Assembly (NCBI GenBank): GCA_934148875.1
Contig: CAKPDJ010000001.1
Coordinates: 5,840-69,839 of the forward strand
Source: an uncultured Bacilli bacterium
GTDB taxonomy: Bacteria; Bacillota_I; Bacilli_A; RF39; UBA660
Direction: 5' to 3'
DNA: 64,000 nucleotides
In this document: one piece after another, positions 1-64,000 of the stretch
How positions within the stretch are numbered: the stretch's first letter is position 1
How the letters are laid out: every line of letters begins with the position of its first letter
Made by a program: the position numbers and the translations under genes
The notes under the pieces: model-generated
The model's database searches: none
Seen by the model: the letters and a program-made list of their open reading frames with translations, nothing else
Told to the model about the DNA's origin: nothing

Positions 1-617
1 CCTGATGAAATATAAATACTGGTTCTTTGATGATTATGACCTAGAAGTGGTAATAAATTTTCCAGATTGAAGTTTTTTAATGTTTTTATTCTTTCTACCG
101 CTTTTTTGAAACTGTCAATATTATCCATATTTTCACAACCATGGTAACTAAATAAATAATTTTTATCCTTTTCTTCTACTATTATCGTTGGTGAAGTAGA
201 TAATGGAGATTTTAATCTTATTATCCTATTTTCTGGTAAGATACAACTAATTTCTATCATATTTAATTTATCAGTAGAACTATAACTTTTGTAGAAACTG
301 CGATAAAAATCGTACTTGTAGATAAAATTACCATTTTCTCTTTGTAGAGTTAATTGAAAAGCTTTTCTATAATCTTCAGTAAGGGTAATACAACTATAGT
401 AATCATAGAATTCAAAGATAGTATTATCTAAATCTTGTATCATGTATATAGTAGCATCATATATAGTATCATCATCATTTGCATCATCAAAACGGTAACT
501 CGTAATTTCAATTGGTTTAGTATTTTCAAAATTACCTAATACTCTTAGAAATTTTTCTAATACTTTTAGTCGTTTATCATCTTGATGAGATAATATTGAT
601 TTAGGAAAAATTATCAT
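1..617 (-). CDS. Hypothetical protein. Its 5' end is in the window (ATG at 615-617) and its 3' end runs off the window start.
   Basis: Manual reverse-strand translation from 617 to 1 has no stop codon (MIIFPKSILSHQDDKRLKVLEKF…FSYHGCENMDNI…). The ORF is absent from the supplied track, probably because it is truncated at the window edge. It lies downstream of the AgcS gene on the same strand. Confidence 0.5.
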   Translation of the reverse strand, partial: MIIFPKSILSHQDDKRLKVLEKFLRVLGNFENTKPIEITSYRFDDANDDDTIYDATIYMIQDLDNTIFEFYDYYSCITLTEDYRKAFQLTLQRENGNFIYKYDFYRSFYKSYSSTDKLNMIEISCILPENRIIRLKSPLSTSPTIIVEEKDKNYLFSYHGCENMDNIDSFKKAVERIKTLKNFNLENLLPLLGHNHQRTSIYISS

Positions 618-645
618 ACTATCACGTCCTTTGTGATGTATTATA

Positions 646-1932
646 CTATTTTTTATTTTTATAATCAATTATTATTTCTCTACGCATTTTTAATAAAGCA
701 TACATATTAATAATAGCTAAAATAGCTACTAGTACATCTACCATACTCCATAATATAGTTGGACTGGTAATACTACCTATCATTAATAGTAATATAGTTA
801 CTATCTTTAATATGTTTATTTGTAGTGGTGATACATTTTTTAGTAGATATTTTAGACTGTTTTCACCATAATAATAACCTGCTATTATGGTAGAATATGC
901 TAAGGATATGACAGATAACATTAAAATAATACTTCCTAAATTACCTAAGTGAAAATTAAGGGCATATTGGGTTAACTCTATACCATTCATGTTAGTAAAA
1001 TTTAAGTTCGTATAGTCGGAAGTTAAAATTAGTAGGGCAGTTGATGTGCATACAATAAAAACAGTAAAATAAATACCTAATATTTGAATTAATCCTAGGC
1101 CTATTTTATTAGTAGAATGTGAGCAAGATGAAGCGATTGAACCAGTACCAATACCTGCCTCTGTTGAAAATATACCTCTTTGCATACCAATGATAAAAGT
1201 AGATAGTATGCCCGTAGTAACTGATTTAATATTAAAGGCACTCATAATAATATTTAATAATACTGATGGTATTTTATCTATATTTATAATAATAATACTG
1301 ATGCTTAATAACACATAACCTATTCCCATAATTGGCACTAGCTTACTAGTAATATTAATTATTCTATCAAGTCCTTTCATAATTGATAGACCTGATACAA
1401 TGGCTATTATGATACCAATAATAACAGTTTCTATATGACAGTATTCATGAACTAACTTACTGATTGTGTTAGCTTGAATGGTCATGAATCCTACAACATA
1501 GGCAAATATTACTAATATTGCATAAATAACTGCTAGTTTTTTATTTTTTAGACCTTTACTTATATAAAATGCTGGTCCCCCTTTATATACATTATTATCT
1601 TTTTCTTGGTATTTTGCCCCTAAATAACTCTCACAAAAAGCATTAACTGATGTGATAATTCCTGATATCCAAATCCAAAAAACAGTACCAGGTCCACCAA
1701 TATAAATAGCTAAGGCAATTCCAGCAAGGGAACCAACTCCTACTCTAGCTGCAAGAGACATAGTTAAACTTTTAAAGGGCGAGATAGGTTCTTTTTCATC
1801 ACTCTTGAAACCTGAAAATAAAGATTTAATTCTAATTTGAGGAAAATGTAGTCTTAAAGTAAAATATAAACCTCCACCCAATAGAAAAACAATAGCTATA
1901 CTCCATAATATGTCAGTTATAATTTTTAGCAT
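646..1932 (-). CDS. Alanine/glycine:cation symporter (AGCS family)
   Basis: 428 aa polytopic membrane protein. The N-terminal region and motifs (FTLRLHFPQIR…, GGPGTVFWIW) are typical of the sodium:alanine symporter family. Confidence 0.85.
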   Translation of the reverse strand: MLKIITDILWSIAIVFLLGGGLYFTLRLHFPQIRIKSLFSGFKSDEKEPISPFKSLTMSLAARVGVGSLAGIALAIYIGGPGTVFWIWISGIITSVNAFCESYLGAKYQEKDNNVYKGGPAFYISKGLKNKKLAVIYAILVIFAYVVGFMTIQANTISKLVHEYCHIETVIIGIIIAIVSGLSIMKGLDRIINITSKLVPIMGIGYVLLSISIIIINIDKIPSVLLNIIMSAFNIKSVTTGILSTFIIGMQRGIFSTEAGIGTGSIASSCSHSTNKIGLGLIQILGIYFTVFIVCTSTALLILTSDYTNLNFTNMNGIELTQYALNFHLGNLGSIILMLSVISLAYSTIIAGYYYGENSLKYLLKNVSPLQINILKIVTILLLMIGSITSPTILWSMVDVLVAILAIINMYALLKMRREIIIDYKNKK

Positions 1933-2005
1933 ATCTTCACCTACTGCTAGTATATGGGAGATAACAGATAAATAATGTCAAAAAAAATACTAAATTACTT
2001 AGTAT

Positions 2006-2359
2006 TTACTTTTTTAGTTGATTAGATATATCGGCTATGGCCCTATCAGGATCTATTAAAAATTTTTCATATAATTTACTATCTTTTCTTAGTGATTCTA
2101 TAATTTTAACATCTTCTTCTGATAAATTGATAATTCTATTATTTCGTTTGGGAAATTCTAATTCCATTCCTATTAGCCATAGAAAATCTACTTCTAAGAA
2201 ATTAGCCAATCTTATTAAGACATCTATAGGTGGAGTTCTTTTACCACTTTCATATAAACATACTTCTTGTTTACTTAGATAAATCCCTTTTCCTAATTCT
2301 TCTTGTGTCATATCACGATCTTCTCTAGTTTCTTTTAGACGCTTTTGAAATACTAACAT
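2006..2359 (-). CDS. XRE-family helix-turn-helix transcriptional regulator
   Basis: HTH_XRE-like segment (MTQEELGKGIYLSKQEVCLYESGKRTPPIDVLIRLANFL). It is divergent from the 2467 gene. Confidence 0.75.
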   Translation of the reverse strand: MLVFQKRLKETREDRDMTQEELGKGIYLSKQEVCLYESGKRTPPIDVLIRLANFLEVDFLWLIGMELEFPKRNNRIINLSEEDVKIIESLRKDSKLYEKFLIDPDRAIADISNQLKK

Positions 2360-2466
2360 ATAATCCCCTTACCTTAAGATAAGTTAATTATATGTAAATT
2401 TAGAAGCGTTATGTTGAAAGTTAACTTATTGTATACTTATTTTTTTATTTACTTACTTTTAGATAT

Positions 2467-3399
2467 GTGTTACAATATCCGGCAATATGTGGTGGTTGTA
2501 TGGATAATTTAACTTATAATATAGATAAAATATTAAAATGTAATAAAGGGCTTAGTAGTGAATTTGGAAAATATTCTAGAATTTATTTTCATACTACGGA
2601 AAACATTATTGGATTTTTGCGATGTTTTGATTTGAAAGACAAGGATATTCTTACTGTAGCAGGTTCAGGGGATCAAATGCTTAATGCTTACTTGATGGGA
2701 GCCAAAAATGTCACTTATTTTGATATTAATCCTTTAGCTTTTGCACAAGTTCAACTTAAAAGAGGGGCCGTTTGCAGTCTAAGTTACGATGAATATTTAG
2801 ATTTCTTTTTTGATAATAATTGTTTAGACTGGCATCTTTTTGAAAAATCACAGGGCTATCTTGATGAAAATACTTTAGAATTATTTAATTATCTTTATAG
2901 TAATTATACACCTCAAGAAATATACAATTCTATATATTATCAAATTCCCTACGATATAGATAATATAAGGAGGATGAATGATTATTTAGATAGAGATAAT
3001 TATGCTAAGCTGGGTATGATTTTAAAAGAAAAAACTCCTACTTTTATTGAATCTGATATTACTCAATTAAAGAGTAAAATTGATCAGTTAAAATTTGATA
3101 TGATACTTTTTTCTAACATTAGTGATAGTATTAATAAAATTTATACTGGTGATGACTTAGAAATACTTAAAAAGTATAAACGCTTGATACATAGCTTCAT
3201 TAAATCATTAAATAGCTTTGGTACTATCCAAGTAGGATACATATATGATTATTATCGTAAAAGACAAGATAGTTTATTTGCATGTAATAGTAAGAGAAAT
3301 TCTATATTTACTAGTGATGAATTTCATGATATAAGTGTTGAATCATATAGATGGCATTCTGATAGTGATAAAGTTATTATTTATCAAAAGACAAAGTAA
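2467..3399 (+). CDS. DUF3419/BtaA-like SAM-dependent methyltransferase-fold protein
   Basis: ILTVAGSGDQMLNAYLMGAKNVTYFDINPLAFAQVQLK resembles Rossmann motif I plus the D-x-N-P-x-Q motif of the DUF3419 family. The true start may be the internal MDNLTYN. Confidence 0.4.
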   Translation: MLQYPAICGGCMDNLTYNIDKILKCNKGLSSEFGKYSRIYFHTTENIIGFLRCFDLKDKDILTVAGSGDQMLNAYLMGAKNVTYFDINPLAFAQVQLKRGAVCSLSYDEYLDFFFDNNCLDWHLFEKSQGYLDENTLELFNYLYSNYTPQEIYNSIYYQIPYDIDNIRRMNDYLDRDNYAKLGMILKEKTPTFIESDITQLKSKIDQLKFDMILFSNISDSINKIYTGDDLEILKKYKRLIHSFIKSLNSFGTIQVGYIYDYYRKRQDSLFACNSKRNSIFTSDEFHDISVESYRWHSDSDKVIIYQKTK

Positions 3400-3423
3400 A
3401 AGACCTCAAATGAGATCTTTTTA
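3399..3423. terminator. Bidirectional hairpin terminator between convergent genes
   Basis: aaagacctca-aa-tgagatcttt is a near-perfect inverted repeat followed by a T-run. It sits between the 2467(+) and 3424(-) genes. Confidence 0.5.
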
Positions 3424-5985
3424 TTATATATTTTCTTCTCTTATAGCTTCTAAGATATTTTCATGTCTTATTTTTCGTGTTGCATAAAGGGTTGAAATAA
3501 TGATTATTAAGAATACCGCTACTATTGAAATTATTATGCTCTTATATGGTATTAGTATACCATCAAAGTCAGTTATATTTTTGAATGATTGATATAGTAA
3601 ATATATAACACCAAAACTTACTGGTAGGGCATAAAGAAGTGATTTTAAACCAAAGAATAAACTTTCAAATAGTAATATTTTATTAAAGCCATGATTTGAT
3701 AAGCCAACACTTCTTAACATAGCAAATTCTTTTCTACGCAAGTGAATACTTGTATTGATTGTATTAAATACACTTGTGACACCTATTAAAGTAACTAAAG
3801 TTATAAATCCATATACTAATAGTTTTACACAGAAAACTAAATTAACAATTAGTTTGTTAGCTTCTTTAACATTATTATATGTATGACTAATTTTGTATTC
3901 TGATGTAAGTTTTTCAATGTCTTCTTCAAGACTTGTATCATTATCAATTTTAAATAGCATACCAGAATCTATTCCATCATTAAAATCAATAATATTACCA
4001 AAATAATTAGTTGGAACGATTACTACTATCATATTACTATATTTTACCATTTCGTTACCAAAGAAACTAAAATCAGCTACATAGTAATCACTTGTTTCAA
4101 ATCTACAATCATAATTATTTTTATTATCGTTCATTACAGTTTCACATAATTTAATATTAGTATTAAATTTAGAAGTATATTTAGGAATACTATAACTTTT
4201 ACGAGTGCTCTTACTGTATCTAATTGTTTCATAGTGATTATATATAATTGGCTTGGTTTCTGTTTGATTAATAGTCTTTAACATGTCTTTATATTCTTTT
4301 TCATCAACTTCTAATAGTAATACATTTTGAATATCAGTATCTGGTAAATTATCCTTTTCCAAACTATAATACTTTTCAGTATAGTAAGATTTATCTAATA
4401 TTGGAGTTGTAGTTACTAAATTACTAATTCTATAATTAAAGTATTTTTTAATATTTTTATTTTTAACAACTTCACTACGGAACTTGGCAATATTTTCACT
4501 ATGAGCTTTGTCTTCATCTTCATATAAGTTTAACATAGCATCGTACGAAGGTAATGTAGTATAATTATTGACTTCAGAAAAAACATAGTTCATAAAACCT
4601 GAAAATGAGATAAATAAAACAATACTGATGAATAAAGATAATACTGTGATACGATATTTTTTCTTGTTTCTTTTCATGTTTTTTAAGGCAATTTCGCCTT
4701 CCATACCAAATATTTTTCTAATTAAACGGGGTGTTTTTACTTTTTTACCTTTTATTTTAATATCATCATTTAAACGAATGGCTTCTATTGGGGTTATTTT
4801 ACTAGCACTTCTAGCTGGTAAGAAAGCTGAAACTATTATAGTAATTATCATAAAAATAATAGGGATAATTATAAATAGTGGATAAGTTACTAGTTTTAAT
4901 TCACTACCAGTACCAAATACGCCTGGTAACATATTATTGATTATTAATAAAACACATCCGATACCAATATATGCGCCTAATATACCTAAGATAATTCCAA
5001 TACTTCCTACTACAAAGGCTTCAAAGAAGATAGTTTTTCTTATCTGTTTTTTTGTTGTTCCAACACTAGATAATAATCCAAACTGTTTTTTTCTTTCCAT
5101 TACACTTATAGCAAAAGAATTATATATAACTATAATACATCCTATTGATAATACTACCAAAATTATTATTAGTGAATTTACAATAGTACTCATAAAATTA
5201 CTATAACGGCTAGAACCGTATAACTCTAATAACGCATCATTTATATCAACTTGATTTTCACTTAAATCTAGTTCTTTAGTCCATTGACTAATGGTACTTC
5301 TTACTTTTTTAACATTATTAAAGTAAATATATGCATCAACTGTGTTGGTTAAATTTTCTTGATAAGTATAGCTAAATAAACCTACATCAAAAAATGATTG
5401 ATAGTAGTCATAGTTAATAATACCAACTACTTTATATTCTTTTTTAGTTTGATTAGTTAATACTACGTCTGTTTCATCAGCTATAGCTAATATGTTGCCA
5501 TCTATAGGGACACCATTTAGTGTTCTAGTGCCTATGTTTAGAGTTATGGTATCACCTAGTTTAATGTTTAAGTCTTCAGGATTTGATATTATTATTTCAT
5601 TTTCATTTTTAGGTAATCTTCCATCTCTTAACTCAATAGTATTTAAAAACTTACTGTTAGCAGCTATTACTTTGAGATATTGATAATAGTAATCATTATT
5701 TGAATCTAATTTAGCATAACCTAGGCTCTCAGTTGTTAAAACTTTATTTACATTATTATTACTTTTAATATGAGATAAATCATCTTGACTTAAATTATAA
5801 ATGATAGCATGTTGGCTTCCTCTTTCTTTCCTTACTAAATCTATCATGTTTTCGCGCATAGTAGACATAAGTAGGCCAATTCCTACCATTAATGAAGTTG
5901 ATAATATTATTCCTATAATAGTAACAACAGTTCTTTTTTTATTCATTTTTAAATGCTTAATCGTTAATTTATTTAAAATATTCAT
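3424..5985 (-). CDS. ABC transporter permease with FtsX-like domains (BceB/MacB-type)
   Basis: 853 aa with an N-terminal TM helix, a large extracytoplasmic domain and FtsX-like TM bundles. It is immediately downstream of the ABC ATPase gene. Confidence 0.8.
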   Translation of the reverse strand: MNILNKLTIKHLKMNKKRTVVTIIGIILSTSLMVGIGLLMSTMRENMIDLVRKERGSQHAIIYNLSQDDLSHIKSNNNVNKVLTTESLGYAKLDSNNDYYYQYLKVIAANSKFLNTIELRDGRLPKNENEIIISNPEDLNIKLGDTITLNIGTRTLNGVPIDGNILAIADETDVVLTNQTKKEYKVVGIINYDYYQSFFDVGLFSYTYQENLTNTVDAYIYFNNVKKVRSTISQWTKELDLSENQVDINDALLELYGSSRYSNFMSTIVNSLIIILVVLSIGCIIVIYNSFAISVMERKKQFGLLSSVGTTKKQIRKTIFFEAFVVGSIGIILGILGAYIGIGCVLLIINNMLPGVFGTGSELKLVTYPLFIIIPIIFMIITIIVSAFLPARSASKITPIEAIRLNDDIKIKGKKVKTPRLIRKIFGMEGEIALKNMKRNKKKYRITVLSLFISIVLFISFSGFMNYVFSEVNNYTTLPSYDAMLNLYEDEDKAHSENIAKFRSEVVKNKNIKKYFNYRISNLVTTTPILDKSYYTEKYYSLEKDNLPDTDIQNVLLLEVDEKEYKDMLKTINQTETKPIIYNHYETIRYSKSTRKSYSIPKYTSKFNTNIKLCETVMNDNKNNYDCRFETSDYYVADFSFFGNEMVKYSNMIVVIVPTNYFGNIIDFNDGIDSGMLFKIDNDTSLEEDIEKLTSEYKISHTYNNVKEANKLIVNLVFCVKLLVYGFITLVTLIGVTSVFNTINTSIHLRRKEFAMLRSVGLSNHGFNKILLFESLFFGLKSLLYALPVSFGVIYLLYQSFKNITDFDGILIPYKSIIISIVAVFLIIIISTLYATRKIRHENILEAIREENI

Positions 5986-5986
5986 A

Positions 5987-6667
5987 TTATTTTACCTTCT
6001 CATCTGATACGATTTTTCCATCATCAATAGTAATAATACGATCAGCATTTAAAGCTAAGTTATAGTCATGAGTAATCATAATAATTGTTTGTTTATATTT
6101 TTCGTTAGACATTTTTAATAGTTCAATGATATCCTGACTAGCTTTGGAATCTAGGTTACCAGTTGGTTCATCAGCAAGTAATAAAGCTGGTCTATTCATT
6201 AGCGCTCTACCTATAGATACACGCTGTTGTTGTCCACCTGATAATTCATTAGGTAAATGACTAACTCTATTTTTTAGACCAAGTATATCTATTAGTTCCT
6301 TTAGATAGTCTTTATCAGGAGTTCTACCATCTAATAGAATTGGTAGAGTTATATTTTCTTCAACATTTAATATAGGTATTAAGTTATAAAACTGATAGAT
6401 TAATCCTACTTGTCTTCTTCTAAAGATAGCTAAGTTATTTTCATTTAATTTGTAAACATTTTCACCATCTATGATAATTTCACCACTAGTTGGATGATCA
6501 ACACCACCAAGTAAGTGAAGTAATGTACTTTTACCACTACCTGATGCACCAACTATAGCTACAAATTCTCCTTTCTCTACGGAAAAGCTAACATTATCTA
6601 GAGCTTTTACTAAGGTGTTGCCTTTTCCATAAGTTTTGCATAAGTTTTTAACTTTTAAAATTTCCAT
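5987..6667 (-). CDS. ABC transporter ATP-binding protein (BceA/MacB-type)
   Basis: Walker A (GASGSGKST), ABC signature (LSGGQQQRVSIGRAL) and Walker B (LLLADEPTGNLD). Confidence 0.9.
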   Translation of the reverse strand: MEILKVKNLCKTYGKGNTLVKALDNVSFSVEKGEFVAIVGASGSGKSTLLHLLGGVDHPTSGEIIIDGENVYKLNENNLAIFRRRQVGLIYQFYNLIPILNVEENITLPILLDGRTPDKDYLKELIDILGLKNRVSHLPNELSGGQQQRVSIGRALMNRPALLLADEPTGNLDSKASQDIIELLKMSNEKYKQTIIMITHDYNLALNADRIITIDDGKIVSDEKVK

Positions 6668-6742
6668 AATTTCCTCCTTGCACCATTAAGTATAGTTATT
6701 TTCTATTACTAATAAGTGACTTTTTTTCTTACAAATTAGTCA

Positions 6743-7756
6743 CTATATATTTTGTTTATAGAATTTAATATTAAAGATAGTGCCATTTTTAGTAGAAGTA
6801 GCTTTAATTTCACCCTTCTCTAAATTAATTACTTTTTTAGCCATATTTAATCCTATGCCAATACTTTCTTTATTACTTTTTCCTTTGTAGAAACGTTCAA
6901 AAATATGGGGTAAATCTTTTGAATCAATTCCTTCGCCATTATCAATTATTTCAATTTCAGTATAGATTGGAGTATCATTACTACGAATAGTAATAGTCCC
7001 ATTTTCTTTGGTGTGTTCATAGGCATTTTTTAAAATATTTATAAAAGCTTCAGTAGTCCAGTTTAAATCAATGTTAATGATAGTTTTTGGGTCATACTCT
7101 AAAATTAGATGTTGATTTTTTAATTCAATGGGAATTTCTAATGGCTCTAGAACTTTTTTAAATAAAATATCTAGACTTATATTAGTAGTTTTAATTTTTT
7201 CACTACCACTATCTAAGCGTGACATTTTTAAAAGTGTTGTTACTAACCATTCAATTCTTTCTAGTTCTCTACGATTTTTAAGTAAAAACTCTTGTTTCTT
7301 GTCGGGAGTTATTTTTTTATCTGAAATTAAAACATCATTTATTACATACATACTAGTAAGTGGTGTTTTTAATTGATGTGAAATATCGGATAGTACTTCT
7401 TCTAAATATTTTTTATCTTTTTGACTTAAATCTGACTGTTCTTTTAATTTAACAGTCATTTTATAAATATCATTTTTTAAATTACTTAAATCTCCTTCTT
7501 CGTAATCTCTAATATCTAGTGAGTAATTATTATTTAAAATATTGTTCATATATTGGGATAACTTTTTAATTCTATTTGATTGTTTATATAGATATATCCA
7601 AATTACTATATAACTAATTAGTAGTGATAAAATAAGTAGTAATAAAGTTTTTGTTGGTAGTGACAATACTTTTACTAAACTAATACTTATCAGAAAAATT
7701 ATTAACTGGATAGTAAATAACTTCTTGTTTTGATTATCTCTAAGCATTATCATCAC
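6743..7756 (-). CDS. Sensor histidine kinase (BceS-like, intramembrane-sensing)
   Basis: Two N-terminal TM helices, an H-box (HQLKTPLTSM) and an HATPase_c region (NAYEHT…IDNGEGI). Confidence 0.8.
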   Translation of the reverse strand: MMIMLRDNQNKKLFTIQLIIFLISISLVKVLSLPTKTLLLLILSLLISYIVIWIYLYKQSNRIKKLSQYMNNILNNNYSLDIRDYEEGDLSNLKNDIYKMTVKLKEQSDLSQKDKKYLEEVLSDISHQLKTPLTSMYVINDVLISDKKITPDKKQEFLLKNRRELERIEWLVTTLLKMSRLDSGSEKIKTTNISLDILFKKVLEPLEIPIELKNQHLILEYDPKTIINIDLNWTTEAFINILKNAYEHTKENGTITIRSNDTPIYTEIEIIDNGEGIDSKDLPHIFERFYKGKSNKESIGIGLNMAKKVINLEKGEIKATSTKNGTIFNIKFYKQNI

Positions 7757-8417
7757 CTAGTTTATATCCTAAACCTCTTACTGTTACTATTATTTTAGGA
7801 TCCGTAGGGTCATCTTCTAGTTTTTCTCTTATTCTTTTAATATAAACAGTTAGAGTATTATCATTTACGTATTCTTCATTAACATCCCAAATGTCTGCTA
7901 ATATTTTTTCTCTAGTAAAAACAACATTAGGATTTAGAAAGAAAGTTAAGACTATTTTATATTCTAGTGCTGTTAGAAAAACATCTTTATTATCTTTTAG
8001 TACTCTAGCACCATTTAAGTCTACTGTTATATTTTTAAAGTGAATAATATTAGTTTCTTTACCTTTTTTTCTTAGGGCATTATTTATTCTAGAAATTAAT
8101 TCTCTAGCTTTAAAAGGTTTGGTTACATAATCATCAGCACCCATGTCTAAACCCATAACGATTGATGTTTCTAAGTCATTCGCTGTTAGAAATATGATAG
8201 GAATATCTTTTATTTTTTTCATTTCTTTGAATAAATCAAAACCATTATAATCTGGTAAATTAATATCTAATAGGCAGATTGAAATATTATTATCCTGATA
8301 GTATTTTAAGGCATCTTTACCGTTATCAGTTTCTATTACTTCAAAATTTTCCTGTTCTAAATAATACTTTAAACCAGTACGAATTGCTTCATCATCTTCA
8401 ATCATTAGTATTTTCAT
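7740..8417 (-). CDS. OmpR-family response regulator (BceR-like)
   Basis: Receiver domain (MKILMIEDDE…DINLPDYNGF) plus a winged-helix C-terminal domain (VRGLGYKL). Confidence 0.9.
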   Translation of the reverse strand: MKILMIEDDEAIRTGLKYYLEQENFEVIETDNGKDALKYYQDNNISICLLDINLPDYNGFDLFKEMKKIKDIPIIFLTANDLETSIVMGLDMGADDYVTKPFKARELISRINNALRKKGKETNIIHFKNITVDLNGARVLKDNKDVFLTALEYKIVLTFFLNPNVVFTREKILADIWDVNEEYVNDNTLTVYIKRIREKLEDDPTDPKIIVTVRGLGYKLGDDNA

Positions 8418-8494
8418 AGTATCCCCTCCTTTTTTTATTATACACTATTATTGTTGAGTATTTTATGACAAAATAGTAAGAAAAAAATACCATA

Positions 8495-8950
8495 TTACTT
8501 ATGGTACTTTTCATTGTTTAATATTTTATAACTACGAAATAACTGTTCTAATAGTAAAATTCTAAATAATTGATGAGGAAATGTCATCTTAGAAAACGAT
8601 AGTTTGAAATTTGATTTAGCTTTTATATCAGGATGAATTCCATACGAACCGCCGATTAGAAAAGTTATATTACTGTTAGTAATTAAGGTTTTATCTATTT
8701 TATCAGCTAGTTCAATTGATGATAATTCTTTTCCTTCTATTTCTAAAGTAATTAAATAATCTTTACTATTAAGATGTTTTTCAATTAGTTCTTTTTCTTT
8801 TTCTAGAGCAATAGTTTCAACATCAATAGTAGAATCTTGTAGTTCTATTAGTTCAATATTTGTGTATTTTTTTAATCTTTTTAAATATTCCTGTTCTGCT
8901 TCTTTTAAATAGGTTTCTTTTAATTTACCTATACATATTATTTTTATCAT
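8495..8950 (-). CDS. rlmH: 23S rRNA (pseudouridine1915-N3)-methyltransferase RlmH
   Basis: 151 aa SPOUT-family protein (MIKIICIGKLK…). It follows yycJ, as in Bacillus. Confidence 0.85.
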   Translation of the reverse strand: MIKIICIGKLKETYLKEAEQEYLKRLKKYTNIELIELQDSTIDVETIALEKEKELIEKHLNSKDYLITLEIEGKELSSIELADKIDKTLITNSNITFLIGGSYGIHPDIKAKSNFKLSFSKMTFPHQLFRILLLEQLFRSYKILNNEKYHK

Positions 8951-8951
8951 G

Positions 8952-9710
8952 TTAAACCTCTATTTCATCAAGTGGTTCATATTGTTTGGCTAGGGTAATT
9001 GGCTTGTATATATTATTTTCAGCGAGTAAGTCTTTGGTAGTATTTAAAGCTAATTCTTCGGTATTATTGTTTTCACTAATGTGAGCAAGAATAATCTGTT
9101 TAGTATTATTGCCTACTGTTTCTAGTAAATATTCTGCTGTTGCGTGGTTTGAAAGGTGACCTTTATCACTAATAACTCTTTGCTTTAGAATGTATGGATA
9201 TGGTCCTTCCATCACCATTTCTTCATCATGATTACTTTCAATTATATATAAATCTCTATTTTTCATTAATGGAATATATTTACGATTGATATAACCAGTA
9301 TCAGTAAGATAAACTAAGGAATGATTATTGTGTTCTATCACAAAACCTACTCCTTCAACATCATGGGATATTCTAATTAAATTAATAGTTAAGTCCTCTA
9401 ATATTAAAGGATTAGTATATAAATGAAGATTATTTTCGGGTATTTTTTTTACTAATTCTGGTTCCATTTCTTCTAGCATGTAAACTTTTAAATTAGTCTT
9501 TTTTACTAGTGATGGTAACCCTTTTATATGATCACTATGGGTATGGGTAATTAGGATGGCATCTATACTTTGTGGTTCTAAATTTATTTTTTCTAATTCA
9601 CTAGCTAGCTGTTGATAACCAATTCCCATATCTATTAGAATTTTAATTTTGTCTGTTTGAATTAGAGTACAGTTACCTTTAGAACCACTTGCTATTACTT
9701 TTACTTTCAT
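8952..9710 (-). CDS. MBL-fold metallo-hydrolase (YycJ/WalJ-like)
   Basis: HTHSDH metal-binding motif in a 252 aa protein positioned between the M23 peptidase gene and rlmH. Confidence 0.8.
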   Translation of the reverse strand: MKVKVIASGSKGNCTLIQTDKIKILIDMGIGYQQLASELEKINLEPQSIDAILITHTHSDHIKGLPSLVKKTNLKVYMLEEMEPELVKKIPENNLHLYTNPLILEDLTINLIRISHDVEGVGFVIEHNNHSLVYLTDTGYINRKYIPLMKNRDLYIIESNHDEEMVMEGPYPYILKQRVISDKGHLSNHATAEYLLETVGNNTKQIILAHISENNNTEELALNTTKDLLAENNIYKPITLAKQYEPLDEIEV

Positions 9711-11260
9711 TAGTAGAATGTATACGGATTTACCGCATAACTTCCTGAACGGAAAGGATAACCACGGTATACACCAAAGTGTAAGTGAACGCCTGTTGCA
9801 AATCCAGTTTTACCCATTGTACCAATTTGATCTCCTGCCATGACAACATCTCCTACTTGTTTAGTTCTTGATGCCATATGAGCATAAGCAGTATAATACC
9901 CGTTACTATGTTTTATAAATATATAATTACCGTTGTAATCATTATATGATGATTCTACAACTATACCATTGTTGGCAGCTTTAATTACATCTCTGTAACT
10001 ACCACCTATATCTAAACCATCATGGTGTTTTCCCCAACGCCATGAGAATGGACTATTAATAGTAGTAGATTTTGTTGGCCAAACCCAACTACCAATACCT
10101 ACTGGTACATCAGGGTCATATCCCCAATGTGTTACTTCATAACGTTTTGTACCTCTGACTATAATTTTGTTTATAGCTGGTGATAACTCTACTTCACTAA
10201 CTGGTAAAGTATCCTGAATTTCACCATTTTTTAAAGTTATTTTCTTTGTTACTAGAGCTAGTCCATCTTGACCATCTTGTTCAACTTTTTCGGTTCCAAC
10301 ATATTGAGTATTATCATCTTTATAAATTACTTCCATCTTTTTTGTTTCTTTAGAAACAGTATGTTTTACTTCAACTAAATCGAATTGAGGGTTGATTAGT
10401 CCTAGTTTAACAACTTGTCCTGGATATAATAAATCTTTATCTGTTTTGAAATTGCTGTTAGCTATTAAAAATTCTTCTGTTGATAATTTATTATTATTAG
10501 AAATTTCTTCTATGGTGTCACCCGCTTGAACAATATATGTTGCTTGATCCTCTGTTGTACCAAATAATAAAAACTTACTTAAATTTTCTGTTGTTTGATA
10601 TATGGTAGCACCAGCTGGTATACGTTCTTTAGTAATCGTTACTGTATTTTCAATATACAATTTTTCAATTAAACTACCTGTTTCATTTTCCTCTAATTGT
10701 TTTTGAGTACCATTTAGGTAGGAATTATAGGAATCACTATCCACAAAAGCTGTGATAGTTTTATTAACAGAATTAGTAAATACTTCTTTATCTAAAACGT
10801 ATAAAACTATATCATCTGTTTTTACTGTTCCTTCTTCTGTTACTTTCTCAATACCATTTATTTTTATTTTATAACCATCAATAGTAAATGAAGACTCACC
10901 CATTATTTTTTCAATTTTATTATAGGTTTCTTCTATTGTTGATACCTTTTCATTATAAGTAATTTCTTTTACTATATCTAAGTCATTTGGAGCATAAACT
11001 TTGCTGACATTATATTTTTCTTTAAGTAACTGTTGCTTATTATCAATATAGTCTTCAAGTTCCTTTTTAGATTCAATAACTCCTATTGATTTTCCAGCTA
11101 GGTAAACCCTATATAGTTGTCTAGGATTATTCCTATTTTCACTAAATCCTAATATTTTAGCAGAAACTGTATTAGGATTACTACTAATTATTAGAATGAG
11201 GCATGATACTAGAAAAGCAAGTACTGTTATTAAAATTTGCTTTTTATTCATTGTTTTCAC
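9710..11260 (-). CDS. Secreted M23-family metallopeptidase with LysM-like region
   Basis: N-terminal signal/TM segment and a C-terminal M23 peptidase motif (HHDGLDIGG…HLHFGVY). Confidence 0.75.
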   Translation of the reverse strand: MKTMNKKQILITVLAFLVSCLILIISSNPNTVSAKILGFSENRNNPRQLYRVYLAGKSIGVIESKKELEDYIDNKQQLLKEKYNVSKVYAPNDLDIVKEITYNEKVSTIEETYNKIEKIMGESSFTIDGYKIKINGIEKVTEEGTVKTDDIVLYVLDKEVFTNSVNKTITAFVDSDSYNSYLNGTQKQLEENETGSLIEKLYIENTVTITKERIPAGATIYQTTENLSKFLLFGTTEDQATYIVQAGDTIEEISNNNKLSTEEFLIANSNFKTDKDLLYPGQVVKLGLINPQFDLVEVKHTVSKETKKMEVIYKDDNTQYVGTEKVEQDGQDGLALVTKKITLKNGEIQDTLPVSEVELSPAINKIIVRGTKRYEVTHWGYDPDVPVGIGSWVWPTKSTTINSPFSWRWGKHHDGLDIGGSYRDVIKAANNGIVVESSYNDYNGNYIFIKHSNGYYTAYAHMASRTKQVGDVVMAGDQIGTMGKTGFATGVHLHFGVYRGYPFRSGSYAVNPYTFY

Positions 11261-12605
11261 CCTTATTATCTTTCATAAAATTTAGGAAGGTACTGGTACT
11301 CTTTCTAAATAGTAAATCTATTTTTCCGGTTGGTCCATTACGGTGTTTTCCTATTATTAATTCACTTAGGCTTGGGTCAGGGGCTTCGCCTATTTCTTTT
11401 GCTGTTTGATAATAGTCATCTCTATATAGTAGAGCAACTATATCGGCATCTTGTTCAATTGATCCTGATTCACGTAAATCGCTCATTTTTGGTCTTTTAT
11501 CTTCTCTTTGTTCAACACCACGTGATAACTGAGCTAAGGCTATTACAGGAATTTTTAATTCCATTGCCATTTTCTTTAAACTTCTTGAAATATCGGTTAT
11601 TTCGGCTTGACGATTATTTCCATAATTACCACCCATAGTTAATAACTGTAAGTGGTCTATTATTACTAAGTCTAATCCACTTTCACCGGTTGCTAAACGA
11701 CGACATTTTGACTTTATATCACCAACAGTTACACCAGCATCATCTGATATAAATAATTTGGCACCAGCAAGTTGGCTTTTAGCTTCAGTAATTCTTTTCC
11801 AATCTTCGTTAACTATATTACCACTAGTTAGTTTAGTTCCTTCTATTTGTCCAAGGGAAGAAATCATACGGGCAGCTAATTGCTCAGCACCCATTTCTAG
11901 TGAAAAGATAGCTACTGTTTTATCAGTATGGGTAGTTACATAGGTAGCTAAATTTAGAGCAAAGGCAGTTTTACCCATGGCTGGACGAGCTGCTAGAATT
12001 ATTAATTGATTTTCGTGAAGTCCTGAAGTTAGTTTATCAAATTCATACCATCCTGTTGGAATACCGGTTATTTCACCTTTTGAAGTAGCCAGTTTCTCTA
12101 AATTAGTTTGAACCTCATTTAGGATTTCTTGAATTGACTTAAACTCTGATGAACGTCTATTTCTAATAATGCCTACAATCTTACTTTCAACTTGGTCTAA
12201 TATATCTGAAACCTCACCCTCATGTTCATAAGCAAGTGTAGCTATTTCAGTTGAGGTATCAATTACACTTCGTAACATATAGTTATCTTCTACTATTTTT
12301 ATATAATATTCTACATTAGCAGCCGTTGGCACCATACTTATTAGTTCAGTTAAATATTCTACTCCACCAGCATCATTCAATTTATTAGATTGATTTAATT
12401 CAGCTGTGATAGTAGTCATATCAATTGGTACTTTTTTATTATGTAAATCAACAATAGCTTGGAAAATTATTTGGTGTTTGTCTAAATAAAACGACTTGGC
12501 AAATAATTTATCGGTAGCTTTTTCGATTGCTAATGGGGATAAAAACATTGCTCCTAGTACAGATTGCTCTGCAACTATATCATTAGGAATTGTTTTTACT
12601 GCCAT
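11244..12605 (-). CDS. dnaB: Replicative DNA helicase DnaB (DnaC in B. subtilis nomenclature)
   Basis: DnaB N-terminal domain and a RecA-like domain with Walker A (ARPAMGKTAFALNLA). Confidence 0.95.
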   Translation of the reverse strand: MAVKTIPNDIVAEQSVLGAMFLSPLAIEKATDKLFAKSFYLDKHQIIFQAIVDLHNKKVPIDMTTITAELNQSNKLNDAGGVEYLTELISMVPTAANVEYYIKIVEDNYMLRSVIDTSTEIATLAYEHEGEVSDILDQVESKIVGIIRNRRSSEFKSIQEILNEVQTNLEKLATSKGEITGIPTGWYEFDKLTSGLHENQLIILAARPAMGKTAFALNLATYVTTHTDKTVAIFSLEMGAEQLAARMISSLGQIEGTKLTSGNIVNEDWKRITEAKSQLAGAKLFISDDAGVTVGDIKSKCRRLATGESGLDLVIIDHLQLLTMGGNYGNNRQAEITDISRSLKKMAMELKIPVIALAQLSRGVEQREDKRPKMSDLRESGSIEQDADIVALLYRDDYYQTAKEIGEAPDPSLSELIIGKHRNGPTGKIDLLFRKSTSTFLNFMKDNKGENNE

Positions 12606-12618
12606 GGTATCACCTACT

Positions 12619-13059
12619 TTACTTTACTAATTGAACTTTTAATTCAGCCTTTACTTCTTTATATAGAGTGACTAATACTTTGTGAAATCCTAATGATTGA
12701 AGTGATGTAACCAACTCTATTTGTTTCTTATCTATTTTGTATCCTTTTTTTAATAATTCTTCTTTTATTTGCTTAGGACTTATACTACCAAAGACCTTAT
12801 CTTTGTCTCCAGTCTTAACTTTAAATACTAAAGTCAATTTTTCTAATTCTTGTTTTAATGTTTCAGCTTCTTTAGTTAATATTAATTCTTCTTCTTTTTT
12901 AGCATCATTTTCTTTTTTGACATTTTCCATGTTTTTTTCTGTTACTTGAATAGCATAACCATTTTTTATTAAGTAGTTTTGAGCATAACCATCTTTAACT
13001 TCTTTAATGTCACCTTTTTTTGCTTGTTTTTTTAGGTCTTTTACAAATATAACTTTCAT
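12619..13059 (-). CDS. rplI: 50S ribosomal protein L9
   Basis: MKVIFVKDLKKQAKKGDIKEVKDGYAQNYL is characteristic of L9. Confidence 0.95.
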   Translation of the reverse strand: MKVIFVKDLKKQAKKGDIKEVKDGYAQNYLIKNGYAIQVTEKNMENVKKENDAKKEEELILTKEAETLKQELEKLTLVFKVKTGDKDKVFGSISPKQIKEELLKKGYKIDKKQIELVTSLQSLGFHKVLVTLYKEVKAELKVQLVK

Positions 13060-13069
13060 AATATCCCTC

Positions 13070-14026
13070 CTAATTCAATAATGTTATCAAATATTCTTCT
13101 ACTTCTTTCAATGTTTTATCTTTAATCTGGGCAGCTGCATCATAGTTGTCTCCTCCACCACCTAGTTTTTCAGCTAGTGAACCAACATTATATGTTCCAT
13201 CACTTCTAGCACTTAGTCCTACACCACCATCAATACGATTACCTATAACAAATGATGCTTCTATTTTATTGAATTGTAGTAATGTGTCTGCTATTTTAGC
13301 CAATTCTTCACGTTTATATTTTAGCTGTTCTGGTGCAACTGATAGTGCATATTTATTGTTTATTACTTTGACTTCAGTAATAACTTTTTGTCTTATTATA
13401 TAATCTTTAATGTCTTGTTTCAAGAAATATTGAACTTTTTTAGGATTTGCACCTTGACTAGCTAAATAATAGGCTGCTTTATATGTTTTACTACTTGTTT
13501 TAACTACAAAATTATTTGTATCTAGAACAATACCTGCTAATATAAAAGTAGATAATTGCGGATTTATTTTTACATTGAATTTATCTATTAAGTTTGCAAC
13601 TATTTCACAGGCACTAGAAGCATTTTCATTAATAACACGAATACTTTCTTTAATAGTTTGGCTGGTTTCTTGGTGATGGTCTAGTATTATAACCTTATTA
13701 AAGTTTTCTAGAATCTTACTATTTTGAAGTAACTCTTGCTTATTAGTGTCTACTATAACTAAAATACTTTTATTATAAAGATATTTTGATATTTCAGTAC
13801 TTGGAATAATATTAATAGTTTTAATTATTTCTTTTAATACTTTACCAACTGCTGGTTCATGTTTTTTATCATCTATAATTATATAACTTGATTTTTTAAA
13901 ATTACTAGCTATGGCTGTTACACCAATACAAGCACCTAGAGCATCTAAATCAAGATTTTTATGAGCTACAATAAAAATATTTTTACTTTTTTTTAATTCT
14001 CTTTTTATTTTGCTTTCTATTCTCAT
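13070..14026 (-). CDS. Stand-alone DHH/DHHA1 phosphoesterase (GdpP-core/NrnA-like)
   Basis: DHH motifs (DLDALGA, ILDHHQ) and a DHHA1 GGGG motif. The ORF-track start at 14038 is TTG; the ATG at 14024-14026 has a GGAG RBS. It occupies the gdpP position upstream of rplI but lacks TM, PAS and GGDEF domains. Confidence 0.8.
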   Translation of the reverse strand: MRIESKIKRELKKSKNIFIVAHKNLDLDALGACIGVTAIASNFKKSSYIIIDDKKHEPAVGKVLKEIIKTINIIPSTEISKYLYNKSILVIVDTNKQELLQNSKILENFNKVIILDHHQETSQTIKESIRVINENASSACEIVANLIDKFNVKINPQLSTFILAGIVLDTNNFVVKTSSKTYKAAYYLASQGANPKKVQYFLKQDIKDYIIRQKVITEVKVINNKYALSVAPEQLKYKREELAKIADTLLQFNKIEASFVIGNRIDGGVGLSARSDGTYNVGSLAEKLGGGGDNYDAAAQIKDKTLKEVEEYLITLLN

Positions 14027-14123
14027 AACTATCTCCAATCCATAAGGTAATTATACTACAAAATAGAGTATCTGTCATTTTTTAATGTATAATTAGAAAA
14101 GAAAAAGATGACTATTAGCCATC

Positions 14124-14339
14124 TTATTTAGTATAAGGTAATAAAGCAATTGCACGAGCACGTTTAATTTGTTCTGCTATATGTCTTTGGTGTTTAGCAC
14201 AAGCTCCTGTAATTCTTCTAGGTAAGATTTTACCTTTATCATTTATATATTTCTTTAAAGTATCTACATCTTTATAGTTAATATCTTTTCCAGTACACAT
14301 GTAACATACTTTTTTCTTTTTTCTATAAAATTCTGCCAT
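14124..14339 (-). CDS. rpsR: 30S ribosomal protein S18
   Basis: CYMCTG…[20 protein letters not shown] is the S18 signature. Confidence 0.95.
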
Positions 14340-14356
14340 TTACTTTTCCTCCTTCT

Positions 14357-14833
14357 TTAGAATGGTAATTCATCATCACTAATCTCAATAGAAGATCCAA
14401 AGTCTGCAAATGGATCATTTGATACATCTGTAGTTGCTGGTTCAGCTGAAGATGCAAAATCATATGGTGTTGCGTTATCATTAAATGCTGGTTGAGCATT
14501 TGAACTAGCTCCATTAGATCTTGAACCTAAAAATTGAACATTATCGGCAACAACTTCTGTTACATATCTCTTTTGTCCATCTTGGCCATCATAACTTCTT
14601 GTTTGAATACGACCTTCGATTGCTACTTGACTACCTTTAGTTAAATAGTTTTTACAATTCTCAGCTTGTTTTCTCCAAACAACGATATTGATGAAATCTG
14701 CTTCTCTTTCTCCACTTTGATTAGTAAATGTTCTATCAACAGCAATACTAAATGATGCTGTTGGGATATTACTACTAGTATATCTTAGTTCTGGGTCTCT
14801 TGTTAATCTTCCGATTAAAATAACTTTATTCAT
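14357..14833 (-). CDS. ssb: Single-stranded DNA-binding protein
   Basis: OB-fold N-terminus (MNKVILIGRLTRDPELRYT) and an acidic C-terminal tail (DDELPF). Confidence 0.95.
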   Translation of the reverse strand: MNKVILIGRLTRDPELRYTSSNIPTASFSIAVDRTFTNQSGEREADFINIVVWRKQAENCKNYLTKGSQVAIEGRIQTRSYDGQDGQKRYVTEVVADNVQFLGSRSNGASSNAQPAFNDNATPYDFASSAEPATTDVSNDPFADFGSSIEISDDELPF

Positions 14834-14846
14834 ATTATTACCTCTC

Positions 14847-15137
14847 TTAGTCTTCTACTCTTACTATTAAGTGACGAAGAATATTTTCATTGATTAATGA
14901 TAAACGATCAAATTCTTTAGTTGCTGTTAAATCTTCAGTCTCAATAGTAAATAAGAAATAATAACCAGTCTTATACTTATTAATTTCATAAGCTAAGTCA
15001 CGTTGTCCCATCTCTTTTAGTTCTAATACTTTAGCGTTATTAGATTCTAATACTGATTTCATATCATTAGCTACTTGTTTAATAGCAGTTTCTTCTAAAT
15101 CAGGTTTTACGATGAACATAATTTCATACTTTCTCAT
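14847..15137 (-). CDS. rpsF: 30S ribosomal protein S6
   Basis: MRKYEIMFIVKPDLEE is the S6 signature. Confidence 0.95.
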   Translation of the reverse strand: MRKYEIMFIVKPDLEETAIKQVANDMKSVLESNNAKVLELKEMGQRDLAYEINKYKTGYYFLFTIETEDLTATKEFDRLSLINENILRHLIVRVED

Positions 15138-15208
15138 TTTCTACACCTCCTCTTGGTCATTTGGCTATTTCTAGCAAGGAGTATTAAAATACTCGCTAGT
15201 AATATATC

Positions 15209-15248
15209 AAAAAAAAGCATTATTGTAAATGCTTTTTGTGTTTTTTTT
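15209..15248. terminator. Hairpin terminator
   Basis: aaagcatt-attgta-aatgcttt stem-loop flanked by an A-run upstream and a T-run downstream. It lies between rpsF and the 15247 gene. Confidence 0.55.
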
Positions 15249-15852
15249 ATGATTTTAGACGATTTAAACTCATTTCTAAATTTAACTGTTCTAAAGTTCT
15301 AGTTGTGGTTGGATTAGCATAGCATAATTCCTCTAATTGTTTCTTTTGTTCTGATGTTTTACCATAACTTCCTTGAACATATATATCGATAAAAGTAGAA
15401 ATATTGTCGCTTATCCATTGTTTATATGAATCTGTTTTACCAGAATACACCATGTCACTAACAAATTTTGAATACTCTTCAGATGTATCAGTTGGAATTA
15501 ATTTTCTTAATATAGTTTCACTATAATTCCATTTTTCTATTAATGTTTTTAAAAACAGAAAAACTAATTTATCTCGCCCTATTCTTACGATTTGGTTTCT
15601 TATTTCAAATTTGCTGGTAAAAGCATTATTATTACCACTCATGTAACCATTTAATACTTCTTTTGCTAATTCCTTTTCTTGATACTCGTTAATATTAGGA
15701 AGTTGTTTTCTAATTGTGGTAGAGATAGAAAAATCTAAGTATTTTGAAATGTCTATAAGCCCTGTTACACCATTAAAATCAGGAATATTAGTAATATCAA
15801 AATTAGGACTTGTATAATCAAACGTTTGTGTATCATTGTACATATTTATCAC
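15247..15852 (-). CDS. Hypothetical protein
   Basis: 201 aa intact ORF with no recognisable motif. It is co-directional with helD and immediately downstream of it. Confidence 0.5.
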   Translation of the reverse strand: MINMYNDTQTFDYTSPNFDITNIPDFNGVTGLIDISKYLDFSISTTIRKQLPNINEYQEKELAKEVLNGYMSGNNNAFTSKFEIRNQIVRIGRDKLVFLFLKTLIEKWNYSETILRKLIPTDTSEEYSKFVSDMVYSGKTDSYKQWISDNISTFIDIYVQGSYGKTSEQKKQLEELCYANPTTTRTLEQLNLEMSLNRLKS

Positions 15853-15891
15853 CTATGATAATTATAACATACTTTTTATTTATACTTATTA

Positions 15892-17931
15892 TTAATTTTG
15901 ATTATAAATTATTAATTGATGTTGACATCTAGTGCAGGCTACATAGTATAAGTATTTTTCTTCTTTAGTATATTTATTATTTTTATCTGTATAAATAATA
16001 ACTGAATCAAATTCTAATCCTTTGGCTGTATAGGCTGGAACTACTATTAGATTTCTGTTAAATTTCTCAGTATTTGTTTCTAATAAACTTAATTCAGAAT
16101 TAGTATCTTTTAATAAATTATATATTTTACTTGCTTCTTCATCTGTTTTAGTAATAATAGCGATTGATTTATAATTTTCCTTTAACTTGGCAATGTCATT
16201 GTTTAAGTCTTCTTTTAAGTTTAATTCTTCTTTAATTAATACTGGTAAGTGATTTTCTTTACGAATTGCGGTAACATAATTAAGACCTAATATTTTGTTT
16301 GTATATTCTATTATTTCTTTACTAGAACGATAGGTTTTAGTTAACTCTAAAAATTTAGTATCTTCATCAAATATTTCTTCTAATTCCTTAAGACTTTCAT
16401 ATTTATAATATGGATTTATAGTTTGATTAACATCGCCTAGAATGGTAAATCCAGCTGTTGGGAAAATACTTTTAATTACTTGATACTGTAGTTTATTATA
16501 ATCTTGAGCCTCATCTATTACGATCTGTTTTATTTTTCCATAATAATTAAAGCCTTGTAATAAACCTTTAATGTATATAAATAAACAAGCATCTTCATAA
16601 GAAATATCTTTATTATTTGTAAACTCTTTTATTTCACTATCAGATAAATATTTGGTATAGCTATTGGTAAAATACTCACTGTAATAAAAATTTTTGTATA
16701 TTTCTTTAATGTTTATTTTTTTGTTTAACCTTTTATATAATTCTGATACTAACTTTTTGTGATTTGTTTTCTTACCATTATAATGAGTATCACATATTTT
16801 GGTAGCTATTACAGGAATAATATCGTAAAATTTTAGATGATTATAACGCTCGCGTAAAAAATAATTTAATTCATCTTTTGTATAGGTAAAATCTCTAGTA
16901 TCTAAATCATCAATAAAACATATTTCATTTCTAAGATTATCAATATAATTCTTTATATCTATAGCTGCTTGGTTGCTTTGTTTATATTTTATTAATTCCT
17001 TATTTATCGTTTTATCTTTATAAAATCTTTCAATAAACTTGGTAAATTCTTCAACATGATGATATTCATTTATATTTGATTCCATAAATTTATTAAATGT
17101 CGTTTGGAGAGTATTATCTTCTCCTAATTCCGGAAGAACATTTGAAATATATTCTGAGAAAACTTGGTTTGGAGAAAAGATTAAAACATTTTGTGAAGAT
17201 AAATTTTTAATTTTATATAGAAGGAATGCTATTCTATGTAGTGCTACACTTGTCTTACCACTTCCGGCAATACCTTGAACAATAAGCGTTTTATCCTCAG
17301 TATTTCTAATTACTTTGTTTTGTTCTTGTTGGATTGTATTAACAATGTTTTTCATTTTATCATTTGAATCTTCTGCTAGAACCTGCTGTAATACATCATC
17401 TTCAATATTGATACTAGTATCAAATATTCCTTTTAGTTTTCCATCTTCTATTTTGTATTGTCTTTTAACTTTTAAATCGCCACTTACTAATCCATCTGGA
17501 GATAAATAACTAGCTTTACCAACTTCATGATCATAAAATAAGCTACATATAGGACTTCGCCAATCGTGAATATAATATTCTAAATCATCCTCAACATGAG
17601 TAATACCAATATATATTTCTTCCTCATTTATGTTATCTCTAAAAATTATCTTACCAAAATACGGATTACCTTGAATTCTAAATAATGTCTGAAAATATTT
17701 ACTTTTTCTTTCCATTTTTAATACTTCAGCATCTGATTCAGCCATCATAAAGCGCATTTCGGCTGGATCCATATCATGTTTTGAGTCCCATATTAATTCT
17801 TTGAATTCTTGAATTTTATCTTCTTTATCATAAAATTCTTGTCCTAATTCTGAAATCTTATTACGAACAATTTTTAGTGTTCTATCTAGGTGGTTTTCTT
17901 CATACATTTTTTCTTTTTGACTTAACTCCAT
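15892..17931 (-). CDS. helD: HelD-like UvrD-family helicase (RNA polymerase recycling factor)
   Basis: Walker A (GIAGSGKTSVALHRIAFLLY), DEAQD and TYRSS motifs, and a C-terminal UvrD_C-like region (KGLEFD…VACTRC). Confidence 0.85.
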   Translation of the reverse strand: MELSQKEKMYEENHLDRTLKIVRNKISELGQEFYDKEDKIQEFKELIWDSKHDMDPAEMRFMMAESDAEVLKMERKSKYFQTLFRIQGNPYFGKIIFRDNINEEEIYIGITHVEDDLEYYIHDWRSPICSLFYDHEVGKASYLSPDGLVSGDLKVKRQYKIEDGKLKGIFDTSINIEDDVLQQVLAEDSNDKMKNIVNTIQQEQNKVIRNTEDKTLIVQGIAGSGKTSVALHRIAFLLYKIKNLSSQNVLIFSPNQVFSEYISNVLPELGEDNTLQTTFNKFMESNINEYHHVEEFTKFIERFYKDKTINKELIKYKQSNQAAIDIKNYIDNLRNEICFIDDLDTRDFTYTKDELNYFLRERYNHLKFYDIIPVIATKICDTHYNGKKTNHKKLVSELYKRLNKKINIKEIYKNFYYSEYFTNSYTKYLSDSEIKEFTNNKDISYEDACLFIYIKGLLQGFNYYGKIKQIVIDEAQDYNKLQYQVIKSIFPTAGFTILGDVNQTINPYYKYESLKELEEIFDEDTKFLELTKTYRSSKEIIEYTNKILGLNYVTAIRKENHLPVLIKEELNLKEDLNNDIAKLKENYKSIAIITKTDEEASKIYNLLKDTNSELSLLETNTEKFNRNLIVVPAYTAKGLEFDSVIIYTDKNNKYTKEEKYLYYVACTRCQHQLIIYNQN

Positions 17932-18057
17932 TTTTACCTCCTTTAAACGCCAAAAAAACGATATTTTTCAATCGTCTATATTTATCCGTAAATACTGGGT
18001 GCAAATTGATAATATCATTTTATCGTTTATTTGTCTAGAATAAAAGAAAAAAACTGA

Positions 18058-18699
18058 TTAATCATCAGCTTTTCCAAATAATCTTAATAAATCGATAAAT
18101 ATATTAATAAAGTCTAAGTATAGTTCAAAGGCTCCTATTACAGCAAGATTATCTTCAGCAAGGAAACCATTTAATCTTTTAATTTTTTGTACATCATAGG
18201 CAATATAACCTAAGAAAATAATGATGCTTATACATGAAATCACTAAATCAAATGTAGAATTTCCTAAGAAAATATTTATAATACTACAAATAATTATACC
18301 TAATAACATCATTAATAGGTAAGTTCCTAATTTACTTAAATCTATTTTAGTGGTTTTACCTATTAGGGCAAACACTAAAAATAATAATGATGTAATACCA
18401 AAAACTAATAATATTGATTCTAGTTTATAAACTATAAATACTGATGAAAATGTTAAACCTGTTAAGAATGTATATAATAAATAACATATTCTAGCTGTTG
18501 TTGGACTCATTTTGTGGATTCTTGCTGATAAAAATATTGCTAGTAATAATTCTACTACCACTAATATCCAGTAGAAACCTCCGCTAAATATTACTGATAA
18601 TGCTGATTCATTTGTGGTTGTATAAATGCCTGTTAAAAATGTCATTAGCATACCTATAAATAACCATAGGAATACTTTTGAATATATTTTATTTTCCAT
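18058..18699 (-). CDS. Bax inhibitor-1/YccA-family membrane protein
   Basis: 213 aa protein with ~7 predicted TM helices and a charged C-terminus (LFGKADD) typical of the BI-1 family. Confidence 0.55.
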   Translation of the reverse strand: MENKIYSKVFLWLFIGMLMTFLTGIYTTTNESALSVIFSGGFYWILVVVELLLAIFLSARIHKMSPTTARICYLLYTFLTGLTFSSVFIVYKLESILLVFGITSLLFLVFALIGKTTKIDLSKLGTYLLMMLLGIIICSIINIFLGNSTFDLVISCISIIIFLGYIAYDVQKIKRLNGFLAEDNLAVIGAFELYLDFINIFIDLLRLFGKADD

Positions 18700-18713
18700 T
18701 ATTTTTCCTCCAT

Positions 18714-19151
18714 TTACATTCTATGTCTATGTTCTTCAACTTTTGATTGTTCTTCAATAGTAATATTATTAGCTGCTAGTACCTCTTTTATTTTAGAAAC
18801 GATATTATAATCTACAATCGCATTAGCAACATATCTATTTTCATTGTCATCAGAAACTTTAGTATATGCTGGTATTATTCCAATAAGTGGATATAACATT
18901 TTTGATATATCACTGACTGTCATTCCATCACTATGTTTTTCTATTATAATAGAATGAATATATGGATAAGTAGTCATTCTGGTAAGACTACCAAGTCCAT
19001 CTGGAGTTAGATAATTTGTTTGATTGTTATTTGAAAATAAATCTTCCATTGTTACTTCTACATTGGCAATAATTTGTTTATTCTCTTTCACGTTCATTGA
19101 TATTGTTTCTGCATTTTCTAGTTGGCTATGTTTGATATTTAATAGTTCCAT
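18714..19151 (-). CDS. Hypothetical protein
   Basis: 145 aa intact ORF between ychF and the BI-1 gene. Confidence 0.5.
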   Translation of the reverse strand: MELLNIKHSQLENAETISMNVKENKQIIANVEVTMEDLFSNNNQTNYLTPDGLGSLTRMTTYPYIHSIIIEKHSDGMTVSDISKMLYPLIGIIPAYTKVSDDNENRYVANAIVDYNIVSKIKEVLAANNITIEEQSKVEEHRHRM

Positions 19152-19162
19152 TTTGTTCTCCT

Positions 19163-20263
19163 TTATACATTAAATCTAAAATAGCATATATCGCCATCTT
19201 GCATTATGTAATCCTTTCCTTCTAGTCTAGCACGTCCTGCCTCTTTTACTTTTAACTCACTTCCGCAAGATATTAAATCATCATATGACATAACTTCGGC
19301 TCTAATAAAGCCTTTTTCAAAATCAGTATGGATAATACCAGCACATTCTTTAGCATTCATTCCTTTTTTGAAAGTCCATGCTCTTACTTCATCTTTTCCT
19401 ACAGTAAAATAGGTTGCTAGTCCTAATAAATCATAGGTTGCTTTAATAAGTTTATCCAAACCACTCATTTCTATTCCTAATGCAGCTAGCATTTCTTGGT
19501 GATCATCATCTTCTAGTTGACTTAGTTCTTCTTCGATTTTTGCACAAACTTTTATTACTTTGGCATTTTCTTTACTAGCATATTCTTTTACCCTTTGAAC
19601 ATAATCATTATCTTTGGTAGCAACTTCGTCTTCATTTATATTAGCCATATAAATAATTGGTTTTAGGGTAAGAAAATTATATGATTTTATAGCATGTAAT
19701 TCTCCTTTAGTAAAATCTACAGTTCTTAATGCCTCATTTTTTTCAAGAGCTAGTTTAGCTTTTGTAAGGGCTTCTAATTCTTGGATATCATCCTTATCTT
19801 TTCCAGCCTTTACTTTTTTTTCTATTTTTTCAATTCTATTACCAATACTTTCTAAATCTGCTAATACTAATTCTAGATTAATAATTTCAATGTCCCTAAT
19901 TGGGTCAACTTCACCTTCTACATGAATAATATCTTTATTATCAAAACATCTTACTACTTCCACAATAGCATCAGTTTCTCTAATATGAGATAGAAATTTA
20001 TTTCCTAAACCTTCACCTTGGCTAGCACCTTTTACTAATCCCGCAATATCAGTAAATTCAAAAGCTGTTGGTATTAATCTAGTTGGGTTGTATAAATCAT
20101 TAAGAATTTCTAATCTTTCATCTGGTACTGTTACTACACCAACATTAGGTTCAATTGTAGCAAAAGGATAATTTGCTGCTAGAATACTTTTCTTGGTAAT
20201 TGCATTAAATAAAGTTGATTTTCCGACGTTTGGAAGTCCTACTATTCCTGCTGTTAATCCCAT
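19163..20263 (-). CDS. ychF: Ribosome-binding ATPase YchF
   Basis: G1 motif [16 protein letters not shown], a TGS domain and the C-terminal YchF domain. Confidence 0.95.
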
Positions 20264-20429
20264 ACTTATACCTCTTTTCTTAGTACATTATATCATTTAT
20301 TTGATAAAAATCATATATTTTTAACGTTTTCACATAATATAACATATTAATTTAGCGGATAAAAGAGTAAAATTTAAAAATTTTATTTACCTTGATCATT
20401 ACCTTTTTCAAAAAATATATTTTCTTATA

Positions 20430-20476
20430 TTAAAAAACAAAGAATAGTAATATTTATTTCTTACTATTCCTTGTTT
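20430..20476 (-). terminator. Strong hairpin terminator for the minus-strand ABC operon
   Basis: 15-bp inverted repeat with one mismatch (aacaaagaatagtaa … ttactattccttgtt). A T-run follows it on the minus strand. Confidence 0.6.
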
Positions 20477-20482
20477 ACTTTT

Positions 20483-21145
20483 TTACTTATTTTTATTTTT
20501 AGTTTCTATTTTTATTTTACCACCATCAAATTTATATATTACATCTGCTAGATTTTCAATATCTTCTTTTATATGACTGGCTAAAATTATTATTTTACCT
20601 TTCTTTCGTTCTTCTTTTAAGATACCACGTAATTTTACTGCTGTTTCTTCCTCTATTCCATTGAATGGTTCATCTAATATCATAACTTCAGGGTCTTCCA
20701 TTAATACTTGAGCAATTCCTAATTTTTGTTTCATTCCTAATGAATATTTACTATATTTTTTATCTTTTTCTTCATATAAATTTACTTTTCGTAATGCTTC
20801 TTCTATTTCGTGCCTACCTATTTTATTTTGAATATTTGCTAACATTTCTAGATTTTCGTAACCTGTTAATTCTTCTATAAAATTTGGTGATTCTATCAGT
20901 GCTCTGGTGTTACTAGGAATCTTTTCTTCTTTAAATATATTAGTTTCATCATATAGAACTTCACCATTAGTTGGTTCATAAAGTGCACATAATATTTTTA
21001 AAAAAACACTTTTTCCACTACCATTTCTTCCAATTAAACCATATATTTTTCCTTTTTCAAAAGTAACTGATATATTATCTAAAATTAGTATTTTTTTGAA
21101 TTCTTTTGATAAATTTTTAACCTCTATTTTCATATTATCCTCCAT
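20483..21145 (-). CDS. ABC transporter ATP-binding protein
   Basis: Walker A (GRNGSGKS), signature (YSLGMKQKLGIAQ) and Walker B (ILDEP). Confidence 0.85.
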   Translation of the reverse strand: MEDNMKIEVKNLSKEFKKILILDNISVTFEKGKIYGLIGRNGSGKSVFLKILCALYEPTNGEVLYDETNIFKEEKIPSNTRALIESPNFIEELTGYENLEMLANIQNKIGRHEIEEALRKVNLYEEKDKKYSKYSLGMKQKLGIAQVLMEDPEVMILDEPFNGIEEETAVKLRGILKEERKKGKIIILASHIKEDIENLADVIYKFDGGKIKIETKNKNK

Positions 21146-22604
21146 TTTCTATATTTTCGAAAATAATTCGTCCCTTTCTTTGAAATAAACCTATAATTAA
21201 TATAATGTTAATTAACATTACTAAAATTAAATAAATAATATTTTGAGTAATAATTGGCTTTGATAATAAAAATAACATTGGAATAAAGAAAACTAATGAT
21301 ATAGTTTTAAATTTTTCTAAACTATAACTAGTAAATAAACACATTACTGCTGTTAGTTCAATAATAGTAGTAAATATTAAATCATTTAAAAAATATTTAA
21401 ATATTAGTAATAGTGATAGTTTAGTGTTAATAGAAAAAATTATATATAGTATTGTGTATGTGATTGATTTTAATGCCATAGTTATCAAAAATACTGATAC
21501 TATTTTTATTATTATTAATTTTATTGGCTTTAATCTCAAGAACCATATTTCATTTTTTAGTTGGGTATCTCTTAATATGATTTTAAATGATATATAAGTA
21601 TATGTAAGCCAACTTATTAAAGAAATTAATAATTTTGGAAGTTCGTCACCATATTTATATGAAATACCTAAAATGTATGTAAATTCATCAGTTCCAAGTT
21701 TAATATTTATACCATTATAAAACCATAGTATAAGTGATACTAATAATATTATATAAATTATTATTAACCATTTTAGTTTACGGATTACTGTATTGAAACT
21801 ATGTTTTATTAGATATAAACTATTTTTGATGGTTTGCATAGTTATTTTAGTTTTTTTGTTGATTAATGTTTCAGTTATTTGTAAGATTAGCATTGATAAT
21901 AGAATATATAAAATATTTATACTTAATTCAAATGGATAAGAAGAATAATTTAATGGTAATAAAAATCTATATATTGAAAATCCAATATCAGTTATTGAGT
22001 TTATTATTAAATCACTTGGAATATTTCCATAATAGAAAATCAGTAACAATAAAGTTGCAATTAAAGTTGTGGTTACTTTTGGAGAAAAGATTTTTGACAT
22101 AGTAATTGTATATATTGAAAATATTTGTATCCATATGTAACACCTTATAAAATACCAAAGGGAATATATAATACTGGATACATTAGGTATCTTTATTGAA
22201 TAATTGAAATTGAAAATATATAGTATTAATACATATATAAATAGAAATAATAGATTGAGGATAAATATGAATGTATTACTGAAAAGGACAGTTCCTATTA
22301 TTTTTTTTGTACAATTATTTTTAGTTTTATTTCTTAGGTGATAGAATTGATTACTAGAAAATAATTGATACAAGTAAACTGTATTAAATAAATATAATAT
22401 AAAAGTTAAAAATAAATAGATGTCATTTGAAAATATTAATATCAATAGTTCATGTAATTGAGAAATATTTATGCCATATGAAATAGCACATAATCCTCCC
22501 TGAAATAGATTAAGTAGGATTAAACATATAATAATTACTTTGAATGGTATCGTCTTTTTAGTATAATTAAACATTTTTCTTTGAAATTTATATTCATCTT
22601 TCAT
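21135..22604 (-). CDS. Polytopic membrane protein, putative ABC-2-type permease
   Basis: 489 aa highly hydrophobic protein. Its 3' end overlaps the ATPase start, which suggests an operon. Confidence 0.5.
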   Translation of the reverse strand: MKDEYKFQRKMFNYTKKTIPFKVIIICLILLNLFQGGLCAISYGINISQLHELLILIFSNDIYLFLTFILYLFNTVYLYQLFSSNQFYHLRNKTKNNCTKKIIGTVLFSNTFIFILNLLFLFIYVLILYIFNFNYSIKIPNVSSIIYSLWYFIRCYIWIQIFSIYTITMSKIFSPKVTTTLIATLLLLIFYYGNIPSDLIINSITDIGFSIYRFLLPLNYSSYPFELSINILYILLSMLILQITETLINKKTKITMQTIKNSLYLIKHSFNTVIRKLKWLIIIYIILLVSLILWFYNGINIKLGTDEFTYILGISYKYGDELPKLLISLISWLTYTYISFKIILRDTQLKNEIWFLRLKPIKLIIIKIVSVFLITMALKSITYTILYIIFSINTKLSLLLIFKYFLNDLIFTTIIELTAVMCLFTSYSLEKFKTISLVFFIPMLFLLSKPIITQNIIYLILVMLINIILIIGLFQRKGRIIFENIENGG

Positions 22605-23514
22605 TTATAGTCACATACCTTTCTTTTTTATGATAAAGTATAAACATTATGAGAGAAGAAATTATAACATAAATAATTGATGTATAAATAATATATTCGA
22701 AGTGATTTATCTCTGAGCCAAATACCCATACTTCTGGTTCGGACAAAGCAATGGCGAATTCGCCCATTTTTAGGTATCTTCCAAATATTCTTCCTAAAAA
22801 AGTTACGATTGTTGTTTGGGTAAATAAATAACATAAATAAACTCCTATTATGTTAACTATAAAATTTTTTGACTTATAAAATATTAAATATGCTGTATTT
22901 ATATAGTAGATACTGTGTAGCATTAAACTAAAAATCATAGTTGAAAAATATGGTAACCATAATGATCTAGCATATTGTCTTTCACTCCAAAAAGTATCAC
23001 CCCATAACTCCATTTCACCAGGTTGATATTGAAATTTGAACTTAGAAATACAACATACAATAAAAAAAGTTATTAGTAGAAATATTGGTAAAATTAAAAT
23101 ACATTTTAATGATTTCTTATAGTGATTTAGAAAATAACGCTTATAACTTTGTCTAGTTAGCTTGTTTTTAAACATACCACTTTTAGTATCTTGATAGAAA
23201 TGCCAGATAGCTGGAACTGCAACAAAAATTATCGCAATCAAACTTAACATCTCGATTGTTGCTTCTCCTCCTACTAATATGTATATAAATAATAGTGGTG
23301 CTGGAGGAATTTTTGAACTATCTAGATTATTTTTTATACTAATACAATTGTCTGGCATTACTGTTTCTTGTTGACATTTATCATATGCTTGTTGTGTTGA
23401 TGATTTTAATTCATAATAATGTTTCATAAAATTATTTAAACCAAAAAGAAACCATATTATTAGTATTAATATTGATATAATTATTAAAATATTATTTTTT
23501 ATGAATTTTTTCAT
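22594..23514 (-). CDS. Membrane protein, function unknown
   Basis: 306 aa protein with multiple TM segments. It is the first gene of the three-gene cluster. Confidence 0.5.
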   Translation of the reverse strand: MKKFIKNNILIIISILILIIWFLFGLNNFMKHYYELKSSTQQAYDKCQQETVMPDNCISIKNNLDSSKIPPAPLLFIYILVGGEATIEMLSLIAIIFVAVPAIWHFYQDTKSGMFKNKLTRQSYKRYFLNHYKKSLKCILILPIFLLITFFIVCCISKFKFQYQPGEMELWGDTFWSERQYARSLWLPYFSTMIFSLMLHSIYYINTAYLIFYKSKNFIVNIIGVYLCYLFTQTTIVTFLGRIFGRYLKMGEFAIALSEPEVWVFGSEINHFEYIIYTSIIYVIISSLIMFILYHKKERYVTINER

Positions 23515-23726
23515 ATTTTACTCCTAAAATAATACAAGAGAGCTATGTAACTTAGTTAAATATCTAATTTAGTATTTATACTTAGTATCACTTGATTATA
23601 GCACTATATATGTATATTATAGACATTCTTTCTATATAAAGACGAAATTGATTATAAAATGTCGTTTTTTGTTGGTATGAATTTAATAATTGGTAATATT
23701 TAAAGCAAAATAACAAAATTTATAAT

Positions 23727-23753
23727 AAAAAGACAGCTTATTAGTTGTCTTTA
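23727..23753 (-). terminator. Hairpin terminator overlapping the stop of the 23751 gene
   Basis: aaagaca-gcttattagt-tgtcttt stem-loop. The A-run on the plus strand corresponds to a T-run after the hairpin on the minus strand. Confidence 0.5.
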
Positions 23754-25364
23754 TATTGTTGGAAATACTCCTTTTCCTAGAGGTAGTCCAGTTAGATACC
23801 AAAGTATGATTATAGCTATCCATACTATACTGATTATTATGCAATATGGCATAATTAATTTTAATGAATTACCAATAGTAATTGGTCTACGTTTATTAGA
23901 ATTGTATATATTCATATATCCTACAAAAATAACAAAGTATGTTAATAATGGTGTAATTCCTTTTGTCATTGAATCTGTAGCTCTTAAAATAAATTGGCTA
24001 AATTCTGGTGAAATGTTGGCTTGCATTAGTTTTGGAACTACTATTGGAGCCAGTATAGTCCATTTTGCTGTTGGAGTTGTATTAAAAATATTAATAATTG
24101 CAATTACGATAATTACTAATATAATCAAAGGAATACCACTAAATTCAAGACTATTTATTAAGTTTGCACCCCATGCTGTTATTATTGTAGCAATGTTTGT
24201 TTTTCTAAATACTGCTATAAATTGAGTAGCAAAAAATACCATTGGTATTAAAATACCCACTTCTGACATTGATTTACTAATATCCACTAATAATTCTTTA
24301 TCATTTTTAATAGTTTTAGCACCTATTCCATAGGCAATACCTGTAACTATAAAGAATAAAGATACCATGTATGTAAAACCATCTTGGAAGTATGAATTAG
24401 TTCCAAATGCTTGTCCTAAATATGTTGATTCTGTCATATCAAGAAGCATACCTGAAAAAGGTAGATTTGGAATTAGTGAATAGATAAAGAATAACAAAAA
24501 TATTACTGCCACTATACTGGCATATTTCATACCTCTTTTTTCATGTATTTCTAAGGCAAGTTTTCTTTGTTCTTCTTCTTCAACATTTTCTATTACAGAG
24601 ATCTCAGTTGTTTTTGATAAATCATTAACATCTCTATATTTTCCTAGTTTAGGAATGGTTATTTTTTCAATTATTAATGTTCCTACAATGGAAAGTATTA
24701 TTGATGATATTATTATTATTATTAAATTAGAAGATAGCGCAACATGGTAACTAGCATCTATTAAGTGTGCAGCTTGTTCAGTAGTAGATATAAGATTAAT
24801 TTCCATACTACCAACAAAAATTGTTGCTCCATATCCAAATGCTACACCACAGAAGGCTGCAATAATTCCCGCTAGTGGATTACGTTTATTTTTTAAAAAT
24901 ACTAAGGCTGAAATAGGTATAAGTATTACATAACCAATATCATTAATTAAACTAGAAATAGTAGCTAAAAATATAATTATAAAAGTTATTTTTTTATTAT
25001 CTATTTTTACTAGAACTCTTTTAATGAAGGCATCTAATAAGCCTGTTGCTTGAATTACTGCTAATCCAATTAATGAAATAAGTAATGTACTTAGTGTAGT
25101 AAAGCTCATGAAATTTTTAGCAGCATTACTAATAATATATTTTAAACCGTTAAATCCAAATAAATTTTCAACAGTCACTAAGGTTGATTCTAACTGACCA
25201 GTGGTTGGATTTAACTTAGAATATGTTGCTTGCATTTCAAAAAGAGAAAATACACCACTTAATAATGTAACTATAAATGTAAGTATTATAAAAGCTGTTA
25301 CGGGATGTAGGTAAAATTTTTTTAATTTGAGTTTATTTTTTTCTTTCATACTACATATCCTCAC
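23751..25364 (-). CDS. AbgT-family transporter (putative)
   Basis: 537 aa polytopic membrane protein. The N-terminal region (KKFYLHPVTAFIILTFIVTLLSGVF) resembles AbgT/p-aminobenzoyl-glutamate transporter-family proteins. Confidence 0.5.
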   Translation of the reverse strand: MRICSMKEKNKLKLKKFYLHPVTAFIILTFIVTLLSGVFSLFEMQATYSKLNPTTGQLESTLVTVENLFGFNGLKYIISNAAKNFMSFTTLSTLLISLIGLAVIQATGLLDAFIKRVLVKIDNKKITFIIIFLATISSLINDIGYVILIPISALVFLKNKRNPLAGIIAAFCGVAFGYGATIFVGSMEINLISTTEQAAHLIDASYHVALSSNLIIIIISSIILSIVGTLIIEKITIPKLGKYRDVNDLSKTTEISVIENVEEEEQRKLALEIHEKRGMKYASIVAVIFLLFFIYSLIPNLPFSGMLLDMTESTYLGQAFGTNSYFQDGFTYMVSLFFIVTGIAYGIGAKTIKNDKELLVDISKSMSEVGILIPMVFFATQFIAVFRKTNIATIITAWGANLINSLEFSGIPLIILVIIVIAIINIFNTTPTAKWTILAPIVVPKLMQANISPEFSQFILRATDSMTKGITPLLTYFVIFVGYMNIYNSNKRRPITIGNSLKLIMPYCIIISIVWIAIIILWYLTGLPLGKGVFPTI

Positions 25365-25548
25365 TATTTATAACTTTTTTTAGTTTGCGGTTAAATTCAA
25401 TTCTAGGTATCATAACAACTCTGCCACAATTACAGCATTCTATTTTAATATCTATACCTAGTCTAATAATTTTCCATTCATTGGCACCACATGGATGGCC
25501 TTTTTTCATTATAACTTTATCGTTTAATTTATATTCTTTATTCTCCAT
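25351..25548 (-). CDS. DUF951 family small protein (YyzM-like)
   Basis: 65 aa (KKGHPCGANEWKIIRLGIDIKIECCNCGRVVMIPR) with four Cys in a ribbon-like arrangement. Confidence 0.7.
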   Translation of the reverse strand: MENKEYKLNDKVIMKKGHPCGANEWKIIRLGIDIKIECCNCGRVVMIPRIEFNRKLKKVINSEDM

Positions 25549-26347
25549 GATGCACCTCTATTTGCGGATAAGGAATTTTTATTTTTTCTTTATCTAATGT
25601 TTCTTTTATTCTCTTTCTCATTATACGTTCTATTTCATAATGTTCCATTGAAATAGTTGGGGCGACAAATCGATATTTTACTGAAGAGGAAGCTAGTTCT
25701 TGAATTCCTAATAATTCAACCTTTCCTTTTAATTTAGGTAGTGTTTTAGTAAGTTCCTCTGCTAATAATTTTAAAACGTTTTCTACTTTATCATTATTCT
25801 CTTCATAGCTTATATCTATATCTACAATAGCTAACGAATTAGCCATACTATAATTTATTACTTCACTTATATTACGATTAGCTATTATTTTTATTTGTCC
25901 TTCATAATTTCTTATTCTAGTTGTTTTTAAGCCTAAATAAATTACTTCTCCTTTAAAGTCACCTATTGAGATTGTATCCCCTATTGCATACTGATTTTCT
26001 AAAATAATAGTAAAACCTGCTATTAAATCTTTAGCTAAATCTTGGAGAGCAAGACCTACTATTATTCCTACTATTCCTAAACCTGCTAAAAATGATGTAA
26101 CATTAATTCCATAAACAGTTAATATGGCTAGAATGAGAAAGATTATAATTAAGTATTTAGTTATACTTTTTAGTAATACCTTAAATGTTTCTGTCTTTTT
26201 ATAATTATAGCTGCTTTTCTCAAATTCTAATTGTTTTTTAGAAATTATTTTATCTATTAGTTTTTTTATAATAATATTTATAATTGTTGCTAAAATTATA
26301 TATATTATTGGTAGATATATTTGAGGTACTAAATATTTTTCAAACAT
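25538..26347 (-). CDS. Small-conductance mechanosensitive channel (MscS family)
   Basis: TM helices followed by an MscS β-domain (TISIGDFKGEVIYLGLKTTRIRNYEGQIKIIANRNI). Confidence 0.8.
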   Translation of the reverse strand: MFEKYLVPQIYLPIIYIILATIINIIIKKLIDKIISKKQLEFEKSSYNYKKTETFKVLLKSITKYLIIIFLILAILTVYGINVTSFLAGLGIVGIIVGLALQDLAKDLIAGFTIILENQYAIGDTISIGDFKGEVIYLGLKTTRIRNYEGQIKIIANRNISEVINYSMANSLAIVDIDISYEENNDKVENVLKLLAEELTKTLPKLKGKVELLGIQELASSSVKYRFVAPTISMEHYEIERIMRKRIKETLDKEKIKIPYPQIEVHHGE

Positions 26348-26356
26348 ATTTCACCA

Positions 26357-27247
26357 TTAATTATCTAGACCAATAATTTCTAAAATTCTATTTAAGTCAT
26401 TTGGATTAACAAAATGAAGTTCAATTCTATTATTTTTTATTTTTACTTTTGTACCAAACTTATCTGATAATTCCTCTTCTATAACTTTGTATTCATTGCG
26501 ATTAGTTTCATGTCTAATCTGAGTATTTTTCTTTTCATAAATATTGTCATGAGAAAGATTTTCTACTTCTCTAACACTTAAGCCATCAACTACTATTTTT
26601 TCTGCTAACTGTTTTACTTTTTCATTATCTTCTATTTTACTTAAAACACGTGCATGGCTCATTGATAATTTATTAGCCATAATCATATCTTTAACTTCTT
26701 CAGGTAATGATAATAAACCTAACATATTAGTAATGTGACTTCTACTTTTTCCTAATCGTTCTGCAAGTTTATCTTGTGTTAATGATAACTCATCTATTAG
26801 TTTCTTGTATGCAATAGCTTCTTCTAATGCATTAAGATTTTCTCTTTGTAGGTTTTCAAGTAAAGCTATTTCCATCATATCTTGGTCTGAAAAATCTCTC
26901 AAAATAGCTGGAATTGTTTCTTTTCCTGCTAAAATTGATGCTTTTACTCTACGTTCTCCTGCTATGATTTCATAACCTTTTATACTTTTTTTGGCAATAA
27001 TTGGCTGGAATACACCATGTTCTTTAATTGAATTAGCCAATTCCTGTAGAGCTGTTTCATCAAAATTTTTTCTTGGCTGGTAAGGATTACTTCTTAATTC
27101 AGATAGTGGTAATTCCACTATTTCTTCATTTGTAGATTCATCCATTATTTTTTCTTCAATTTTTTCATAGTCCATTGGTTCATTATTAAATAATTCCTCT
27201 AGGCCTCTACCTAAAGCTTTTCTTCTAGATGTCTCCATTTCGTGCAA
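26357..27247 (-). CDS. parB: Chromosome partitioning protein ParB/Spo0J
   Basis: ParB box (GRGLEELF) and an HTH (GKSRSHITNMLGLLSLP) that is Spo0J-like. It follows parA. Confidence 0.9.
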   Translation of the reverse strand: MHEMETSRRKALGRGLEELFNNEPMDYEKIEEKIMDESTNEEIVELPLSELRSNPYQPRKNFDETALQELANSIKEHGVFQPIIAKKSIKGYEIIAGERRVKASILAGKETIPAILRDFSDQDMMEIALLENLQRENLNALEEAIAYKKLIDELSLTQDKLAERLGKSRSHITNMLGLLSLPEEVKDMIMANKLSMSHARVLSKIEDNEKVKQLAEKIVVDGLSVREVENLSHDNIYEKKNTQIRHETNRNEYKVIEEELSDKFGTKVKIKNNRIELHFVNPNDLNRILEIIGLDN

Positions 27248-28013
27248 TCACTTCCTTTGCTAAATTTATATAAGCTTCTGTTGCCCTATGTTTTGGGTCA
27301 TAAGCTAATATCGGTTTCCCATGAGAAGGTGCTTCTGTTAATTTTACTAATCTTGGAATTATAGTGTTGTATACTCTTTCTTTAAAAAATCTTCTTATAT
27401 CTTCTACTACCTCTAATCCCAATAATGTTCTTGAATCAAGCATTGTTAGTAAGACACCTTCTATATCTAAATTAGGATTTAGATTTTTCTGTGCTAACAT
27501 TATTGTGTTTAATAATTGAGTAATTCCCTCTAATGCAAAAAATTCACATTGAACTGGTATTATAACTGAATCTGATGCTGTTAATGCATTTGTTGTAATT
27601 AATCCTAATGAAGGAGGACAGTCAATTATAATATAGTTGAATAAGTCTTTAATTGGATCTAAATAAGTTTTTAATTGAGCATTTTTGGCAAATCCTTGAT
27701 TAGTTTTACTTTTTTCAATTAATTCCATATCTAGTCCCGCTAAATTAATGGTTGCTGGTAAAACATATAAATTTTTATATTTTGTTTTAATAATTGCTTC
27801 CGTTATTTCACATTTACCTGTTAATACTTCGTGAACACTGTTTGTTATATCTCCCTTGTTAATTCCTACACCTGTTGTTGTATTACCCTGTGGATCTAAA
27901 TCTATTAATAATACTTTTTTTCCTAAATATGCAAGAGATGCAGAAAGGTTGATACTTGTTGTTGTTTTGCCTACGCCACCTTTTTGATTTACTAATGAAA
28001 TTGTTTTTCCCAT
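27225..28013 (-). CDS. parA: Chromosome partitioning ATPase ParA/Soj
   Basis: Deviant Walker A (KGGVGKTTTSINL). Confidence 0.95.
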   Translation of the reverse strand: MGKTISLVNQKGGVGKTTTSINLSASLAYLGKKVLLIDLDPQGNTTTGVGINKGDITNSVHEVLTGKCEITEAIIKTKYKNLYVLPATINLAGLDMELIEKSKTNQGFAKNAQLKTYLDPIKDLFNYIIIDCPPSLGLITTNALTASDSVIIPVQCEFFALEGITQLLNTIMLAQKNLNPNLDIEGVLLTMLDSRTLLGLEVVEDIRRFFKERVYNTIIPRLVKLTEAPSHGKPILAYDPKHRATEAYINLAKEVIARNGDI

Positions 28014-28080
28014 ACTACCACCTTCTCTTTTGTACTCTTCTATTTTAACAAAAATATATAAATTATGAAATGTTTTTCGA

Positions 28081-28106
28081 AAAAAAAAGTAGAAGTTCTA
28101 CTTTTT
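28081..28106 (-). terminator. Hairpin terminator downstream of parA/upstream region of noc
   Basis: gtagaa-gt-ttctac stem flanked by an A8 run and a T5 run. Confidence 0.5.
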
Positions 28107-29142
28107 AGTTATTTTTATCTATTTTTATAACTACTTGATAGTTGTTTTCAAAGTCTAAATCTTCAGTTGTTATTTTAATTCCTTTATTTTGAATTTTAGC
28201 TATAACACTCTTGATTTCATTAACAGCATCTTCTACAGTATATATTTTTGTTGTTTTTAATAATCTGTCAATATCATTATAATTATATTCTGGTTTTGGT
28301 TCTTTAATTTCTTTGTTTTCTGTTTCAGGCTCATCATCATCAAATTCAGATAATGCTTCTATTATTTCCTTTGTGTCATCTTTAGGAGCTAGTGATAGTG
28401 GAGGAACATCATCATCTTCGATTTCGTTTGATTTATTAGTTATATCAATTGTTGGTTGTTTTGGTTCACTTACTTCTATTTTTGGACCACTTTCTTCTAC
28501 AATTGTAACGCTATCATTAGTTATTGCTGATGGTTGAGATGTTTCACCTTTTAATTCTCTAATTTCATTATCTAGTTCTCTAACTGTCATACGATTATTG
28601 ATTATTTTTCTTAACATATTAATTTGTTCTTGTGGTGTATCTAAGTTTAATAGACTTCTGGCATGGCGTTCAGAAATTTGATCTTTTAGTAGAGCCTCTT
28701 GAATTTCATCAGGTAATGATAACAATCTCATTTTATTAGCTATTGCAGCTTGAGATTTTCCCATAGTACGACCTAGTTCTTCCTGAGTCATTGAATCTAA
28801 TTCAAGAATTTTTTGATATGTTCTTGCTTCTTCTATTGCTGTTAAATCTTTTCTTTGAAGATTTTCTAAAAGGGCTACTTTTGAAGCTTCCTTGTCGTCT
28901 AAATTACGAATTATTGCAGGAATTTTAGTTAAACCTGCCATTGCTGATGCTTTATATCTTCTTTCACCGGCTATTATTTCGTATTTATCTCCTATTTTTC
29001 TGACAATAATTGGCTGAATTACTCCATGTTCTTTGATTGATGCTGATAATTCTCTTAATGCATCTTCATTAAACACTTCACGTGGTTGAAAACGGTTAGG
29101 AATAATGTCATCTAAATATAGTTCTACTACTTCTCTATCCAT
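28105..29142 (-). CDS. noc: Nucleoid occlusion protein Noc (ParB paralogue), atypical
   Basis: PNRFQPR box and a Noc-type HTH (KSQAAIANKMRLLSLP, versus B. subtilis QSTIANKLRLLKLP). It sits at the noc–soj–spo0J position. It has a short N-terminus with no amphipathic helix and a ~70 aa acidic/Pro-rich insertion before the C-terminal domain. Confidence 0.8.
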   Translation of the reverse strand: MDREVVELYLDDIIPNRFQPREVFNEDALRELSASIKEHGVIQPIIVRKIGDKYEIIAGERRYKASAMAGLTKIPAIIRNLDDKEASKVALLENLQRKDLTAIEEARTYQKILELDSMTQEELGRTMGKSQAAIANKMRLLSLPDEIQEALLKDQISERHARSLLNLDTPQEQINMLRKIINNRMTVRELDNEIRELKGETSQPSAITNDSVTIVEESGPKIEVSEPKQPTIDITNKSNEIEDDDVPPLSLAPKDDTKEIIEALSEFDDDEPETENKEIKEPKPEYNYNDIDRLLKTTKIYTVEDAVNEIKSVIAKIQNKGIKITTEDLDFENNYQVVIKIDKNN

Positions 29143-29213
29143 ATATATACCCTCTTTTCATTCTTTCTACTCTTTTATTCTAGGTATATTATATCATATT
29201 TTTGATTTCATAC

Positions 29214-29247
29214 AAGAAAAAAAGCCAAATTTAGATACTTTTGGCTA
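29214..29247 (-). terminator. Hairpin terminator after rsmG
   Basis: agccaaa-tttagatactt-tttggct stem-loop. A T-run follows it on the minus strand. Confidence 0.55.
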
Positions 29248-29265
29248 TATTTTATGTTATTATTA

Positions 29266-29964
29266 TTAATTTTTTTTAATTTTTTCCATTCTTCTAGGGT
29301 AAATTTTATTGGTTTTATTTTCTTTGATAATTAACACTATATTTCTAATACTATCTTCAATTGGCAAATAAAATGTTTCTATTTTTTTTATTTTACTATC
29401 TAATTTTTTTAATATTTCCATACTATTTTCGATTTCTTCTTCAATATTTGCTTTCATTGAAATAAAGAAGCCATTTACTTTTACCATTGGAATACATAAT
29501 TCTGATAACACTTTTAGATTAGCTACTGCTCGTGCTGTTACTATGTCAAATTTTTCACGATTTTCTTTGGCATAATCTTCTGCTCTAGTATGAATTGCTT
29601 CTATATCTTTTAGTTCTAAGTCTTTTATAATTTCATTTAAATAATTTACTCTTTTTTGAAGAGAATCTAGTAAAGTTATTTTTAGATTAGGAAAACAGAT
29701 TTTTAAAACGATTCCTGGAAATCCAGCACCACTACCAACATCACATAAAGTTAAGTCTTGATTCAAATCTATTACTTTACTAATTGTTAGGCTATCATAG
29801 AAATGTTTTAAATATACGTCTTCTTTTTCTGTTATTCTAGTTAGATTCATTTTTTGATTCCATGATATTAATAATTCGTAGAATTCAGCTAATTTTTCTA
29901 GTTGTTGACTGGTTAATGTTATACCTAATTTTTTTGTTTCTTCTATAAATAAATCTAAACTCAT
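29266..29964 (-). CDS. rsmG: 16S rRNA (guanine527-N7)-methyltransferase RsmG
   Basis: SAM-binding motif (LCDVGSGAGFPG) in a 232 aa protein downstream of mnmG. Confidence 0.9.
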   Translation of the reverse strand: MSLDLFIEETKKLGITLTSQQLEKLAEFYELLISWNQKMNLTRITEKEDVYLKHFYDSLTISKVIDLNQDLTLCDVGSGAGFPGIVLKICFPNLKITLLDSLQKRVNYLNEIIKDLELKDIEAIHTRAEDYAKENREKFDIVTARAVANLKVLSELCIPMVKVNGFFISMKANIEEEIENSMEILKKLDSKIKKIETFYLPIEDSIRNIVLIIKENKTNKIYPRRMEKIKKN

Positions 29965-31820
29965 ATTCTTTTTTCCTTTTTTAGATAAACCATTAATATA
30001 GAAATATCAGCAGGATTAACACCACTAATACGAGAAGCTTGAGCAATTGTGGTTGGTCTTACTTGGGCTAATTTTTGTCTTGCCTCACTAGCCAAGTTGT
30101 GAACATTATCATAGTTTATATCTTCTGGAATTTTTACTTTTTCTAGGTCTAGCATTTTTTCGGCTTCTCTATTTGCTTTTACGATGTAACCTTCATATTT
30201 ATCTATTATTTCTACTTGTTCTACTACTTCATCACTGTAATCAATATCTATAAAATGTTTTATATTATCAAAAGTTATTTCTGGTCTTTTTAATAGTTCA
30301 TATAGGGTAATACCGTCTAATAATTTAGTAGAATTAATACTAGCTAAATAGTCATTTGTATCTTTAGTTGGTGTTACTTTATTTTCTTTTAATAAATTGA
30401 GTAGTTCTTGAATTTTAGTTTTCTTTTCTATAAATTTTTGATATCTATCTTCTGATATTAAACCTATTTCGTGACCATATTCTCTTAATCTTAAGTCGGC
30501 ATTATCATGACGAAGCAATAATCTATATTCAGCACGAGATGTTAACATACGATATGGTTCTTTAGTTCCTTTAGTTACTAAATCATCAATTAATACACCA
30601 ATATAAGCTTCATTTCTTTTTAAAATTAATGGTTCTTGATTATGAATCTTACGAGATGCATTGATACCAGCTATTAATCCTTGCCCAGCAGCTTCTTCAT
30701 AACCACTTGTACCGTTTATTTGTCCTGCTGTAAATAAATTTTCAAGTACTTTGGTTTCTAGTGACTGTTTTAATTGTAGAGGGTCTATGGCATCATACTC
30801 GATAGCATAGGCATATTTTAATATTTTAGCATGTTCTAATCCTGGTAAACTATGAACCATTAAGTCTTGAATTTCTTCTGGCATACTAGTTGAAAAACCT
30901 TGAATGTAAATATCATCATAATATAAACTTTCTGGTTCTAGGAATAGTTGATGTCTTTCTTTATCTTTGAAACGAACTACTTTATCCTCTATAGAAGGAC
31001 AATATCTAGGACCAATTCCTTCTACATAGCCACCATACATACTTGATTTTTCTAGGTTATCCATAATAATTTTATGAGTTTCTTTCGTTGTATAGATTAA
31101 ATGACATGGTACTTGGTCTTCTACTTTATAAAGTGGTGTGTTATCAAATGAGAAAGTATGTGGAGTGCTATCACCTGGTTCTAGACTAGTTTTTGAATAA
31201 TCAATACTATTTTTATCTATTCTTTGAGGAGTACCTGTTTTTAATCTTTGAATAGTAAATCCATATTCTCTTAACTTATCACTTAAAAATTTAGAAGGTC
31301 TTTCTCCGTGTGGACCACTAACTGTTTTTTTAGCGCCTCTTAGAATAACTGCTTTTAAATAAGTTCCTGTTGTTAAAACTACTGCTTTGGCATAAATTTT
31401 TTCTCCGGTTTCTAAAACTACACCTTTTACTATGTTATCTTCTACAATTAAGTCTTCTACAAGTGATTCTTTAATTTCTAGATTTTCTTGATTTTTCATA
31501 GTTTCTAACATAGCCTTTGGATAAGTAATTTTATCACCTTGTGCTCTTAGTGCTCTTACTGCTGGTCCTTTTTTTGTATTTAACATTTTAACTTGTAAAC
31601 AACTATGATCAATATTGTTGGCCATTTCACCACCTAAAGCATCTATTTCTCTTACAATAATTCCTTTAGCAGGTCCACCTATTGATGGATTACATGGCAT
31701 ATCGGCAATATTTTTAATATTTCCTGTTACTAATAAAGTTTTATTATGTAGACGAGCTGATGCTAGTGATGCTTCACAACCAGCATGACCTCCACCTACA
31801 ACGATAATATCATATTCCAT
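29961..31820 (-). CDS. mnmG: tRNA uridine 5-carboxymethylaminomethyl modification enzyme MnmG
   Basis: FAD-binding N-terminus (YDIIVVGGGHAGCEA). The ORF-track start at 31859 is GTG; the ATG at 31818-31820 with an upstream GAGGAAG is the more likely start. Confidence 0.95.
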   Translation of the reverse strand: MEYDIIVVGGGHAGCEASLASARLHNKTLLVTGNIKNIADMPCNPSIGGPAKGIIVREIDALGGEMANNIDHSCLQVKMLNTKKGPAVRALRAQGDKITYPKAMLETMKNQENLEIKESLVEDLIVEDNIVKGVVLETGEKIYAKAVVLTTGTYLKAVILRGAKKTVSGPHGERPSKFLSDKLREYGFTIQRLKTGTPQRIDKNSIDYSKTSLEPGDSTPHTFSFDNTPLYKVEDQVPCHLIYTTKETHKIIMDNLEKSSMYGGYVEGIGPRYCPSIEDKVVRFKDKERHQLFLEPESLYYDDIYIQGFSTSMPEEIQDLMVHSLPGLEHAKILKYAYAIEYDAIDPLQLKQSLETKVLENLFTAGQINGTSGYEEAAGQGLIAGINASRKIHNQEPLILKRNEAYIGVLIDDLVTKGTKEPYRMLTSRAEYRLLLRHDNADLRLREYGHEIGLISEDRYQKFIEKKTKIQELLNLLKENKVTPTKDTNDYLASINSTKLLDGITLYELLKRPEITFDNIKHFIDIDYSDEVVEQVEIIDKYEGYIVKANREAEKMLDLEKVKIPEDINYDNVHNLASEARQKLAQVRPTTIAQASRISGVNPADISILMVYLKKEKRI

Positions 31821-31912
31821 TTTGATACACTTCCTCTTTTTTCTGCAATTATTATACACTAGTTTTATATTTTGTGAAATATTTTTTCAAAATAAAAAGA
31901 GACTTAAATCTC

Positions 31913-32209
31913 TTATCTTTTACAAGTTCCTGTTGTATTAGTGCTAAACCAATTACTAAATTGATTTAAATATTCATCTACACCGATTTGTTCTGCTATC
32001 TTTTGTTGACCATCTAAATCATATGTAATACCCTTAGCAGTATAACCAGTAATCTTTTTATCATTGTACATAATTGTTATATTACCTTCATTAGACTTAC
32101 AAACCATTTTTTTTGATGTTGTGTATGTAATACCTATAATTATTGCAGCGATTGCAGCAATAGCTAATACTATACCACCAATTATCATTAATACTTTTTT
32201 CATATACAC
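31913..32209 (-). CDS. Small membrane-anchored protein, function unknown
   Basis: 98 aa protein with an N-terminal TM helix (VLMIIGGIVLAIAAIAAIIIGI). It is inserted between mnmE and mnmG. Confidence 0.45.
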   Translation of the reverse strand: MYMKKVLMIIGGIVLAIAAIAAIIIGITYTTSKKMVCKSNEGNITIMYNDKKITGYTAKGITYDLDGQQKIAEQIGVDEYLNQFSNWFSTNTTGTCKR

Positions 32210-32296
32210 TCCTTATTTATTATACATTTTGATAGTAATTGATAGTAACATAATTTTATTTTCTAGTAAATAGCTTTAAGATTTATTATTAAAATT

Positions 32297-32310
32297 ATTT
32301 CCCGGGAAAT
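32297..32310. promoter_or_regulatory. Noc-binding site (NBS), perfect consensus
   Basis: ATTTCCCGGGAAAT sits inside the 24-bp perfect palindrome 32292-32315 (AAATTATTTCCCGGGAAATAATTT), in the mnmE–small ORF intergenic region. Confidence 0.7.
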
Positions 32311-32363
32311 AATTTTTGAAGTTTAATTATGTTTTTTGTGTTTATATTACACTTTTTATAACT

Positions 32364-33719
32364 TTATTTACCTAAACAAAACTGACTAAACAGTTGGTCG
32401 ATTAATTCTTCGGTATAAGTTTCACCTATTATTTCACCAAGCTTTTCCCAAGCACGCTTAATATCAATTTCTATCATATCAACTGGTACTTCATTTTCTA
32501 TTCCTTTATCAACTTCTTCTAATATACTATTAGCTTCTTTTGCTAGTGAAATTTGTCTTACATTACTTAGATATGTGTAATCTTGCTGTTCTAATTCATT
32601 CAAATTAAATAATTCTACTATTTTTTCTTTTAAGGAATTTATACCGTTTAAATCAATTGTATTTGTATAAACAATATTTTTGTATTTAATATCATCTAAA
32701 TTTATTTTTCTTTCTAAATCACTTTTATTAATAACTACAATTACCTTTTTATCTTTACAAGAAGCTAATATCTTTTTATCTTCTTCTGATAATTTTTCAT
32801 TATTATTTAAAACAATAATAATTAAGTCAGCTTCATTAATTAAACTTAAACTCTTTTCAACACCTATTTTTTCTACAATATCCTCTGTCTCACGGATACC
32901 AGCTGTATCAATAATATTTAAAGATACTCCATTAATCGTTATTGAACCTTCAACAGTATCACGAGTTGTTCCTTCAATATCGGTAACGATAGCTTTTTCC
33001 TCATCTAATAATCTATTTAAAATACTACTCTTTCCTACATTTGGTTTTCCAATAATAATAGTTTTAATACCACTAGTTAAAATTTTACCATTTTCAGATT
33101 CATTAATTATCTTAGCTAACTTTTCTTTTATTTCAGTAATCTTTGGTTTTACTATATCATTAGTCATTACAATTGCATCTTCATATTCTGGATAGTCAAT
33201 ATTTACTTCAATTGAAGCTAATAGTTCTAGTATTTCTTGTCTTAAATTTCTAATAATATTACTAACATAACCATTTAATCCTTTAATTGCAACCTTTCTT
33301 TTAGTTTCATTCTTAGAATTTATTAAATCCATTACTGATTCAGCTTGAGTTAAGTCAATTCTACCATTTAAAAAAGCACGTTTAGTAAATTCACCAGGCT
33401 CAGCTAATCTTGCACCATTATTTAATACCAGTTCTAATACTTTATTTGTAGTAGAAATACCACCATGGCAATTAATTTCGACTATATCTTCGGTAGTGAA
33501 GGTTTTAGGAGATTTCATAACTGATACTAATACTTCATCAATTATTTCATCTTTATCTATAATATGTCCATAATTAATTGTATGTGTATCTACTGTTTCT
33601 AAATTTTTACCTTTAAATATATTATTTACTATTTTTATAGCATCGTTTCCACTTACTCTAATAATAGAAATAGCACCTACTCCTAAAGTAGTTGAAACAG
33701 CGGCAATCGTATCATTCAT
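32364..33719 (-). CDS. mnmE: tRNA modification GTPase MnmE
   Basis: G-domain (GKPNVGKSSILN; DTAGIRE), a C-terminal CxGK motif (FCLGK) and a 5-formyl-THF-binding N-terminal domain. Confidence 0.95.
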   Translation of the reverse strand: MNDTIAAVSTTLGVGAISIIRVSGNDAIKIVNNIFKGKNLETVDTHTINYGHIIDKDEIIDEVLVSVMKSPKTFTTEDIVEINCHGGISTTNKVLELVLNNGARLAEPGEFTKRAFLNGRIDLTQAESVMDLINSKNETKRKVAIKGLNGYVSNIIRNLRQEILELLASIEVNIDYPEYEDAIVMTNDIVKPKITEIKEKLAKIINESENGKILTSGIKTIIIGKPNVGKSSILNRLLDEEKAIVTDIEGTTRDTVEGSITINGVSLNIIDTAGIRETEDIVEKIGVEKSLSLINEADLIIIVLNNNEKLSEEDKKILASCKDKKVIVVINKSDLERKINLDDIKYKNIVYTNTIDLNGINSLKEKIVELFNLNELEQQDYTYLSNVRQISLAKEANSILEEVDKGIENEVPVDMIEIDIKRAWEKLGEIIGETYTEELIDQLFSQFCLGK

Positions 33720-33777
33720 AGTAACACCTCTTCTATATGCAATATACTATCATTCTTTTAATAAAAAGAAAAGAAGA

Positions 33778-34392
33778 TTATTCATCTTCCTTTGGTTTAA
33801 TTACTACATAACGATTAGGTTCTTCGCCTTCACTTTCTGTAGTTACATTTTTATTATCTGCTAGAATAGTATGAATAATTCTTCTTTCATAAGAGTTCAT
33901 TGGATCAAGTTTTGCAGCTACTTTTGACGAAGCTACTTCTCTAGCTGTTCTCTTTGCTAAAGATTCTAGTTTATGTTCACGAGCTAATTTATATTCACCA
34001 ATATCTAAATTAAATGGAAAATATTCACCTATTTCATTATATAAAGTTTGTTTTAATACTAAATTTAAGGATGTTAATGTTCTACCATTTTTTCCAATTA
34101 AAATAGAATTATTATCAGAAATAACTGTTATATTTACTCCATTATCGCGTTTTTTTACTTCTAAATTGCAAGTAAGACCCATGTTAGTAATCAATTCTTT
34201 TAAGTATTCTTTAATATATTCAATTACATCATCATGTCTAATTACTTCTATTTCTACCTTTTTATTAAATAAACCATTTTTTACTTCTACTTCCTTAATA
34301 TATAGGTCTTTTTCTAATTCTTGGAGTGCTACTTTAGCATTATTTATTGCTTCTTCTTTAGTTTTTCCACTATATCTATTTTTTACTAACAT
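33778..34392 (-). CDS. jag: Jag/KhpB RNA-binding protein (KH + R3H domains)
   Basis: 204 aa protein downstream of yidC, with a KH-like and a C-terminal R3H region (YERRIIHTILADNKNVTTESEGEEPNRYVVI). Confidence 0.85.
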   Translation of the reverse strand: MLVKNRYSGKTKEEAINNAKVALQELEKDLYIKEVEVKNGLFNKKVEIEVIRHDDVIEYIKEYLKELITNMGLTCNLEVKKRDNGVNITVISDNNSILIGKNGRTLTSLNLVLKQTLYNEIGEYFPFNLDIGEYKLAREHKLESLAKRTAREVASSKVAAKLDPMNSYERRIIHTILADNKNVTTESEGEEPNRYVVIKPKEDE

Positions 34393-35312
34393 ACTTCTTT
34401 ACTCCTTTTTACAATTAAATTTTGAACTACAGTAAATAAGTTGGTTGTTATCCAATAAATACATAATGCTGCTGGCATAAAGAAGCCCATTACTATAATC
34501 ATGATAGTCATAGTTGTTGACATATTTTTCATTGGACTACTACTAGATTCAGCTGTTGTTTTATTAAGATTAAATGAGAAATATGTAGTTACACCAACTA
34601 ATAAAATTAAAATGATATATAACCAATTTCCTTGACTTAATAAACCAACTGAAGGTGTTGTACCTAATTGTAAGCCTAAAAAGTTTTCCTCAAATAATGC
34701 TGGTACACGATTAATTGCCTCTAAAAATGCTATAAATAATGGTAATTGGATAAATCCATATAGACATCCTGATATAGGATTTATATTATATTTCTTATAA
34801 AGCATAGTCATTTCTTGACTTTTCTTCATAATTGATTCTTGATCTGTTTTATTAGCATACTTCTTTTCTAACTTTTCTAATTCTGGTTGAGCCTTTTTTA
34901 ATAATTCTGATTGCATTGCTGTTTTTTTAGTTACAGGGTATGCAATCAATCTAATGATGATACTTGTAATTATTAAAGCTAAGGCAGCACTTTTTACGTA
35001 TTTAGCAAACCATAATATTACAAATGCTAATGGTTTAACAAATATACTATCCCATAATCCTTCATAACCACCACTATTAATTTTAAATTCACTACATTTA
35101 GGATATTTTGATAAATCTACACCATTATCTTCATATGCCTTAATAGTTTTTTCATTTTCTGGTTGACAAAAAATATTTTCAGTTAAACTCTGCCCTGTCT
35201 CTGGATTCGTAACAACTTTTTTATCACTACCCTTTAATGTTTTTGTACATCCTGTTGTTAATAATAGTAATAAGGCTACTAATATTATTACTTTCTTATT
35301 ATTTTTATTCAT
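34386..35312 (-). CDS. yidC: Membrane protein insertase YidC/SpoIIIJ (lipoprotein type)
   Basis: Lipobox (LLLLTTGCTK) and a 60-kDa inner-membrane insertase core. GGAG RBS. Confidence 0.9.
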   Translation of the reverse strand: MNKNNKKVIILVALLLLLTTGCTKTLKGSDKKVVTNPETGQSLTENIFCQPENEKTIKAYEDNGVDLSKYPKCSEFKINSGGYEGLWDSIFVKPLAFVILWFAKYVKSAALALIITSIIIRLIAYPVTKKTAMQSELLKKAQPELEKLEKKYANKTDQESIMKKSQEMTMLYKKYNINPISGCLYGFIQLPLFIAFLEAINRVPALFEENFLGLQLGTTPSVGLLSQGNWLYIILILLVGVTTYFSFNLNKTTAESSSSPMKNMSTTMTIMIIVMGFFMPAALCIYWITTNLFTVVQNLIVKRSKEVC

Positions 35313-35322
35313 TTAAATCTCC

Positions 35323-35652
35323 TTATCTTATCTTTTTCATTATTTCTATGAAGCTATTTTCTAGTTCTTGATAATTTTCCTCTAAACAACTTCTCTTCAT
35401 TATTATAATATAATCTCGATCTTTTTGATAGATATTTTTGTTATTATCAATGATACTTTTTAACATTCTTTTTAATTTATTTCTAATTACTGCTTTATTT
35501 GATATTTTTTTACCTACTGAAAGACCAAAACGATAATATTCTGACATTTTAGGAGCTGTGTATATAATATAGTAATTATTTTTAAGTAATCTGCCATTAT
35601 GCATGATATATTCAAAATCTTGTGTTTTTTTTATGATATTTATTTTTTTCAT
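35323..35652 (-). CDS. rnpA: RNase P protein component
   Basis: RnpA motif (KKISNKAVIRNKLKRMLK). The ATG at 35650-52 has a GGTGA RBS and is preferred over the track start at 35697. Confidence 0.85.
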   Translation of the reverse strand: MKKINIIKKTQDFEYIMHNGRLLKNNYYIIYTAPKMSEYYRFGLSVGKKISNKAVIRNKLKRMLKSIIDNNKNIYQKDRDYIIIMKRSCLEENYQELENSFIEIMKKIR

Positions 35653-35711
35653 ATCATCACCTATTCTATTCTTATTAAAAAGCAAAAAAAACCACATAAT
35701 TGTGGCATTTT

Positions 35712-35834
35712 TTATTTAGATAATCTTTTACGACCTTTTGCTCTTCTTTTCTTTAATACGTTACCTTTAACTCTTGAAAAAAATCCATGTGCTTTTTTCA
35801 TCTTACGATTATTTGGTTGATAAGTTCTTTTCAT
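35712..35834 (-). CDS. rpmH: 50S ribosomal protein L34
   Basis: Manual translation gives [40 protein letters not shown]. The gene is below the ORF-track size cut-off. Confidence 0.9.
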
Positions 35835-35938
35835 AGTTTCCACCTCCAGACATAAAATCTACATTATTATAATAATAAATATTTGGTTTTGTCAATTATT
35901 TCCTTAAAAAATATTAATTTTAAGCATTTCTAATAAAT

Positions 35939-36115
35939 TTTTCCACACTTTCCACAATCTTGTTTATAACTTTATCAACCCTGTGATTATTTATTTTTTT
36001 ATTTTTGTGGAAAAGTGTGATATATTCAATATATATAAGGGTTATAATTGTGGAAAAAATTGTTGATAAGTTGTGAATAAAAAAAAAGATAAATTTTACT
36101 ATTTATTTTTCCACA
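35939..36115. promoter_or_regulatory. oriC upstream DnaA-box cluster (incA-like part of bipartite origin)
   Basis: At least five DnaA-box matches in both orientations: TTTTCCACA at 35939-47, 35948-56 and 36107-15, its reverse complement TGTGGAAAA at 36006-14 and 36049-57, and TGTTGATAA at 36061-69. Confidence 0.8.
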
Positions 36116-36176
36116 ATTTTAAGTTAGAATAAGACTTGCAATTTGAAATTATCTTTAGTCAGGGGGGATAATAATA

Positions 36177-37586
36177 ATGAATACAAAAATTATTTGGGCT
36201 AATTTTTTAAACGTTATTAAAAATGAATTAAATCCCTTGTCTTTTGAAACTTGGTTTAAAAATACAGAATTATATGAATATAAAGATGGAGTATGTAAGA
36301 TAATAGTTCCAATGGCTATGTATAAAAAGCACTTAGCTACTAAATATTATGAATTAATAGTAGATAATCTTAATAATGTTGTAGGAGATAATGTTGATAT
36401 TGAATTTTATACTAAAGAAGAAATTGATGAACAAGAAAATGAAGACATTGGTAATAATAATATAAATCCTATGTATATCCACAATAATGTTGATAACGTT
36501 ACAGAAAATGTAAGTAATAATAATGTTATTAACAATTTCTGTTCAAATCTTAATAAAAATTATACTTTTGAAAATTTTATAGTAGGGAATACAAATAAAT
36601 TTGCACAAGCTGCAGCATTAGAAGTTGCTGAAAATCCTGGTGTTTTATATAATCCTTTATTTATATATGGAAATAGTGGTCTAGGTAAAACACATTTGAT
36701 GCATGCAATTGGTAATTATATAACTGAACATTCTAATAAAAAGGTTTTATATGTATCAAGTGATCAATTCATTACAGATTTCTTAGGTATAAATAAAAAA
36801 GATGAGCACGGTAAAAACTTTGACTACGTTAGTTATTTTAAAAATAAATATAGAAGTATTGATGTATTAATAGTAGATGATATTCAGTTTTTTCAAGGTG
36901 CGCCGCAAACACAAAATGAATTTTTTAATACATTTACTAAGCTTTATGATGAAAATAAGCAAATAATTATTTCATCAGACCGTTCACCGGATGATTTAAA
37001 ATTACTTGAAGATAGGTTAAGAACTAGATTTTGTTGGGGATTAACGGCAGATATATTTCCACCAGATTTTGATTTAAGAGTAGCTATTATTAAGAAGAAG
37101 ATAATAGGGGAGTCATTAAACAAAAATATACCAGATGATGTGATTGAATATATTGCTTCTAATGTTGGTAGTGATGTTAGACATCTTGAAGGTTCTATTA
37201 CTAGATTGTTGGCATATTCAACTATTATGGGTGGTGCTGAAATAACATTAGATCTAGCAGTAGATGTATTAAAAGATTTTGTAAATAAAGGATACAGTGA
37301 AAAAAACAGTGTTAATAGAATACAAAGAATTGTTGCTGAATATTTTCAGGTATCAGTTGAAGATATGAAATCTAAAAAGAGAAGTGCTAATTTAGCATTT
37401 CCAAGACAAGTAGCAATGTATTTATGCAGGAAACTAACAAATGAATCATTTCCTAAGATAGGAATTGAATTTGGTGGTAAAGATCATTCAACAGTTATGC
37501 ATTCCGTGGAAAAAATAGAAAATGAAATATCAACTAATAAAGAATTAGCTAATATTATAGAAAAATTAAAGAAAGAAATAGTATAG
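36177..37586 (+). CDS. dnaA: Chromosomal replication initiator DnaA
   Basis: AAA+ Walker A (GNSGLGKTHLMHAIGN), C-terminal DNA-binding domain IV and an AGGGGG RBS. Confidence 0.97.
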   Translation: MNTKIIWANFLNVIKNELNPLSFETWFKNTELYEYKDGVCKIIVPMAMYKKHLATKYYELIVDNLNNVVGDNVDIEFYTKEEIDEQENEDIGNNNINPMYIHNNVDNVTENVSNNNVINNFCSNLNKNYTFENFIVGNTNKFAQAAALEVAENPGVLYNPLFIYGNSGLGKTHLMHAIGNYITEHSNKKVLYVSSDQFITDFLGINKKDEHGKNFDYVSYFKNKYRSIDVLIVDDIQFFQGAPQTQNEFFNTFTKLYDENKQIIISSDRSPDDLKLLEDRLRTRFCWGLTADIFPPDFDLRVAIIKKKIIGESLNKNIPDDVIEYIASNVGSDVRHLEGSITRLLAYSTIMGGAEITLDLAVDVLKDFVNKGYSEKNSVNRIQRIVAEYFQVSVEDMKSKKRSANLAFPRQVAMYLCRKLTNESFPKIGIEFGGKDHSTVMHSVEKIENEISTNKELANIIEKLKKEIV

Positions 37587-37588
37587 TG

Positions 37589-37686
37589 TGGATAAAATGT
37601 AAAAATAAAACTTTTTTTCCACAGGTAAAATTTTGAAAAAATATGATAAAATAAGGTTGAATGACAGTTATACACAGTTTCCACAG
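37589..37686. promoter_or_regulatory. oriC dnaA–dnaN intergenic DnaA boxes plus AT-rich unwinding region
   Basis: TGTGGATAA (perfect TTATCCACA on the reverse strand) at ~37589-97, TTTTCCACAG at ~37611-20 and GTTTCCACAG at ~37678-86, followed by an (AATAAT)n AT-rich tract. Confidence 0.75.
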
Positions 37687-37725
37687 TAATAATAATAATA
37701 ACTAATTAAGAAAGAAGGAATATAT

Positions 37726-38847
37726 ATGAAATTAAAAATTAAAAAAGATGTATTATTAGATGGATTAAATAAAGTTTCAAAAGCTTTATCTAGTAGAAAT
37801 TTGGTACCAGTATTATCTGGAATAAAATTTGATTTAACGAATGATGGATTATTATTAACTGCTAGTGATAATGATATTACCATTCAGGTATTTATTGATA
37901 AAACTGATGATATGAATATAGAAAAAGAGGGAAGTATTATTATTCAAGGTAAATATATTCTTGATATAGTACGTAAACTTCCTGATGAATTTATTAATAT
38001 TGAAGTTATTGATGAATTAAAAATAACTATTTATACAGATAATAGTGAATTTAATTTGAATGGTATAAATAAAAGTGAATATCCAAGTATTAATTTAGAT
38101 TTAAGTAAAAATCCATTATCAATTGATAGTAGAACATTTAAAAGTATTATTTATCAAACATCATTTGCTTCTTCAAATGATGAATCAAGACCTATCTTAA
38201 CTGGTATTAACTTTAAGATAGTTGGTAATGTTATGGAATGTAACTCAACTGATTCATATCGTTTATCTAGAAGAATAATAACATTAGAAAATGCTGTTGA
38301 AGATAACTATAATATAGTAATACCTAGTAAAAACTTATTGGAATTTATTAAAATAATGGATGATAGTGATGAAAAATTAGAATTACACATTTTTAATAAC
38401 AAGGTATTAATTAAGTATCAAAATATATTATTTCAATCTAGATTAATTAGTGGTACTTATCCTAATACAGCTAATTTATTACCTGATGAATTTTTATTAG
38501 CTATTAAAGTTAATGTTAATGAATTATATAATGTAATTGATCGTGCTAGTATTTTAACTAGTGATAAAGAAAAGAATATAGTTACATTTGAAATAGATGG
38601 TAATAAGTTATTTGTTAGAAGTAGTTCTGCTGAAATAGGTAGAGTAGAAGAAAAAATGAATATAGAAAAAGATAACGAAGAAAATCTAAGAATATCTTTT
38701 GTTGCCAAATATATGATGGAGGCTTTAAAATCATTTGATGATGAACAAGTAAGCATTTCCTTTGTTGGTGAAGTAAAACCTATTATCTTAAATTCAAATA
38801 AAGATGAAGGATTGACACAATTAGTATTACCAATTAGAACTTATTAA
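37726..38847 (+). CDS. dnaN: DNA polymerase III β sliding clamp
   Basis: 373 aa three-domain clamp directly after dnaA. AGAAGG RBS. Confidence 0.95.
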   Translation: MKLKIKKDVLLDGLNKVSKALSSRNLVPVLSGIKFDLTNDGLLLTASDNDITIQVFIDKTDDMNIEKEGSIIIQGKYILDIVRKLPDEFINIEVIDELKITIYTDNSEFNLNGINKSEYPSINLDLSKNPLSIDSRTFKSIIYQTSFASSNDESRPILTGINFKIVGNVMECNSTDSYRLSRRIITLENAVEDNYNIVIPSKNLLEFIKIMDDSDEKLELHIFNNKVLIKYQNILFQSRLISGTYPNTANLLPDEFLLAIKVNVNELYNVIDRASILTSDKEKNIVTFEIDGNKLFVRSSSAEIGRVEEKMNIEKDNEENLRISFVAKYMMEALKSFDDEQVSISFVGEVKPIILNSNKDEGLTQLVLPIRTY

Positions 38848-38851
38848 GATT

Positions 38852-38888
38852 AAAAAGTGAATTAATTTTCACTTTTTATTTTTTTTTG
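38852..38888 (+). terminator. Intrinsic terminator after dnaN
   Basis: aaaaagtgaa-ttaatt-ttcacttttt stem-loop followed by a T-run. Confidence 0.65.
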
Positions 38889-38968
38889 ATTATGAGACAT
38901 TTTTCGCTAAATTTCGACATGTAGTGTTGGTATAGTATAACTCGCAATTTATTTGCAGGGGGATATTT

Positions 38969-39421
38969 ATGAAAGAATATGAAGTAAATGATGAAACAAT
39001 GGCTATATTAGGAGTTGATGATAATAACTCAAAGGTTTATGAAAATAATAAGGAATATAAAATAGCTAGTAGTAGTTATGAAGTAATGGATTATTCATGT
39101 CAGTATTTTGGTAGTTCTTATTCAGGTAGAGTAGATGGTAGTAAAAGAATATTAGGAGCAAACTATAAATTACCAATTATAGTAGAAGAAAGTTCAGAAA
39201 TGATTTTTTTTCCTATTACTTCACCTGAAAAAAGTGATTGTATATGGATAGCATTAAAATGGTATAAGAGTGTTGAACAAGTGGGTAATACAACATATAT
39301 AATTCTTAAAAATGGCAAGAAAATAAAGACAATTATGTCAAAAAAATCAATAGAAAATCAAGTTATGAGAGCTTCTAGACTTAATTTAATTTTAAATGAG
39401 AGAAAATTAACTAAAATATAG
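38969..39421 (+). CDS. ComK-family competence transcription factor homologue
   Basis: The conserved ComK blocks are present: YEVN…TMAIL, SCQYFGSSYSGR, LPIIVEE, MIFFPITSP, DCIWIAL and ENQV. GGGGG RBS. Confidence 0.7.
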   Translation: MKEYEVNDETMAILGVDDNNSKVYENNKEYKIASSSYEVMDYSCQYFGSSYSGRVDGSKRILGANYKLPIIVEESSEMIFFPITSPEKSDCIWIALKWYKSVEQVGNTTYIILKNGKKIKTIMSKKSIENQVMRASRLNLILNERKLTKI

Positions 39422-39547
39422 CTAAAAAAAGAGATAAAATTCTCTTTTTTTGTGTTTTTAAGCCTGTATTATGTTATAATATATGTGTAGGTATAGGAGT
39501 ACAAAAAGGTACAAAAGGTGATTATATGAGTTTTTTTGAGGTTTTTT

Positions 39548-40663
39548 ATGTATTTATCAAAATTAGAAGTAAGTCAATTTCGTAATTACAAAAAAGAAAC
39601 TATAAAATTATGTGATAAAACAAATATTTTTATAGGAAATAATGCTCAAGGAAAAACAAATATAATAGAAAGTATTTATATACTTGCACTTACAAAATCA
39701 CATCGTTTAGGTTTTGAAAATAATATTATTAAAGATGGTTGTCAGTCAGGTGGTGTTAAAGGATTATTAAGAAATAGTAGTAAATTATTAGAATTAGAAG
39801 TTAAATTTCTTTTAGATAGCAAAAAAGTTTTTGTTAATAATAAAGAGTTAAAAAAAATATCTTCTTATATTTCAAATATGAATGTAATTATGTTTAGTCC
39901 AACTGATTTGGATATAATAAATGGTGCTCCTCAAATTAGAAGAAATCTATTAAATACACAGATTAGCCAATTATATCCTATGTATGTTACTTATTTGAAT
40001 GAATATAATAAAATTTTAAAAACTAGAAATGAATATTTAAAACAAATGTCTATTAATGGACTTACTGATACTAGATATTTGGATATAATAAATGAAAAAT
40101 TAGTTGATAGGGCTGTTCTAATTTATAAATATAGAAAGCAGTATTTAGATCAAGTAAATAATAGAATAGGTAGTATATATAAGAATATTATGAATATTAG
40201 TGGACTTAATATTTTATATGAAAATAGTTTAGAACTAGATAATTTTGATGAAGAAAGTATTAAAAATAAGTTTTTTAATAAACTTAAAACTAATTTTAAA
40301 AGGGAATTATCGCAGGGTATAACTTTATATGGTCCACATCGAGATGATTTTTCGTTTTATATAGATAAACAAAATATGAAATTTTATGCATCGCAAGGTC
40401 AAAAAAGATTAGCTATTATTTCATTTAAACTATCAGAAGTTCAAATATTTGTTGATGAAAAAAATGATAGCCCTATTTTGTTACTAGATGATATTTTTAG
40501 TGAACTTGATATAGAAAAAAGAAATGCCTTAATAAAATATATACCTGATAATATACAAACTATTATTACTACGACTGATTTAAAAAATATTAATAAAAAA
40601 ATTATTAAAAACTCTAAAATTTTTGTGGTTGACCATGGAACTATAAATGAAAAGGCGGGATAA
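39548..40663 (+). CDS. recF: DNA replication/repair protein RecF
   Basis: N-terminus [12 protein letters not shown], Walker A ([13 protein letters not shown]) and a C-terminal signature/Walker B ([11 protein letters not shown]). The start is chosen at the ATG at 39548 with a GAGG RBS; the track start at 39536 adds 4 aa. Confidence 0.9.
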
Positions 40664-40665
40664 AG

Positions 40666-42603
40666 ATGGATATGGAAGAAAAAGTTACAAATCATTATGA
40701 TGCTTCGGATATTCAAGTACTTGAAGGGTTAGAAGCAGTAAGAAAAAGACCTGGTATGTATATTGGTACTACTGATGTAAAAGGTCTACATCATTTAGTA
40801 TGGGAAATTGTAGATAATGCTATAGATGAAGCATTAGCTGGTTATTGTCATAATATTGAGGTAGTTATTAATAAGGATAATTCAATAACTGTTAAGGATG
40901 ATGGTCGTGGTATACCAGTTGATATTCACCCTAAAACAGGTATTTCTACAGTTGAAACAGTTTATACTGTACTTCATGCTGGTGGTAAATTTGGTGGTGG
41001 AGGATACAAAGTATCAGGTGGACTTCATGGTGTTGGTGCTAGTGTCGTTAATGCTCTTAGTAAATGGGTAGAGGTTACTGTCTATAAAAATGGTAAAATA
41101 CATCAAATTCGTTTTGAAAATGGTGGACATACTGTTCAACCATTACATGTAATTGGTGAATGTAGTGAAGATAGAACTGGTACTACAGTTACATTTAAAC
41201 CTGATTCTGAAATATTTGATACAGATATATATGATTATGAGACATTAAAAGTAAGAATTCGTGAATTAGCATTTTTAAATAGAGGATTATCTATCAATAT
41301 AAGGGATGATCGTGATTTAGAAGATACTACTGGTGAAACTTTTCTTTATGAAGGTGGTATTAGTGAATATGTTAGATTTATTAATCAAGAAAAAACACCA
41401 ATTCATCAGGATATAATTCACTTAAGTGGCGAAAAAGATGGGGTATTTTTTGAAGTAGCTATGCAGTATAACACTTCTTATAATACTAATATTTATTCAT
41501 TTGTTAATAATATTAATACTCATGATGGTGGTACACATGAAGATGGTGTTAAAAGAGCTTTATCAAGAGTAATTAATAATTACGCTAGAAAAAATAATAT
41601 GTTAAAAGAAAAAGATGAAAATTTAAAAGAGGATGATGTTAAAGAAGGTCTTACTATGATTATTTCTTGTAAGCATCCAAATCCTCAATTTGAAGGACAA
41701 ACTAAAGGAAGACTTGGTAATTCTGAGGTTAGAAGTTTGGCTGATAGTGTTTTTGCTGAAGGATTTGAAAGATTTTTATTAGAAAATCCTGAAGATGCTA
41801 AGATTATTGTTAATAAGGCATTATTAGCTAGAAATGCTAGAATGGCTGCTAAGAGAGCAAGAGAAGCTACTAGAAAGAGTGATTTAGCTGTTACTAATTT
41901 CTTTGGTAAACTTTCTGATTGTAAGAGTAAGGACCCTAGTGTTTCTGAGATATTTATAGTCGAAGGAGATAGTGCTGGTGGATCTGCTAAAAAGGGTAGA
42001 GATTCAATGACTCAAGCAATATTACCACTTAGAGGTAAAATTTTAAATGTAGAAAAGGCTAGAGTAGATAAAGCACTTAGTAATGAAGAAATTAAGACTA
42101 TTATTACAGCTTTTGGAACAGGAATTGGTGAATATTTTGATTTATCTAAACTTAGATATGACAAAATTATTATTATGACTGATGCCGATGTTGATGGTTC
42201 ACATATTCGTGTATTATTATTAACGTTATTTTATCGTTTCTTTAGACCTATTGTTGAAGCAGGACATGTTTATGCTGCTCAACCACCTTTATATAGAATT
42301 ATGCATGGAAAGACTAGAAAGTATGTACTTAATGATGATGAATTAGCTGCATATTTAAATTCATTACCAGAAAATGTTCGTTCTAAAGCTGAAATAGCTC
42401 GTATGAAAGGTTTAGGAGAAATGGATGCGGAAGAATTAAATGAAACAACTATGGATATTGAGAAGAGAGTTTTAAGAAAGATTACTGTTGATGATTGTGT
42501 AGCAGCTGATGCTATATTTGAAAAATTGATGGGCGATGAAGTAGATCCTAGAAGAAAATTTATAGAAGAAAATGCAGATTATGTTCAAAATCTTGATATT
42601 TAG
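40666..42603 (+). CDS. gyrB: DNA gyrase subunit B
   Basis: GHKL ATPase ([16 protein letters not shown]), Toprim (EGDSAGGSA) and the C-terminal tail. Confidence 0.97.
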
Positions 42604-42614
42604 GGAGGCGTAGT

Positions 42615-45254
42615 ATGGATAATAAAGATGATTTAAATGAATTATTAGCTAGAGCTAGTGAAGAAGATAATAATGCTGATAATGTTGTGGATGATAGTTC
42701 TGATATTAATGATAATAGTTCTCAAGAAGATATTGATATAATTAAATCTAATGGTAATTTTAGTGGATATTTTCATGAAAGAGATAGATTGGATCATAAT
42801 AACATTGTAGATGAAGTTAAAACTTCTTTTATGGAGTATTCAATGAGTGTTATTAAGTCTCGTGCATTACCTGACCTTAGAGATGGTTTAAAGCCTGTTC
42901 ACAGACGTATTTTATGGTCTATGTATGAATCTGGTTATACACCTGATAAACCTCACAGAAAGAGTGCTAAAACAGTCGGAGAAGTTATGGGTAATTATCA
43001 TCCACATGGAGATAGTTCTATTTATGAAGCAATGGTGCGTTTAGCACAAGATTTTAACCAAAGATATATGTTAATTGATGGCCATGGCAATTTTGGTAAT
43101 ATTGAGGGAGATGGCGCAGCAGCAATGCGTTATACTGAGTCAAGACTTGCTAAGATTTCATTGGAATTATTAAGGGATATAAATAAAGATACTGTTGATA
43201 TGGATGACAACTTTGATGCTACAAGAAAAGAACCTAAGGTATTACCTTCTAGATTTCCTAATGTACTTGTTAATGGATCTATGGGTATTGCAGTTGGTAT
43301 GGCTACTAATATTCCACCACATAATTTAGGTGAAGTTATAGATGGTTGTGTTGCATATATTGACAATCCAGATATTGATACTATGGGATTGATGCAGTAT
43401 ATTAAAGGACCAGATTTTCCTACAGGTGGTATTATTTTAGGTAATTCTGGTATTAAAAAGGCTTATGAAACGGGTAGAGGTTCTATTACTATTCGTAGTA
43501 AGGCTACTATTGAAGAAAATGGTAATCATAATCAGATAGTTATTACTGAGGTTCCTTATGGTGTTAATACTATGGAACTTAAAAATAAAGTTGCCGAACT
43601 TGTTCATAATAAAACTATTGAAGGTATTTCTGATTATCATACTGATTTAAAAGACGGTATTAAAATTACTATTACTTTAAAGAAGGATGCTAATGCACAA
43701 GTTATTTTGAATCAGTTATATAAACATACTAATTTTCAAATATCTTATGGTATTATTTTCTTGGTTCTTGATGGACAAACACCTAGAACTTTAGGTATAA
43801 AGGATATTATTTCTAAATATATAGACCATCAAAAAGAAGTAATTATAAGAAGAACTCGTTACGATTTAGGAAAAGCAGAAGAAAGAGTTCATATTTTAGA
43901 GGGATTACGTATAGCGCTTGATAATATTGATGAGGTTGTACATATTATTAGAGCTGCTGAAAGTGATGATGAGGCAAGAAATAATTTGATGTCCAGATTT
44001 GCTTTGGATGATATTCAAGCTAATAGTATTCTAGAAATGAGATTACGTCGTTTAACTGGATTAGAACGTGGAAAAGTTGAAGCTGAGTTAAATGATTTAC
44101 TTGTTAAGATAGCTGATTATAAGGACATTTTAGCTAATGGACAAAGAGTTCTAGATATTATTAAGGAAGAAATGTTGGAAATTAAACGTAAGTATAGTGA
44201 TGATCGTAGGACTCAAATTGATATGACAGCAATTGAATATATTGAAGATGAATCATTAATACCTGTGAATAACATATTAATTACATTAACTAATAAAGGT
44301 TATATTAAGAGAATGCCAGTTGATGCTTATCGTACACAAAATCGTGGTGGAGTTGGAATTAAAGGTATGTCTACTAATGAAGAAGATTTTGTGGAAAAGA
44401 TGATTAATATGGAAACTCATGATTATATCTTCTTCTTTAGTAATAAAGGTAAGGTATATAGGATCAAAGGTTATGAGGTTCCAGAATTTAGCAGACAAAG
44501 TAAAGGACTGCCAATAGTTAATTTATTACCTGTGGAAAAAGGTGAAAGTATTAATTCTATTGTTTCATTGAGTGCTAAAGAACATGAATATAATTACTTT
44601 GTATTTGTTACTAAAAACGGTATTGTTAAACGTACTGATTTAAGTGAATTTGATAATATACGTAGTAGTGGAAAAATAGCAATTACATTAAGAGATGATG
44701 ATGAACTTATTGCTGTACGTAAAACTACTGGGGAAAACGAAGTTATTATTGGTGCTTCTAATGGTAGAATGGTAAGATTTGTGGAAAACGAAATTCGTGT
44801 AATGGGTCGTACTGCTGCTGGTGTTAAGGGAATTGAATTAGGTGATAGTAAAGTTATCGGTGGTGAAATTATTACATCTGATGAACAGGTATTGATAGTT
44901 ACTGAAAAAGGTTATGGTAAAAAAACTCCAATTGATGAATATCGTTTAACTCATCGTGGAAGTAAGGGTGTTAAAGCACTTAACGTAACTGAGAAGAATG
45001 GAATGTTAGTATCATTGAAAGCAGTAACCGGAGAAGAAGACTTAGTTATTATTACAGATAGTGGAATAGTAATGAGAATGTCTATGGATCAAATATCTAC
45101 TTTAGGTAGAGCTACTCAAGGTGTACGTTTAATTAAACTAAAAGATGATCAAAAGGTGGCTACTGTATCAACTATAATAAAAGATGAAACGGATAATGGT
45201 TCAGAAGTTGATAACAGTGAGGTTGTTGAAAATAATGAAAGTGTATCTGAATAG
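42615..45254 (+). CDS. gyrA: DNA gyrase subunit A
   Basis: Active-site region (AAAMRYTE), GyrA-box β-pinwheel repeats and an acidic C-terminal tail. Confidence 0.97.
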   Translation: MDNKDDLNELLARASEEDNNADNVVDDSSDINDNSSQEDIDIIKSNGNFSGYFHERDRLDHNNIVDEVKTSFMEYSMSVIKSRALPDLRDGLKPVHRRILWSMYESGYTPDKPHRKSAKTVGEVMGNYHPHGDSSIYEAMVRLAQDFNQRYMLIDGHGNFGNIEGDGAAAMRYTESRLAKISLELLRDINKDTVDMDDNFDATRKEPKVLPSRFPNVLVNGSMGIAVGMATNIPPHNLGEVIDGCVAYIDNPDIDTMGLMQYIKGPDFPTGGIILGNSGIKKAYETGRGSITIRSKATIEENGNHNQIVITEVPYGVNTMELKNKVAELVHNKTIEGISDYHTDLKDGIKITITLKKDANAQVILNQLYKHTNFQISYGIIFLVLDGQTPRTLGIKDIISKYIDHQKEVIIRRTRYDLGKAEERVHILEGLRIALDNIDEVVHIIRAAESDDEARNNLMSRFALDDIQANSILEMRLRRLTGLERGKVEAELNDLLVKIADYKDILANGQRVLDIIKEEMLEIKRKYSDDRRTQIDMTAIEYIEDESLIPVNNILITLTNKGYIKRMPVDAYRTQNRGGVGIKGMSTNEEDFVEKMINMETHDYIFFFSNKGKVYRIKGYEVPEFSRQSKGLPIVNLLPVEKGESINSIVSLSAKEHEYNYFVFVTKNGIVKRTDLSEFDNIRSSGKIAITLRDDDELIAVRKTTGENEVIIGASNGRMVRFVENEIRVMGRTAAGVKGIELGDSKVIGGEIITSDEQVLIVTEKGYGKKTPIDEYRLTHRGSKGVKALNVTEKNGMLVSLKAVTGEEDLVIITDSGIVMRMSMDQISTLGRATQGVRLIKLKDDQKVATVSTIIKDETDNGSEVDNSEVVENNESVSE

Positions 45255-45265
45255 ATACACTTTTT
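45241..45265 (+). terminator. Hairpin overlapping the gyrA stop codon
   Basis: gtgtatct-gaat-agatacac is a perfect 8-bp stem followed by TTTTT. Confidence 0.55.
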
Positions 45266-45299
45266 AGTTTCACGTGAAACTACTAATTATTTATATTTG

Positions 45300-45339
45300 T
45301 ATAGTTTTCAATTTACTATGTTGAAAACTATATTTTTTT
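45300..45339 (+). terminator. Second terminator-like hairpin after gyrA
   Basis: tatagttttcaa-tttactatg-ttgaaaactata is a perfect 12-bp inverted repeat followed by T7. Confidence 0.55.
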
Positions 45340-45347
45340 ATTAAATT

Positions 45348-45361
45348 ATTTCCCGGGAAAT
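45348..45361. promoter_or_regulatory. Noc-binding site (NBS), perfect consensus
   Basis: ATTTCCCGGGAAAT within the 24-bp palindrome 45343-45366. It lies 12 bp upstream of the first full parS site. Confidence 0.7.
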
Positions 45362-46768
45362 AATTTTCCACAATGTTTCACGTGAAACATTAAACAAGTA
45401 TTTGATTATAGTTATTAAAATTGAAAAATTTTAAATATTAAATTGTATACTGTTAATAAGTAAAATTTTATCAAAATTAAATAGTATTAAGTTTATTGTT
45501 AATAATTATTTAGTTACAATATGTTTAAAAATAATATTTATTATTGTTAGGTTTAGTAATCAATAATTTAATAGATTATTATTTTATGTTTATATTTGTA
45601 TTAGGCGATTGTTTTTTAGTTTCCACAGTGTTTCACGTGAAACATAGATTTCTAATAATATTTTTGTTCTTAAATATTTATTATAGGAGACATTATAAAA
45701 TTTATTATTTACTAAATTTAAATGCATTTGTTATTTTTATTAAAAATTACATTCTATCTAATTTAAATTTTCATAATTTCCACAATGTTTCACGTGAAAC
45801 ATTGATAATTTAATAGTTATTTTTTATTAATCAATCTACAGTTATTATATAATTTTAATTACTATAAGTAATGTTAATATAGTAAACATTATATTGTTGA
45901 TTAGTTTCAATTTTCAATGATGAGTATCATTAAATAAGGTATGTCTATAATAACATAATGAGTTATTATAGATTAACCAATATAGAATATATAATACTTG
46001 AATTTTCCACATGTTTCACGTGAAACATTGTACGAATATTAAAATATAATTTATTATTTATAATAACAATTATTACTAAAGATAAAAGGTTTATTTAATA
46101 TAATTATAGATCAAGCTTTATTGATTAATAAATATTATTGTTTATTATACTTAATAAATTTATTATTAATTGTGTTAATTTGTTTTTTATATTGAATTTA
46201 TATAAATTATAAAATATCCACAATGTTTCACGTGAAACATAGCTTATTTTGTTACATATAATATTAGATTTTTAAAATATTAGTAGTTATTTATTGTATC
46301 AAATATAATTTATAAATTAAATCTAATAAATATAGATGCTTTTTAAATTTATTAAGATGATATGTATTTTATTTATGAAATTTTAGTGTTAATTAATATA
46401 ATTTCCACATGTTTCACGTGAAACATAGATAATTTAACAGTTGTTTTTTAATTAATCTACAATTATTATATAATTTTAATTACTATAAGTAATGTTAATA
46501 TAATAAACATTATATATTGTTGATTAATTTTAAATTTTAATGATAAGTATCATTAAATAAGGTATGTCTATAATAACATAATGAGTTATTATAGATTAAC
46601 CAATATTGAATATATAATACTTGAATTTTCCACATGTTTCACGTGAAACATATGAATATATCTATTAAATAAGATAAATATCTTTAAAAATTAAAAAAAT
46701 AATGTAATGTTTCACGTGAAACATAAAAATAGTTGCTCTTTTTATAAAAATATAATATTATAATTATC

Positions 46769-46847
46769 GTGCAATAAGTATTAATGGAACCAGGTCAGGA
46801 TTGGAAGATAGCAGCCTTAACGTTCTATACTTATGTGCACTTTTTTT
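46769..46847 (+). ncRNA. ffs: Small (4.5S-type) signal recognition particle RNA
   Basis: Conserved domain IV sequence GGAACCAGGTCAGGATTGGAAGATAGCAGCC. The 5' (GTGCAATAAGTA) and 3' (TACTTATGTGCAC) ends pair, and a T7 terminator follows. TATAAT boxes lie at 46751-56 and 46759-64. Confidence 0.7.
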
Positions 46848-46858
46848 ATAGGTGAATT

Positions 46859-47308
46859 ATGAAGGATTATGAAATATTATATATGAAAGAAGCAATAAAA
46901 GAGGCAATGAAAGCTTATAATTCAGGTGAGATACCTGTTGGAGCAGTAATTGTTAAAAACGGTAATATAATTGCTAGAGCACACAATATGAAAGAAACTA
47001 AAATGTGTGCTATTAAGCATGCGGAAATTATTGCCATTGAAAGAGCATGTGCAAAACTTAATAATTGGAGATTAATTGGATGTACTATGTATGTCACAAT
47101 GTTACCTTGTCCTATGTGTGCTAGTGCTATTAATCAATCAAGAATTTGTAATATATATTATGGCACTGTACCTGATTATGCAGAAAAAGAGGCTGTGGAA
47201 AAAATATTGAATGATAAAAATTATGGGTTACCTGTTAAACTTAGTGGTTCAATTTTGGAACAAGATTGTGGAAAACTTTTAAAGCAATTTTTTGTTGAAA
47301 AACGATAA
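46859..47308 (+). CDS. tadA: tRNA-specific adenosine deaminase TadA
   Basis: CDA-fold zinc motifs HAEIIAIE and PCPMCASAI. Confidence 0.9.
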   Translation: MKDYEILYMKEAIKEAMKAYNSGEIPVGAVIVKNGNIIARAHNMKETKMCAIKHAEIIAIERACAKLNNWRLIGCTMYVTMLPCPMCASAINQSRICNIYYGTVPDYAEKEAVEKILNDKNYGLPVKLSGSILEQDCGKLLKQFFVEKR

Positions 47309-47365
47309 TTATAGTTAGAATAAATTAGTTTTAATGGTATAATATAAGTGTTTTGGAGGTGCATT

Positions 47366-49069
47366 ATGTCTTATCAAGCTTTATATAGAAAATATAGACC
47401 ATCTACTTTAGAAGATGTAATTGGCCAAGATGTTGTTATTAAAATTTTAAAAAATGCAATTATTAATAATAAAATTTGCCATGCTTATATGTTTTCAGGA
47501 CCACGTGGGATTGGAAAAACCTCTATTGCGAAAATTTTAGCTAAAACTGTTAACTGTTTAAATTTGGATAATGGTGATGCTTGTGGAAAATGTGAAAATT
47601 GTTTATCTATAAGTAATAATTCTAATCCTGATATTATAGAAATAGATGCGGCTTCTAATAATGGAGTAGATGAGATTCGCGAAATTAAAAGTAAAATTAA
47701 TTTAGTGCCTAATCAATTAAAATATAAAGTGTACATTATTGATGAGGTACATATGTTGTCTATTGGTGCATTTAATGCACTATTAAAAACTTTGGAAGAA
47801 CCACCAGAGCATGTAATTTTTATATTAGCTACAACAGATTTACATAAGGTTCCTGTAACTATCATTTCTAGATGTCAATGTCTTGAATTTCATCGTATTA
47901 GTTGTGATGATATAACAAAAAGACTTAAGTATATATCTGATAAAGAAAATATTAATATTGATGATAGTGTTTTAAAAAGAATAGCTGAATTATCAGATGG
48001 TGGTATGCGTGATGCGGTTGGTATGTTAGATAAGTTAAATGCTTATTCTAATTCAAATATCACAATGGATGATTTTGAAAAAGTAAATGGTATTGTGTCA
48101 TTATCTGAAAGAATAGAATTTTTGGATAATATTATGAATGGTAACATAGATCATGTCATTGAATTTATAGATTACATTTATGATAATGGTAAAGATTTTA
48201 TAGTATTTGTCCAAGATATGATTAATTTATGTAAAGATTTATGTATTTCGTATTATATTGAAAATGAAAAAAAATATGATATTGATTTACTATTATCTTT
48301 TTTAAAATCTTTAAATAATACTTTAAAAAATACAGAATTTTCTTCAAATATTAGAATAACATTAGAAGTTGAGTTGTTATCGTTTATTAATAATCAAATT
48401 CTTAACGATAATAATACAATTATTGATAATAATTCTCAAAAGAAAGAAAAAAATGCTGTTAATGATTTGAAAATTGATAATAATGGAATACAAAACGAAG
48501 TTATTGATAATAGTTATCAACAAATTAATAAAAAAGAGGAAAAAATTATTTCCCGGGAAATAATTAATCCACAATCTGTTGATGATTCAAGTGCTTATCA
48601 GGAAGTAGTTGATATTATTATTAACAATTGTTTTGCTAGAGCCAATAAGAAAAATAAGTTGGACTTTGAAAATAATTGGAATAAGCTTAATGATTATGCT
48701 CTTGATAATGAGTATGGTGCTGTTGCATGTTACATTTCTGATGGCATAGTGAGAGCTGTTGGTGAAAATGAGGTTATTATTTCATTTGCTTATGAATCTA
48801 TGGTTGACAGAGGAGTTAAGATAATTAATAAGATAGAAAATTTATTAGAAAAAATTTATAGTAAACATTATGATGTAGCGTTAATAACGAATGATAAATG
48901 GAACCATGAAAAAGAAATATTTATTTTGAATATGAATAATAAGGTAAAATATGAATATAAAGAATTACCTAATAATAATATAGAAAATAAACCTTCATTA
49001 AAAAGCGATAATTCAATTGCTGAAGAAGCGATTGAATTGTTTGGTGAAGATATGATATCAATAAATTAG
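47366..49069 (+). CDS. dnaX: DNA polymerase III subunit tau/gamma (DnaX)
   Basis: AAA+ clamp-loader N-terminus (YRPSTLEDVIGQD…GPRGIGKTS), a zinc module (CGKCENC) and an SRC motif (TIISRCQ). The ATG at 47366 with a GGAGGTG RBS is preferred over the track's GTG at 47348. The variable linker contains an in-frame NBS palindrome. Confidence 0.9.
   Translation: MSYQALYRKYRPSTLEDVIGQDVVIKILKNAIINNKICHAYMFSGPRGIGKTSIAKILAKTVNCLNLDNGDACGKCENCLSISNNSNPDIIEIDAASNNGVDEIREIKSKINLVPNQLKYKVYIIDEVHMLSIGAFNALLKTLEEPPEHVIFILATTDLHKVPVTIISRCQCLEFHRISCDDITKRLKYISDKENINIDDSVLKRIAELSDGGMRDAVGMLDKLNAYSNSNITMDDFEKVNGIVSLSERIEFLDNIMNGNIDHVIEFIDYIYDNGKDFIVFVQDMINLCKDLCISYYIENEKKYDIDLLLSFLKSLNNTLKNTEFSSNIRITLEVELLSFINNQILNDNNTIIDNNSQKKEKNAVNDLKIDNNGIQNEVIDNSYQQINKKEEKIISREIINPQSVDDSSAYQEVVDIIINNCFARANKKNKLDFENNWNKLNDYALDNEYGAVACYISDGIVRAVGENEVIISFAYESMVDRGVKIINKIENLLEKIYSKHYDVALITNDKWNHEKEIFILNMNNKVKYEYKELPNNNIENKPSLKSDNSIAEEAIELFGEDMISIN
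48548..48561. promoter_or_regulatory. Noc-binding site (NBS) embedded in the dnaX coding sequence
   Basis: ATTTCCCGGGAAAT within the 22-bp palindrome 48544-48565. It translates as …KIISREII… in the poorly conserved DnaX linker and is followed by TTAATCCACAAT. Confidence 0.65.
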
Positions 49070-49084
49070 AAAAGAGGAAAAAAT

Positions 49085-49384
49085 ATGAATATACAAGCAT
49101 TAATGAAACAAGCTCAATCTTTACAAAAAGATATGATGAAAACTAAGGAAGAAATTGATAATATGACTTTTACTGGTACAAGTTCTTTTGTTACTGTAGA
49201 AGTAAAGGGAACTAAAGAAGTATTAAAAGTAACTATTGATAATGAGAATATTACTTCTGATGATAAAGAACTAATAGAAGATATGTTGGTAGTTGCTTTA
49301 AATGATGCTTTTAAACAAATTGACAAAGTTACAGAACAAAAAATGGGTAAATTTAGTAGTATGATGCCTGGTGGATTATTTTAG
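49085..49384 (+). CDS. ybaB: Nucleoid-associated protein YbaB/EbfC
   Basis: 99 aa with the N-terminal MMKQAQSLQKDMMK motif and a C-terminal MPGGLF. It lies between dnaX and recR. Confidence 0.9.
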   Translation: MNIQALMKQAQSLQKDMMKTKEEIDNMTFTGTSSFVTVEVKGTKEVLKVTIDNENITSDDKELIEDMLVVALNDAFKQIDKVTEQKMGKFSSMMPGGLF

Positions 49385-49393
49385 GTGTAGATT

Positions 49394-49990
49394 ATGTATC
49401 CTAGTAGTTTAGAACAATTGATAGATTCTTTTAAATATTTACCTGGAATAGGAGAAAAAACAGCTGAGAGACTTGCTTTTGCTGTTATGGAAATGGATGA
49501 AGAAAGGGTTTCACAATTTTCTGACAGTTTGATGAAAGTTAAAGAAAATATTCATCGTTGTCCTATTTGTAATGGTTTGACTGACAAAGATAAATGTTCA
49601 ATATGTGGTGATAACCTGCGTGATAATAGTGTTTTATGTGTTGTTGAGGACCCTAAATCTGTATTCCTATTTGAAAAATTAGGTTTATATAAAGGTAAAT
49701 ATCATGTACTTAAAGGATTGATTTCTCCAATGGATGGAGTTAATCCTGAAGATATAGAATTAGAGAAGTTGATAGAAAGAGTAAAAAAAGATTCTTTTAA
49801 AGAAATTATTTTAGCATTTAAACCAAGTTTTGAAGGGGAGGCAACTTCCTTATATATTAAAAGAATTTTGGGTGATATGAATCTTTCTATTACTAAAATA
49901 GCTAGTGGTATTCCAATGGGTGCCGATATGGAATACATTGATGCTATGACTTTAGAGAGAGCCTTAATGGATCGTAAAAATGTAGAATAA
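49394..49990 (+). CDS. recR: Recombination protein RecR
   Basis: HhH N-terminus (LPGIGEKTAERLAF), a C4 zinc finger (CPICNG…CSICGD) and a Toprim domain. Confidence 0.95.
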   Translation: MYPSSLEQLIDSFKYLPGIGEKTAERLAFAVMEMDEERVSQFSDSLMKVKENIHRCPICNGLTDKDKCSICGDNLRDNSVLCVVEDPKSVFLFEKLGLYKGKYHVLKGLISPMDGVNPEDIELEKLIERVKKDSFKEIILAFKPSFEGEATSLYIKRILGDMNLSITKIASGIPMGADMEYIDAMTLERALMDRKNVE

Positions 49991-50027
49991 AAAAATTAAT
50001 GGCTCATATTTTTTATTAGGTGATACT

Positions 50028-50213
50028 ATGAAAAAAATATGGGGTTTAATTAAAAAAGTATTTTTTAGTTTTGTAATTTTATATGGCTTTAATACTATTG
50101 GTAGTAATTTTAGTTTAGTAATACCTATAAATTTTATAACAGTTTCGCTAATAACGTTTTTAGGTTTTCCCGCTTTACTATCTTTAGTTTTATTATTAGT
50201 AATAGCATTTTGA
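50028..50213 (+). CDS. Small two-TM membrane protein, possibly BofA-like
   Basis: 61 aa with two hydrophobic helices. It occupies the yaaL/bofA position after recR in Bacillus synteny. The assignment rests on position and topology only. Confidence 0.35.
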   Translation: MKKIWGLIKKVFFSFVILYGFNTIGSNFSLVIPINFITVSLITFLGFPALLSLVLLLVIAF

Positions 50214-50214
50214 G

Positions 50215-51093
50215 GTGATTTATGTGTTGGAAGTTTATAAGGACAAGCAGCCATTATTTTATGATGAAGTAAAAAATAGTATTACGAATAATAAAATAAG
50301 TCATGCTTATATGTTAGAAACAAATAATTATATTTTAAAAGATGATTTGATTTTATCTTTTATAAAAACATTATTTTGTCAAAATCATAATTTAGAACAG
50401 TCAAATTGTTTAGATTGTAATATCTGTCATTTGATAGACAATAATAGTTTATCAGATTTTAAGATTATTGAACCAGATGGAGCTTGGATAAAAAAAGATC
50501 AAATTCTTGGAATAAAAGAAGCATTTAAAACAACTTCATTTGAAAATAGACCAAGAATTTATTGGATTAAAGGAGCAGATAAACTAAATAAACAAGCAGC
50601 TAATTCATTACTTAAATTTTTAGAGGAGCCTGAGGGAAATATTATAGCTATATTAGAAGTTGATAATAGATATAAGGTTTTAGAAACTATTAGAAGCAGA
50701 TGTCAAATATATTCTTTTGTTAATCATGAAAAAAGTAAAGAAATAGAAAATATTGAATTATTGACAGAAATAATTAAAACTTTGGAAAATAAAAAAGAAA
50801 AGGCGATAGCTTATTTGCCTATCACATTAGATAATAATTATTATAATAAAGATTTTTGGAAAAGTCTTTTTCTTGACATGATTAATATTTATGAAAGTGC
50901 CATAAGAAAACAAAATAATTTGAATTTTTCTAATTATGGTGATATTTTGGAGTTAATAATTAGTAAAAATTCGATATCAGGTTTAATTAATAAAGTTAGT
51001 GTTTTATTTGAAATGGTTAATAATTTAAACTATAATTTAAACATGACGATGATGATTGATCAATTTGTTATTAAGTTTAATGGAGGTGAGTAG
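50215..51093 (+). CDS. holB: DNA polymerase III δ' subunit (HolB)
   Basis: Clamp-loader-like AAA+ module with a degenerate P-loop (SHAYMLE), a zinc module (CLDCNIC) and an SRC-like motif (TIRSRCQ). Confidence 0.8.
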   Translation: MIYVLEVYKDKQPLFYDEVKNSITNNKISHAYMLETNNYILKDDLILSFIKTLFCQNHNLEQSNCLDCNICHLIDNNSLSDFKIIEPDGAWIKKDQILGIKEAFKTTSFENRPRIYWIKGADKLNKQAANSLLKFLEEPEGNIIAILEVDNRYKVLETIRSRCQIYSFVNHEKSKEIENIELLTEIIKTLENKKEKAIAYLPITLDNNYYNKDFWKSLFLDMINIYESAIRKQNNLNFSNYGDILELIISKNSISGLINKVSVLFEMVNNLNYNLNMTMMIDQFVIKFNGGE

Positions 51094-51094
51094 A

Positions 51095-51877
51095 GTGCAT
51101 AAAATAGTGGGAGTTATTTTTAATGAAAAAGGAAAAAGTTATTTCTTTTCGTGCAATAGCTTGGAATTAAATAAGGGTGATTATGTTATTGTTGAAACTG
51201 AAAAAGGTTTACAGTATGGACAAGTTGTTGTTCAACCTTATGAAATAAATGAAGAAGATATTGGTTTCCCATTAAAAAATGTAATTCGTATTGCTACTAA
51301 AGAAGATAATAAACAATATGATAAGAATAAAAAAGATGCTTCCCAGGCATTGATTAAGTCTAGAGAATTAGTTGAAGAATTTAATTTGAATATGAGAATT
51401 ATTGATGTCAATTATACCTTTGATAGAAAACAACTTTTATTTAATTTCTTAGCTGATTCAAGAATAGATTTTAGAGAATTAGCCAAAAAGCTTGCTCAAA
51501 TTTATAAAACTCGTATTGAACTTAGACAAATTGGGGTTAGAGATAAGGCTAAAGAAATAGGTGGAATTGGTCCTTGTGGGCGTTTCTTATGTTGTAGTAC
51601 TTTTTTAACGGATTTTAATAGTGTTTCTATTAATATGGCAAAAAATCAAATGTTAGCATTAAATCCTACAAAAATAAATGGTTTATGTGGTAGACTCTTA
51701 TGTTGTTTAAATTATGAAGATGAAGTTTATACTGAAATGAAAAAAGGTATGCCTAATATTGGTCAAACTTTTAAAGACAGTGAAGTAGAAGGCAAAGTTA
51801 TATCTTTAAATTTATTAAAAAGAACTGCTACTATCGAAACTAAGAACAAATCACTAGTTGAGGTTGAAATAAAATAA
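51095..51877 (+). CDS. yaaT: PSP1-domain protein YaaT/RicT
   Basis: Strong match to B. subtilis YaaT (IGPCGRFLCCSTFL…NPTKINGLCGRLLCCLNYE). The proposed start is the GTG at 51095, 4 nt after a GGAGGTG RBS; the track start at 51056 overlaps holB. Confidence 0.8.
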   Translation: MHKIVGVIFNEKGKSYFFSCNSLELNKGDYVIVETEKGLQYGQVVVQPYEINEEDIGFPLKNVIRIATKEDNKQYDKNKKDASQALIKSRELVEEFNLNMRIIDVNYTFDRKQLLFNFLADSRIDFRELAKKLAQIYKTRIELRQIGVRDKAKEIGGIGPCGRFLCCSTFLTDFNSVSINMAKNQMLALNPTKINGLCGRLLCCLNYEDEVYTEMKKGMPNIGQTFKDSEVEGKVISLNLLKRTATIETKNKSLVEVEIK

Positions 51878-52593
51878 TGGAAGTATTACATGATTTAGTC
51901 GGATATAAAAATTTAAAAATATATCAAAATACAGATTGGTTTTTATTTTCTTTAGATTCAGTGCTACTTGCTAATTTTGTAACTCTTAATAAAAATATCA
52001 AGACTATATTTGACTTAGGTTGTGGAAATGCACCTATACCTTTAATTCTTTCAACTAAAACAGATGCACATATTGTTGGGGTTGAAATTCAAAAAGATTG
52101 CTATAAGCTGGCAAAGAAAAGCGTCATATATAATAAGCTTGATAGTCAAATTGAATTAATGAATATTGATATGAAAAACCTAAAAAATATGTATACTAGT
52201 GATAGTGTAGATGTTATTACTTGTAATCCTCCATATTTTAAATATTCTTCTACTAGTAATATTAATGAAGATGAGCATAAAGTAATAGCTAGACATGAGA
52301 AAATGATTACTTTGGATGATATATTGTCACTTGCTAGATATTTGTTAAAAAATAATGGTTGTATTGCTATGGTTCACCGTACTGATAGATTGATAGAAAT
52401 AATTAATGCTTTTCAAAAACATGGATTAGAAGTAAAAAAAATACGATTTGTATATCCTAGAATTAATTCCGAATCAAATATGGTTTTAATTGAGGGTAGA
52501 AAAAATGGTAAGGTTGGGTTAAAATTATTACCTCCACTTTATGTTCATGATAATAATAATTATACTGATGAAGTTATGACTATGTTTCAATAG
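51877..52593 (+). CDS. YabB/TrmN6-like tRNA (adenine-N6)-methyltransferase
   Basis: SAM-binding motif (IFDLGCGNAPIP) and an NPPY catalytic motif (CNPPYF). It is at the yabB position. Confidence 0.7.
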   Translation: MEVLHDLVGYKNLKIYQNTDWFLFSLDSVLLANFVTLNKNIKTIFDLGCGNAPIPLILSTKTDAHIVGVEIQKDCYKLAKKSVIYNKLDSQIELMNIDMKNLKNMYTSDSVDVITCNPPYFKYSSTSNINEDEHKVIARHEKMITLDDILSLARYLLKNNGCIAMVHRTDRLIEIINAFQKHGLEVKKIRFVYPRINSESNMVLIEGRKNGKVGLKLLPPLYVHDNNNYTDEVMTMFQ

Positions 52594-52609
52594 TAGGGAG
52601 ATGTTTATT

Positions 52610-53449
52610 ATGCGTCAAAAAAGTTATGATGATAGTCCTAGTTTATATTTAATTCCTACACCAGTTGGTAATATGGAAGATATAACACTTAGAGCTATTA
52701 ACATTTTAAAGAAAGTTGATTTTTTATTATGTGAAGATACTCGAATTACTGCAGAATTACTTAATAAATTGGATATTAAGAAAAAGTTAGTGCATTCTGA
52801 TGATCATAATGAAGATTCGTTAAAGGAAATGGTTTTATCTAAATTACAAGATGGACTTAACATAGGATTAGTTACTGATAGAGGCACCCCTATTATTAGT
52901 GATCCGGGTTATAAAATAGTAGAATATGTTACAAAAAATGGGTTTAATGTAATAAGTTTACCAGGGCCAACTGCTTTTGTACCTGCTTTAACTATGTCTG
53001 GAATTAATCCAGCACCATTTTTATTTTATGGTTTTTTAAATAGTAAAGAGTCAAAACGTATAAAAGAACTTGAATCTTTAAAAAATTTACCATATACTAT
53101 CATCTTGTATGAAGCTCCTCACAGAATTACTGATATGTTAAAATCATTATTATCAGTATTTGGTAATCGCCAAATAGCTTTATGTAGGGAAATAAGTAAG
53201 AAATACGAAGAAGCCATTCGTGGCACTATTGAAGAAGTGTTAACTGTTTCTGATACATTAAAGGGTGAAATGGTAGTAGTTGTTGAGGGTAATTTAGAAC
53301 AAGAAGATTATTCCTCACTTACTATTCTCGAACATATTAATTTATATTTAGAGGACGGCATGAGTGATAAAGAAGCTATAAAAAAAGTAGCTGTGGAAAG
53401 AGGTATTCCGAAGTCTGTTGTGTATAAGGAGTACCATATAGATAATTAA
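52610..53449 (+). CDS. rsmI: 16S rRNA (cytidine1402-2'-O)-methyltransferase RsmI
   Basis: LYLIPTPVGNMEDITLRA N-terminus typical of RsmI/YabC. The ATG at 52610 is spaced correctly from the GGGAG RBS. Confidence 0.9.
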   Translation: MRQKSYDDSPSLYLIPTPVGNMEDITLRAINILKKVDFLLCEDTRITAELLNKLDIKKKLVHSDDHNEDSLKEMVLSKLQDGLNIGLVTDRGTPIISDPGYKIVEYVTKNGFNVISLPGPTAFVPALTMSGINPAPFLFYGFLNSKESKRIKELESLKNLPYTIILYEAPHRITDMLKSLLSVFGNRQIALCREISKKYEEAIRGTIEEVLTVSDTLKGEMVVVVEGNLEQEDYSSLTILEHINLYLEDGMSDKEAIKKVAVERGIPKSVVYKEYHIDN

Positions 53450-53453
53450 AATT

Positions 53454-53467
53454 ATTTCCCGGGAAAT
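53454..53467. promoter_or_regulatory. Noc-binding site (NBS), perfect consensus
   Basis: ATTTCCCGGGAAAT within the 26-bp palindrome 53448-53473. It starts at the rsmI stop codon, upstream of pth. Confidence 0.7.
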
Positions 53468-53497
53468 AATTTTGGTCTTTTTGTTTATAATAAAGAG

Positions 53498-54067
53498 GTG
53501 AGTAAGTTGAAATTAATAGTTGGTTTAGGTAATCCTGGAAAAGAATATGAAAATACACGTCATAATATTGGTTTTCAGACGATTGATAAGTACGCTAGTA
53601 AATTAGGAGTTGGTATTAACAAATCAAAGTTTAATGGTTTATATGTTGATACAGTAATTAATGGTGAAAAGGTTATATTGTTGAAACCTCAGTCTTATAT
53701 TAATTTAAGTGGTGAAGTTATTCACAAATTTGTGGATTTCTATAAAATACCATTAAATGATATTTTAATTATTAATGATGATCTTGATTTACCTGTGGGA
53801 AACTTAAGAATAAAGAAACAAGGTTCTAGTGGTGGTCATAATGGCCTAAAGAATATTGAACTACATTTAGGTACTCAAGAGTATAAAAGAATAAAAATTG
53901 GTATATCTAATAATAAAAATATAGATACTAAAGATTATGTATTAGGTAAATTATCTACATCTGAAAAACAGAAGTTAGATGAGGTAATTAATATAGTTAT
54001 GAATATACTTGATGATTATTTTAATTTACCTTTTGATACATTGATGTCAAAATATAATCATAAATAG
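53498..54067 (+). CDS. pth: Peptidyl-tRNA hydrolase
   Basis: LIVGLGNPGKEYENTRHNIGF plus a catalytic His. The start is likely the TTG/GTG after a GAGGTGA RBS. Confidence 0.95.
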   Translation: MSKLKLIVGLGNPGKEYENTRHNIGFQTIDKYASKLGVGINKSKFNGLYVDTVINGEKVILLKPQSYINLSGEVIHKFVDFYKIPLNDILIINDDLDLPVGNLRIKKQGSSGGHNGLKNIELHLGTQEYKRIKIGISNNKNIDTKDYVLGKLSTSEKQKLDEVINIVMNILDDYFNLPFDTLMSKYNHK

Positions 54068-54080
54068 AACAGGTGATAAA

Positions 54081-57000
54081 ATGAATATTTTTGATGGCAA
54101 TATTCCAATTAAAAATATTAATAATATTGGCTTAGCTGGTCTTACAGATGAGCTTTTTTGTCGTTATATTAGTACTGTTTATTGTGAAAATGATAAGAGT
54201 ATACTAATTGTTACAGCTAGTTTGTTTGAAGCTAATCAGCTATATGATAGTTTACTTAATTATCAGGATAATGTTTTATTATTTCCAATGGATGATTTTT
54301 TAACTAGTGAGGCTATTGCTACTAGTCCAGATTTGATGGTTAATCGATTAGAAACTTTAAATACTTTATTAAATAAGGAAAAGCAAATTATTGTTACTAA
54401 TTTAATGGGTTATTTAAGATTTTTACCAACGCCAGATGTTTATAAGAACAGTATTTTTACTGTTAAAATTGGTCAAGATTATGATTTAAGTAAATTTGCT
54501 AATCATCTAAATAATATTGGTTATAAGAGAGAGTCTATAGTTACTAAGACTGGTGAATATGCAGTTCGTGGTTTTATTATTGATATTTTTCCTTTAGAAT
54601 ATGATCATCCAATACGTTTTGAATTTTTTGGTGATACTATTGATTCAATTCGTATTTTTGATGAGGATACTCAAAAGTCAATTTCAACTATTAATGATAT
54701 TACTATTTATCCATATAGTGAATTTATTCTTGATAAGGAAATAGATGAAGTTATTAATAAACAAAAATATTTAAAACAATATACAAATGTCTCATCAATA
54801 TTAGATTACATGAATGGTGGAATTGTTTTCTATAAAGATTATCCTCAGCTTACTATTAGTTATCAAAATATTATAAAAGAAACTATTGAATATAGAAATG
54901 AAAAAGATATTGATTTTAATGGCGATTATATGTTTAATCTTAATGAGTTATGTCCTAAATTTTTAAATCATTATCTAACTATAGATAATATTTTAAATGA
55001 TAAGAATATTAGTATTTATTATTTTGATGCTAAAGAAATATCACCTTTTCATGAAAATATAGATGCGATTAATCATTTTATTGATGAACAATTATATCTA
55101 AATAAGTATGTTTTAATATATTTAAAAGAAATACAAATTAAAAATTTTGTTAAAGAGCTTAATAGTAATTATATTATTACTGATGAAAGTAATGTTCAGA
55201 AAAATGTTGTTAATATTATTATTAAACCTTTAAATAAAGGTTATATATATCAAGATTATGTTGTTTTAACGGAACATGAACTATTTAATTATTCATCTGT
55301 TCGCAAAAAATATAAAACTAAATTTAAGTATGCTTCTAAAATAAGAGATATTAATAAGCTACAAATTGGTGATTATGTTGTTCATGCAGTTAATGGAATT
55401 GGTGTTTATAATGGTATTAAAACTCTTAATCATGGTAATTTAGTAAAGGACTATATTGAAGTTATCTATGCTGGTAATGATAAACTTTATATTCCTGTAG
55501 AAAAAATTGATTTAATAAGTAAATATTCTGGTAATGAGGGTACCGTCCCTAAAATTAATAAATTGGGTGGTGCAGACTGGAATAAAATAAAAGCTAGAGT
55601 CAAGAATAGAATTCATGATATTGCTGATAAATTGTTGAAATTATATGCTGAAAGAGAAATGAAAGAAGGGTATGCCTTTTCGTTAGATACAGATATGCAA
55701 AAAGATTTTGATAATAGTTTTGAATATACTGAAACTAAAGATCAGTTACTAGCAATAGACCAAATAAAAAAAGATATGGAATCAAAGCATCCTATGGATA
55801 GACTTCTTTGTGGAGATGTTGGATATGGTAAAACTGAAGTTGCATTTAGGGCTATCTTTAAAGCTGTAATGGATTCTAAACAAGTTTTATATTTATGTCC
55901 AACTACCATTCTTTCTAATCAACAGTATCAAAATGCTTTGGTTCGTTTTAGTAATTTTCCTATTAATATTGGTTTGCTTAATCGTTTTACTACTCCTAAG
56001 GAAAAGAAGAGAATTATTGAGGGACTAAAAGATGGTACTATTGATTTTGTGATAGGAACGCATAGATTACTTAGTAATGATATTAAACCAAAAGACTTAG
56101 GACTTTTAGTTATCGATGAAGAACAGCGATTTGGAGTAACACATAAGGAAAAAATTAAAGAATATAAAACTAATGTTGATGTTTTAACTTTAACGGCTAC
56201 ACCAATACCTAGAACTTTACAGATGTCAATGATTGGTATTAGAAGTTTATCTTTGATTGAAACACCACCAGTAGATCGTTATCCTGTACAAACTTATGTT
56301 ATTGAAGAGAATAATCAGATTATTAAAGATGCTATATATAAAGAATTAAGTAGGAAGGGACAAGTATTTTTACTTTATAATAAGATTGATACTATTGAGA
56401 AAAAAGTTGCTCAAATTCAAAGTTTAGTACCTGAAGCTAGAATTGTTTATGCTCATGGTAGGCTTACTAAAGAAGAGCTTGAAGATAGAATGCAAGCATT
56501 TATTAATTATGAATATGATGTTTTGATATGTACTACTATTATAGAAACTGGTATTGATATTCCTAATGCCAATACATTAATTATTTTAGATGCTGATCAT
56601 TTTGGACTTAGTCAATTGTATCAAATTCGTGGTCGTGTTGGTCGTAGTAATAAGATAGCTTATGCATATTTTATGTATTCTGCTAGTAAAATGCTTAATG
56701 ATGCTGCTGTTAAAAGACTTAATGCTATTAAAGATTTTACCGAATTAGGAAGTGGCTTTTCTATTGCTACACGTGACTTATCTATTCGTGGTGCTGGTGA
56801 TATTTTAGGTAGTGAACAAGCTGGTTTTATTGATACAGTAGGGATTGATTTATATTTAAAAATGCTTCAAGATGAAGTTAGTAGATTGAAGGGAATAACG
56901 CCTAAGGAAGAAATTATTCAAAACGAAAAACCATTACTTGATGTATCTACTCATATTTCTAATACTTATACTGATGATGATGACTTAAAAATTTCTATTC

Positions 57001-57374
57001 ATAAAGAAATTAATACTATAGACTCATTAGATAAGTTAAAGCAAGTTCAATCTGATTTAGAGGATAGATTTGGAAAACTTGATGATACTATTATTATTTA
57101 TATGTATCAGGAATGGTTTGAAAAGATGGCTAAAAATTTAGAAATAGAAAAAGTTACTAATACTAGAAATTCTATCGAATTATTATTTAGCGAGGATATA
57201 AGCAAAAAAATAGATGGGGAAAAGTTATTTATGGATGCATTTAATATTACGCCTATGTTTAGATTTAAAATGCTCCATAATAGATTAATTATAGTACTTG
57301 ATACAATAAAACTTGATAAACATTACATTTATTATTTAGTTGATTTACTTAGTAAAATTGAATTAAAAAAATAA
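54081..57374 (+). CDS. mfd: Transcription-repair coupling factor Mfd
   Basis: 1097 aa with UvrB-homology N-terminal domains, an RNAP-interacting domain, a superfamily-2 translocase (DVGYGKTEVA; DEEQRFGV) and a TRG motif. Confidence 0.95.
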   Translation: MNIFDGNIPIKNINNIGLAGLTDELFCRYISTVYCENDKSILIVTASLFEANQLYDSLLNYQDNVLLFPMDDFLTSEAIATSPDLMVNRLETLNTLLNKEKQIIVTNLMGYLRFLPTPDVYKNSIFTVKIGQDYDLSKFANHLNNIGYKRESIVTKTGEYAVRGFIIDIFPLEYDHPIRFEFFGDTIDSIRIFDEDTQKSISTINDITIYPYSEFILDKEIDEVINKQKYLKQYTNVSSILDYMNGGIVFYKDYPQLTISYQNIIKETIEYRNEKDIDFNGDYMFNLNELCPKFLNHYLTIDNILNDKNISIYYFDAKEISPFHENIDAINHFIDEQLYLNKYVLIYLKEIQIKNFVKELNSNYIITDESNVQKNVVNIIIKPLNKGYIYQDYVVLTEHELFNYSSVRKKYKTKFKYASKIRDINKLQIGDYVVHAVNGIGVYNGIKTLNHGNLVKDYIEVIYAGNDKLYIPVEKIDLISKYSGNEGTVPKINKLGGADWNKIKARVKNRIHDIADKLLKLYAEREMKEGYAFSLDTDMQKDFDNSFEYTETKDQLLAIDQIKKDMESKHPMDRLLCGDVGYGKTEVAFRAIFKAVMDSKQVLYLCPTTILSNQQYQNALVRFSNFPINIGLLNRFTTPKEKKRIIEGLKDGTIDFVIGTHRLLSNDIKPKDLGLLVIDEEQRFGVTHKEKIKEYKTNVDVLTLTATPIPRTLQMSMIGIRSLSLIETPPVDRYPVQTYVIEENNQIIKDAIYKELSRKGQVFLLYNKIDTIEKKVAQIQSLVPEARIVYAHGRLTKEELEDRMQAFINYEYDVLICTTIIETGIDIPNANTLIILDADHFGLSQLYQIRGRVGRSNKIAYAYFMYSASKMLNDAAVKRLNAIKDFTELGSGFSIATRDLSIRGAGDILGSEQAGFIDTVGIDLYLKMLQDEVSRLKGITPKEEIIQNEKPLLDVSTHISNTYTDDDDLKISIHKEINTIDSLDKLKQVQSDLEDRFGKLDDTIIIYMYQEWFEKMAKNLEIEKVTNTRNSIELLFSEDISKKIDGEKLFMDAFNITPMFRFKMLHNRLIIVLDTIKLDKHYIYYLVDLLSKIELKK

Positions 57375-57418
57375 CTACTAATGAACTGAACCAAAAAAGT
57401 TGGACAGTTTATAATTAG

Positions 57419-58912
57419 TTATTTTTTTTCGTATAGATAATAAGTTCTGGTATATTCTTCATATTGTTGAGTATGACTATCTATTAGATTATAGTTTTCT
57501 TTTATAATTTTTAATTCATCTTCTGCCAATTCATTATTGATAATTACATAGTCTGTTTGTTTTTCTTTGATGTATCTTTTTTGTTCATCTGTGTTATTTG
57601 GAAATAGTTCATATATAATATTGTTTCTTTGAAAATAATATTGATTTGGATATGTTTTAGTAGTGAAATAAAAACCACCATCTAAAAATCCATAGTTTAA
57701 TATACTTGAATTTGGTTTAATACTATCTAAAAAGGTGTATTGAGCATAGTATGATTTATTTTTACTTATATATTTTGTATTTGGTGAACGATAATATGAT
57801 ATAAATAAACAGACTATTATAATTATTGGTACTATATATTTTGTATTGTTAAGAATAACATTATTTATTCTTTTATCTTTTATAATTGTAGCAATAAATA
57901 TCAAGCCAAATATCATAAATGGCTGAATTGGTATGGAGTAATATCTAAAATTAGTACCTCCTATAAATATTGTTATTAAAAGTAATAGGGTAGATATTAA
58001 TAGATATATATTATTTTTTGTTTCTTTAAAGAATGTTTTTGTCTTAATAGATAGTACCATTGGAATAATAATTAATATTAAATATTGATAGTATCTAAAA
58101 ATAACGCCTTTAATAGTATTAAAACAATTAATTAGTTTTTGAAGTAATGTGTAATTATTAGCATAGCTATTTATATTGAATAAAAAATAAACATCAATTA
58201 AACTTTTAATTCCATTTTTATGTAGTCCAAAATATATTAACCATGGGATGGTAGTAATAGTAATTCCTAGAGTGAAATATCCAACTTTGCTTATTAAGTT
58301 TTTATAATTCTTATCTATTAGTGATTTTATTAGTACTGTTATACAAAAACCTATGCTAAATCCTAATAATGTATATTTCATCCATAGTAGGATACCGCTT
58401 AATATACCTACTATTATTGTATCTTTGTTACTGATATCTTTATTTTTTAAATATTTAATGTATGTATATATTAATATAGCTAATATTGGAAAACAAAATT
58501 CTTCACAACTACCACCATGAGTGAAACATCTAGTTGGTAGTATTAATAATGCAATGATAGGTATTAATATATAGCTATATTTTTTATCTAAGTAAATTTC
58601 TATTATTTTGCTTACATAATATAAAAATACTGAATATGAAATGACTTCTAGAATGAAGACACCTATAAAACTATTATTTGAAATTAATGAGGCTATTCCA
58701 TACAATAAAAAAAGTAATGGCCCTTTTTGTTCAAATAGGTCTAAATAGGGTATTTTTCCATTAATCATTGACTTACCAACTGTGAAAAAACATTGTGCAT
58801 CATACCAGTCATTTATTCTATATAATGGGGATGATTTAGTACAAATCAATAGAAATGTTATTGAAATTAAAATACAGTATAATATTTTTTTCTTATTCAT
58901 AATAATCACCAC
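57419..58912 (-). CDS. Polytopic membrane protein, possible GT-C-fold glycosyltransferase
   Basis: 497 aa with ~12 TM segments and an acidic first-loop motif (NDWYDAQ). It is convergent with mfd. Confidence 0.4.
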   Translation of the reverse strand: MVIIMNKKKILYCILISITFLLICTKSSPLYRINDWYDAQCFFTVGKSMINGKIPYLDLFEQKGPLLFLLYGIASLISNNSFIGVFILEVISYSVFLYYVSKIIEIYLDKKYSYILIPIIALLILPTRCFTHGGSCEEFCFPILAILIYTYIKYLKNKDISNKDTIIVGILSGILLWMKYTLLGFSIGFCITVLIKSLIDKNYKNLISKVGYFTLGITITTIPWLIYFGLHKNGIKSLIDVYFLFNINSYANNYTLLQKLINCFNTIKGVIFRYYQYLILIIIPMVLSIKTKTFFKETKNNIYLLISTLLLLITIFIGGTNFRYYSIPIQPFMIFGLIFIATIIKDKRINNVILNNTKYIVPIIIIVCLFISYYRSPNTKYISKNKSYYAQYTFLDSIKPNSSILNYGFLDGGFYFTTKTYPNQYYFQRNNIIYELFPNNTDEQKRYIKEKQTDYVIINNELAEDELKIIKENYNLIDSHTQQYEEYTRTYYLYEKK

Positions 58913-59116
58913 TTACTATCTATAATTATACCAATTTTTATTTTATCAGCAAATATATTTGATAGATTACATGATACGTTTTTTATATAGTATATAAGAA
59001 ATTTGATATAATATTGTAGTTATAAAACTAGGTTGAATTATTTAATATTAATAACTATAATAATAATAGATTAATGTAATAAATCTGTTGTGATTTTTGA
59101 GGTTAGGAGAATTATA

Positions 59117-59527
59117 ATGAACCAAAATAATTATTTAAATTACAGGGAAACTATATGTAGATATGCTGAGTTATATTTAGATACTTGTCATGATGATTTT
59201 ATAAATATTAATGATGGTATGATGCAACCTCAAGGAATAGAAGCTAATAAATTTTTAATTTTGTTGGCTCTTTTATATCCTTGTGAAGAAAAAAAGACAA
59301 TTTATTCTATTGATATAAATTTGACAGAGGATAATATAAAAGAATTTGTTGATAAGGAATATTGTAAGATCAATCAAAATTTAATAAAGAAAGATCCTGT
59401 TGAAATTGGAGAACTAATTTTAAATGATGCACAATGTTTTTATGAGAATAAGTATGGGCAGCTTGATAGCAGTAGTTTAGATTCAGCTATAGAAAATTTA
59501 CCTAAAGATTTGACTAATTATTTTTAA
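59117..59527 (+). CDS. Hypothetical protein
   Basis: Intact ORF. The ATG at 59117 follows an AGGAG RBS; the track start at 59090 is upstream of the RBS. Confidence 0.45.
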   Translation: MNQNNYLNYRETICRYAELYLDTCHDDFININDGMMQPQGIEANKFLILLALLYPCEEKKTIYSIDINLTEDNIKEFVDKEYCKINQNLIKKDPVEIGELILNDAQCFYENKYGQLDSSSLDSAIENLPKDLTNYF

Positions 59528-59565
59528 ACTGTTATGATTATCTTGAAAATAAAGGAATTGATATA

Positions 59566-60198
59566 ATGGATAAAGATATTAAAGATATGTTTCGTGAAAA
59601 AAATAAAATTATTTTATTAAATAATTTAAAGTATGATTTGGACAAGAATATTAATAGTTTATTGGAGACTATTATTAATATATTTAATTTAGAGTTTGAT
59701 ACTGCCATTAAGAATATTTTAGCTATAACTGAGGATGCTGGAATTGTTAATGGGGATAAATTTATTACTAATTCTATTAATGAAATGAAGTTAGCTAGTT
59801 ATGAAAAAATAGAAAAATTATTAAATGATAAAAAAGAGACTTTGGAAGAAAGTATTGAAAAATTAGAATTTAATGAAGAGTGTTTAAATGAATATTATGA
59901 AAATATTTTTGATACAACTAAAAATTTTAAGGATAATTTAAATAAATATTGTATAATTAATATTCAAGAAAAAGGTAGTGAACTACTTAATGAATTTATT
60001 TTAGATAAGGTTGATGATGAAAAAGAAACATTAGCTATTAGTCGAATTACTGATTATTTAAAAAACAGATTATATGGTAAATTAGAAACAAAAATTCATA
60101 TGGAGCTAATGTTACGTGATAATAATTTGATTAATAAAGCAAAGGAAAGTTATTTACGTTTTCAAGAGATTTCTAATAAGACAACTAAGTATGCTTAA
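59566..60198 (+). CDS. Hypothetical protein, coiled-coil-rich
   Basis: 210 aa charged and heptad-rich protein with an AAGGA RBS. Confidence 0.45.
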   Translation: MDKDIKDMFREKNKIILLNNLKYDLDKNINSLLETIINIFNLEFDTAIKNILAITEDAGIVNGDKFITNSINEMKLASYEKIEKLLNDKKETLEESIEKLEFNEECLNEYYENIFDTTKNFKDNLNKYCIINIQEKGSELLNEFILDKVDDEKETLAISRITDYLKNRLYGKLETKIHMELMLRDNNLINKAKESYLRFQEISNKTTKYA

Positions 60199-60274
60199 AA
60201 ATATAGATTTTTCTATATTTTTTTGTATATTTTACTAAATTTTTCTAACACTAATGGTAGAAAGAAGGTTATAT

Positions 60275-60787
60275 ATGAAAGCAACTGGAGTTGTAAGAAG
60301 AATTGATGATCTTGGACGTATAGTAATTCCTAAAGAAATACGAAGAAACTTTAAAATAAATGAGGGAGATAGTGTTGAGATATATGTAGACAATAATGGA
60401 ATTATTATTAGAAAATATTCTTTGCTTGATGATATGTTAGAATTAGCTGATTTATTATGTAATACTGTTAATCAACTGTTTGATAAGCAAATTATTATTA
60501 CTGACCGAGATAAAATAATTTCATGTAGTAAAAGTATGAAAGATTATTTGAAACGTGATTTAAGTATTGCTTTGAAGAATAAGATAAATGAACGTGCTGA
60601 GTTTATATCTTCTGATAAAATTCCAATATCTAATAAAAATGATTTAGTAAGTTCTTGTTTTTTAATACCTATTTTAGTTGATAGTGATTCTTTAGGAAGT
60701 GTTATTTTAATTAGTGATAATATAAGTGACGAAGATAAAAATTTAATTAGATTTATTGTTTCAATTTTGGCTAAAAACGTTGAATAG
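60275..60787 (+). CDS. SpoVT/AbrB-family transcriptional regulator (AbrB N-domain + C-terminal GAF-like domain)
   Basis: MKATGVVRRIDDLGRIVIPKEIRRNFKINEGDSVEI is nearly identical to the SpoVT/AbrB swapped-hairpin N-domain. Its 170 aa length matches SpoVT, and mfd lies upstream as in Bacillus. The ATG at 60275 has an AAGAAGG RBS. Confidence 0.75.
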   Translation: MKATGVVRRIDDLGRIVIPKEIRRNFKINEGDSVEIYVDNNGIIIRKYSLLDDMLELADLLCNTVNQLFDKQIIITDRDKIISCSKSMKDYLKRDLSIALKNKINERAEFISSDKIPISNKNDLVSSCFLIPILVDSDSLGSVILISDNISDEDKNLIRFIVSILAKNVE

Positions 60788-60814
60788 TTAATTATTTTGT
60801 GTTATAATCCATTA

Positions 60815-61035
60815 CATAAATGTTTTGAAGGAAAGAGTTATTGGAAATCTATTTAAGAGAGTCTAGTTAGGTGAAAGTAGATATAGAAGAACAATAATAA
60901 ATGGTTCCGGAGCTAATAAATTATGTTTATGATTTATTCGTTACTCGCGTTAAGAGTTTAAGTGTATAGTGTTATGCTATAAATTAAGGTGGTACCGCGA
61001 TTATTCGTCCTTATGGAAGAATAGTCGTTTTTTTT
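60815..61035 (+). promoter_or_regulatory. T-box riboswitch leader (putatively Met-specific) with intrinsic terminator
   Basis: Promoter: -35 TTGAAT at 60780-85 and an extended -10 TGtTATAAT at 60800-08. Conserved T-box sequence AAATTAAGGTGGTACCGCG at 60981-99 overlaps the 5' arm of the terminator (CGATTATTC…GAATAGTCG + T8). A candidate AUG specifier lies at 60901-03. The downstream operon is dut–metG. Confidence 0.7.
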
Positions 61036-61045
61036 GGAGGTAATT

Positions 61046-61525
61046 ATGGCAAGATATTTTGAAAAAATTAGTTTTGAACAGTTTAAAAAGGACATAAGTG
61101 ATGATAAAGAATTATATGAATCATATAATATTCCTAAGAGAAGTACTAAATATAGTGCAGGTTATGATTTTGAATCTTTATTTGATTTTGTTTTAAAACC
61201 AGGTGAAATAAAAAAAATTCCTACTGGTATTAAGGTATGTATGAATAATGATGAGGTTATGTTCCTTTTAGTTAGAAGTAGTCAGGGATTTAAGTATAAT
61301 GTTCGAATGTGTAATCAGGTTGGGGTATTTGAATCTGATTATTATAATAATCTGGATAATGAGGGTCATGCATGGTTAAAGTTACAAAACCATGGTTCTA
61401 AAGATTATGTGGTAAAAAAAGGAGATAAGATTTGCCAGGGTGTTTTTACAAAATTTTTAACAGTAGATAATGAAGAAAATATAGATAATGTTAGAACTAG
61501 TGGTATTGGTTCTACGGGTAGATAG
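61046..61525 (+). CDS. dut: dUTP diphosphatase (dUTPase)
   Basis: dUTPase motifs (RSTKYSAGYDF; RTSGIGSTGR). The ATG at 61046 has a GGAGG RBS; the track start at 61034 is TTG, upstream of the RBS. Confidence 0.8.
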   Translation: MARYFEKISFEQFKKDISDDKELYESYNIPKRSTKYSAGYDFESLFDFVLKPGEIKKIPTGIKVCMNNDEVMFLLVRSSQGFKYNVRMCNQVGVFESDYYNNLDNEGHAWLKLQNHGSKDYVVKKGDKICQGVFTKFLTVDNEENIDNVRTSGIGSTGR

Positions 61526-61535
61526 GAGAGATATT

Positions 61536-63077
61536 ATGGAAAAATATTATATTTCAACAGCTATTGCTTATACATCAGGTAAACCTCATATTGGGAATAC
61601 TTATGAGATTGTGTTAGCAGATAGTATTGCACGCTATAAAAGATTAAAGGGATTTGATGTTTATTTCCAAACAGGAACTGATGAGCATGGGGAAAAGATT
61701 CAAATAAAAGCAGAAGAAAAAGGAATTACTCCCAAAGAATTTGTTGATAGTGTTGCTTCTGAGATTAAAAATATTTGGGATATTATGAATACTAGTTATG
61801 ATAAATTTGTAAGAACTACTGATAAGCATCATGAAGAAATCGTTCAAAAAATATTTAAAAAAATGTATGATAAAGGTGATATTTATTTAGGTAAATATGA
61901 GGGACTTTATTGTACACCTTGTGAATCATTCTTTACAGAAAGTCAGTTAGTTGATGGAAAATGTCCTGATTGTGGTCGTGATGTTGAACCAAAGAGCGAA
62001 GAAGCTTACTTTTTTAGACTTTCTAAATATCAGGATAAATTAATAGAATATATTGAATCTCATCCAGATTTTATTAAACCAGAGTCTAGAAAAAATGAAA
62101 TGATTAATAATTTTATTAAACCAGGTCTTCAAGATTTATGCGTTTCTCGTACTTCTTTTAATTGGGGAATTCCAGTTGATTTTGACCCTAAACATGTTGT
62201 TTATGTATGGCTTGATGCTTTAACTAATTATATTACTAATATTGGTTATGACCCAGATGGAAGTAGTGAAATGTTTAATAAATATTGGCCTGCTGATTTG
62301 CATTTAATAGGAAAAGATATTATTCGTTTTCATACTATTTATTGGCCTTGTTTCTTAATGAGTCTTGATTTACCACTTCCAAAACAGGTTTTTGGTCACC
62401 CATGGTTATTAGTAGGTGATGGTAAAATGAGTAAGTCTAAGGGTAATGTAATTTATGCTGATGATTTAGTAAATGAATTTGGAGTAGATGCTGTTCGTTA
62501 TTATTTACTTCATGAAATTCCTTATCAACAAGATGGTAGTTTAACTTACGATTTACTAATTGAGAGAATTAATAGTGATCTAGCTAATGTTTTGGGTAAT
62601 TTGGTTAATCGTACTATTTCAATGGTTAATAAGTATTTTGATGGAAAAGTTAGTAATAAAAATGTTTTAGATACTTATGATAGTGAGTTAATCTCTATGA
62701 TTCAAAATCTTGATAGTAGAATTGAAAAGAAAATGGATAATTTAGAAATAGGTGCATCACTTGATGAAATATTTGATGTTTTAAGAAGAAGCAACAAATA
62801 TATTGATGAGGCTGAACCTTGGGTTTTAGCAAAGGATGAAAGCAAAAAGGATAGATTAGAGACGGTTTTATATAACTTATTAGAAGCTATTCGTGTATGT
62901 GGCATTTTCTTAAGTCCATATTTACCTGATACAAGTGAAAAAATAAAGACTCAGATTAATAATTCTAGAAATGAATTAACTTACTTAAATGATAATTATT
63001 ACGAAGTTAGTAATCCTGAAGCTTTATTTATGAGAATTGATAAAGATAAAAAATTAGAAGAATTGGGAAAAAAGTAA
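61536..63077 (+). CDS. metG: Methionine–tRNA ligase (short form)
   Basis: HIGH motif (SGKPHIGN), KMSKS motif, and a zinc knuckle (CTPCES…CPDCG). The ATG at 61536 has an AGGAGAG RBS. Confidence 0.95.
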   Translation: MEKYYISTAIAYTSGKPHIGNTYEIVLADSIARYKRLKGFDVYFQTGTDEHGEKIQIKAEEKGITPKEFVDSVASEIKNIWDIMNTSYDKFVRTTDKHHEEIVQKIFKKMYDKGDIYLGKYEGLYCTPCESFFTESQLVDGKCPDCGRDVEPKSEEAYFFRLSKYQDKLIEYIESHPDFIKPESRKNEMINNFIKPGLQDLCVSRTSFNWGIPVDFDPKHVVYVWLDALTNYITNIGYDPDGSSEMFNKYWPADLHLIGKDIIRFHTIYWPCFLMSLDLPLPKQVFGHPWLLVGDGKMSKSKGNVIYADDLVNEFGVDAVRYYLLHEIPYQQDGSLTYDLLIERINSDLANVLGNLVNRTISMVNKYFDGKVSNKNVLDTYDSELISMIQNLDSRIEKKMDNLEIGASLDEIFDVLRRSNKYIDEAEPWVLAKDESKKDRLETVLYNLLEAIRVCGIFLSPYLPDTSEKIKTQINNSRNELTYLNDNYYEVSNPEALFMRIDKDKKLEELGKK

Positions 63078-63168
63078 TCTTTATTGCTATAATTTAAAGT
63101 AATTGATATAAAGTAGTTATAATTATGACTACTTTTTTTTATGTTATAATTACTTTGGAGGTTTTAAT

Positions 63169-63927
63169 ATGTTTATAGATACTCATATGCACATTGGGGA
63201 TGATTTTGGGGTAGGACCAGATTTATATGTTAAAAATGCAAATGATGCTGGTGTCAAAGTGTTGATTGCTTCTTTTTGTGAGAAAGATGATATTATGTTA
63301 TCCACTAAATTTGTGGAAAAATATGAAAATTTATATGCCTGTATTGGTTATCATCCAGAGGTTAGTAACAAAATTGTGGAAAAAGATTATGAAATAATAG
63401 AAGAACTGGTTAAAAATAATCCTAAAATTGTAGCAATTGGGGAAATCGGACTTGATTATCATTGGGATAAGGATAATAAAAAACAACAGAGAGAGGTATT
63501 TTGTAGACAATTAGAGATAGCAGAGAAATTAAAAGTGCCGGTCGTTATTCACAGTCGTGATTCAATTAATGAAACTTATGAAATTCTTAGCAAATATAAA
63601 GTTCGTGGCGTTATTCATTGTTTTAGTGGTAGTTTAGAAATGGCTAAAAAATTTATTGGTTTAGGTTTCTTACTTGGTATTGGTGGAGTAGTGACTTTTA
63701 AAAATAGTAAGTTATTTGAAGTAATAGAAAAATTAGAACTTACTAACATTGTCTTAGAAACAGATAGTCCTTATTTAACTCCAGAACCAAATAGAGGAAA
63801 AATAAATGAATCTAGTAACATTCCGTATATTGCTCAAAAAATAGCAGAAATTAAAAAAGTTTCACTTGATGAAGTACGAGATATAACTACAAGAAATGCT
63901 GCTTTGTTATTTGACTTAGATAATTAG
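63169..63927 (+). CDS. tatD: TatD-family metal-dependent DNase/hydrolase (YabD)
   Basis: MFIDTHMHIGDDF metal-binding start. It follows metG, as in Bacillus. Confidence 0.9.
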   Translation: MFIDTHMHIGDDFGVGPDLYVKNANDAGVKVLIASFCEKDDIMLSTKFVEKYENLYACIGYHPEVSNKIVEKDYEIIEELVKNNPKIVAIGEIGLDYHWDKDNKKQQREVFCRQLEIAEKLKVPVVIHSRDSINETYEILSKYKVRGVIHCFSGSLEMAKKFIGLGFLLGIGGVVTFKNSKLFEVIEKLELTNIVLETDSPYLTPEPNRGKINESSNIPYIAQKIAEIKKVSLDEVRDITTRNAALLFDLDN

Positions 63928-63976
63928 TTATGATATATTTAGCTTATATAATAATCGTACCGGTGTAGGTGATAAT

Positions 63977-64000
63977 ATGAAGAAAAATTCACATTCATTT
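63977..64000 (+). CDS. Start of an unidentified CDS truncated by the window end
   Basis: GGTGA RBS followed by ATG at 63977 (MKKNSHSF…). Only 8 codons are visible. Confidence 0.25.

Follow-up and report, generated by a model that had tools for sequence, protein, structure and literature searches.

The noc gene found in the 64-kb stretch of DNA analysed here (hereafter the window) encodes a protein that probably works differently from textbook Noc. In the current model of Noc function the N-terminal helix is indispensable: CTP-gated clamps spread from NBS sites, drag the DNA to the membrane and crowd out the divisome. The homologue described here would be a natural separation-of-function variant, in which the membrane anchor and the auto-inhibitory helix have been discarded, the charge of the linker has been inverted and the clamp has been kept. 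Judged by its sequence, it is on balance likely to be an NBS-specific CTP clamp that would not bind the membrane itself and would act in the origin domain. The host appears to be an uncultured, walled, spore-former-like lineage of gut Bacilli, the genome bins of which carry the label 'Tenericutes/Bacilli bacterium'. The clade is large: it spans 80 species or more and no fewer than 145 clusters at 50% identity, and its members are frequent in the guts of humans and animals; across it the predicted NBS-specific clamp is kept under clear purifying selection.

The order of genes at the locus, rsmG-noc-soj-spo0J, is of the B. subtilis type, noc adjoining soj-spo0J downstream of rsmG (gidB):

28105..29142, minus strand: noc orthologue of 345 aa that lacks the membrane-targeting helix and has an acidic linker (ORF call, HMM, PDB and Foldseek matches)
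27225..28013, minus strand: soj (ParA ATPase), directly downstream of noc
26357..27247, minus strand: spo0J (canonical ParB), with the LGRGL ParA-contact motif at its N-terminus, a ParB_C domain and, at the first specificity position, R

Within the noc product four parts can be told apart:

28852..29142, minus strand: CTP-binding N-terminal domain, residues 1-97, which starts directly at strand beta1; alpha1 (MTS) and alpha2 are absent
28549..28851, minus strand: helix-turn-helix DNA-binding domain, residues 98-198, with Noc-type Q131, K137, S142 and R159
28279..28548, minus strand: acidic, Pro/Ser/Thr-rich disordered linker, residues 199-288 (composition, pLDDT, column conservation)
28105..28278, minus strand: IDxLLK short helix and Noc-type C-terminal dimerisation domain (CTD; one helix, two strands), residues 289-345 plus stop

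Ahead of the PNRFQPR box, which begins at P15, the protein has 14 residues (MDREVVELYLDDII) compared with 40 in B. subtilis Noc (alignment with NOC_BACSU); the earlier note had rightly described this N-terminus as short, although its count of 15 was one too high. With only 14 residues before the box, both the membrane-targeting helix alpha1 and the helix alpha2 must be missing. In agreement with this, residue 4 of the query pairs with residue 27-29 of the solved Noc proteins (29 in B. subtilis Noc), and the AlphaFold2 model starts at strand beta1 (residues 5-9). The N-terminus before box I is acidic, with a net charge of -4, and amphipathic-helix prediction revealed neither a basic nor an aromatic face; in all 265 relatives the charge of this segment lies between -5 and -1, none being net-positive. 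A search for a substitute anchor in the window protein and the 265 relatives, by hydrophobic moment, Kyte-Doolittle profile and terminal basic helices, yielded no amphipathic or transmembrane anchor, the sole hits, besides the outlier P0199, falling within folded domains or the final strand of the CTD. In P0199 the C-terminus is aberrantly hydrophobic and the family CTD is missing, so that this outlier is probably a bad gene model.

An N-terminal amphipathic helix was present in all the homologues examined by Adams 2015 (PMC4331003), and helix alpha2, conserved among Noc homologues, keeps alpha1 auto-inhibited (PMC8429893). Engineered B. subtilis NocNdelta10 binds neither cell membranes nor liposomes (PMC4331003; PMC8429893). 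The suggestion made at the outset, that this Noc has no canonical anchor or else anchors by a different mechanism, is supported; the sequence fits both options and leans towards no direct membrane binding by the protein itself. A second, canonical Noc may be encoded elsewhere in this genome, beyond the 84 kb examined. A wall-less lifestyle was considered as the cause of the loss of the MTS and rejected for this organism, since genes for a class A PBP, LysM/M23 proteins, GerQ, SpoVT, SpoVG, YabP and DivIC flank the window. Our search of the literature found no report of a Noc devoid of MTS, or of Noc in Mollicutes-related orders or in Clostridioides.

The perfect NBS sites on which the initial reading relied are indeed present. 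The window holds four copies of ATTTCCCGGGAAAT (at 32297, 45348, 48548 and 53454), compared with about 0.16 expected by chance with up to two mismatches, and none of 100 shuffles gave four. These four sites account for all CCCGGG hexamers of the window and have a 22-bp palindrome, AATTATTTCCCGGGAAATAATT, in common. The sites and the neighbouring parS array are as follows:

32297..32310, unstranded: NBS 1, perfect, in the spacer that separates mnmE from the ORF of a 98-aa membrane protein, itself upstream of mnmG
45348..45361, unstranded: NBS 2, perfect, with a DnaA box 2 nt further on (TTTTCCACA, 45364-45372) and, after the box, a parS (45374-45389)
48548..48561, unstranded: NBS 3, perfect, inside the dnaX coding sequence, followed after 3 nt by a DnaA-box-like TAATCCACA (48565-48573)
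53454..53467, unstranded: NBS 4, perfect, intergenic between a TP_methylase (rsmI-like) gene and pth
45364..46723, unstranded: array of eight perfect parS, non-coding, downstream of gyrA

All four NBS lie between -3.9 and +17.5 kb from dnaA, and none was found in the other ~62 kb of the 84 kb of this organism that were examined. Their positions recur in relatives: a perfect NBS occupies the spot syntenic with NBS 1, upstream of mnmG, in 22 of the 80 species loci, the NBS-DnaA box-parS module of NBS 2 is found again in relatives, and the position of NBS 4 is conserved in relatives as well as in L207 and L208. Seven of the eight parS in the array are directly preceded by a DnaA-box-like TTCCACA or ATCCACA.

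An exact scan of metagenomes with the 22-mer allowed at least 219 NBS to be mapped, among the matches listed, on at least 120 stretches; the extended flanks are present in 166 of the 219, so that about a quarter of the cores lack them and would be missed outside the stretches fetched. Among the matches listed, 219 of the 224 CCCGGG hexamers in the 120 related stretches sit within an NBS, 100 of the 120 NBS-bearing stretches are syntenic with the present origin region, and contigs of 150-640 kb each contain a single NBS neighbourhood. Again among the matches listed, 26 of the 219 sites lie in the dnaX orthologue, 22 abut a DnaA box (1.2 expected) and 34 are no more than 60 bp away from a parS centre, the distances peaking at 28-30 bp. 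Composite sites, with a DnaA box or a parS, make up only 10-16% of the matches listed, most NBS being solitary. Judging from the 84-kb stretch and the matches listed, NBS sites thus appear to be few, perfect and largely confined to the origin region. This clustering at the origin adds to what the earlier note had described.

As the CTP-binding domain, the Noc-type reading residues and the CTD are all kept and the NBS are conserved, the homologue should, like canonical Noc, form a CTP-gated clamp that is loaded at NBS. The sites are few, perfect and within ~20 kb of oriC, and some of them touch DnaA boxes or parS, which points to an origin-domain nucleoprotein complex as the most likely outcome; such a complex would act on replication initiation, on segregation or on how the origin is organised, and would not tether much of the chromosome to the membrane. 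The acidic linker would be the effector part, where a partner might dock or which might work as a spacer, by electrostatic or entropic means. It is tempting to speculate further, and we regard it as a possible though tentative scenario, that a tethering division inhibitor with chromosome-wide sites has been repurposed into an anchorless, origin-restricted clamp that loads next to DnaA and ParB on composite NBS-DnaA box-parS modules arrayed between gyrA and dnaX, and whose acidic tail regulates initiation or shapes the partition complex. If this were true, the repurposed Noc would join DnaA and ParB as a third origin-organising factor.

The linker extends from residue 199 to about 288-300 and is thus about 90-100 aa long; an acidic insertion before the C-terminal dimerisation region had been recognized from the start, but had been put at ~70 residues. 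It contains 29% D/E and 11% P, carries a net charge of -17 and is predicted by AlphaFold2 to be disordered (pLDDT 42-64), whereas the equivalent linker of B. subtilis Noc is basic, with 13 aa and a net charge of +5. In the relatives its length ranges from 15 to 549 aa. Column conservation reveals weakly conserved islands (IVEExGP at 214-220, DDxP at 244-247 and a hydrophobic-E-x-L at 261-264), and longer relatives have recurrent motifs (VDIxxIRxxAxDI, DLDSLLK, YKFVP and KFINYGEID) well over shuffled expectation. DLDSLLK and IDxLLK may resemble the FtsZ C-terminal peptide, an idea of which no use is made here.

Alternatively, the protein may still be a tethering nucleoid occlusion factor whose anchor is supplied in trans. 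A linker motif (such as IVEExGP, DDxP...ExL or IDxLLK) would then bind either a component of the divisome or some protein of the membrane, and the clamps would in this way still reach the membrane or block the Z-ring directly. The islands within an otherwise freely drifting linker and the recurrent motifs of the longer relatives would be consistent with such docking, as would a divisome context of the conventional walled kind, in which genes for a class A PBP and for DivIC lie close by. Moreover, a heterologous helix can stand in for the MTS of Noc (PMC4331003), which implies that the anchor is modular, and Pang 2017 (PMC5540599) argues that Noc needs species-specific contacts. However, no partner came to light, no neighbouring gene is conserved besides soj and spo0J, and in relatives with a short linker, the subgroup to which the present protein belongs, the motifs are only weakly marked. 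In addition, four origin-proximal sites could tether or occlude little of the nucleoid. We consider an anchor in trans rather unlikely.

It could also be imagined that nucleoid occlusion is no longer needed and that the protein is a decaying relic, which has lost its MTS, whose linker grows by slippage and whose DNA binding persists by inertia. The variable length of the linker and the free drift of its sequence would fit such a view, but its acidity is kept in 264 of 264 members, and the folded domains, together with the CTP and specificity residues, are strongly conserved over at least 145 clusters (50% identity) and 80 species. In particular, the CTP motifs GERR (59-62) and ENLQR (93-97) are invariant across 132 relatives, and the CTD is conserved across the family. 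The NBS, for their part, remain perfect and positionally conserved even within the dnaX coding sequence, where the encoded proteins share 37-45% identity. Decay of this kind is very improbable.

The assignment to Noc and not to a second conventional ParB rests on several lines of evidence. Sequence searches of the PDB gave Noc (7NG0, 7NFU and 7OL9) as best matches at 188-206 bits, followed by Spo0J at 165-177, and Foldseek with the predicted model placed Noc 7NFU first, with 50% identity. The modelled DNA-binding domain superimposes on that of the Noc DBD-NBS complex 6Y93 with a TM score of 0.91 and an rmsd of 1.4-1.6. The CTD aligns with that of B. subtilis Noc (RIAMNTIRQSL...EEFEEYIQLTIRIPK) and is modelled with high scores (pLDDT 90-94; helix 303-319, strands 324-330 and 335-341). 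Overall identity to B. subtilis Noc is less discriminating, at 41-46% compared with an only slightly lower 39% for the window's own Spo0J. The profile TIGR04285 (nucleoid_noc) gave 288.5 bits, which does not reach the curated cutoff of 315, compared with 233 for the window's Spo0J; the linker insertion interrupts the match, which therefore covers no more than profile positions 1-210 of 255. Pfam detected ParB_N and HTH_ParB in the homologue and no ParB_C.

At the four specificity positions (Q173, K179, K184 and R201 in Caulobacter ParB numbering) the helix-turn-helix alignment gives Q-K-S-R, compared with QKKR in Noc and RTAG in ParB, so that three of the four are Noc-type; in 132 relatives Q and R do not vary, and conservation of K reaches at least 90%. 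A single K, at 179 or 184, suffices (Jalal 2020, PMC7383237). The parS-type residues that would have made the protein an ordinary ParB were not found. A conventional ParB binding parS, and for that reason devoid of the Noc N-terminus, is what the NCBI records suggest, in which the family is currently mis-named as generic ParB ('ParB/RepB/Spo0J family partition protein'); the score under the Noc HMM cutoff and the dense parS array close by could be cited in its favour. Nevertheless, the protein has Q131 where parS binders, like the window's own ParB, invariably have R, it has R159 and not G or S at position 201, it lacks the LGRGL ParA-contact peptide of the adjacent Spo0J, its CTD is Noc-type without a Pfam ParB_C match, and perfect NBS sites are conserved. 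As all features of a ParB are found in the neighbouring gene at 26357-27247, parS specificity of the Noc homologue was ruled out, and we deem this identity extremely improbable.

The shortness of the N-terminus is written into the DNA upstream of the gene:

29143..29265, minus strand: rsmG-noc intergenic region, with an RBS, in-frame stops, an out-of-frame ATG and, by eye, a -10-like element and a hairpin

The absence of an in-frame upstream start, claimed in the earlier note, was confirmed: in-frame TGA and TAG codons lie at -18 and -27 nt from the noc ATG and exclude a longer N-terminus under code 11 and code 4 alike, the other ATG (29161-29159) is 19 nt away and hence out of frame, and the RBS AAGAGGG (29150-29156) is suitably spaced from the start codon. 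Inspection of the spacer by eye also showed an extended -10-like TGaTATAAT and, behind rsmG, a hairpin; both are weak evidence, as a consensus promoter and terminator scan listed neither (the -35 matches at 3 of 6 positions and the hairpin loop has 9 nt). Between 14 and 21 residues precede the PNRFQPR box in all 80 GTDB species loci and in all ~265 homologue clusters, and the open frame upstream of the noc start measures only 14-48 codons in the 80 species. Longer N-termini occasionally annotated in relatives (MKRGY... extensions) proved to be translated RBS sequence. That a sequencing, assembly or gene-calling error has shortened a normal Noc, conceivable a priori for metagenome assemblies and nothing more, has next to no likelihood and is already refuted by the in-frame stops, the properly spaced RBS, the occurrence of the exact 345-aa protein on 21 independent contigs and the spread of the short form, with stops upstream, over independent assemblies of 80 species.

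An origin-acting clamp without membrane anchor could reveal roles of Noc apart from membrane tethering, for which S. aureus hints at replication initiation. The clustering of sites around oriC, where they are at times fused with DnaA boxes and parS, gives a definite starting point, and one open to testing.

Among known systems, the closest are the Noc proteins of B. subtilis and Geobacillus thermoleovorans (7NFU, 7NG0, 7OL9 and 6Y93), with which the present protein shares the gene position, the NTD-DBD-CTD fold and 42-50% identity, as well as GERR, ENLQR, the Q/K/R specificity residues, the NBS core ATTTCCCGGGAAAT and a Noc-type CTD. It differs from them by the absence of the N-terminal 26 residues (alpha1 MTS and alpha2), by the replacement of K184 by S and by a linker of about 90-100 acidic residues in place of the 13 basic ones of B. 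subtilis Noc. Furthermore, B. subtilis-type Noc has ~70 NBS over the chromosome outside the terminus, whereas those found here in the 84 kb examined are few, perfect and clustered at the origin. The laboratory mutant NocNdelta10 (Adams 2015; Jalal 2021) likewise lacks the membrane-targeting helix and still binds NBS and CTP and closes as a clamp; it is, however, non-functional and keeps alpha2 and the basic linker, whereas the present form is natural and conserved across its clade, has lost alpha2 and has gained an acidic linker. Conservation of the anchorless form across the clade implies a function.

S. aureus Noc, which restrains DnaA-dependent initiation and for which binding to NBS and membrane is insufficient for function (Pang 2017, PMC5540599), provides a precedent for a role in replication, but it keeps the amphipathic helix and chromosome-wide NBS and, unlike here, no composite NBS-DnaA box sites have been reported for it. 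Finally, ParB/Spo0J (6SDK, 1VZ0 and 6T1F) shares this fold and, as a CTP-gated sliding clamp, loads on palindromes close to the origin, and in the clustering of its sites near oriC the Noc homologue is ParB-like. ParB nonetheless has R at position 173 (Q here), a small residue at 201, a ParA-activating N-terminal peptide, ParB_C and parS as its site, and a separate, canonical ParB is encoded in the window.

On the evidence of the sequence, the start codon of the Noc-like gene is well defined and the short N-terminus of its product is real. The gene occupies the same gene order as noc in B. subtilis, its immediate neighbourhood being:

26357-27247, spo0J, beside soj
27225-28013, soj, flanking the Noc-like gene on the side opposite rsmG
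28105-29142, minus strand, Noc-like open reading frame, 345 aa
29266-29964, rsmG (gidB), flanking the Noc-like gene

Further upstream are mnmG, mnmE, jag, yidC and rnpA, with dnaA, dnaN, recF, gyrB and gyrA across the origin (window GC content, 26%). A ComK-family gene (38969-39421, plus strand; Pfam PF06338, E = 3.6e-40) lies inside the core origin cluster, between dnaN and recF. A Shine–Dalgarno motif, AAGAGGG, ends 7 nt 5′ of the ATG, and in-frame stops at 18 nt (TGA) and 27 nt (TAG) close the upstream frame, which excludes a longer N-terminus even under decoding of TGA as Trp. The earlier note was therefore right about the ribosome-binding site and the want of an in-frame upstream start, the upstream ATG being out of frame; of its 15 residues before the PNRFQPR box, the shortness stands, while the count is 14. 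An assembly error hiding a longer N-terminus is ruled out, since 21 independent metagenome contigs encode an identical protein. The box is preceded by 14–21 residues in almost all relatives (the closest 120 clusters and the best 150 50%-identity cluster representatives). Among 80 GTDB species representatives, the start lies at −14 to −21 relative to the box in nearly all, and the open frame 5′ of the box is only 14–48 codons long. By eye, the 123-bp rsmG–noc spacer contains a hairpin 3′ of rsmG together with an extended −10-like element (TGaTATAAT); neither was listed by a consensus scanner over this spacer, and both are therefore given little weight.

The relatives are uncultured gut bins with labels including Bacilli bacterium, Tenericutes bacterium, Mycoplasma sp. 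CAG:611, Acholeplasma sp. CAG:878, Clostridium sp. CAG:433 and Candidatus Scybalousia. Since genes for a class A PBP, LysM/M23, GerQ, SpoVT, SpoVG, YabP and DivIC flank the window in the same organism, the host is a walled lineage resembling spore-formers rather than a wall-less mollicute.

Alignment with B. subtilis Noc shows that the protein is without the first 26 residues, which hold the amphipathic membrane-targeting helix (residues 1–10) and helix α2, and its AlphaFold2 model opens directly at strand β1, bearing out the earlier claim that the targeting helix is lacking. In apo-Noc, α2, which is conserved among Noc homologues, helps to keep the amphipathic helix auto-inhibited (PMC8429893). 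The engineered B. subtilis variant NocNΔ10, devoid of the targeting helix, loses membrane association and function (Adams et al., PMC4331003); it retains CTP binding and clamp closure but fails to bind liposomes (Jalal et al. 2021, PMC8429893). Every Noc homologue that Adams et al. looked at had the targeting helix. Amphipathic-helix prediction on the N-terminus gave no anchor candidate: the net charge of the 14 residues is −4 and, among 265 relatives, ranges from −5 to −1, never being positive. Nor was a substitute anchor found by hydrophobic-moment and hydropathy scans of the protein and the 265 relatives, in which all candidates lay within folded domains or the last strand of the C-terminal dimerisation domain (CTD), a single outlier having an aberrant C-terminus. 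By sequence, the protein thus possesses no intrinsic membrane anchor.

The linker preceding the CTD, predicted by AlphaFold2 to be disordered, is conserved as an acidic segment. It comprises about 90–100 residues (net charge −17, 29% D/E), as compared with 13 basic residues in B. subtilis Noc (EQGQRKPKPRRKA, net +5); an acidic insertion had been recognized previously, although its length was put too low, at ~70 residues. The linker is net-negative in 264 of 264 family sequences, with lengths of 15–549 aa, and its sequence drifts freely save for weak islands (IVEExGP, DDxP and hydrophobic-E-x-L) and an IDxLLK helix directly N-terminal to the CTD. Longer linkers of relatives contain the recurrent motifs VDIxxIRxxAxDI, DLDSLLK, YKFVP and KFINYGEID. 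In the relatives' protein clusters P0121–P0270, the linker between the DNA-binding domain (DBD) and the CTD is extended by low-complexity N/S/T/P/D/E sequence to as much as 549 aa, in proteins of up to 798 aa. DNA as well as anionic lipid would repel a tail this acidic, a further point against binding of the membrane by the protein itself.

That the protein is Noc by descent is supported by evidence of several kinds. Its best matches among solved structures are the Noc proteins of G. thermoleovorans and B. subtilis (188–206 bits, versus 141–177 bits for Spo0J/ParB). With the AlphaFold2 model (132 sequences, mean pLDDT 80), the top Foldseek match is apo-Noc 7NFU, and the modelled DBD superimposes on the Noc–NBS complex 6Y93 with a TM score of 0.91. 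Identity to B. subtilis Noc (NOC_BACSU, confirmed by exact look-up) is 42% across the CTP-binding domain and DBD, and the CTD is clearly related. The switch of ParB from parS to NBS involves Q173, K179, K184 and R201, a single lysine at 179 or 184 being sufficient (Jalal et al. 2020, PMC7383237). Here the corresponding residues are Q131, K137, S142 and R159, three of the four being NBS-type with S142 in place of K184; Q131, K137 and R159 rule out a conventional ParB with parS-type residues. Among 132 relatives, the specificity Q and R are invariant, as are the CTP-motif residues GERR and ENLQR, and the K is at least 90% conserved. Unlike the Noc-like protein, the window's Spo0J, a canonical ParB, has R at the first specificity position, an LGRGL ParA-contact peptide and Pfam ParB_C. 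The curated Noc model TIGR04285 gives 288.5 bits, short of the 315-bit cutoff, aligning profile positions 1–210 of 255 because the linker insertion breaks the alignment; hence NCBI records name these proteins generic ParB.

As the note had stated, perfect NBS are present: the window contains four perfect ATTTCCCGGGAAAT sites, versus about 0.16 expected at up to two mismatches. They are the only CCCGGG hexamers in the 64 kb and share the 22-bp palindrome AATTATTTCCCGGGAAATAATT. Within 80 species loci (509 kb), 22 of 24 such hexamers are NBS, and a perfect site occupies the same position upstream of mnmG in 22 of the 80. Scanned for the 22-mer, metagenome contigs yielded at least 120 stretches (873 kb), in which 219 of 224 hexamers are NBS among the matches listed. 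Outside NBS, CCCGGG is almost absent from these 25–29% GC genomes. Fixed positions recur in relatives: the gyrA/tadA-like gap, inside dnaX, the recF/gyrB gap, around mnmE and the rsmI-like/pth gap. The perfect palindrome at 48548-48561 lies inside the dnaX coding sequence (47348-49069), and 26 of the 219 NBS among the matches listed fall within its orthologue; retention while DnaX proteins share only 37–45% identity implies that the DNA site is itself under selection. The recurring, conserved pattern has the signature of selection for a working protein–site pair. The NBS at 32297 lies 88 bp upstream of the start of a 98-aa open reading frame (31913-32209, minus strand) between mnmE and mnmG, which has an N-terminal transmembrane segment and gave no match in a Pfam search.

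In a pattern that the note had not remarked, the sites cluster around oriC, marked by DnaA-box clusters at 35939-36115 and 37587-37676: relative to the dnaA start they lie at −3.9, +9.4, +12.6 and +17.5 kb, with none in the window's other ~40 kb or in 10 kb past each end on contigs of the same organism. Among the matches listed, 100 of 120 NBS-bearing metagenome stretches show origin-region synteny, most of the remainder being too short for classification or adjoining origin genes, and contigs of 150–640 kb carry one NBS neighbourhood each. Since the full 22-mer is present at 76% of the NBS cores in these stretches, among the matches listed, scattered sites, if common, should have been detected. 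Some sites are composite. The window NBS at 45348 is followed by the DnaA box TTTTCCACA, a form also found at oriC, and then by parS, and that at 48548 by TAATCCACA. The features concerned are:

45348-45389, NBS–DnaA box–parS module, the single one in the window
45260-46730, parS array in 1.5 kb of AT-rich non-coding DNA from gyrA to the SRP RNA gene; eight perfect 16-bp parS (TGTTTCACGTGAAACA) and one copy with two mismatches
46765-46846, plus strand, bacterial small SRP RNA (Rfam RF00169, 51.4 bits), directly after the array and before a tadA-like deaminase gene
350-1472 of L093, 210-1766 of L098 and 192-1300 of L131 (related metagenome contigs), arrays of NBS–DnaA box (TTATCCACA)–parS modules between gyrA and tadA

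In such relatives the module is repeated 4–5 times at about 200–400 bp, with a fixed NBS-to-parS centre distance of 28–30 bp. Among the matches listed, a DnaA box abuts 22 of 219 NBS (1.2 expected) and a parS centre lies within 60 bp of 34, peaking at 28–30 bp, composite sites thus being a minority. Within the window's parS array a segment of about 620 bp is duplicated, and a DnaA-box-like TTTCCACA, TTTTCCACA or ATATCCACA stands immediately 5′ of seven out of eight perfect parS; many relatives conserve the array at the corresponding locus. Such a dense DnaA box–parS array beside oriC is unusual.

The sequences show a protein of ParB fold and NBS type, in which the CTP motifs are intact and a dimerisation domain is present, and which has conserved cognate sites. 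It would load at NBS as a CTP-gated, Noc-like clamp, would not bind lipid by itself, and its linker may be the effector, acting as a docking site or a spacer. Because NBS are few, lie close to oriC and in places are interspersed with DnaA boxes and parS, the protein probably works in the origin domain; candidate roles are to organise the origin, to segregate it or to control the initiation of replication. S. aureus Noc, which restrains DnaA-dependent initiation (PMC5540599), offers a precedent for the last. The main rival explanation has the linker bind a partner that still takes the complex to the membrane or divisome; in the same S. aureus study (PMC5540599), NBS and membrane binding were insufficient for function, species-specific contacts being needed. 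A relic, a second parS-binding ParB and an artefact are each contradicted by the data.

In the literature searched, which took in part of the journals, we found no natural Noc without the membrane-targeting helix, no Noc in Mollicutes-related Bacilli orders and no NBS–DnaA box–parS modules. Canonical Noc proteins possess the targeting helix and α2, treated in the literature as defining, and their NBS are widely distributed along the chromosome, the vicinity of the terminus excepted (PMC7383237; PMC5540599). The window protein has neither helix and falls below the curated cutoff, and its sites are probably distributed differently; accordingly, it is a variant of Noc rather than a plain member.

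Follow-up and report, generated by a model that had tools for sequence, protein, structure and literature searches.

[quoted passage not shown] We predict, with a probability of roughly 0.6, that they are loading sites for a Noc-type CTP clamp that lacks the membrane anchor and marks the origin domain together with ParB-parS. Noc is the textbook case of a ParB duplicate that acquired both a different DNA specificity and a different task, nucleoid occlusion with a membrane tether under a CTP switch, and how the transition from ParB to Noc happened is a question on which this lineage bears. Its Noc-type protein is apparently a natural variant that has fully switched DNA specificity but has no membrane anchor, and the sites remain beside parS at the origin.

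Palindromic sites around oriC

An earlier note on this DNA had described four palindromes of 22 to 26 bp around oriC with a central 14 bp equal to the published Noc-binding consensus. An exact search of the 64-kb window for ATTTCCCGGGAAAT gave exactly four matches at those places (core 14-mers at 32297-32310, 45348-45361, 48548-48561 and 53454-53467), compared with 0.00 in 100 dinucleotide-preserving shuffles, and allowing up to two mismatches added no further site in the window. The hexamer CCCGGG occurs in the window at these four sites alone, 0.33 occurrences being expected. Reading of the sequence confirmed the extended palindromes at their reported coordinates and the identity of the central 14 bp with the consensus, which is exact in each case. 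All four share the 22-bp palindrome AATTATTTCCCGGGAAATAATT, which encloses the 16-bp palindrome TATTTCCCGGGAAATA that defines the NBS; in each half-site, positions 1 and 6 set the NBS apart from parS. The sites and the origin features around them are as follows.

32292..32315, NBS site 1, a 24-bp palindrome AAATTATTTCCCGGGAAATAATTT extendable to 26 bp, core 14-mer 32297-32310
35939..37676, oriC region, DnaA-box clusters (35939-36115 and 37587-37676) flanking dnaA (36177-37586), at the GC-skew sign change
45343..45366, NBS site 2, a 24-bp palindrome, intergenic, gyrA stop 89 bp upstream
45364..45372, plus strand, DnaA-box-like TTTTCCACA between NBS site 2 and the first parS
45374..46723, parS array, 8 perfect parS (TGTTTCACGTGAAACA) between gyrA and the SRP RNA, no called gene in the stretch
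48544..48565, NBS site 3, a 22-bp palindrome inside the dnaX coding sequence (47348-49069)
53448..53473, NBS site 4, a 26-bp palindrome, intergenic between rsmI (52601-53449) and pth (53498-54067)

The placing of oriC among these sites is borne out, with a GC-skew sign flip near 36 kb and DnaA-box clusters on both sides of dnaA, so that the four NBS span about -3.9 to +17.3 kb from dnaA. Site 1 follows the 3' end of mnmE (32364-33719, minus strand) and precedes a small ORF and mnmG, and it was found also in same-species metagenome contigs (L001-L004 and L006), as was site 4 (L247 and L248). Only one of the four, site 2, has a parS neighbour: it abuts the array of the ParB partner, being followed by the DnaA-box-like element and then by the first perfect parS (45374-45389), and the 12-bp gap claimed between this site and that parS was borne out. 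A degenerate parS with two mismatches is present upstream of the array (45266-45281), and the window has 16 exact copies of TTTTCCACA, grouped at oriC and about the parS array. Site 3 is the only one of the four in coding sequence, the other three being intergenic, a point that the earlier note did not mention.

A Noc-like ParB paralogue without a membrane helix

The three genes of interest on the minus strand are as follows.

26357..27247, minus strand, spo0J/parB, parS-type, with R at position 173
27225..28013, minus strand, soj, a ParA-type ATPase, between the noc-like gene and spo0J
28105..29142, minus strand, Noc-like ParB paralogue of 345 aa with a CTP-binding N-terminal domain, HTH, linker and Noc-type C-terminal domain

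The claim of a Noc-type paralogue at 28105-29142 stands in part: the protein is present, has Noc as its nearest relatives and carries the NBS-specificity residues, but it has no membrane helix and falls under the Noc cut-off. Its best PDB sequence matches are Noc structures (7ng0 and 7nfu at 205 bits, 7ol9 at 188 bits), and Spo0J/ParB structures score lower (165-177 bits), whereas the window Spo0J gives the opposite ranking, with Spo0J above Noc. Against the NCBIfam model TIGR04285 the paralogue scores 288.5 bits, under the curated cut-off of 315 bits, and artificial removal of the acidic linker of ~88 aa raises this to 298.5 bits, still below 315. The C-terminal 66 aa have TIGR04285 as their top family (positions 214-255, E = 1.5e-4), a weak but specific match, and the Pfam domains detected are ParB_N and HTH_ParB only. 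The gene order on the minus strand is rsmG (29266-29964), noc-like, soj and spo0J, which is the position of noc in B. subtilis, next to soj-spo0J and downstream of rsmG (gidB). Genomic proximity of noc and parB has been noted in the literature.

The residues that set DNA specificity in this protein are of the Noc type. The HTH residues Gln-131, Lys-137, Ser-142 and Arg-159 correspond to positions 173, 179, 184 and 201, so that GKSQAAIANKMRLLSLP...SERHAR reads Q, K, S, R, in agreement with the experimental rule by which NBS specificity requires Q173 and R201 together with one lysine at 179 and/or 184 (PMC7383237). The CTP motifs are intact (GERR at 59-62 and ENLQR at 93-97); their equivalents in B. 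subtilis Noc include R89 and N121, which are required for CTP binding and spreading. The paralogue departs from chromosomal ParB, defined by R173, G201 and an N-terminal ParA-interacting peptide, in having Q and R at these two positions. The window Spo0J carries a ~40-aa N-terminal extension with an LGRGL-type motif that the paralogue lacks, the start of the latter aligning to residue 42 of Spo0J.

The palindromes might instead be bound by another protein, either the window ParB with relaxed or dual specificity or an unrelated regulator, the Noc-like gene being incidental. Position 201 of the window ParB is serine (SMSHAR); ParB orthologues reportedly carry an invariant glycine there, and laboratory dual-specificity variants mostly T or S. 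NBS and parS also adjoin in the window. However, this ParB keeps R173 without a lysine or arginine at 179 or 184, and its R-M-S-S pattern fits the parS-specific variants of the deep mutational scan. The serine is also not lineage-wide, since the ParB of one relative (L192) has glycine, yet the NBS is conserved across the lineage. A paralogue with the Q-K-x-R pattern, by contrast, is present in each of the four loci of relatives that extend across the noc gene region and belongs to a large family. We therefore regard binding by another protein as quite improbable.

We looked for the N-terminal amphipathic membrane-targeting helix of Noc in the paralogue by sequence, by alignment and in the upstream frame, and found none. 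The protein begins 15 aa ahead of NRFQPR, and B. subtilis Noc aligns with it only from residue ~27-28 onward. A good ribosome-binding site goes with the ATG, and the frame upstream holds stops. Over the first 14 aa the net charge is -4, and the protein showed no segment that is both cationic and amphipathic. A start 8-25 aa before NRFQPR is shared by all 120 closest homologues, by 143 of the 150 representatives listed of 50%-identity clusters and by four divergent relatives. Adams et al. found the helix (aa 1-10/15) conserved in every Noc homologue that they looked at. It is needed for membrane binding and nucleoid occlusion, and its removal abolishes function in B. subtilis; the NocN-delta-10 protein keeps CTP binding and clamp closure, with neither liposome binding nor complementation. 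Membrane association of the paralogue via a partner protein or an unrecognised motif may occur.

The anchorless, Noc-like form holds across a large family from uncultured gut Bacilli, comprising at least 150 clusters at 50% identity. The Q-K-x-R pattern is found in 115 of 116 parsable representatives, position 184 is never lysine, and the linker is long, variable and acidic, with protein lengths of 221-798 aa. The current database annotation of these proteins is limited to generic ParB/RepB/Spo0J partition proteins, and the family thus goes unrecognised as Noc-related.

Conservation of the sites and their confinement to the origin

Among 14-mer sites in relatives that the scan itself had not selected for, 51 of 51 have T at -1 and A at +14 and so make up the 16-bp NBS, with flanks showing an A/T-tract bias out to ~24 bp. 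In more than 100 related species, purifying selection acts strongly on the sites. Site 3, which translates as IISREII, lies in the variable DnaX linker after domain III, and relatives have the same peptide and the same DNA at DnaX residues ~345-400 with no conservation of the adjacent residues. For the dnaX-embedded site, the frequency of the commonest base is 0.98 in the 22-mer and 0.49-0.53 in the flanks, site 3 being conserved at the DNA level only, within a hypervariable linker. Relatives have dozens of NBS within coding sequence, and others lie in the mnmE|mnmG and jag|mnmE gaps and, in 9 relatives, in the rsmI|pth gap.

In relatives the main position of NBS and parS arrays is the gap between gyrA and tadA, where the two kinds of site are often interleaved in tandem; both occur in 24 of 43 complete gyrA-tadA gaps. 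Three loci (L129, L179 and L238) have tandem 126-bp units with one NBS and one parS each. Spacings from NBS centre to parS centre cluster at 22-39 bp and at 57-58 bp. Amplification of repeats, and not selection for co-loading, could account for part of this interleaving.

The same data bear on a reading in which the palindromes form hairpins in RNA or DNA, for instance as intrinsic terminators that work in both directions where genes end. Sites 1, 2 and 4 do lie just 3' of genes with A and T runs alongside, and the palindromes are able to fold as hairpins, but the predicted folds are weak, holding one or two G-C pairs and reaching -5 to -8 kcal/mol, and a terminator scan calls none of the sites, which lack the features of intrinsic terminators. 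Site 3 and the many coding sites of relatives are out of place for such elements, no compensatory variation was seen in the palindromes, and exact conservation over 16-22 nt in more than 100 species with tandem parS interleaving would be unexpected for terminators. The hairpin reading is thus highly improbable.

In the lineage as sampled, the sites lie almost exclusively close to the origin. Homologues of the window's origin-block genes are carried by 116 of 120 sampled GTDB chunks with the 22-mer and, in an independent sample, by 108 of 120 metagenome stretches with it, the stringent 22-mer used for this sampling being one that sites with other flanks elsewhere in the genomes would escape. 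The informative exceptions are mostly the polA-fpg locus, which, wherever this is visible, is either 8-9 kb away from dnaA or linked to the origin block on one 71-kb contig. Same-species contigs adding 10 kb on each side of the window contain no further NBS, so that in ~84 kb scanned from this species, to ~40 kb from oriC, all NBS fall in 32.3-53.5 kb. The NBS of canonical systems are spread across half to two-thirds of the chromosome. The DNA sampled here (~84 kb of this species and the 22-mer loci of the lineage) does not have this Noc-type spread, and the NBS cluster near oriC, as the sites of chromosomal ParB/parS do.

The earlier note had proposed a functional Noc/NBS system of high site density near the origin. 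The site match, the specificity residues and the conservation uphold the pairing of protein and site; the absent helix, the score below the cut-off and the confinement of the sites to the origin do not fit the rest of that proposal. It had also held that absence of the motif from the rest of the chromosome would speak against it, and the lineage sampling points that way. Such absence counts against the nucleoid-occlusion reading, not against the protein-site pairing.

With canonical nucleoid occlusion the protein would be tethered to the membrane and block division, and the window sites would be the origin side of a chromosome-wide set thinning toward the terminus. The exact NBS match, the Noc-type specificity residues and Noc-like C-terminus, and the gene position beside soj and spo0J all agree with this, and division control matters to this organism, a spore-former with a cell wall, PBPs and DivIC. 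Against canonical occlusion stand the absence, here and family-wide, of a helix on which B. subtilis Noc depends, the score under the curated Noc cut-off and the origin-confined sites in two independent samples. Taken together, we consider canonical Noc function unlikely, and chromosome-wide, membrane-tethered nucleoid occlusion is less likely than an origin-specific role. In small cells, a Noc zone limited to the origin could still help to control the division site.

Proposed role and relation to known systems

In our preferred reading, that of an anchorless clamp at the origin, the four palindromes would nucleate the loading of the Noc-type paralogue, whose gene lies 3 kb away. A dimer would read the 16-bp NBS, with Gln-131 contacting the adenine at position 1, Arg-159 the cytosine at position 6 and Lys-137 acting as the permissive lysine, and the A/T-tract flanks would widen the preferred site to ~24 bp. 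Because the CTP-binding motifs are intact, the protein should close as a CTP-dependent sliding clamp and spread onto neighbouring DNA. Noc spreading in S. aureus extends 8-10 kb per site, and at that range sites at 32.3, 45.3, 48.5 and 53.4 kb would cover oriC and ~25-30 kb around it. Given the missing membrane helix, the origin-confined sites and the juxtaposition with parS, a second origin-specific ParB-type complex is most likely. Together with ParB-parS, and perhaps DnaA boxes, it would organise, segregate or mark the origin domain. Candidate outputs downstream are division control, modulation of SMC or ParB, and control of initiation.

More broadly, and at somewhat less than even odds, a large clade of uncultured gut Bacilli may use an anchorless Noc as a second origin CTP clamp with NBS in its parS arrays, either as an ancestral 'proto-Noc' or through secondary repurposing. 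Since NBS lie in the same centromere-like arrays as parS, the two ParB paralogues would load side by side. For a 'proto-Noc', parS copies near oriC would have given rise to NBS first, the membrane helix and the dispersal over the chromosome evolving later; alternatively, Noc would have been secondarily repurposed away from nucleoid occlusion. Three questions become directly testable in this lineage: the role of a Noc-type clamp without membrane binding, whether two ParB paralogues loaded from interleaved sites cooperate or are mutually insulated, and which changed first in Noc evolution, specificity or localisation.

The system shares with Noc/NBS of B. subtilis and S. aureus the identical 16-bp TATTTCCCGGGAAATA, the fold, Q173/K179/R201, GERR/ENLQR, the C-terminal domain and the gene position. 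Unlike those proteins, the paralogue has neither the N-terminal amphipathic helix nor the helix alpha-2 segment, making it a natural counterpart of N-delta-26, and it differs further in never having lysine at 184 across its family, in its long, variable acidic linker and in its score below the NCBIfam curated cut-off. Chromosomal ParB (Spo0J)/parS is similar in that the NBS too are origin-proximal palindromes, which differ from parS at only two positions per half-site, lie a few tens of kb at most from oriC, sit in some cases inside genes and share arrays with parS, and the protein is a predicted ParB-type CTP clamp paralogue. The differences lie in Q and R in place of R173 and G201 and in the lack of the ParA-contacting N-terminal peptide; this analysis gave no evidence linking the paralogue to Soj or SMC. 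In RacA/ram of B. subtilis and RicO/ricS of S. aureus, too, the specific sites occur solely near the origin, whose domain they mark or position. The RacA, RicO and RocS anchors, however, combine a MerR-type HTH with a coiled coil, to which RicO adds a C-terminal amphipathic helix, and they recognise other motifs, whereas the protein here has the ParB/Noc fold and no detectable membrane or pole-targeting element, so that the likeness is one of site distribution only. Plasmid centromeres such as F sopC, P1 parS and R1 parC are repeat arrays of partition-protein sites, and the tandem, regularly spaced arrays of relatives in a non-coding stretch, such as the 126-bp units, resemble them. Unlike the plasmid arrays, those of relatives are chromosomal, lie next to oriC and combine sites for two ParB paralogues.

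Four Noc-binding sites around dnaA

Exact motif search and reading of the sequence both place four palindromes around oriC, where the earlier note had put them. The 14-mer core ATTTCCCGGGAAAT has four exact matches in the window (starts 32297, 45348, 48548 and 53454), no extra site with up to 2 mismatches was found in the whole 64-kb window, and all CCCGGG hexamers in the 64 kb fall within these four sites. All four share the 22-mer AATTATTTCCCGGGAAATAATT, three of them stretching to 24–26 bp, and this 22-mer contains the 16-bp Noc-binding site (NBS) TATTTCCCGGGAAATA. The window site is an NBS, identical in sequence; what sets an NBS apart from parS, the ParB partition site, is the base at positions 1 and 6 in both half-sites (PMC7383237, PMC8429893). 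The 14-mer had no match in 100 dinucleotide-preserving shuffles of the window, which upholds the earlier judgement that a chance origin is very unlikely; with the cross-species conservation, the shuffles also rule out a by-product of restriction-site avoidance. The G+C content of the window is ~26%, the sign of the GC skew switches near 36 kb, and dnaA has DnaA-box clusters on both flanks; from the coordinates of the sites and of dnaA/oriC, the NBS range from about -3.9 to +17.3 kb relative to dnaA.

Features of the window
26357-27247 (-), Spo0J/ParB
28105-29142 (-), 345-aa ParB-family protein, the Noc-like paralogue
32292-32315, NBS site 1, intergenic
35939-36115, DnaA-box cluster at oriC
36177-37586, dnaA
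37587-37676, DnaA-box cluster at oriC
44390-47590, third DnaA-box cluster, around the parS array
45266-45281, degenerate parS copy with 2 mismatches
45343-45366, NBS site 2, intergenic
45374-46723, array of perfect parS
48544-48565, NBS site 3, within dnaX
53448-53473, NBS site 4, intergenic

Selection on the NBS acts at the DNA level. The site inside dnaX encodes IISREII, with variable linker residues adjoining it, and the frequency of the commonest base there is 0.98 within the 22-mer and ~0.5 on both sides. At the relatives' sites that were unselected by the scan, the 14-mer is preceded by T (-1) and followed by A (+14) in 51 of 51, and an A/T-tract bias reaches about ±12 bp from the centre. 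The notion that the palindromes are hairpins or intrinsic terminators is very hard to sustain: it fails on folding energy, on the copies inside coding sequence and on the exact conservation of the sequence, and intrinsic terminators were rejected on these grounds. No known RNA (Rfam) overlaps an NBS; only a small SRP RNA closely preceding tadA (46765-46846, +) and a T-box leader (60816-61015, +) were detected, both above the Rfam gathering score and neither over a site. The T-box leader precedes ORF 61034-61525, a dUTPase in same-species gene calls, with a tRNA-synthetase gene next. No tRNAs were found in the window. Between dnaN and recF lies a ComK-family gene (38969-39421, +), an unusual occupant of the conserved origin block that is also kept in the relatives' loci.

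Distribution in the lineage and mixed NBS/parS arrays

In this lineage the NBS are, by sampling, confined to the origin region. A scan of GTDB with the exact 22-mer, one genome per species, listed matches in 120 eight-kb stretches from ~115 genomes, and among these matches 116 of the 120 stretches carry homologues of the window's origin-block genes. The 245 NBS in the stretches listed fall into few recurrent positions, and window sites 1–4 match four of them.

Recurrent positions of NBS in the GTDB stretches listed
gyrA-to-tadA gap: about 122
inside dnaX: 33
methyltransferase gene, read as NYFPGNN: 15
rsmI-pth gap: 9
jag-mnmE gap: 6
mnmE-mnmG gap: 2

In a separate scan of metagenome contigs, 108 of 120 stretches lay in the origin block, the remainder being too short for judgement or belonging to the polA-fpg locus. 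A recurrent NBS beside polA, between polA and fpg/mutM, was seen in L164, L258, L290, L307, L339, L340, L346, L273 and L280 (L-numbers denote other DNA stretches or contigs). In L273 and L280 only 8–9 kb separate this locus from dnaA, and gene order left of oriC therefore varies between sub-lineages; in another case the locus shares one 71-kb contig with the tadA-mfd block. Same-species contigs adding 10 kb on each side of the window contained no further NBS, CCCGGG or parS. The methyltransferase-gene NBS is found in many relatives (e.g. L127 at 7292, L139 at 7249, L157 at 629 and L168 at 1239), where the encoded NYFPGNN directly precedes a conserved FD(I/V)I..N motif, and is absent from the window's homologue (51877-52593). 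At least 120 viral contigs in IMG/VR (L007-L126) likewise contain the bare 14-mer ATTTCCCGGGAAAT; a phage or plasmid source of the motif was rejected, as only 2 viral contigs among these contain the 22-mer. Several contigs with a low-GC Bacilli origin block (L138, L140, L141, L154, L155, L158, L210, L212 and others) bear the database name 'uncultured Muribaculaceae' or 'Bacteroides helcogenes', probably through mis-binning or mislabelling of MAG contigs.

The NBS are juxtaposed with parS. Chromosomal parS are usually dispersed singly; here the stretch from gyrA to the SRP RNA has eight perfect copies of TGTTTCACGTGAAACA in 1.35 kb, and with the 2-mismatch copy the array occupies ~1.45 kb (45266-46723) without a called gene. 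The 12-bp gap previously noted between site 2 and the first parS of the array was found again, and the DnaA-box-like TTTTCCACA lies between the two, forming a 42-bp module of NBS, DnaA box and parS (45348-45389). Four DnaA boxes directly adjoin parS (box to parS, 45364 to 45374, 46003 to 46012, 46214 to 46224 and 46626 to 46635); in the window as a whole this variant is present 16 times, against a chance expectation of <1 from a rough composition estimate, and DnaA boxes cluster twice at oriC and a third time around the parS array. Among 43 complete gyrA-tadA gaps in relatives, parS is present in 37 (up to 10 copies), NBS in 30 (up to 9) and both in 24. NBS-parS spacings, measured from centre to centre, cluster at 22–39 bp and 57–58 bp. 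Strict tandem units of ~126 bp, with one NBS and one parS each, were found in L129, which belongs to a closed 1.52-Mb MAG, L179 and L238; the DnaA box TTTTCCACA is absent from the array units of L129. Inside the window's array, a ~210-bp duplication (45820-46028 and 46441-46651, 93–96% identical, 621–623 bp apart) indicates recent repeat amplification. Sites 2 and 3 remain alike past the palindrome (…GGGAAATAATT[TT/AA]TCCACAAT…, 45343-45372 and 48544-48573), so that a DnaA-box-like TCCACA element follows both; the same extension was not seen at the relatives' dnaX sites.

A Noc-like protein without the membrane helix

The gene for the Noc-like paralogue sits between rsmG and soj, and spo0J follows soj. 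Among solved structures the protein scores highest with Noc (Geobacillus, 205 bits; Bacillus, 188 bits), ahead of Spo0J/ParB at 165–177 bits, and the window Spo0J ranks the Noc and Spo0J structures in the opposite order. The four specificity positions in its recognition region, GKSQAAIANKMRLLSLP...SERHAR, are Q, K, S and R, as against QKKR in canonical Noc and RTAG in ParB; Q173 contacts adenine 1 and R201 cytosine 6, and a single lysine at 179 or 184 suffices (PMC7383237). The GERR and ENLQR motifs are conserved and include the equivalents of B. subtilis R89 and N121, which are required for CTP binding, hydrolysis and spreading, and over its final 66 residues the protein matches the C-terminal part of the Noc model. 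As judged from its sequence, the paralogue has the residues for NBS specificity and for CTP. Could another protein bind the NBS instead? In the window Spo0J/ParB, the motif SMSHAR puts a serine in the place of G201, a residue reported to be invariant among ParB orthologues; serine or threonine there is typical of laboratory dual-specificity variants. However, its other residues fit parS specificity and the serine is not lineage-wide, the ParB of relative L192 having the usual glycine, and we consider binding by another protein, this ParB included, improbable.

The membrane helix is absent from the Noc-like paralogue. The protein start aligns to residue 27–28 of B. subtilis Noc, and the protein therefore lacks both the amphipathic membrane-targeting helix and helix alpha-2. 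An overlooked N-terminal extension is excluded: the start codon is preceded by stop codons in frame and by a good ribosome-binding site, and the start is the same family-wide. Acidic at its N-terminus, the protein has no cationic amphipathic segment along its whole length; a hydrophobic-moment scan for a membrane helix elsewhere gave acidic or neutral helices only, within folded domains. The linker between the DNA-binding and C-terminal domains is 88 aa long, acidic and proline-rich. Adams et al. predicted the helix in every Noc homologue examined, and NocN-delta-10 is non-functional yet retains CTP binding and clamp closure. The description of this protein as a Noc-type ParB paralogue is thus borne out by its specificity residues, closest structures and C-terminus, but not by the helix or by the curated Noc score (288.5 bits against a cut-off of 315; 298.5 bits without the linker): it is Noc-derived but fails these two tested Noc-defining features.

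The short N-terminus extends to a family. All 120 closest homologues (60–100% identity) begin MD(R/K)EVVELYLDDIIPNRFQPR and have Q-K-(S/T)-R. Among the best 150 representatives of 50%-identity clusters, NRFQPR lies within 25 residues of the start in 143, Q-K-x-R is present in 115 of the 116 that could be parsed, x never being lysine, and a variable linker spreads the lengths over 221–798 aa. The few homologues that begin MKRGYI... have a start codon called too far upstream, and four more divergent relatives, read from genomic DNA, start 8–15 aa ahead of IIPNRFQPR with a stop codon upstream. The homologues come from MAGs labelled uncultured Bacilli, Tenericutes, Mycoplasma sp. CAG or Clostridium sp. 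CAG, and their sole name, where any is given, is 'ParB/RepB/Spo0J family partition protein'. The window's species, seen only in gut metagenomes, carries sporulation and cell-wall genes.

A possible role at the origin

The role of the Noc-like paralogue is most likely that of an origin-domain complex working alongside ParB-parS. The protein would nucleate at the four NBS, then close as a CTP clamp and spread; S. aureus Noc spreads 8–10 kb per site, and at this range four sites would cover oriC and its surroundings. As its output, the complex may control division in some other way, modulate ParB or SMC or, as reported for S. aureus Noc, regulate initiation. Canonical nucleoid occlusion by the same protein is unlikely, with the membrane helix missing and the site distribution counting against it. 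The functional Noc/NBS system proposed in the earlier note is supported by the exact NBS and the specificity residues; its reading as canonical nucleoid occlusion is weakened by the lack of the helix and the origin-confined sites. In open-access papers and bioRxiv, neither an anchorless Noc family nor an array combining NBS with parS was found to be described. The site sequence is that of a textbook NBS, but its distribution here is less NBS-like than parS-like, and also resembles that of the origin-restricted ram (RacA) and ricS (RicO) sites more than that of NBS.

Follow-up and report, generated by a model that had tools for sequence, protein, structure and literature searches.

A conserved parS array beside gyrA in an uncultured gut bacterium: a candidate ParB/Noc/DnaA hub at the probable chromosomal centromere

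Introduction

Why would a chromosome gather ParB sites into a single intergenic spacer? The parS sites of B. subtilis are dispersed, and the reason for parS clustering is still being asked in reviews (PMC7333895). The question is posed sharply by a 64,000-nucleotide stretch of DNA (the window) from an uncultured gut bacterium, in which a parS array lies directly 3' of gyrA, with the replication origin about 9 kb away. It also touches on three known genetic links between replication initiation and segregation that still call for a mechanism, namely those of ParB/Soj with DnaA in Bacillus, of Noc with DnaA in Staphylococcus and of DnaA with parS in Caulobacter. Here, the array is described together with its cognate proteins, and the window is compared with 80 species-representative loci, each covering gyrA +/-10 kb (22-kb loci, with 1.45 Mb of flanks in all).

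The parS Array and Its Setting

A motif scan bore out the original prediction of eight perfect 16-mers and one variant in 45266-46723. The perfect copies of TGTTTCACGTGAAACA start at 45374, 45629, 45786, 46012, 46224, 46410, 46635 and 46708, and the symmetric variant AGTTTCACGTGAAACT occupies 45266-45281, so that all nine sites conform to the 16-bp parS palindrome TGTTNCACGTGAAACA or to a symmetric form of it. Nine sites compare with 0.01 expected by chance, none of 100 shuffles reached that number, and the rest of the 64-kb window holds no parS at up to two mismatches. The spacers, first given as about 74 to 263 bp, had to be recomputed: the gaps are 57-239 nt, with start-to-start distances of 108, 255, 157, 226, 212, 186, 225 and 73 nt. 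Flanking ATG...CAT bases, which had been claimed for every site, are present at seven of the eight perfect sites and fail at 45629, where GTG is found. TRF detected no regular tandem repeat in the array. It does contain internal duplications, with 45622-46028 matching 46217-46651 at 81% and 45786-46028 matching 46410-46651 at 93-96%; because part of the array is thus a recent duplication, the parS sites of the window are not independent observations.

The left border is formed by gyrA (42615-45254, plus strand, 879 aa), which was identified through Pfam DNA_topoisoIV and DNA_gyraseA_C on an identical protein and whose synteny is kept in the 80 loci. A hairpin at 45238-45263 (plus strand) spans its stop codon, GTATCTGAATAGATAC followed by the T-run TTTTT, and is likely the gyrA terminator; the terminator-like scan lists the same palindrome on the minus strand. 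The right border is a small SRP RNA gene (46765-46846, plus strand), which scores 51.4 bits with Rfam RF00169, a model whose gathering score is 40. It is followed by tadA (46859-47308, plus strand) and, 3' of tadA, by dnaX (47348-49069), on the evidence of NCBIfam and synteny. The region had been taken for a gene-free 1.6 kb. Its non-coding character holds for the 1510 nt from the gyrA stop (45254) to 46764; the SRP RNA gene then begins, so that the region does contain a gene. An 89-aa ORF at 45544-45813 is probably spurious, since it sits in spacer DNA that is unalignable between close relatives. An Rfam E-value scan of the array spacers returned the SRP RNA alone, and promoter-like sites are not in excess there (24 against 26 expected). 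The hexamer TTGCTC (46733-46738) was considered as a -35 element for the SRP RNA gene and dropped, its spacing to TATAAT being unsuitable. A TTGC motif recurs in several species 8-10 nt past the last parS. One ENA metagenome contig (L001) agrees with the window throughout 45000-47000 (100% identity), which may reflect a shared assembly source.

DnaA Boxes and NBS Beside parS

The picture of a bare parS array is correct as to parS and incomplete as to what adjoins it, since seven sites have an abutting DnaA box and one of these also has an NBS. At these seven, out of nine, a DnaA-box 9-mer of the type found at this genome's oriC stands 0-1 nt ahead of parS. The sole complete tripartite module begins with the perfect 16-bp NBS TATTTCCCGGGAAATA at 45347-45362, identical to the NBS of Jalal et al., 2020 (PMC7383237), and continues after 1 nt with the DnaA box TTTTCCACA (45364-45372, plus strand) and after a further 1 nt with parS site 2 (45374-45389), a perfect 16-mer. 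The six other pairs are all on the plus strand. They comprise DnaA-box-like GTTTCCACA, 1 nt (G) and site 3 (45619-45644, parS at 45629-45644); DnaA-box-like ATTTCCACA, 1 nt and site 4 (45776-45801, parS at 45786-45801); TTTTCCACA directly joined to site 5 (46003-46027, parS at 46012-46027); the DnaA box ATATCCACA, with one mismatch to TTATCCACA, 1 nt and site 6 (46214-46239, parS at 46224-46239); ATTTCCACA directly joined to site 7 (46401-46425, parS at 46410-46425); and TTTTCCACA directly joined to site 8 (46626-46650, parS at 46635-46650). The outermost sites stand without a box: site 1, the variant, which recurs in the same form and position in the related locus L003, and the perfect site 9 (46708-46723), 41 nt 5' of the SRP RNA gene. 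Three of the seven boxes match the strict consensus TTWTNCACA; the remaining four have A or G at position 1. All seven, three strict and four near-consensus, are co-oriented within 1.3 kb and lie about 200 bp apart without tight clustering, a density of one box per ~200 bp that sets them apart from the DnaA-titrating clusters described so far. On either side of dnaA, TTTTCCACA is the commonest box.

This arrangement recurs in other species. In the closest relatives the composite unit reads NBS, 1-3 nt, DnaA box, 0-1 nt, parS, measures about 43 bp and is present in one to five copies per array, and modules agree at up to 48/48 positions (98-100%) even where the spacers of the species compared defy alignment. 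The window module at 45343-45390 matches the modules of locus L005 at 48/48 positions, whereas the adjacent gyrA 3' flank is just 76-84% identical and the spacers are unalignable. These comparisons indicate that selection is acting on the module and not on the spacers. The NBS has been lost from six of the seven window modules; beyond the perfect site, the window has three more NBS 14-mer cores. In an information profile relative to parS, CCCGGG stands out at -23 to -17, as does CACA at -5 to -2. Across the compared loci, NBS number 2.13 per kb within array regions, while the single NBS scattered elsewhere amount to 0.054 per kb, a 39-fold difference. Of the 109 NBS in arrays, 56 have a parS less than 20 nt away.

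Strict DnaA boxes are likewise in excess in the arrays (74 against 11 expected) and repeat the 9-mers found on either side of dnaA. Of 78 strict boxes with a parS no more than 60 nt away, 35 are at a gap of 0-1 nt with the CACA end facing parS (the window and 10 related loci), and another 10, in five other species, have the opposite orientation at a gap of 0-2 nt, giving at least two DnaA box-parS geometries. A box this close to parS (0-1 nt) may mean mutual exclusion instead of co-binding. A full-text literature search, in which many subscription-journal papers are outside coverage, found no description of composite NBS/DnaA-box/parS arrays.

Conservation Across Related Species

An early question was whether related genomes carry the array between gyrA and tadA; in 58 of the 80 related species, 2-11 parS are present between gyrA and dnaX. 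All 263 parS (at up to two mismatches) of the window and the 80 loci fall in gyrA-dnaX spacers, and none was found in the 1.45 Mb of flanks. In several lineages the array sits between tadA and dnaX instead. Copy number, a figure open to error where short-read assembly collapses repeats, changes fast between species, from nine in the window to five in a relative with a 97% identical GyrA, and true tandem arrays, with start-to-start distances of ~70, 73, 106 and 117 nt, are found in L060, L075, L077 and L078. The 16 loci that lack parS contain no variant palindromes either, and because nine of them have full flanks, the array is truly missing in a sub-clade, to which L018, L024, L028, L034 and L053 belong. 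Strict DnaA boxes are missing from about half of the related arrays, with boxes counted in about 20 of 58, and the NBS is absent from roughly a third. Since many related arrays lack boxes or NBS (e.g., L043, L047, L069, L074, and L082), the parS array is a general feature, while boxes and NBS are lineage-specific.

Cognate Proteins

A ParB/Spo0J protein is encoded at 26357-27247 on the minus strand, with the true start probably being the ATG at 27238. It has the parS-type residues R-M-S-S at positions 173/179/184/201 (for the specificity rules that separate parS from NBS recognition, see PMC7383237), an N-terminal RRKALGRGLEELF motif, GERRxxA and ENLQR; the N-terminal motif LGRGL is ParA-activating. 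Adjoining parB is a ParA/Soj-type ATPase (27225-28013, minus strand), followed by a Noc-like ParB paralogue of 345 aa (28105-29142, minus strand) with a long acidic linker. The noc-parA-parB genes adjoin rsmG, with parAB 16-19 kb from the array; parB itself contains no parS, and in none of the related loci did tblastn detect parB, parA or noc in the +/-10 kb around gyrA. With its consensus match, cognate ParB and ParA, origin-proximal position and shared location in 58 of 80 species, the array supports the earlier reading as parS and centromere.

The Noc-like protein carries the NBS-type residues Q-K-S-R, which agree with Q173/K179/K184/R201 at three of four positions, including the main determinants Q173 and R201, and its 120 closest homologues have QKSR or QKTR. 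Its best matches among solved structures are those of Noc (7NG0 and 7NFU, 1e-59). The protein begins 14 residues ahead of its PNRFQPR motif, and in-frame stops directly precede the start codon; the distance is the same in 116 of the 120 homologues and 20-21 residues in the other four. In the alignment with 7NFU, a Geobacillus Noc chain, residue 4 of the query pairs with residue 27. By sequence, the N-terminal amphipathic membrane helix is absent from this protein and from all 120 closest homologues, and for this reason classical membrane-tethering nucleoid occlusion is doubtful. This Noc subfamily probably serves some function other than classical nucleoid occlusion.

A Proposed Hub for ParB, Noc, and DnaA

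With the composite NBS-DnaA box-parS as the apparent unit of selection, the array can be read as a three-protein hub. The interpretation that we favor, and consider probable although well short of certain, is that the gyrA-SRP RNA spacer is the main centromere of this chromosome, elaborated into a site where ParB, Noc and DnaA meet. The sequence anatomy, the cognate proteins with matching specificity residues, the conservation and the positional precision are established here; the binding of these proteins, whether cooperative or mutually exclusive, and its physiological effect are what we infer from them. Nine ParB loading sites some 9-10.5 kb to the right of oriC would act as the centromere. 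As in the mechanism of the ParB family, every parS would load ParB-CTP clamps that slide out over the AT-rich spacers, and the resulting dense partition complex would activate ParA and probably load SMC. DnaA, ParB and a Noc paralogue without a membrane helix would be neighbors in a constant register, time after time along the array, and the likeliest outcome is that control of replication initiation would be coupled to the partition complex. At the boxes, whose centers are roughly one helical turn away from the first half-site of parS, DnaA could be held or titrated, and it might then contact or compete with nucleating ParB in the vicinity of ParA/Soj. ParA/Soj is a known regulator of DnaA in Bacillus. 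Site-bound DnaA and Noc may, in addition, block the sliding ParB clamps and so confine ParB to the array. Taken together, this arrangement suggests that segregation and replication control are physically wired together at the array. Weighing against the hub are the four off-consensus boxes and six missing NBS of the window, the related arrays without boxes or NBS, the recent duplication of part of the array, the wide box spacing and the chance that box and parS exclude each other.

A bolder version, which we regard as possible but on the unlikely side, would hold that in this clade of small-genome gut Bacilli the centromere has evolved into a three-protein module of about 43 bp, repeated along the array, the helix-less Noc having moved from nucleoid occlusion to centromere and initiation control and DnaA occupancy being gated by two CTP clamps. 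If true, this would amount to a hard-wired replication-segregation checkpoint that has no described equivalent.

Alternative Explanations

The simplest competitor is a plain multi-site centromere, in which parS alone matters and the TCCACA/TTATCCACA and NBS flanks are either extended ParB/Noc context or passengers of duplication. Arrays without boxes or NBS in many relatives, the recent duplications within the window array and the imperfect match of four of its seven boxes all fit such a reading. It sits poorly, however, with modules that are 98-100% conserved across species with unalignable spacers, with NBS that are perfect 16-mers and 39-fold enriched, and with boxes that match the 9-mers flanking dnaA; an extended ParB site also leaves unexplained why box orientation is opposite between lineages. 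We judge it improbable, yet the strongest of the alternatives. The reverse emphasis would make the locus primarily one that titrates or inactivates DnaA, of the E. coli datA or B. subtilis cluster type, with parS and NBS regulating access to the boxes. Seven box-like sites within 1.3 kb near oriC and the lack of yabA at its usual place 3' of yaaT speak for this possibility, as does the finding that the B. subtilis DnaA-box clusters repress initiation and are synthetically sick with a spo0J deletion (PMC3245932). But parS is universal in the arrays of the clade while boxes occur in only about 20 of 58, and the boxes stand singly, at about one per 200 bp with no clustering, which makes a mainly DnaA-directed role quite unlikely.

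Two further explanations look to the surroundings of the array. ParB (and Noc) could serve mainly as a transcription insulator or regulator for gyrBA and SRP RNA-tadA-dnaX, as the first parS lies directly past the gyrA terminator, the last is just ahead of the SRP RNA gene (by 41 nt) and the TTGC beyond it recurs in several species. Nine sites go far beyond regulatory need, though, promoter-like sites are not in excess, and the neighboring genes differ in the lineages where the array is found between tadA and dnaX, so that such a role appears very unlikely. AT-rich non-coding DNA with DnaA boxes and iterated partition sites also resembles a plasmid ori/par region, which raises the idea of a second or auxiliary origin, or of a plasmid partition/replication region that once integrated and survives as a relic. 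The GC-skew switch (minimum) and the gene-strand switch, however, are both at rpmH/dnaA, at ~36 kb, while the array is at 45.3-46.7 kb. Dense DnaA boxes are found at dnaA (35.9-37.7 kb), in a cluster 5' of the gene at the GC-skew switch (35939-36115, the left part of oriC) and between dnaA and dnaN (37587-37676, the right part), as opposed to the single, widely spaced and co-oriented boxes of the array. Because the GC-skew switch is at dnaA, the array is not oriC, and it was rejected as a second origin on the same skew and box evidence. Plasmid or phage descent was rejected on the absence of any blastn match in PLSDB (72,556 plasmids) or INPHARED (50,697 phages). Neither rep nor par genes are adjacent, and the locus is syntenic clade-wide. 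An origin or plasmid relic is therefore scarcely credible. The earlier likening to a plasmid-style centromere survives as a description of architecture and not in similarity to plasmids or phages, parAB adjacency or a regular tandem repeat; a plasmid-type iterated centromere was rejected on the TRF result, the 16-19 kb to parAB and the chromosomal synteny.

Relation to Known Systems

One close parallel for the proposed hub is the B. subtilis-type chromosomal ParB(Spo0J)-parS system, with which it shares the 16-bp site TGTTNCACGTGAAACA, an origin-proximal position, an R173-type recognition helix, the GERR CTP motif, a ParA/Soj partner and noc-parA-parB by rsmG; in contrast to the dispersed sites of B. 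subtilis, those of the window are all in one 1.5-kb intergenic spacer. F sopC is an iterated plasmid centromere. Centromeres of this type resemble the array in having many ParB-type sites in non-coding DNA, and some relatives of the window have tandem arrays, whereas the window has canonical chromosomal parS, irregular spacers and distant parAB.

Links between such sites and initiation have been described elsewhere. In Caulobacter crescentus, DnaA binds boxes in the parS centromere (Mera et al., 2014, as reported in a review, PMC6399470). There, too, initiator sites lie inside the centromere and tie initiation to the start of segregation, although Caulobacter belongs to another phylum and the box of the window, 0-1 nt from parS, comes seven times over and is joined by an NBS in relatives. 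In B. subtilis, DnaA-box clusters and Spo0J/Soj act jointly on DnaA (PMC3245932). Those clusters and E. coli datA are similar in placing boxes near, yet outside, oriC, with the Bacillus clusters being genetically linked to Spo0J/Soj; the array differs in having one box per module, about 200 bp apart, each fused to a ParB site. Noc of S. aureus restrains DnaA-dependent initiation (PMC5540599). Noc-NBS nucleoid occlusion (PMC7383237, PMC8429893, PMC4331003) has in common with the window the 16-bp NBS, residues Q173, K179, and R201 and the solved Noc structures that are the best matches of the Noc-like protein, but here the NBS are 39-fold concentrated among the parS of a centromere, not merely scattered, and the protein is without a membrane helix.

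In the module, three predicted binding sites are no more than one to two helical turns apart, an arrangement that is kept across species despite changed surroundings. At 43-48 bp it is a synthesisable substrate that would allow tests of contact, exclusion or blocking among DnaA, ParB and Noc. The exact module also occurs in 19 metagenome contigs, with gyrA and/or tadA/dnaX beside the array wherever the flank suffices.

The parS Array Downstream of gyrA

All parS sites (binding sites of ParB/Spo0J) found in the window lie within 45266-46723, where eight perfect copies of the 16-mer TGTTTCACGTGAAACA and one symmetric variant, AGTTTCACGTGAAACT, were counted against a chance expectation of 0.01 matches (shuffles of the window). 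The nine sites of the original prediction are thus borne out, and no further match at up to two mismatches occurs elsewhere in the 64 kb. The array lies in 1510 nt of non-coding DNA, with the gyrA stop (45254) on one side and, on the other, a small SRP RNA gene (46765-46846), after which come tadA and dnaX; the earlier description of the region as gene-free holds for these 1510 nt and had missed the SRP RNA gene. An ATG...CAT extension, previously ascribed to every site, is present at seven of the eight perfect sites and absent from the remaining one, and the gaps between sites measure 57-239 nt, not the roughly 74-263 bp that had been given. A regular tandem repeat pattern was not found in the window array. 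It does contain two nested duplications (45622-46028 with 46217-46651, 81% identical; 45786-46028 with 46410-46651, 93-96% identical), and its sites are partly recent duplicates of one another. One ENA metagenome contig matches the window at 100% identity across 45000-47000. A TTGC(T/A) motif stands 8-10 nt 3' of the last parS, both in the window (46724-46764) and in the related loci L003, L049, L015, L056, and L071-L073; in the window, its spacing is unsuited to a -35 element of the SRP RNA gene.

A sign change in the GC skew marks the rpmH/dnaA junction at about 36 kb, and two clusters of strict DnaA boxes, mostly TTTTCCACA, lie near dnaA (35939-36115 and 37587-37676). Because the skew switch and the box clusters sit at this point, the array is placed on the right of oriC, at a distance of 9-10.5 kb. 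On the left arm, rsmG, a noc-like gene, parA, and parB are found at 26.4-29.1 kb. The gene order dnaA-dnaN-comK-like-recF-gyrB-gyrA-[array]-SRP RNA-tadA-dnaX-ybaB-recR-holB-yaaT is Bacillus-like, and the genome has a GC content of about 26%. The related genomes are MAGs of uncultured gut bacteria that carry the labels Bacilli, Tenericutes, or Candidatus (Allo)scybalousia and are classified as Bacilli incertae sedis.

Distribution in Related Genomes

A GyrA-based scan with one genome per species yielded 80 loci (GyrA identity 70-97%). Whether relatives carry the array between gyrA and tadA had been proposed as a check, and most have parS sites at this locus: parS (up to two mismatches) is present in 2-11 copies in 58 of the 80 loci and in a single copy in six more, although these sequences are all MAGs or metagenome contigs, in which short-read assembly can miscount repeats. 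In every case the sites fall in the gyrA-dnaX spacers, with none elsewhere within 10 kb on either side of the loci; in one lineage tadA precedes the array, which then lies between tadA and dnaX. Copy number changes quickly, with five parS in a species whose GyrA is 97% identical vs. nine in the window. One sub-clade is, on this sequence evidence, without the array, since nine loci with full flanks contain neither parS nor a substitute palindrome. These loci (L018, L024, L025, L026, L027, L028, L034, L053, and L054) keep the gyrA-tadA-dnaX synteny, and their GyrA is 71-82% identical to that of the window.

Near-regular arrays lie directly downstream of gyrA or tadA in L060, L075, L077, and L078, with start-to-start distances of about 70, 73, 106, and 117 nt, respectively. 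The L078 unit, spaced at about 117 nt, consists of one Noc-binding site (NBS) and one parS. An NBS is found at a near-constant offset from most parS in L060, L075, and L078, and only at the distal array end in L077. These four arrays are closer to plasmid-type centromeres than is the irregular array of the window.

A Module of NBS, DnaA Box, and parS

The original prediction missed what adjoins the parS sites. At seven of the nine, a DnaA-box-family 9-mer stands 0 or 1 nt upstream, every time towards oriC (TTTTCCACA in three cases, ATTTCCACA in two, and GTTTCCACA and ATATCCACA in one each), and an NBS is present as well. TTTTCCACA is also the most frequent box in the regions flanking dnaA. Only three of the abutting boxes in the window array are strict, and its only NBS, a perfect 16-bp TATTTCCCGGGAAATA at 45347-45362, lies upstream of the box at parS site 2. 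Outside the array, single perfect NBS cores were located at 32297-32310, 48548-48561 (inside dnaX), and 53454-53467. The NBS of relatives stand at corresponding distances downstream of gyrA (for example, L003, 15184 and 20093; L005, 15930 and 20847), which suggests conserved positions for these single sites, one of them within the dnaX coding sequence. Minus-strand copies of TTTTCCACA in the flanking gyrA, tadA, and dnaX (44390, 44531, 44780, 47194, 47267, and 47582) may be mere codon usage (TGTGGAAAA on the coding strand).

An alignment on parS of 58 sites, drawn from the window and the eight relatives closest to it, showed information at -5 to -2 (CACA) and also at -23 to -17 (CCCGGG). The unit read from the printed flanks is TATTTCCCGGGAAATA, 1-3 nt, TT(A/T)TNCACA, 0-1 nt, and parS. 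Strict modules total 21: one in the window, two each in L003, L006, and L007, three in L004, four in L005, one in L009, five in L065, and one in L046, which has several more with decayed boxes. Window positions 45343-45390 are identical to the L005 modules at 48 of 48 positions, while the adjacent gyrA 3' end is 76-84% identical between these species and the spacers between modules cannot be aligned; in sequence terms, this difference is the signature of selection acting on the module itself. The exact module also occurs in 19 metagenome contigs, with up to five modules each. This set was chosen by the pattern itself and was used for the question of location only: wherever a contig extends far enough past the array, gyrA and/or tadA/dnaX adjoin it.

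Enrichment was assessed on an unbiased set, the window plus L003-L082. Counting 16-mers at up to two mismatches, 109 NBS fall in 51 kb of array regions vs. 79 in 1449 kb elsewhere (2.13 vs. 0.054 per kb, a 39-fold difference), and for 56 of these 109 the distance to a parS is below 20 nt. Arrays hold 74 strict DnaA boxes, with 11 expected under a first-order Markov model. Within 60 nt of a parS there are 78 strict boxes, 35 of them at a gap of 0-1 with the CACA end facing parS (window and 10 related loci). In five other species, 10 strict boxes take the opposite orientation at a gap of 0-2, with the TT end facing parS. Because two opposite orientations share the tight spacing, these sequences argue that the DnaA box itself is selected, as opposed to an extended ParB site. 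In other lineages NBS and parS are interleaved without boxes, and still others have bare parS arrays.

ParB and a Noc-Like Protein

Four residues (173, 179, 184, and 201, Caulobacter numbering) fix the preference for parS or NBS, with R173 and a small residue at 201 in ParB, and Q173, K179, K184, and R201 in Noc (Jalal et al., 2020; PMC7383237). The 296-residue ParB encoded downstream of parA (26357-27247; GKSRSHITNMLGLLSLP...SMSHAR) has R-M-S-S and is of the parS type. It also features the N-terminal, ParA-activating RRKALGRGLEELF and the motifs GERR and ENLQR. The 345-residue Noc-like protein, whose gene adjoins rsmG (28105-29142, minus strand; GKSQAAIANKMRLLSLP...SERHAR), has Q-K-S-R and is of the NBS type; its best solved relatives are the Noc structures 7NG0 and 7NFU (1e-59). 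Its gene predicts a protein without the membrane-targeting helix found at the N-terminus of Noc in Bacillus and Geobacillus: no more than 14 residues precede the PNRFQPR motif, and the reading frame has stops immediately upstream of the start. The N-terminal extension is absent from all 120 closest homologues (116 with the same 14-residue offset, four at 20-21 residues), and all 120 have QKSR or QKTR as specificity residues. Proteins with this short N-terminus may form a Noc subfamily with a function of its own. The window protein has a long acidic linker at residues ~200-290.

Proposed Function and Alternatives

Nucleation of ParB and Noc takes place on their 16-bp sites; after binding CTP, both close into clamps that slide away along adjacent DNA, and ParA activation and SMC loading are carried out by the ParB complexes (PMC7333895; PMC7053999; PMC8429893). 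With nine loading sites per 1.5 kb, ParB should become very dense locally at one locus, 9 kb away from oriC, and we infer that the array is the main centromere of the chromosome. With box centres lying about one helical turn away from the first parS half-site, DnaA domain IV would either contact nucleating ParB directly or compete with it, and an NBS one nucleotide further out would bring in the Noc paralogue. DnaA held beside the ParB/ParA machinery might tie initiation control to the partition complex, and site-bound DnaA and Noc may act as roadblocks confining sliding ParB to the array. Membrane tethering is not part of this proposal, since the Noc paralogue has no membrane helix. We favour the reading of the array as a coupling hub of DnaA with ParB/ParA, a role made plausible by three known genetic links. 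The origin-proximal DnaA-box clusters of B. subtilis act as repressors of initiation, and losing them together with Spo0J is synthetically severe, via Soj (PMC3245932). Noc restrains DnaA-dependent initiation in S. aureus through a route that may be direct (PMC5540599), and DnaA binds boxes within parS in Caulobacter (PMC6399470).

Other explanations fit less well. A relic of a mobile element is unlikely, given that the array has no similarity to plasmids or phages, and so is a hidden RNA gene, as SRP RNA is the sole RNA family found in the region and promoter-like sites show no excess in the array. The GC-skew switch does not lie at the array, which makes a second origin unlikely. If the array served only to regulate neighbouring genes, nine sites would be hard to explain, as would its location on either side of tadA depending on lineage.

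parS, NBS, and DnaA box are each canonical, and origin-proximal parS clusters are already known, with 1 to 20-23 sites by species (PMC7333895). In the literature searched, no description was found of a Bacillota lineage with all detectable parS in one intergenic array, of a fixed-register fusion of parS, DnaA box, and NBS that recurs within arrays and is kept across species, or of the composite array's association with a Noc subfamily without the membrane helix.

Additional Features of the Window

A ComK-family gene (38969-39421, plus strand; Pfam 3.6e-40) lies between dnaN and recF, a position kept across the clade; in many Bacillota this slot is occupied by rlbA/yaaA. At 51056-52593, the yaaT/PSP1-like gene is directly followed by a methyltransferase gene, with no yabA at its usual place by yaaT. 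YabA regulates DnaA and DnaN in Bacillus, and its absence from this place may bear on DnaA control in the lineage. A T-box leader (60816-61015, plus strand; Rfam, 96 bits) lies upstream of ORFs 61034-61525 and 61488-63077, the latter with methionyl-tRNA synthetase Pfam domains.
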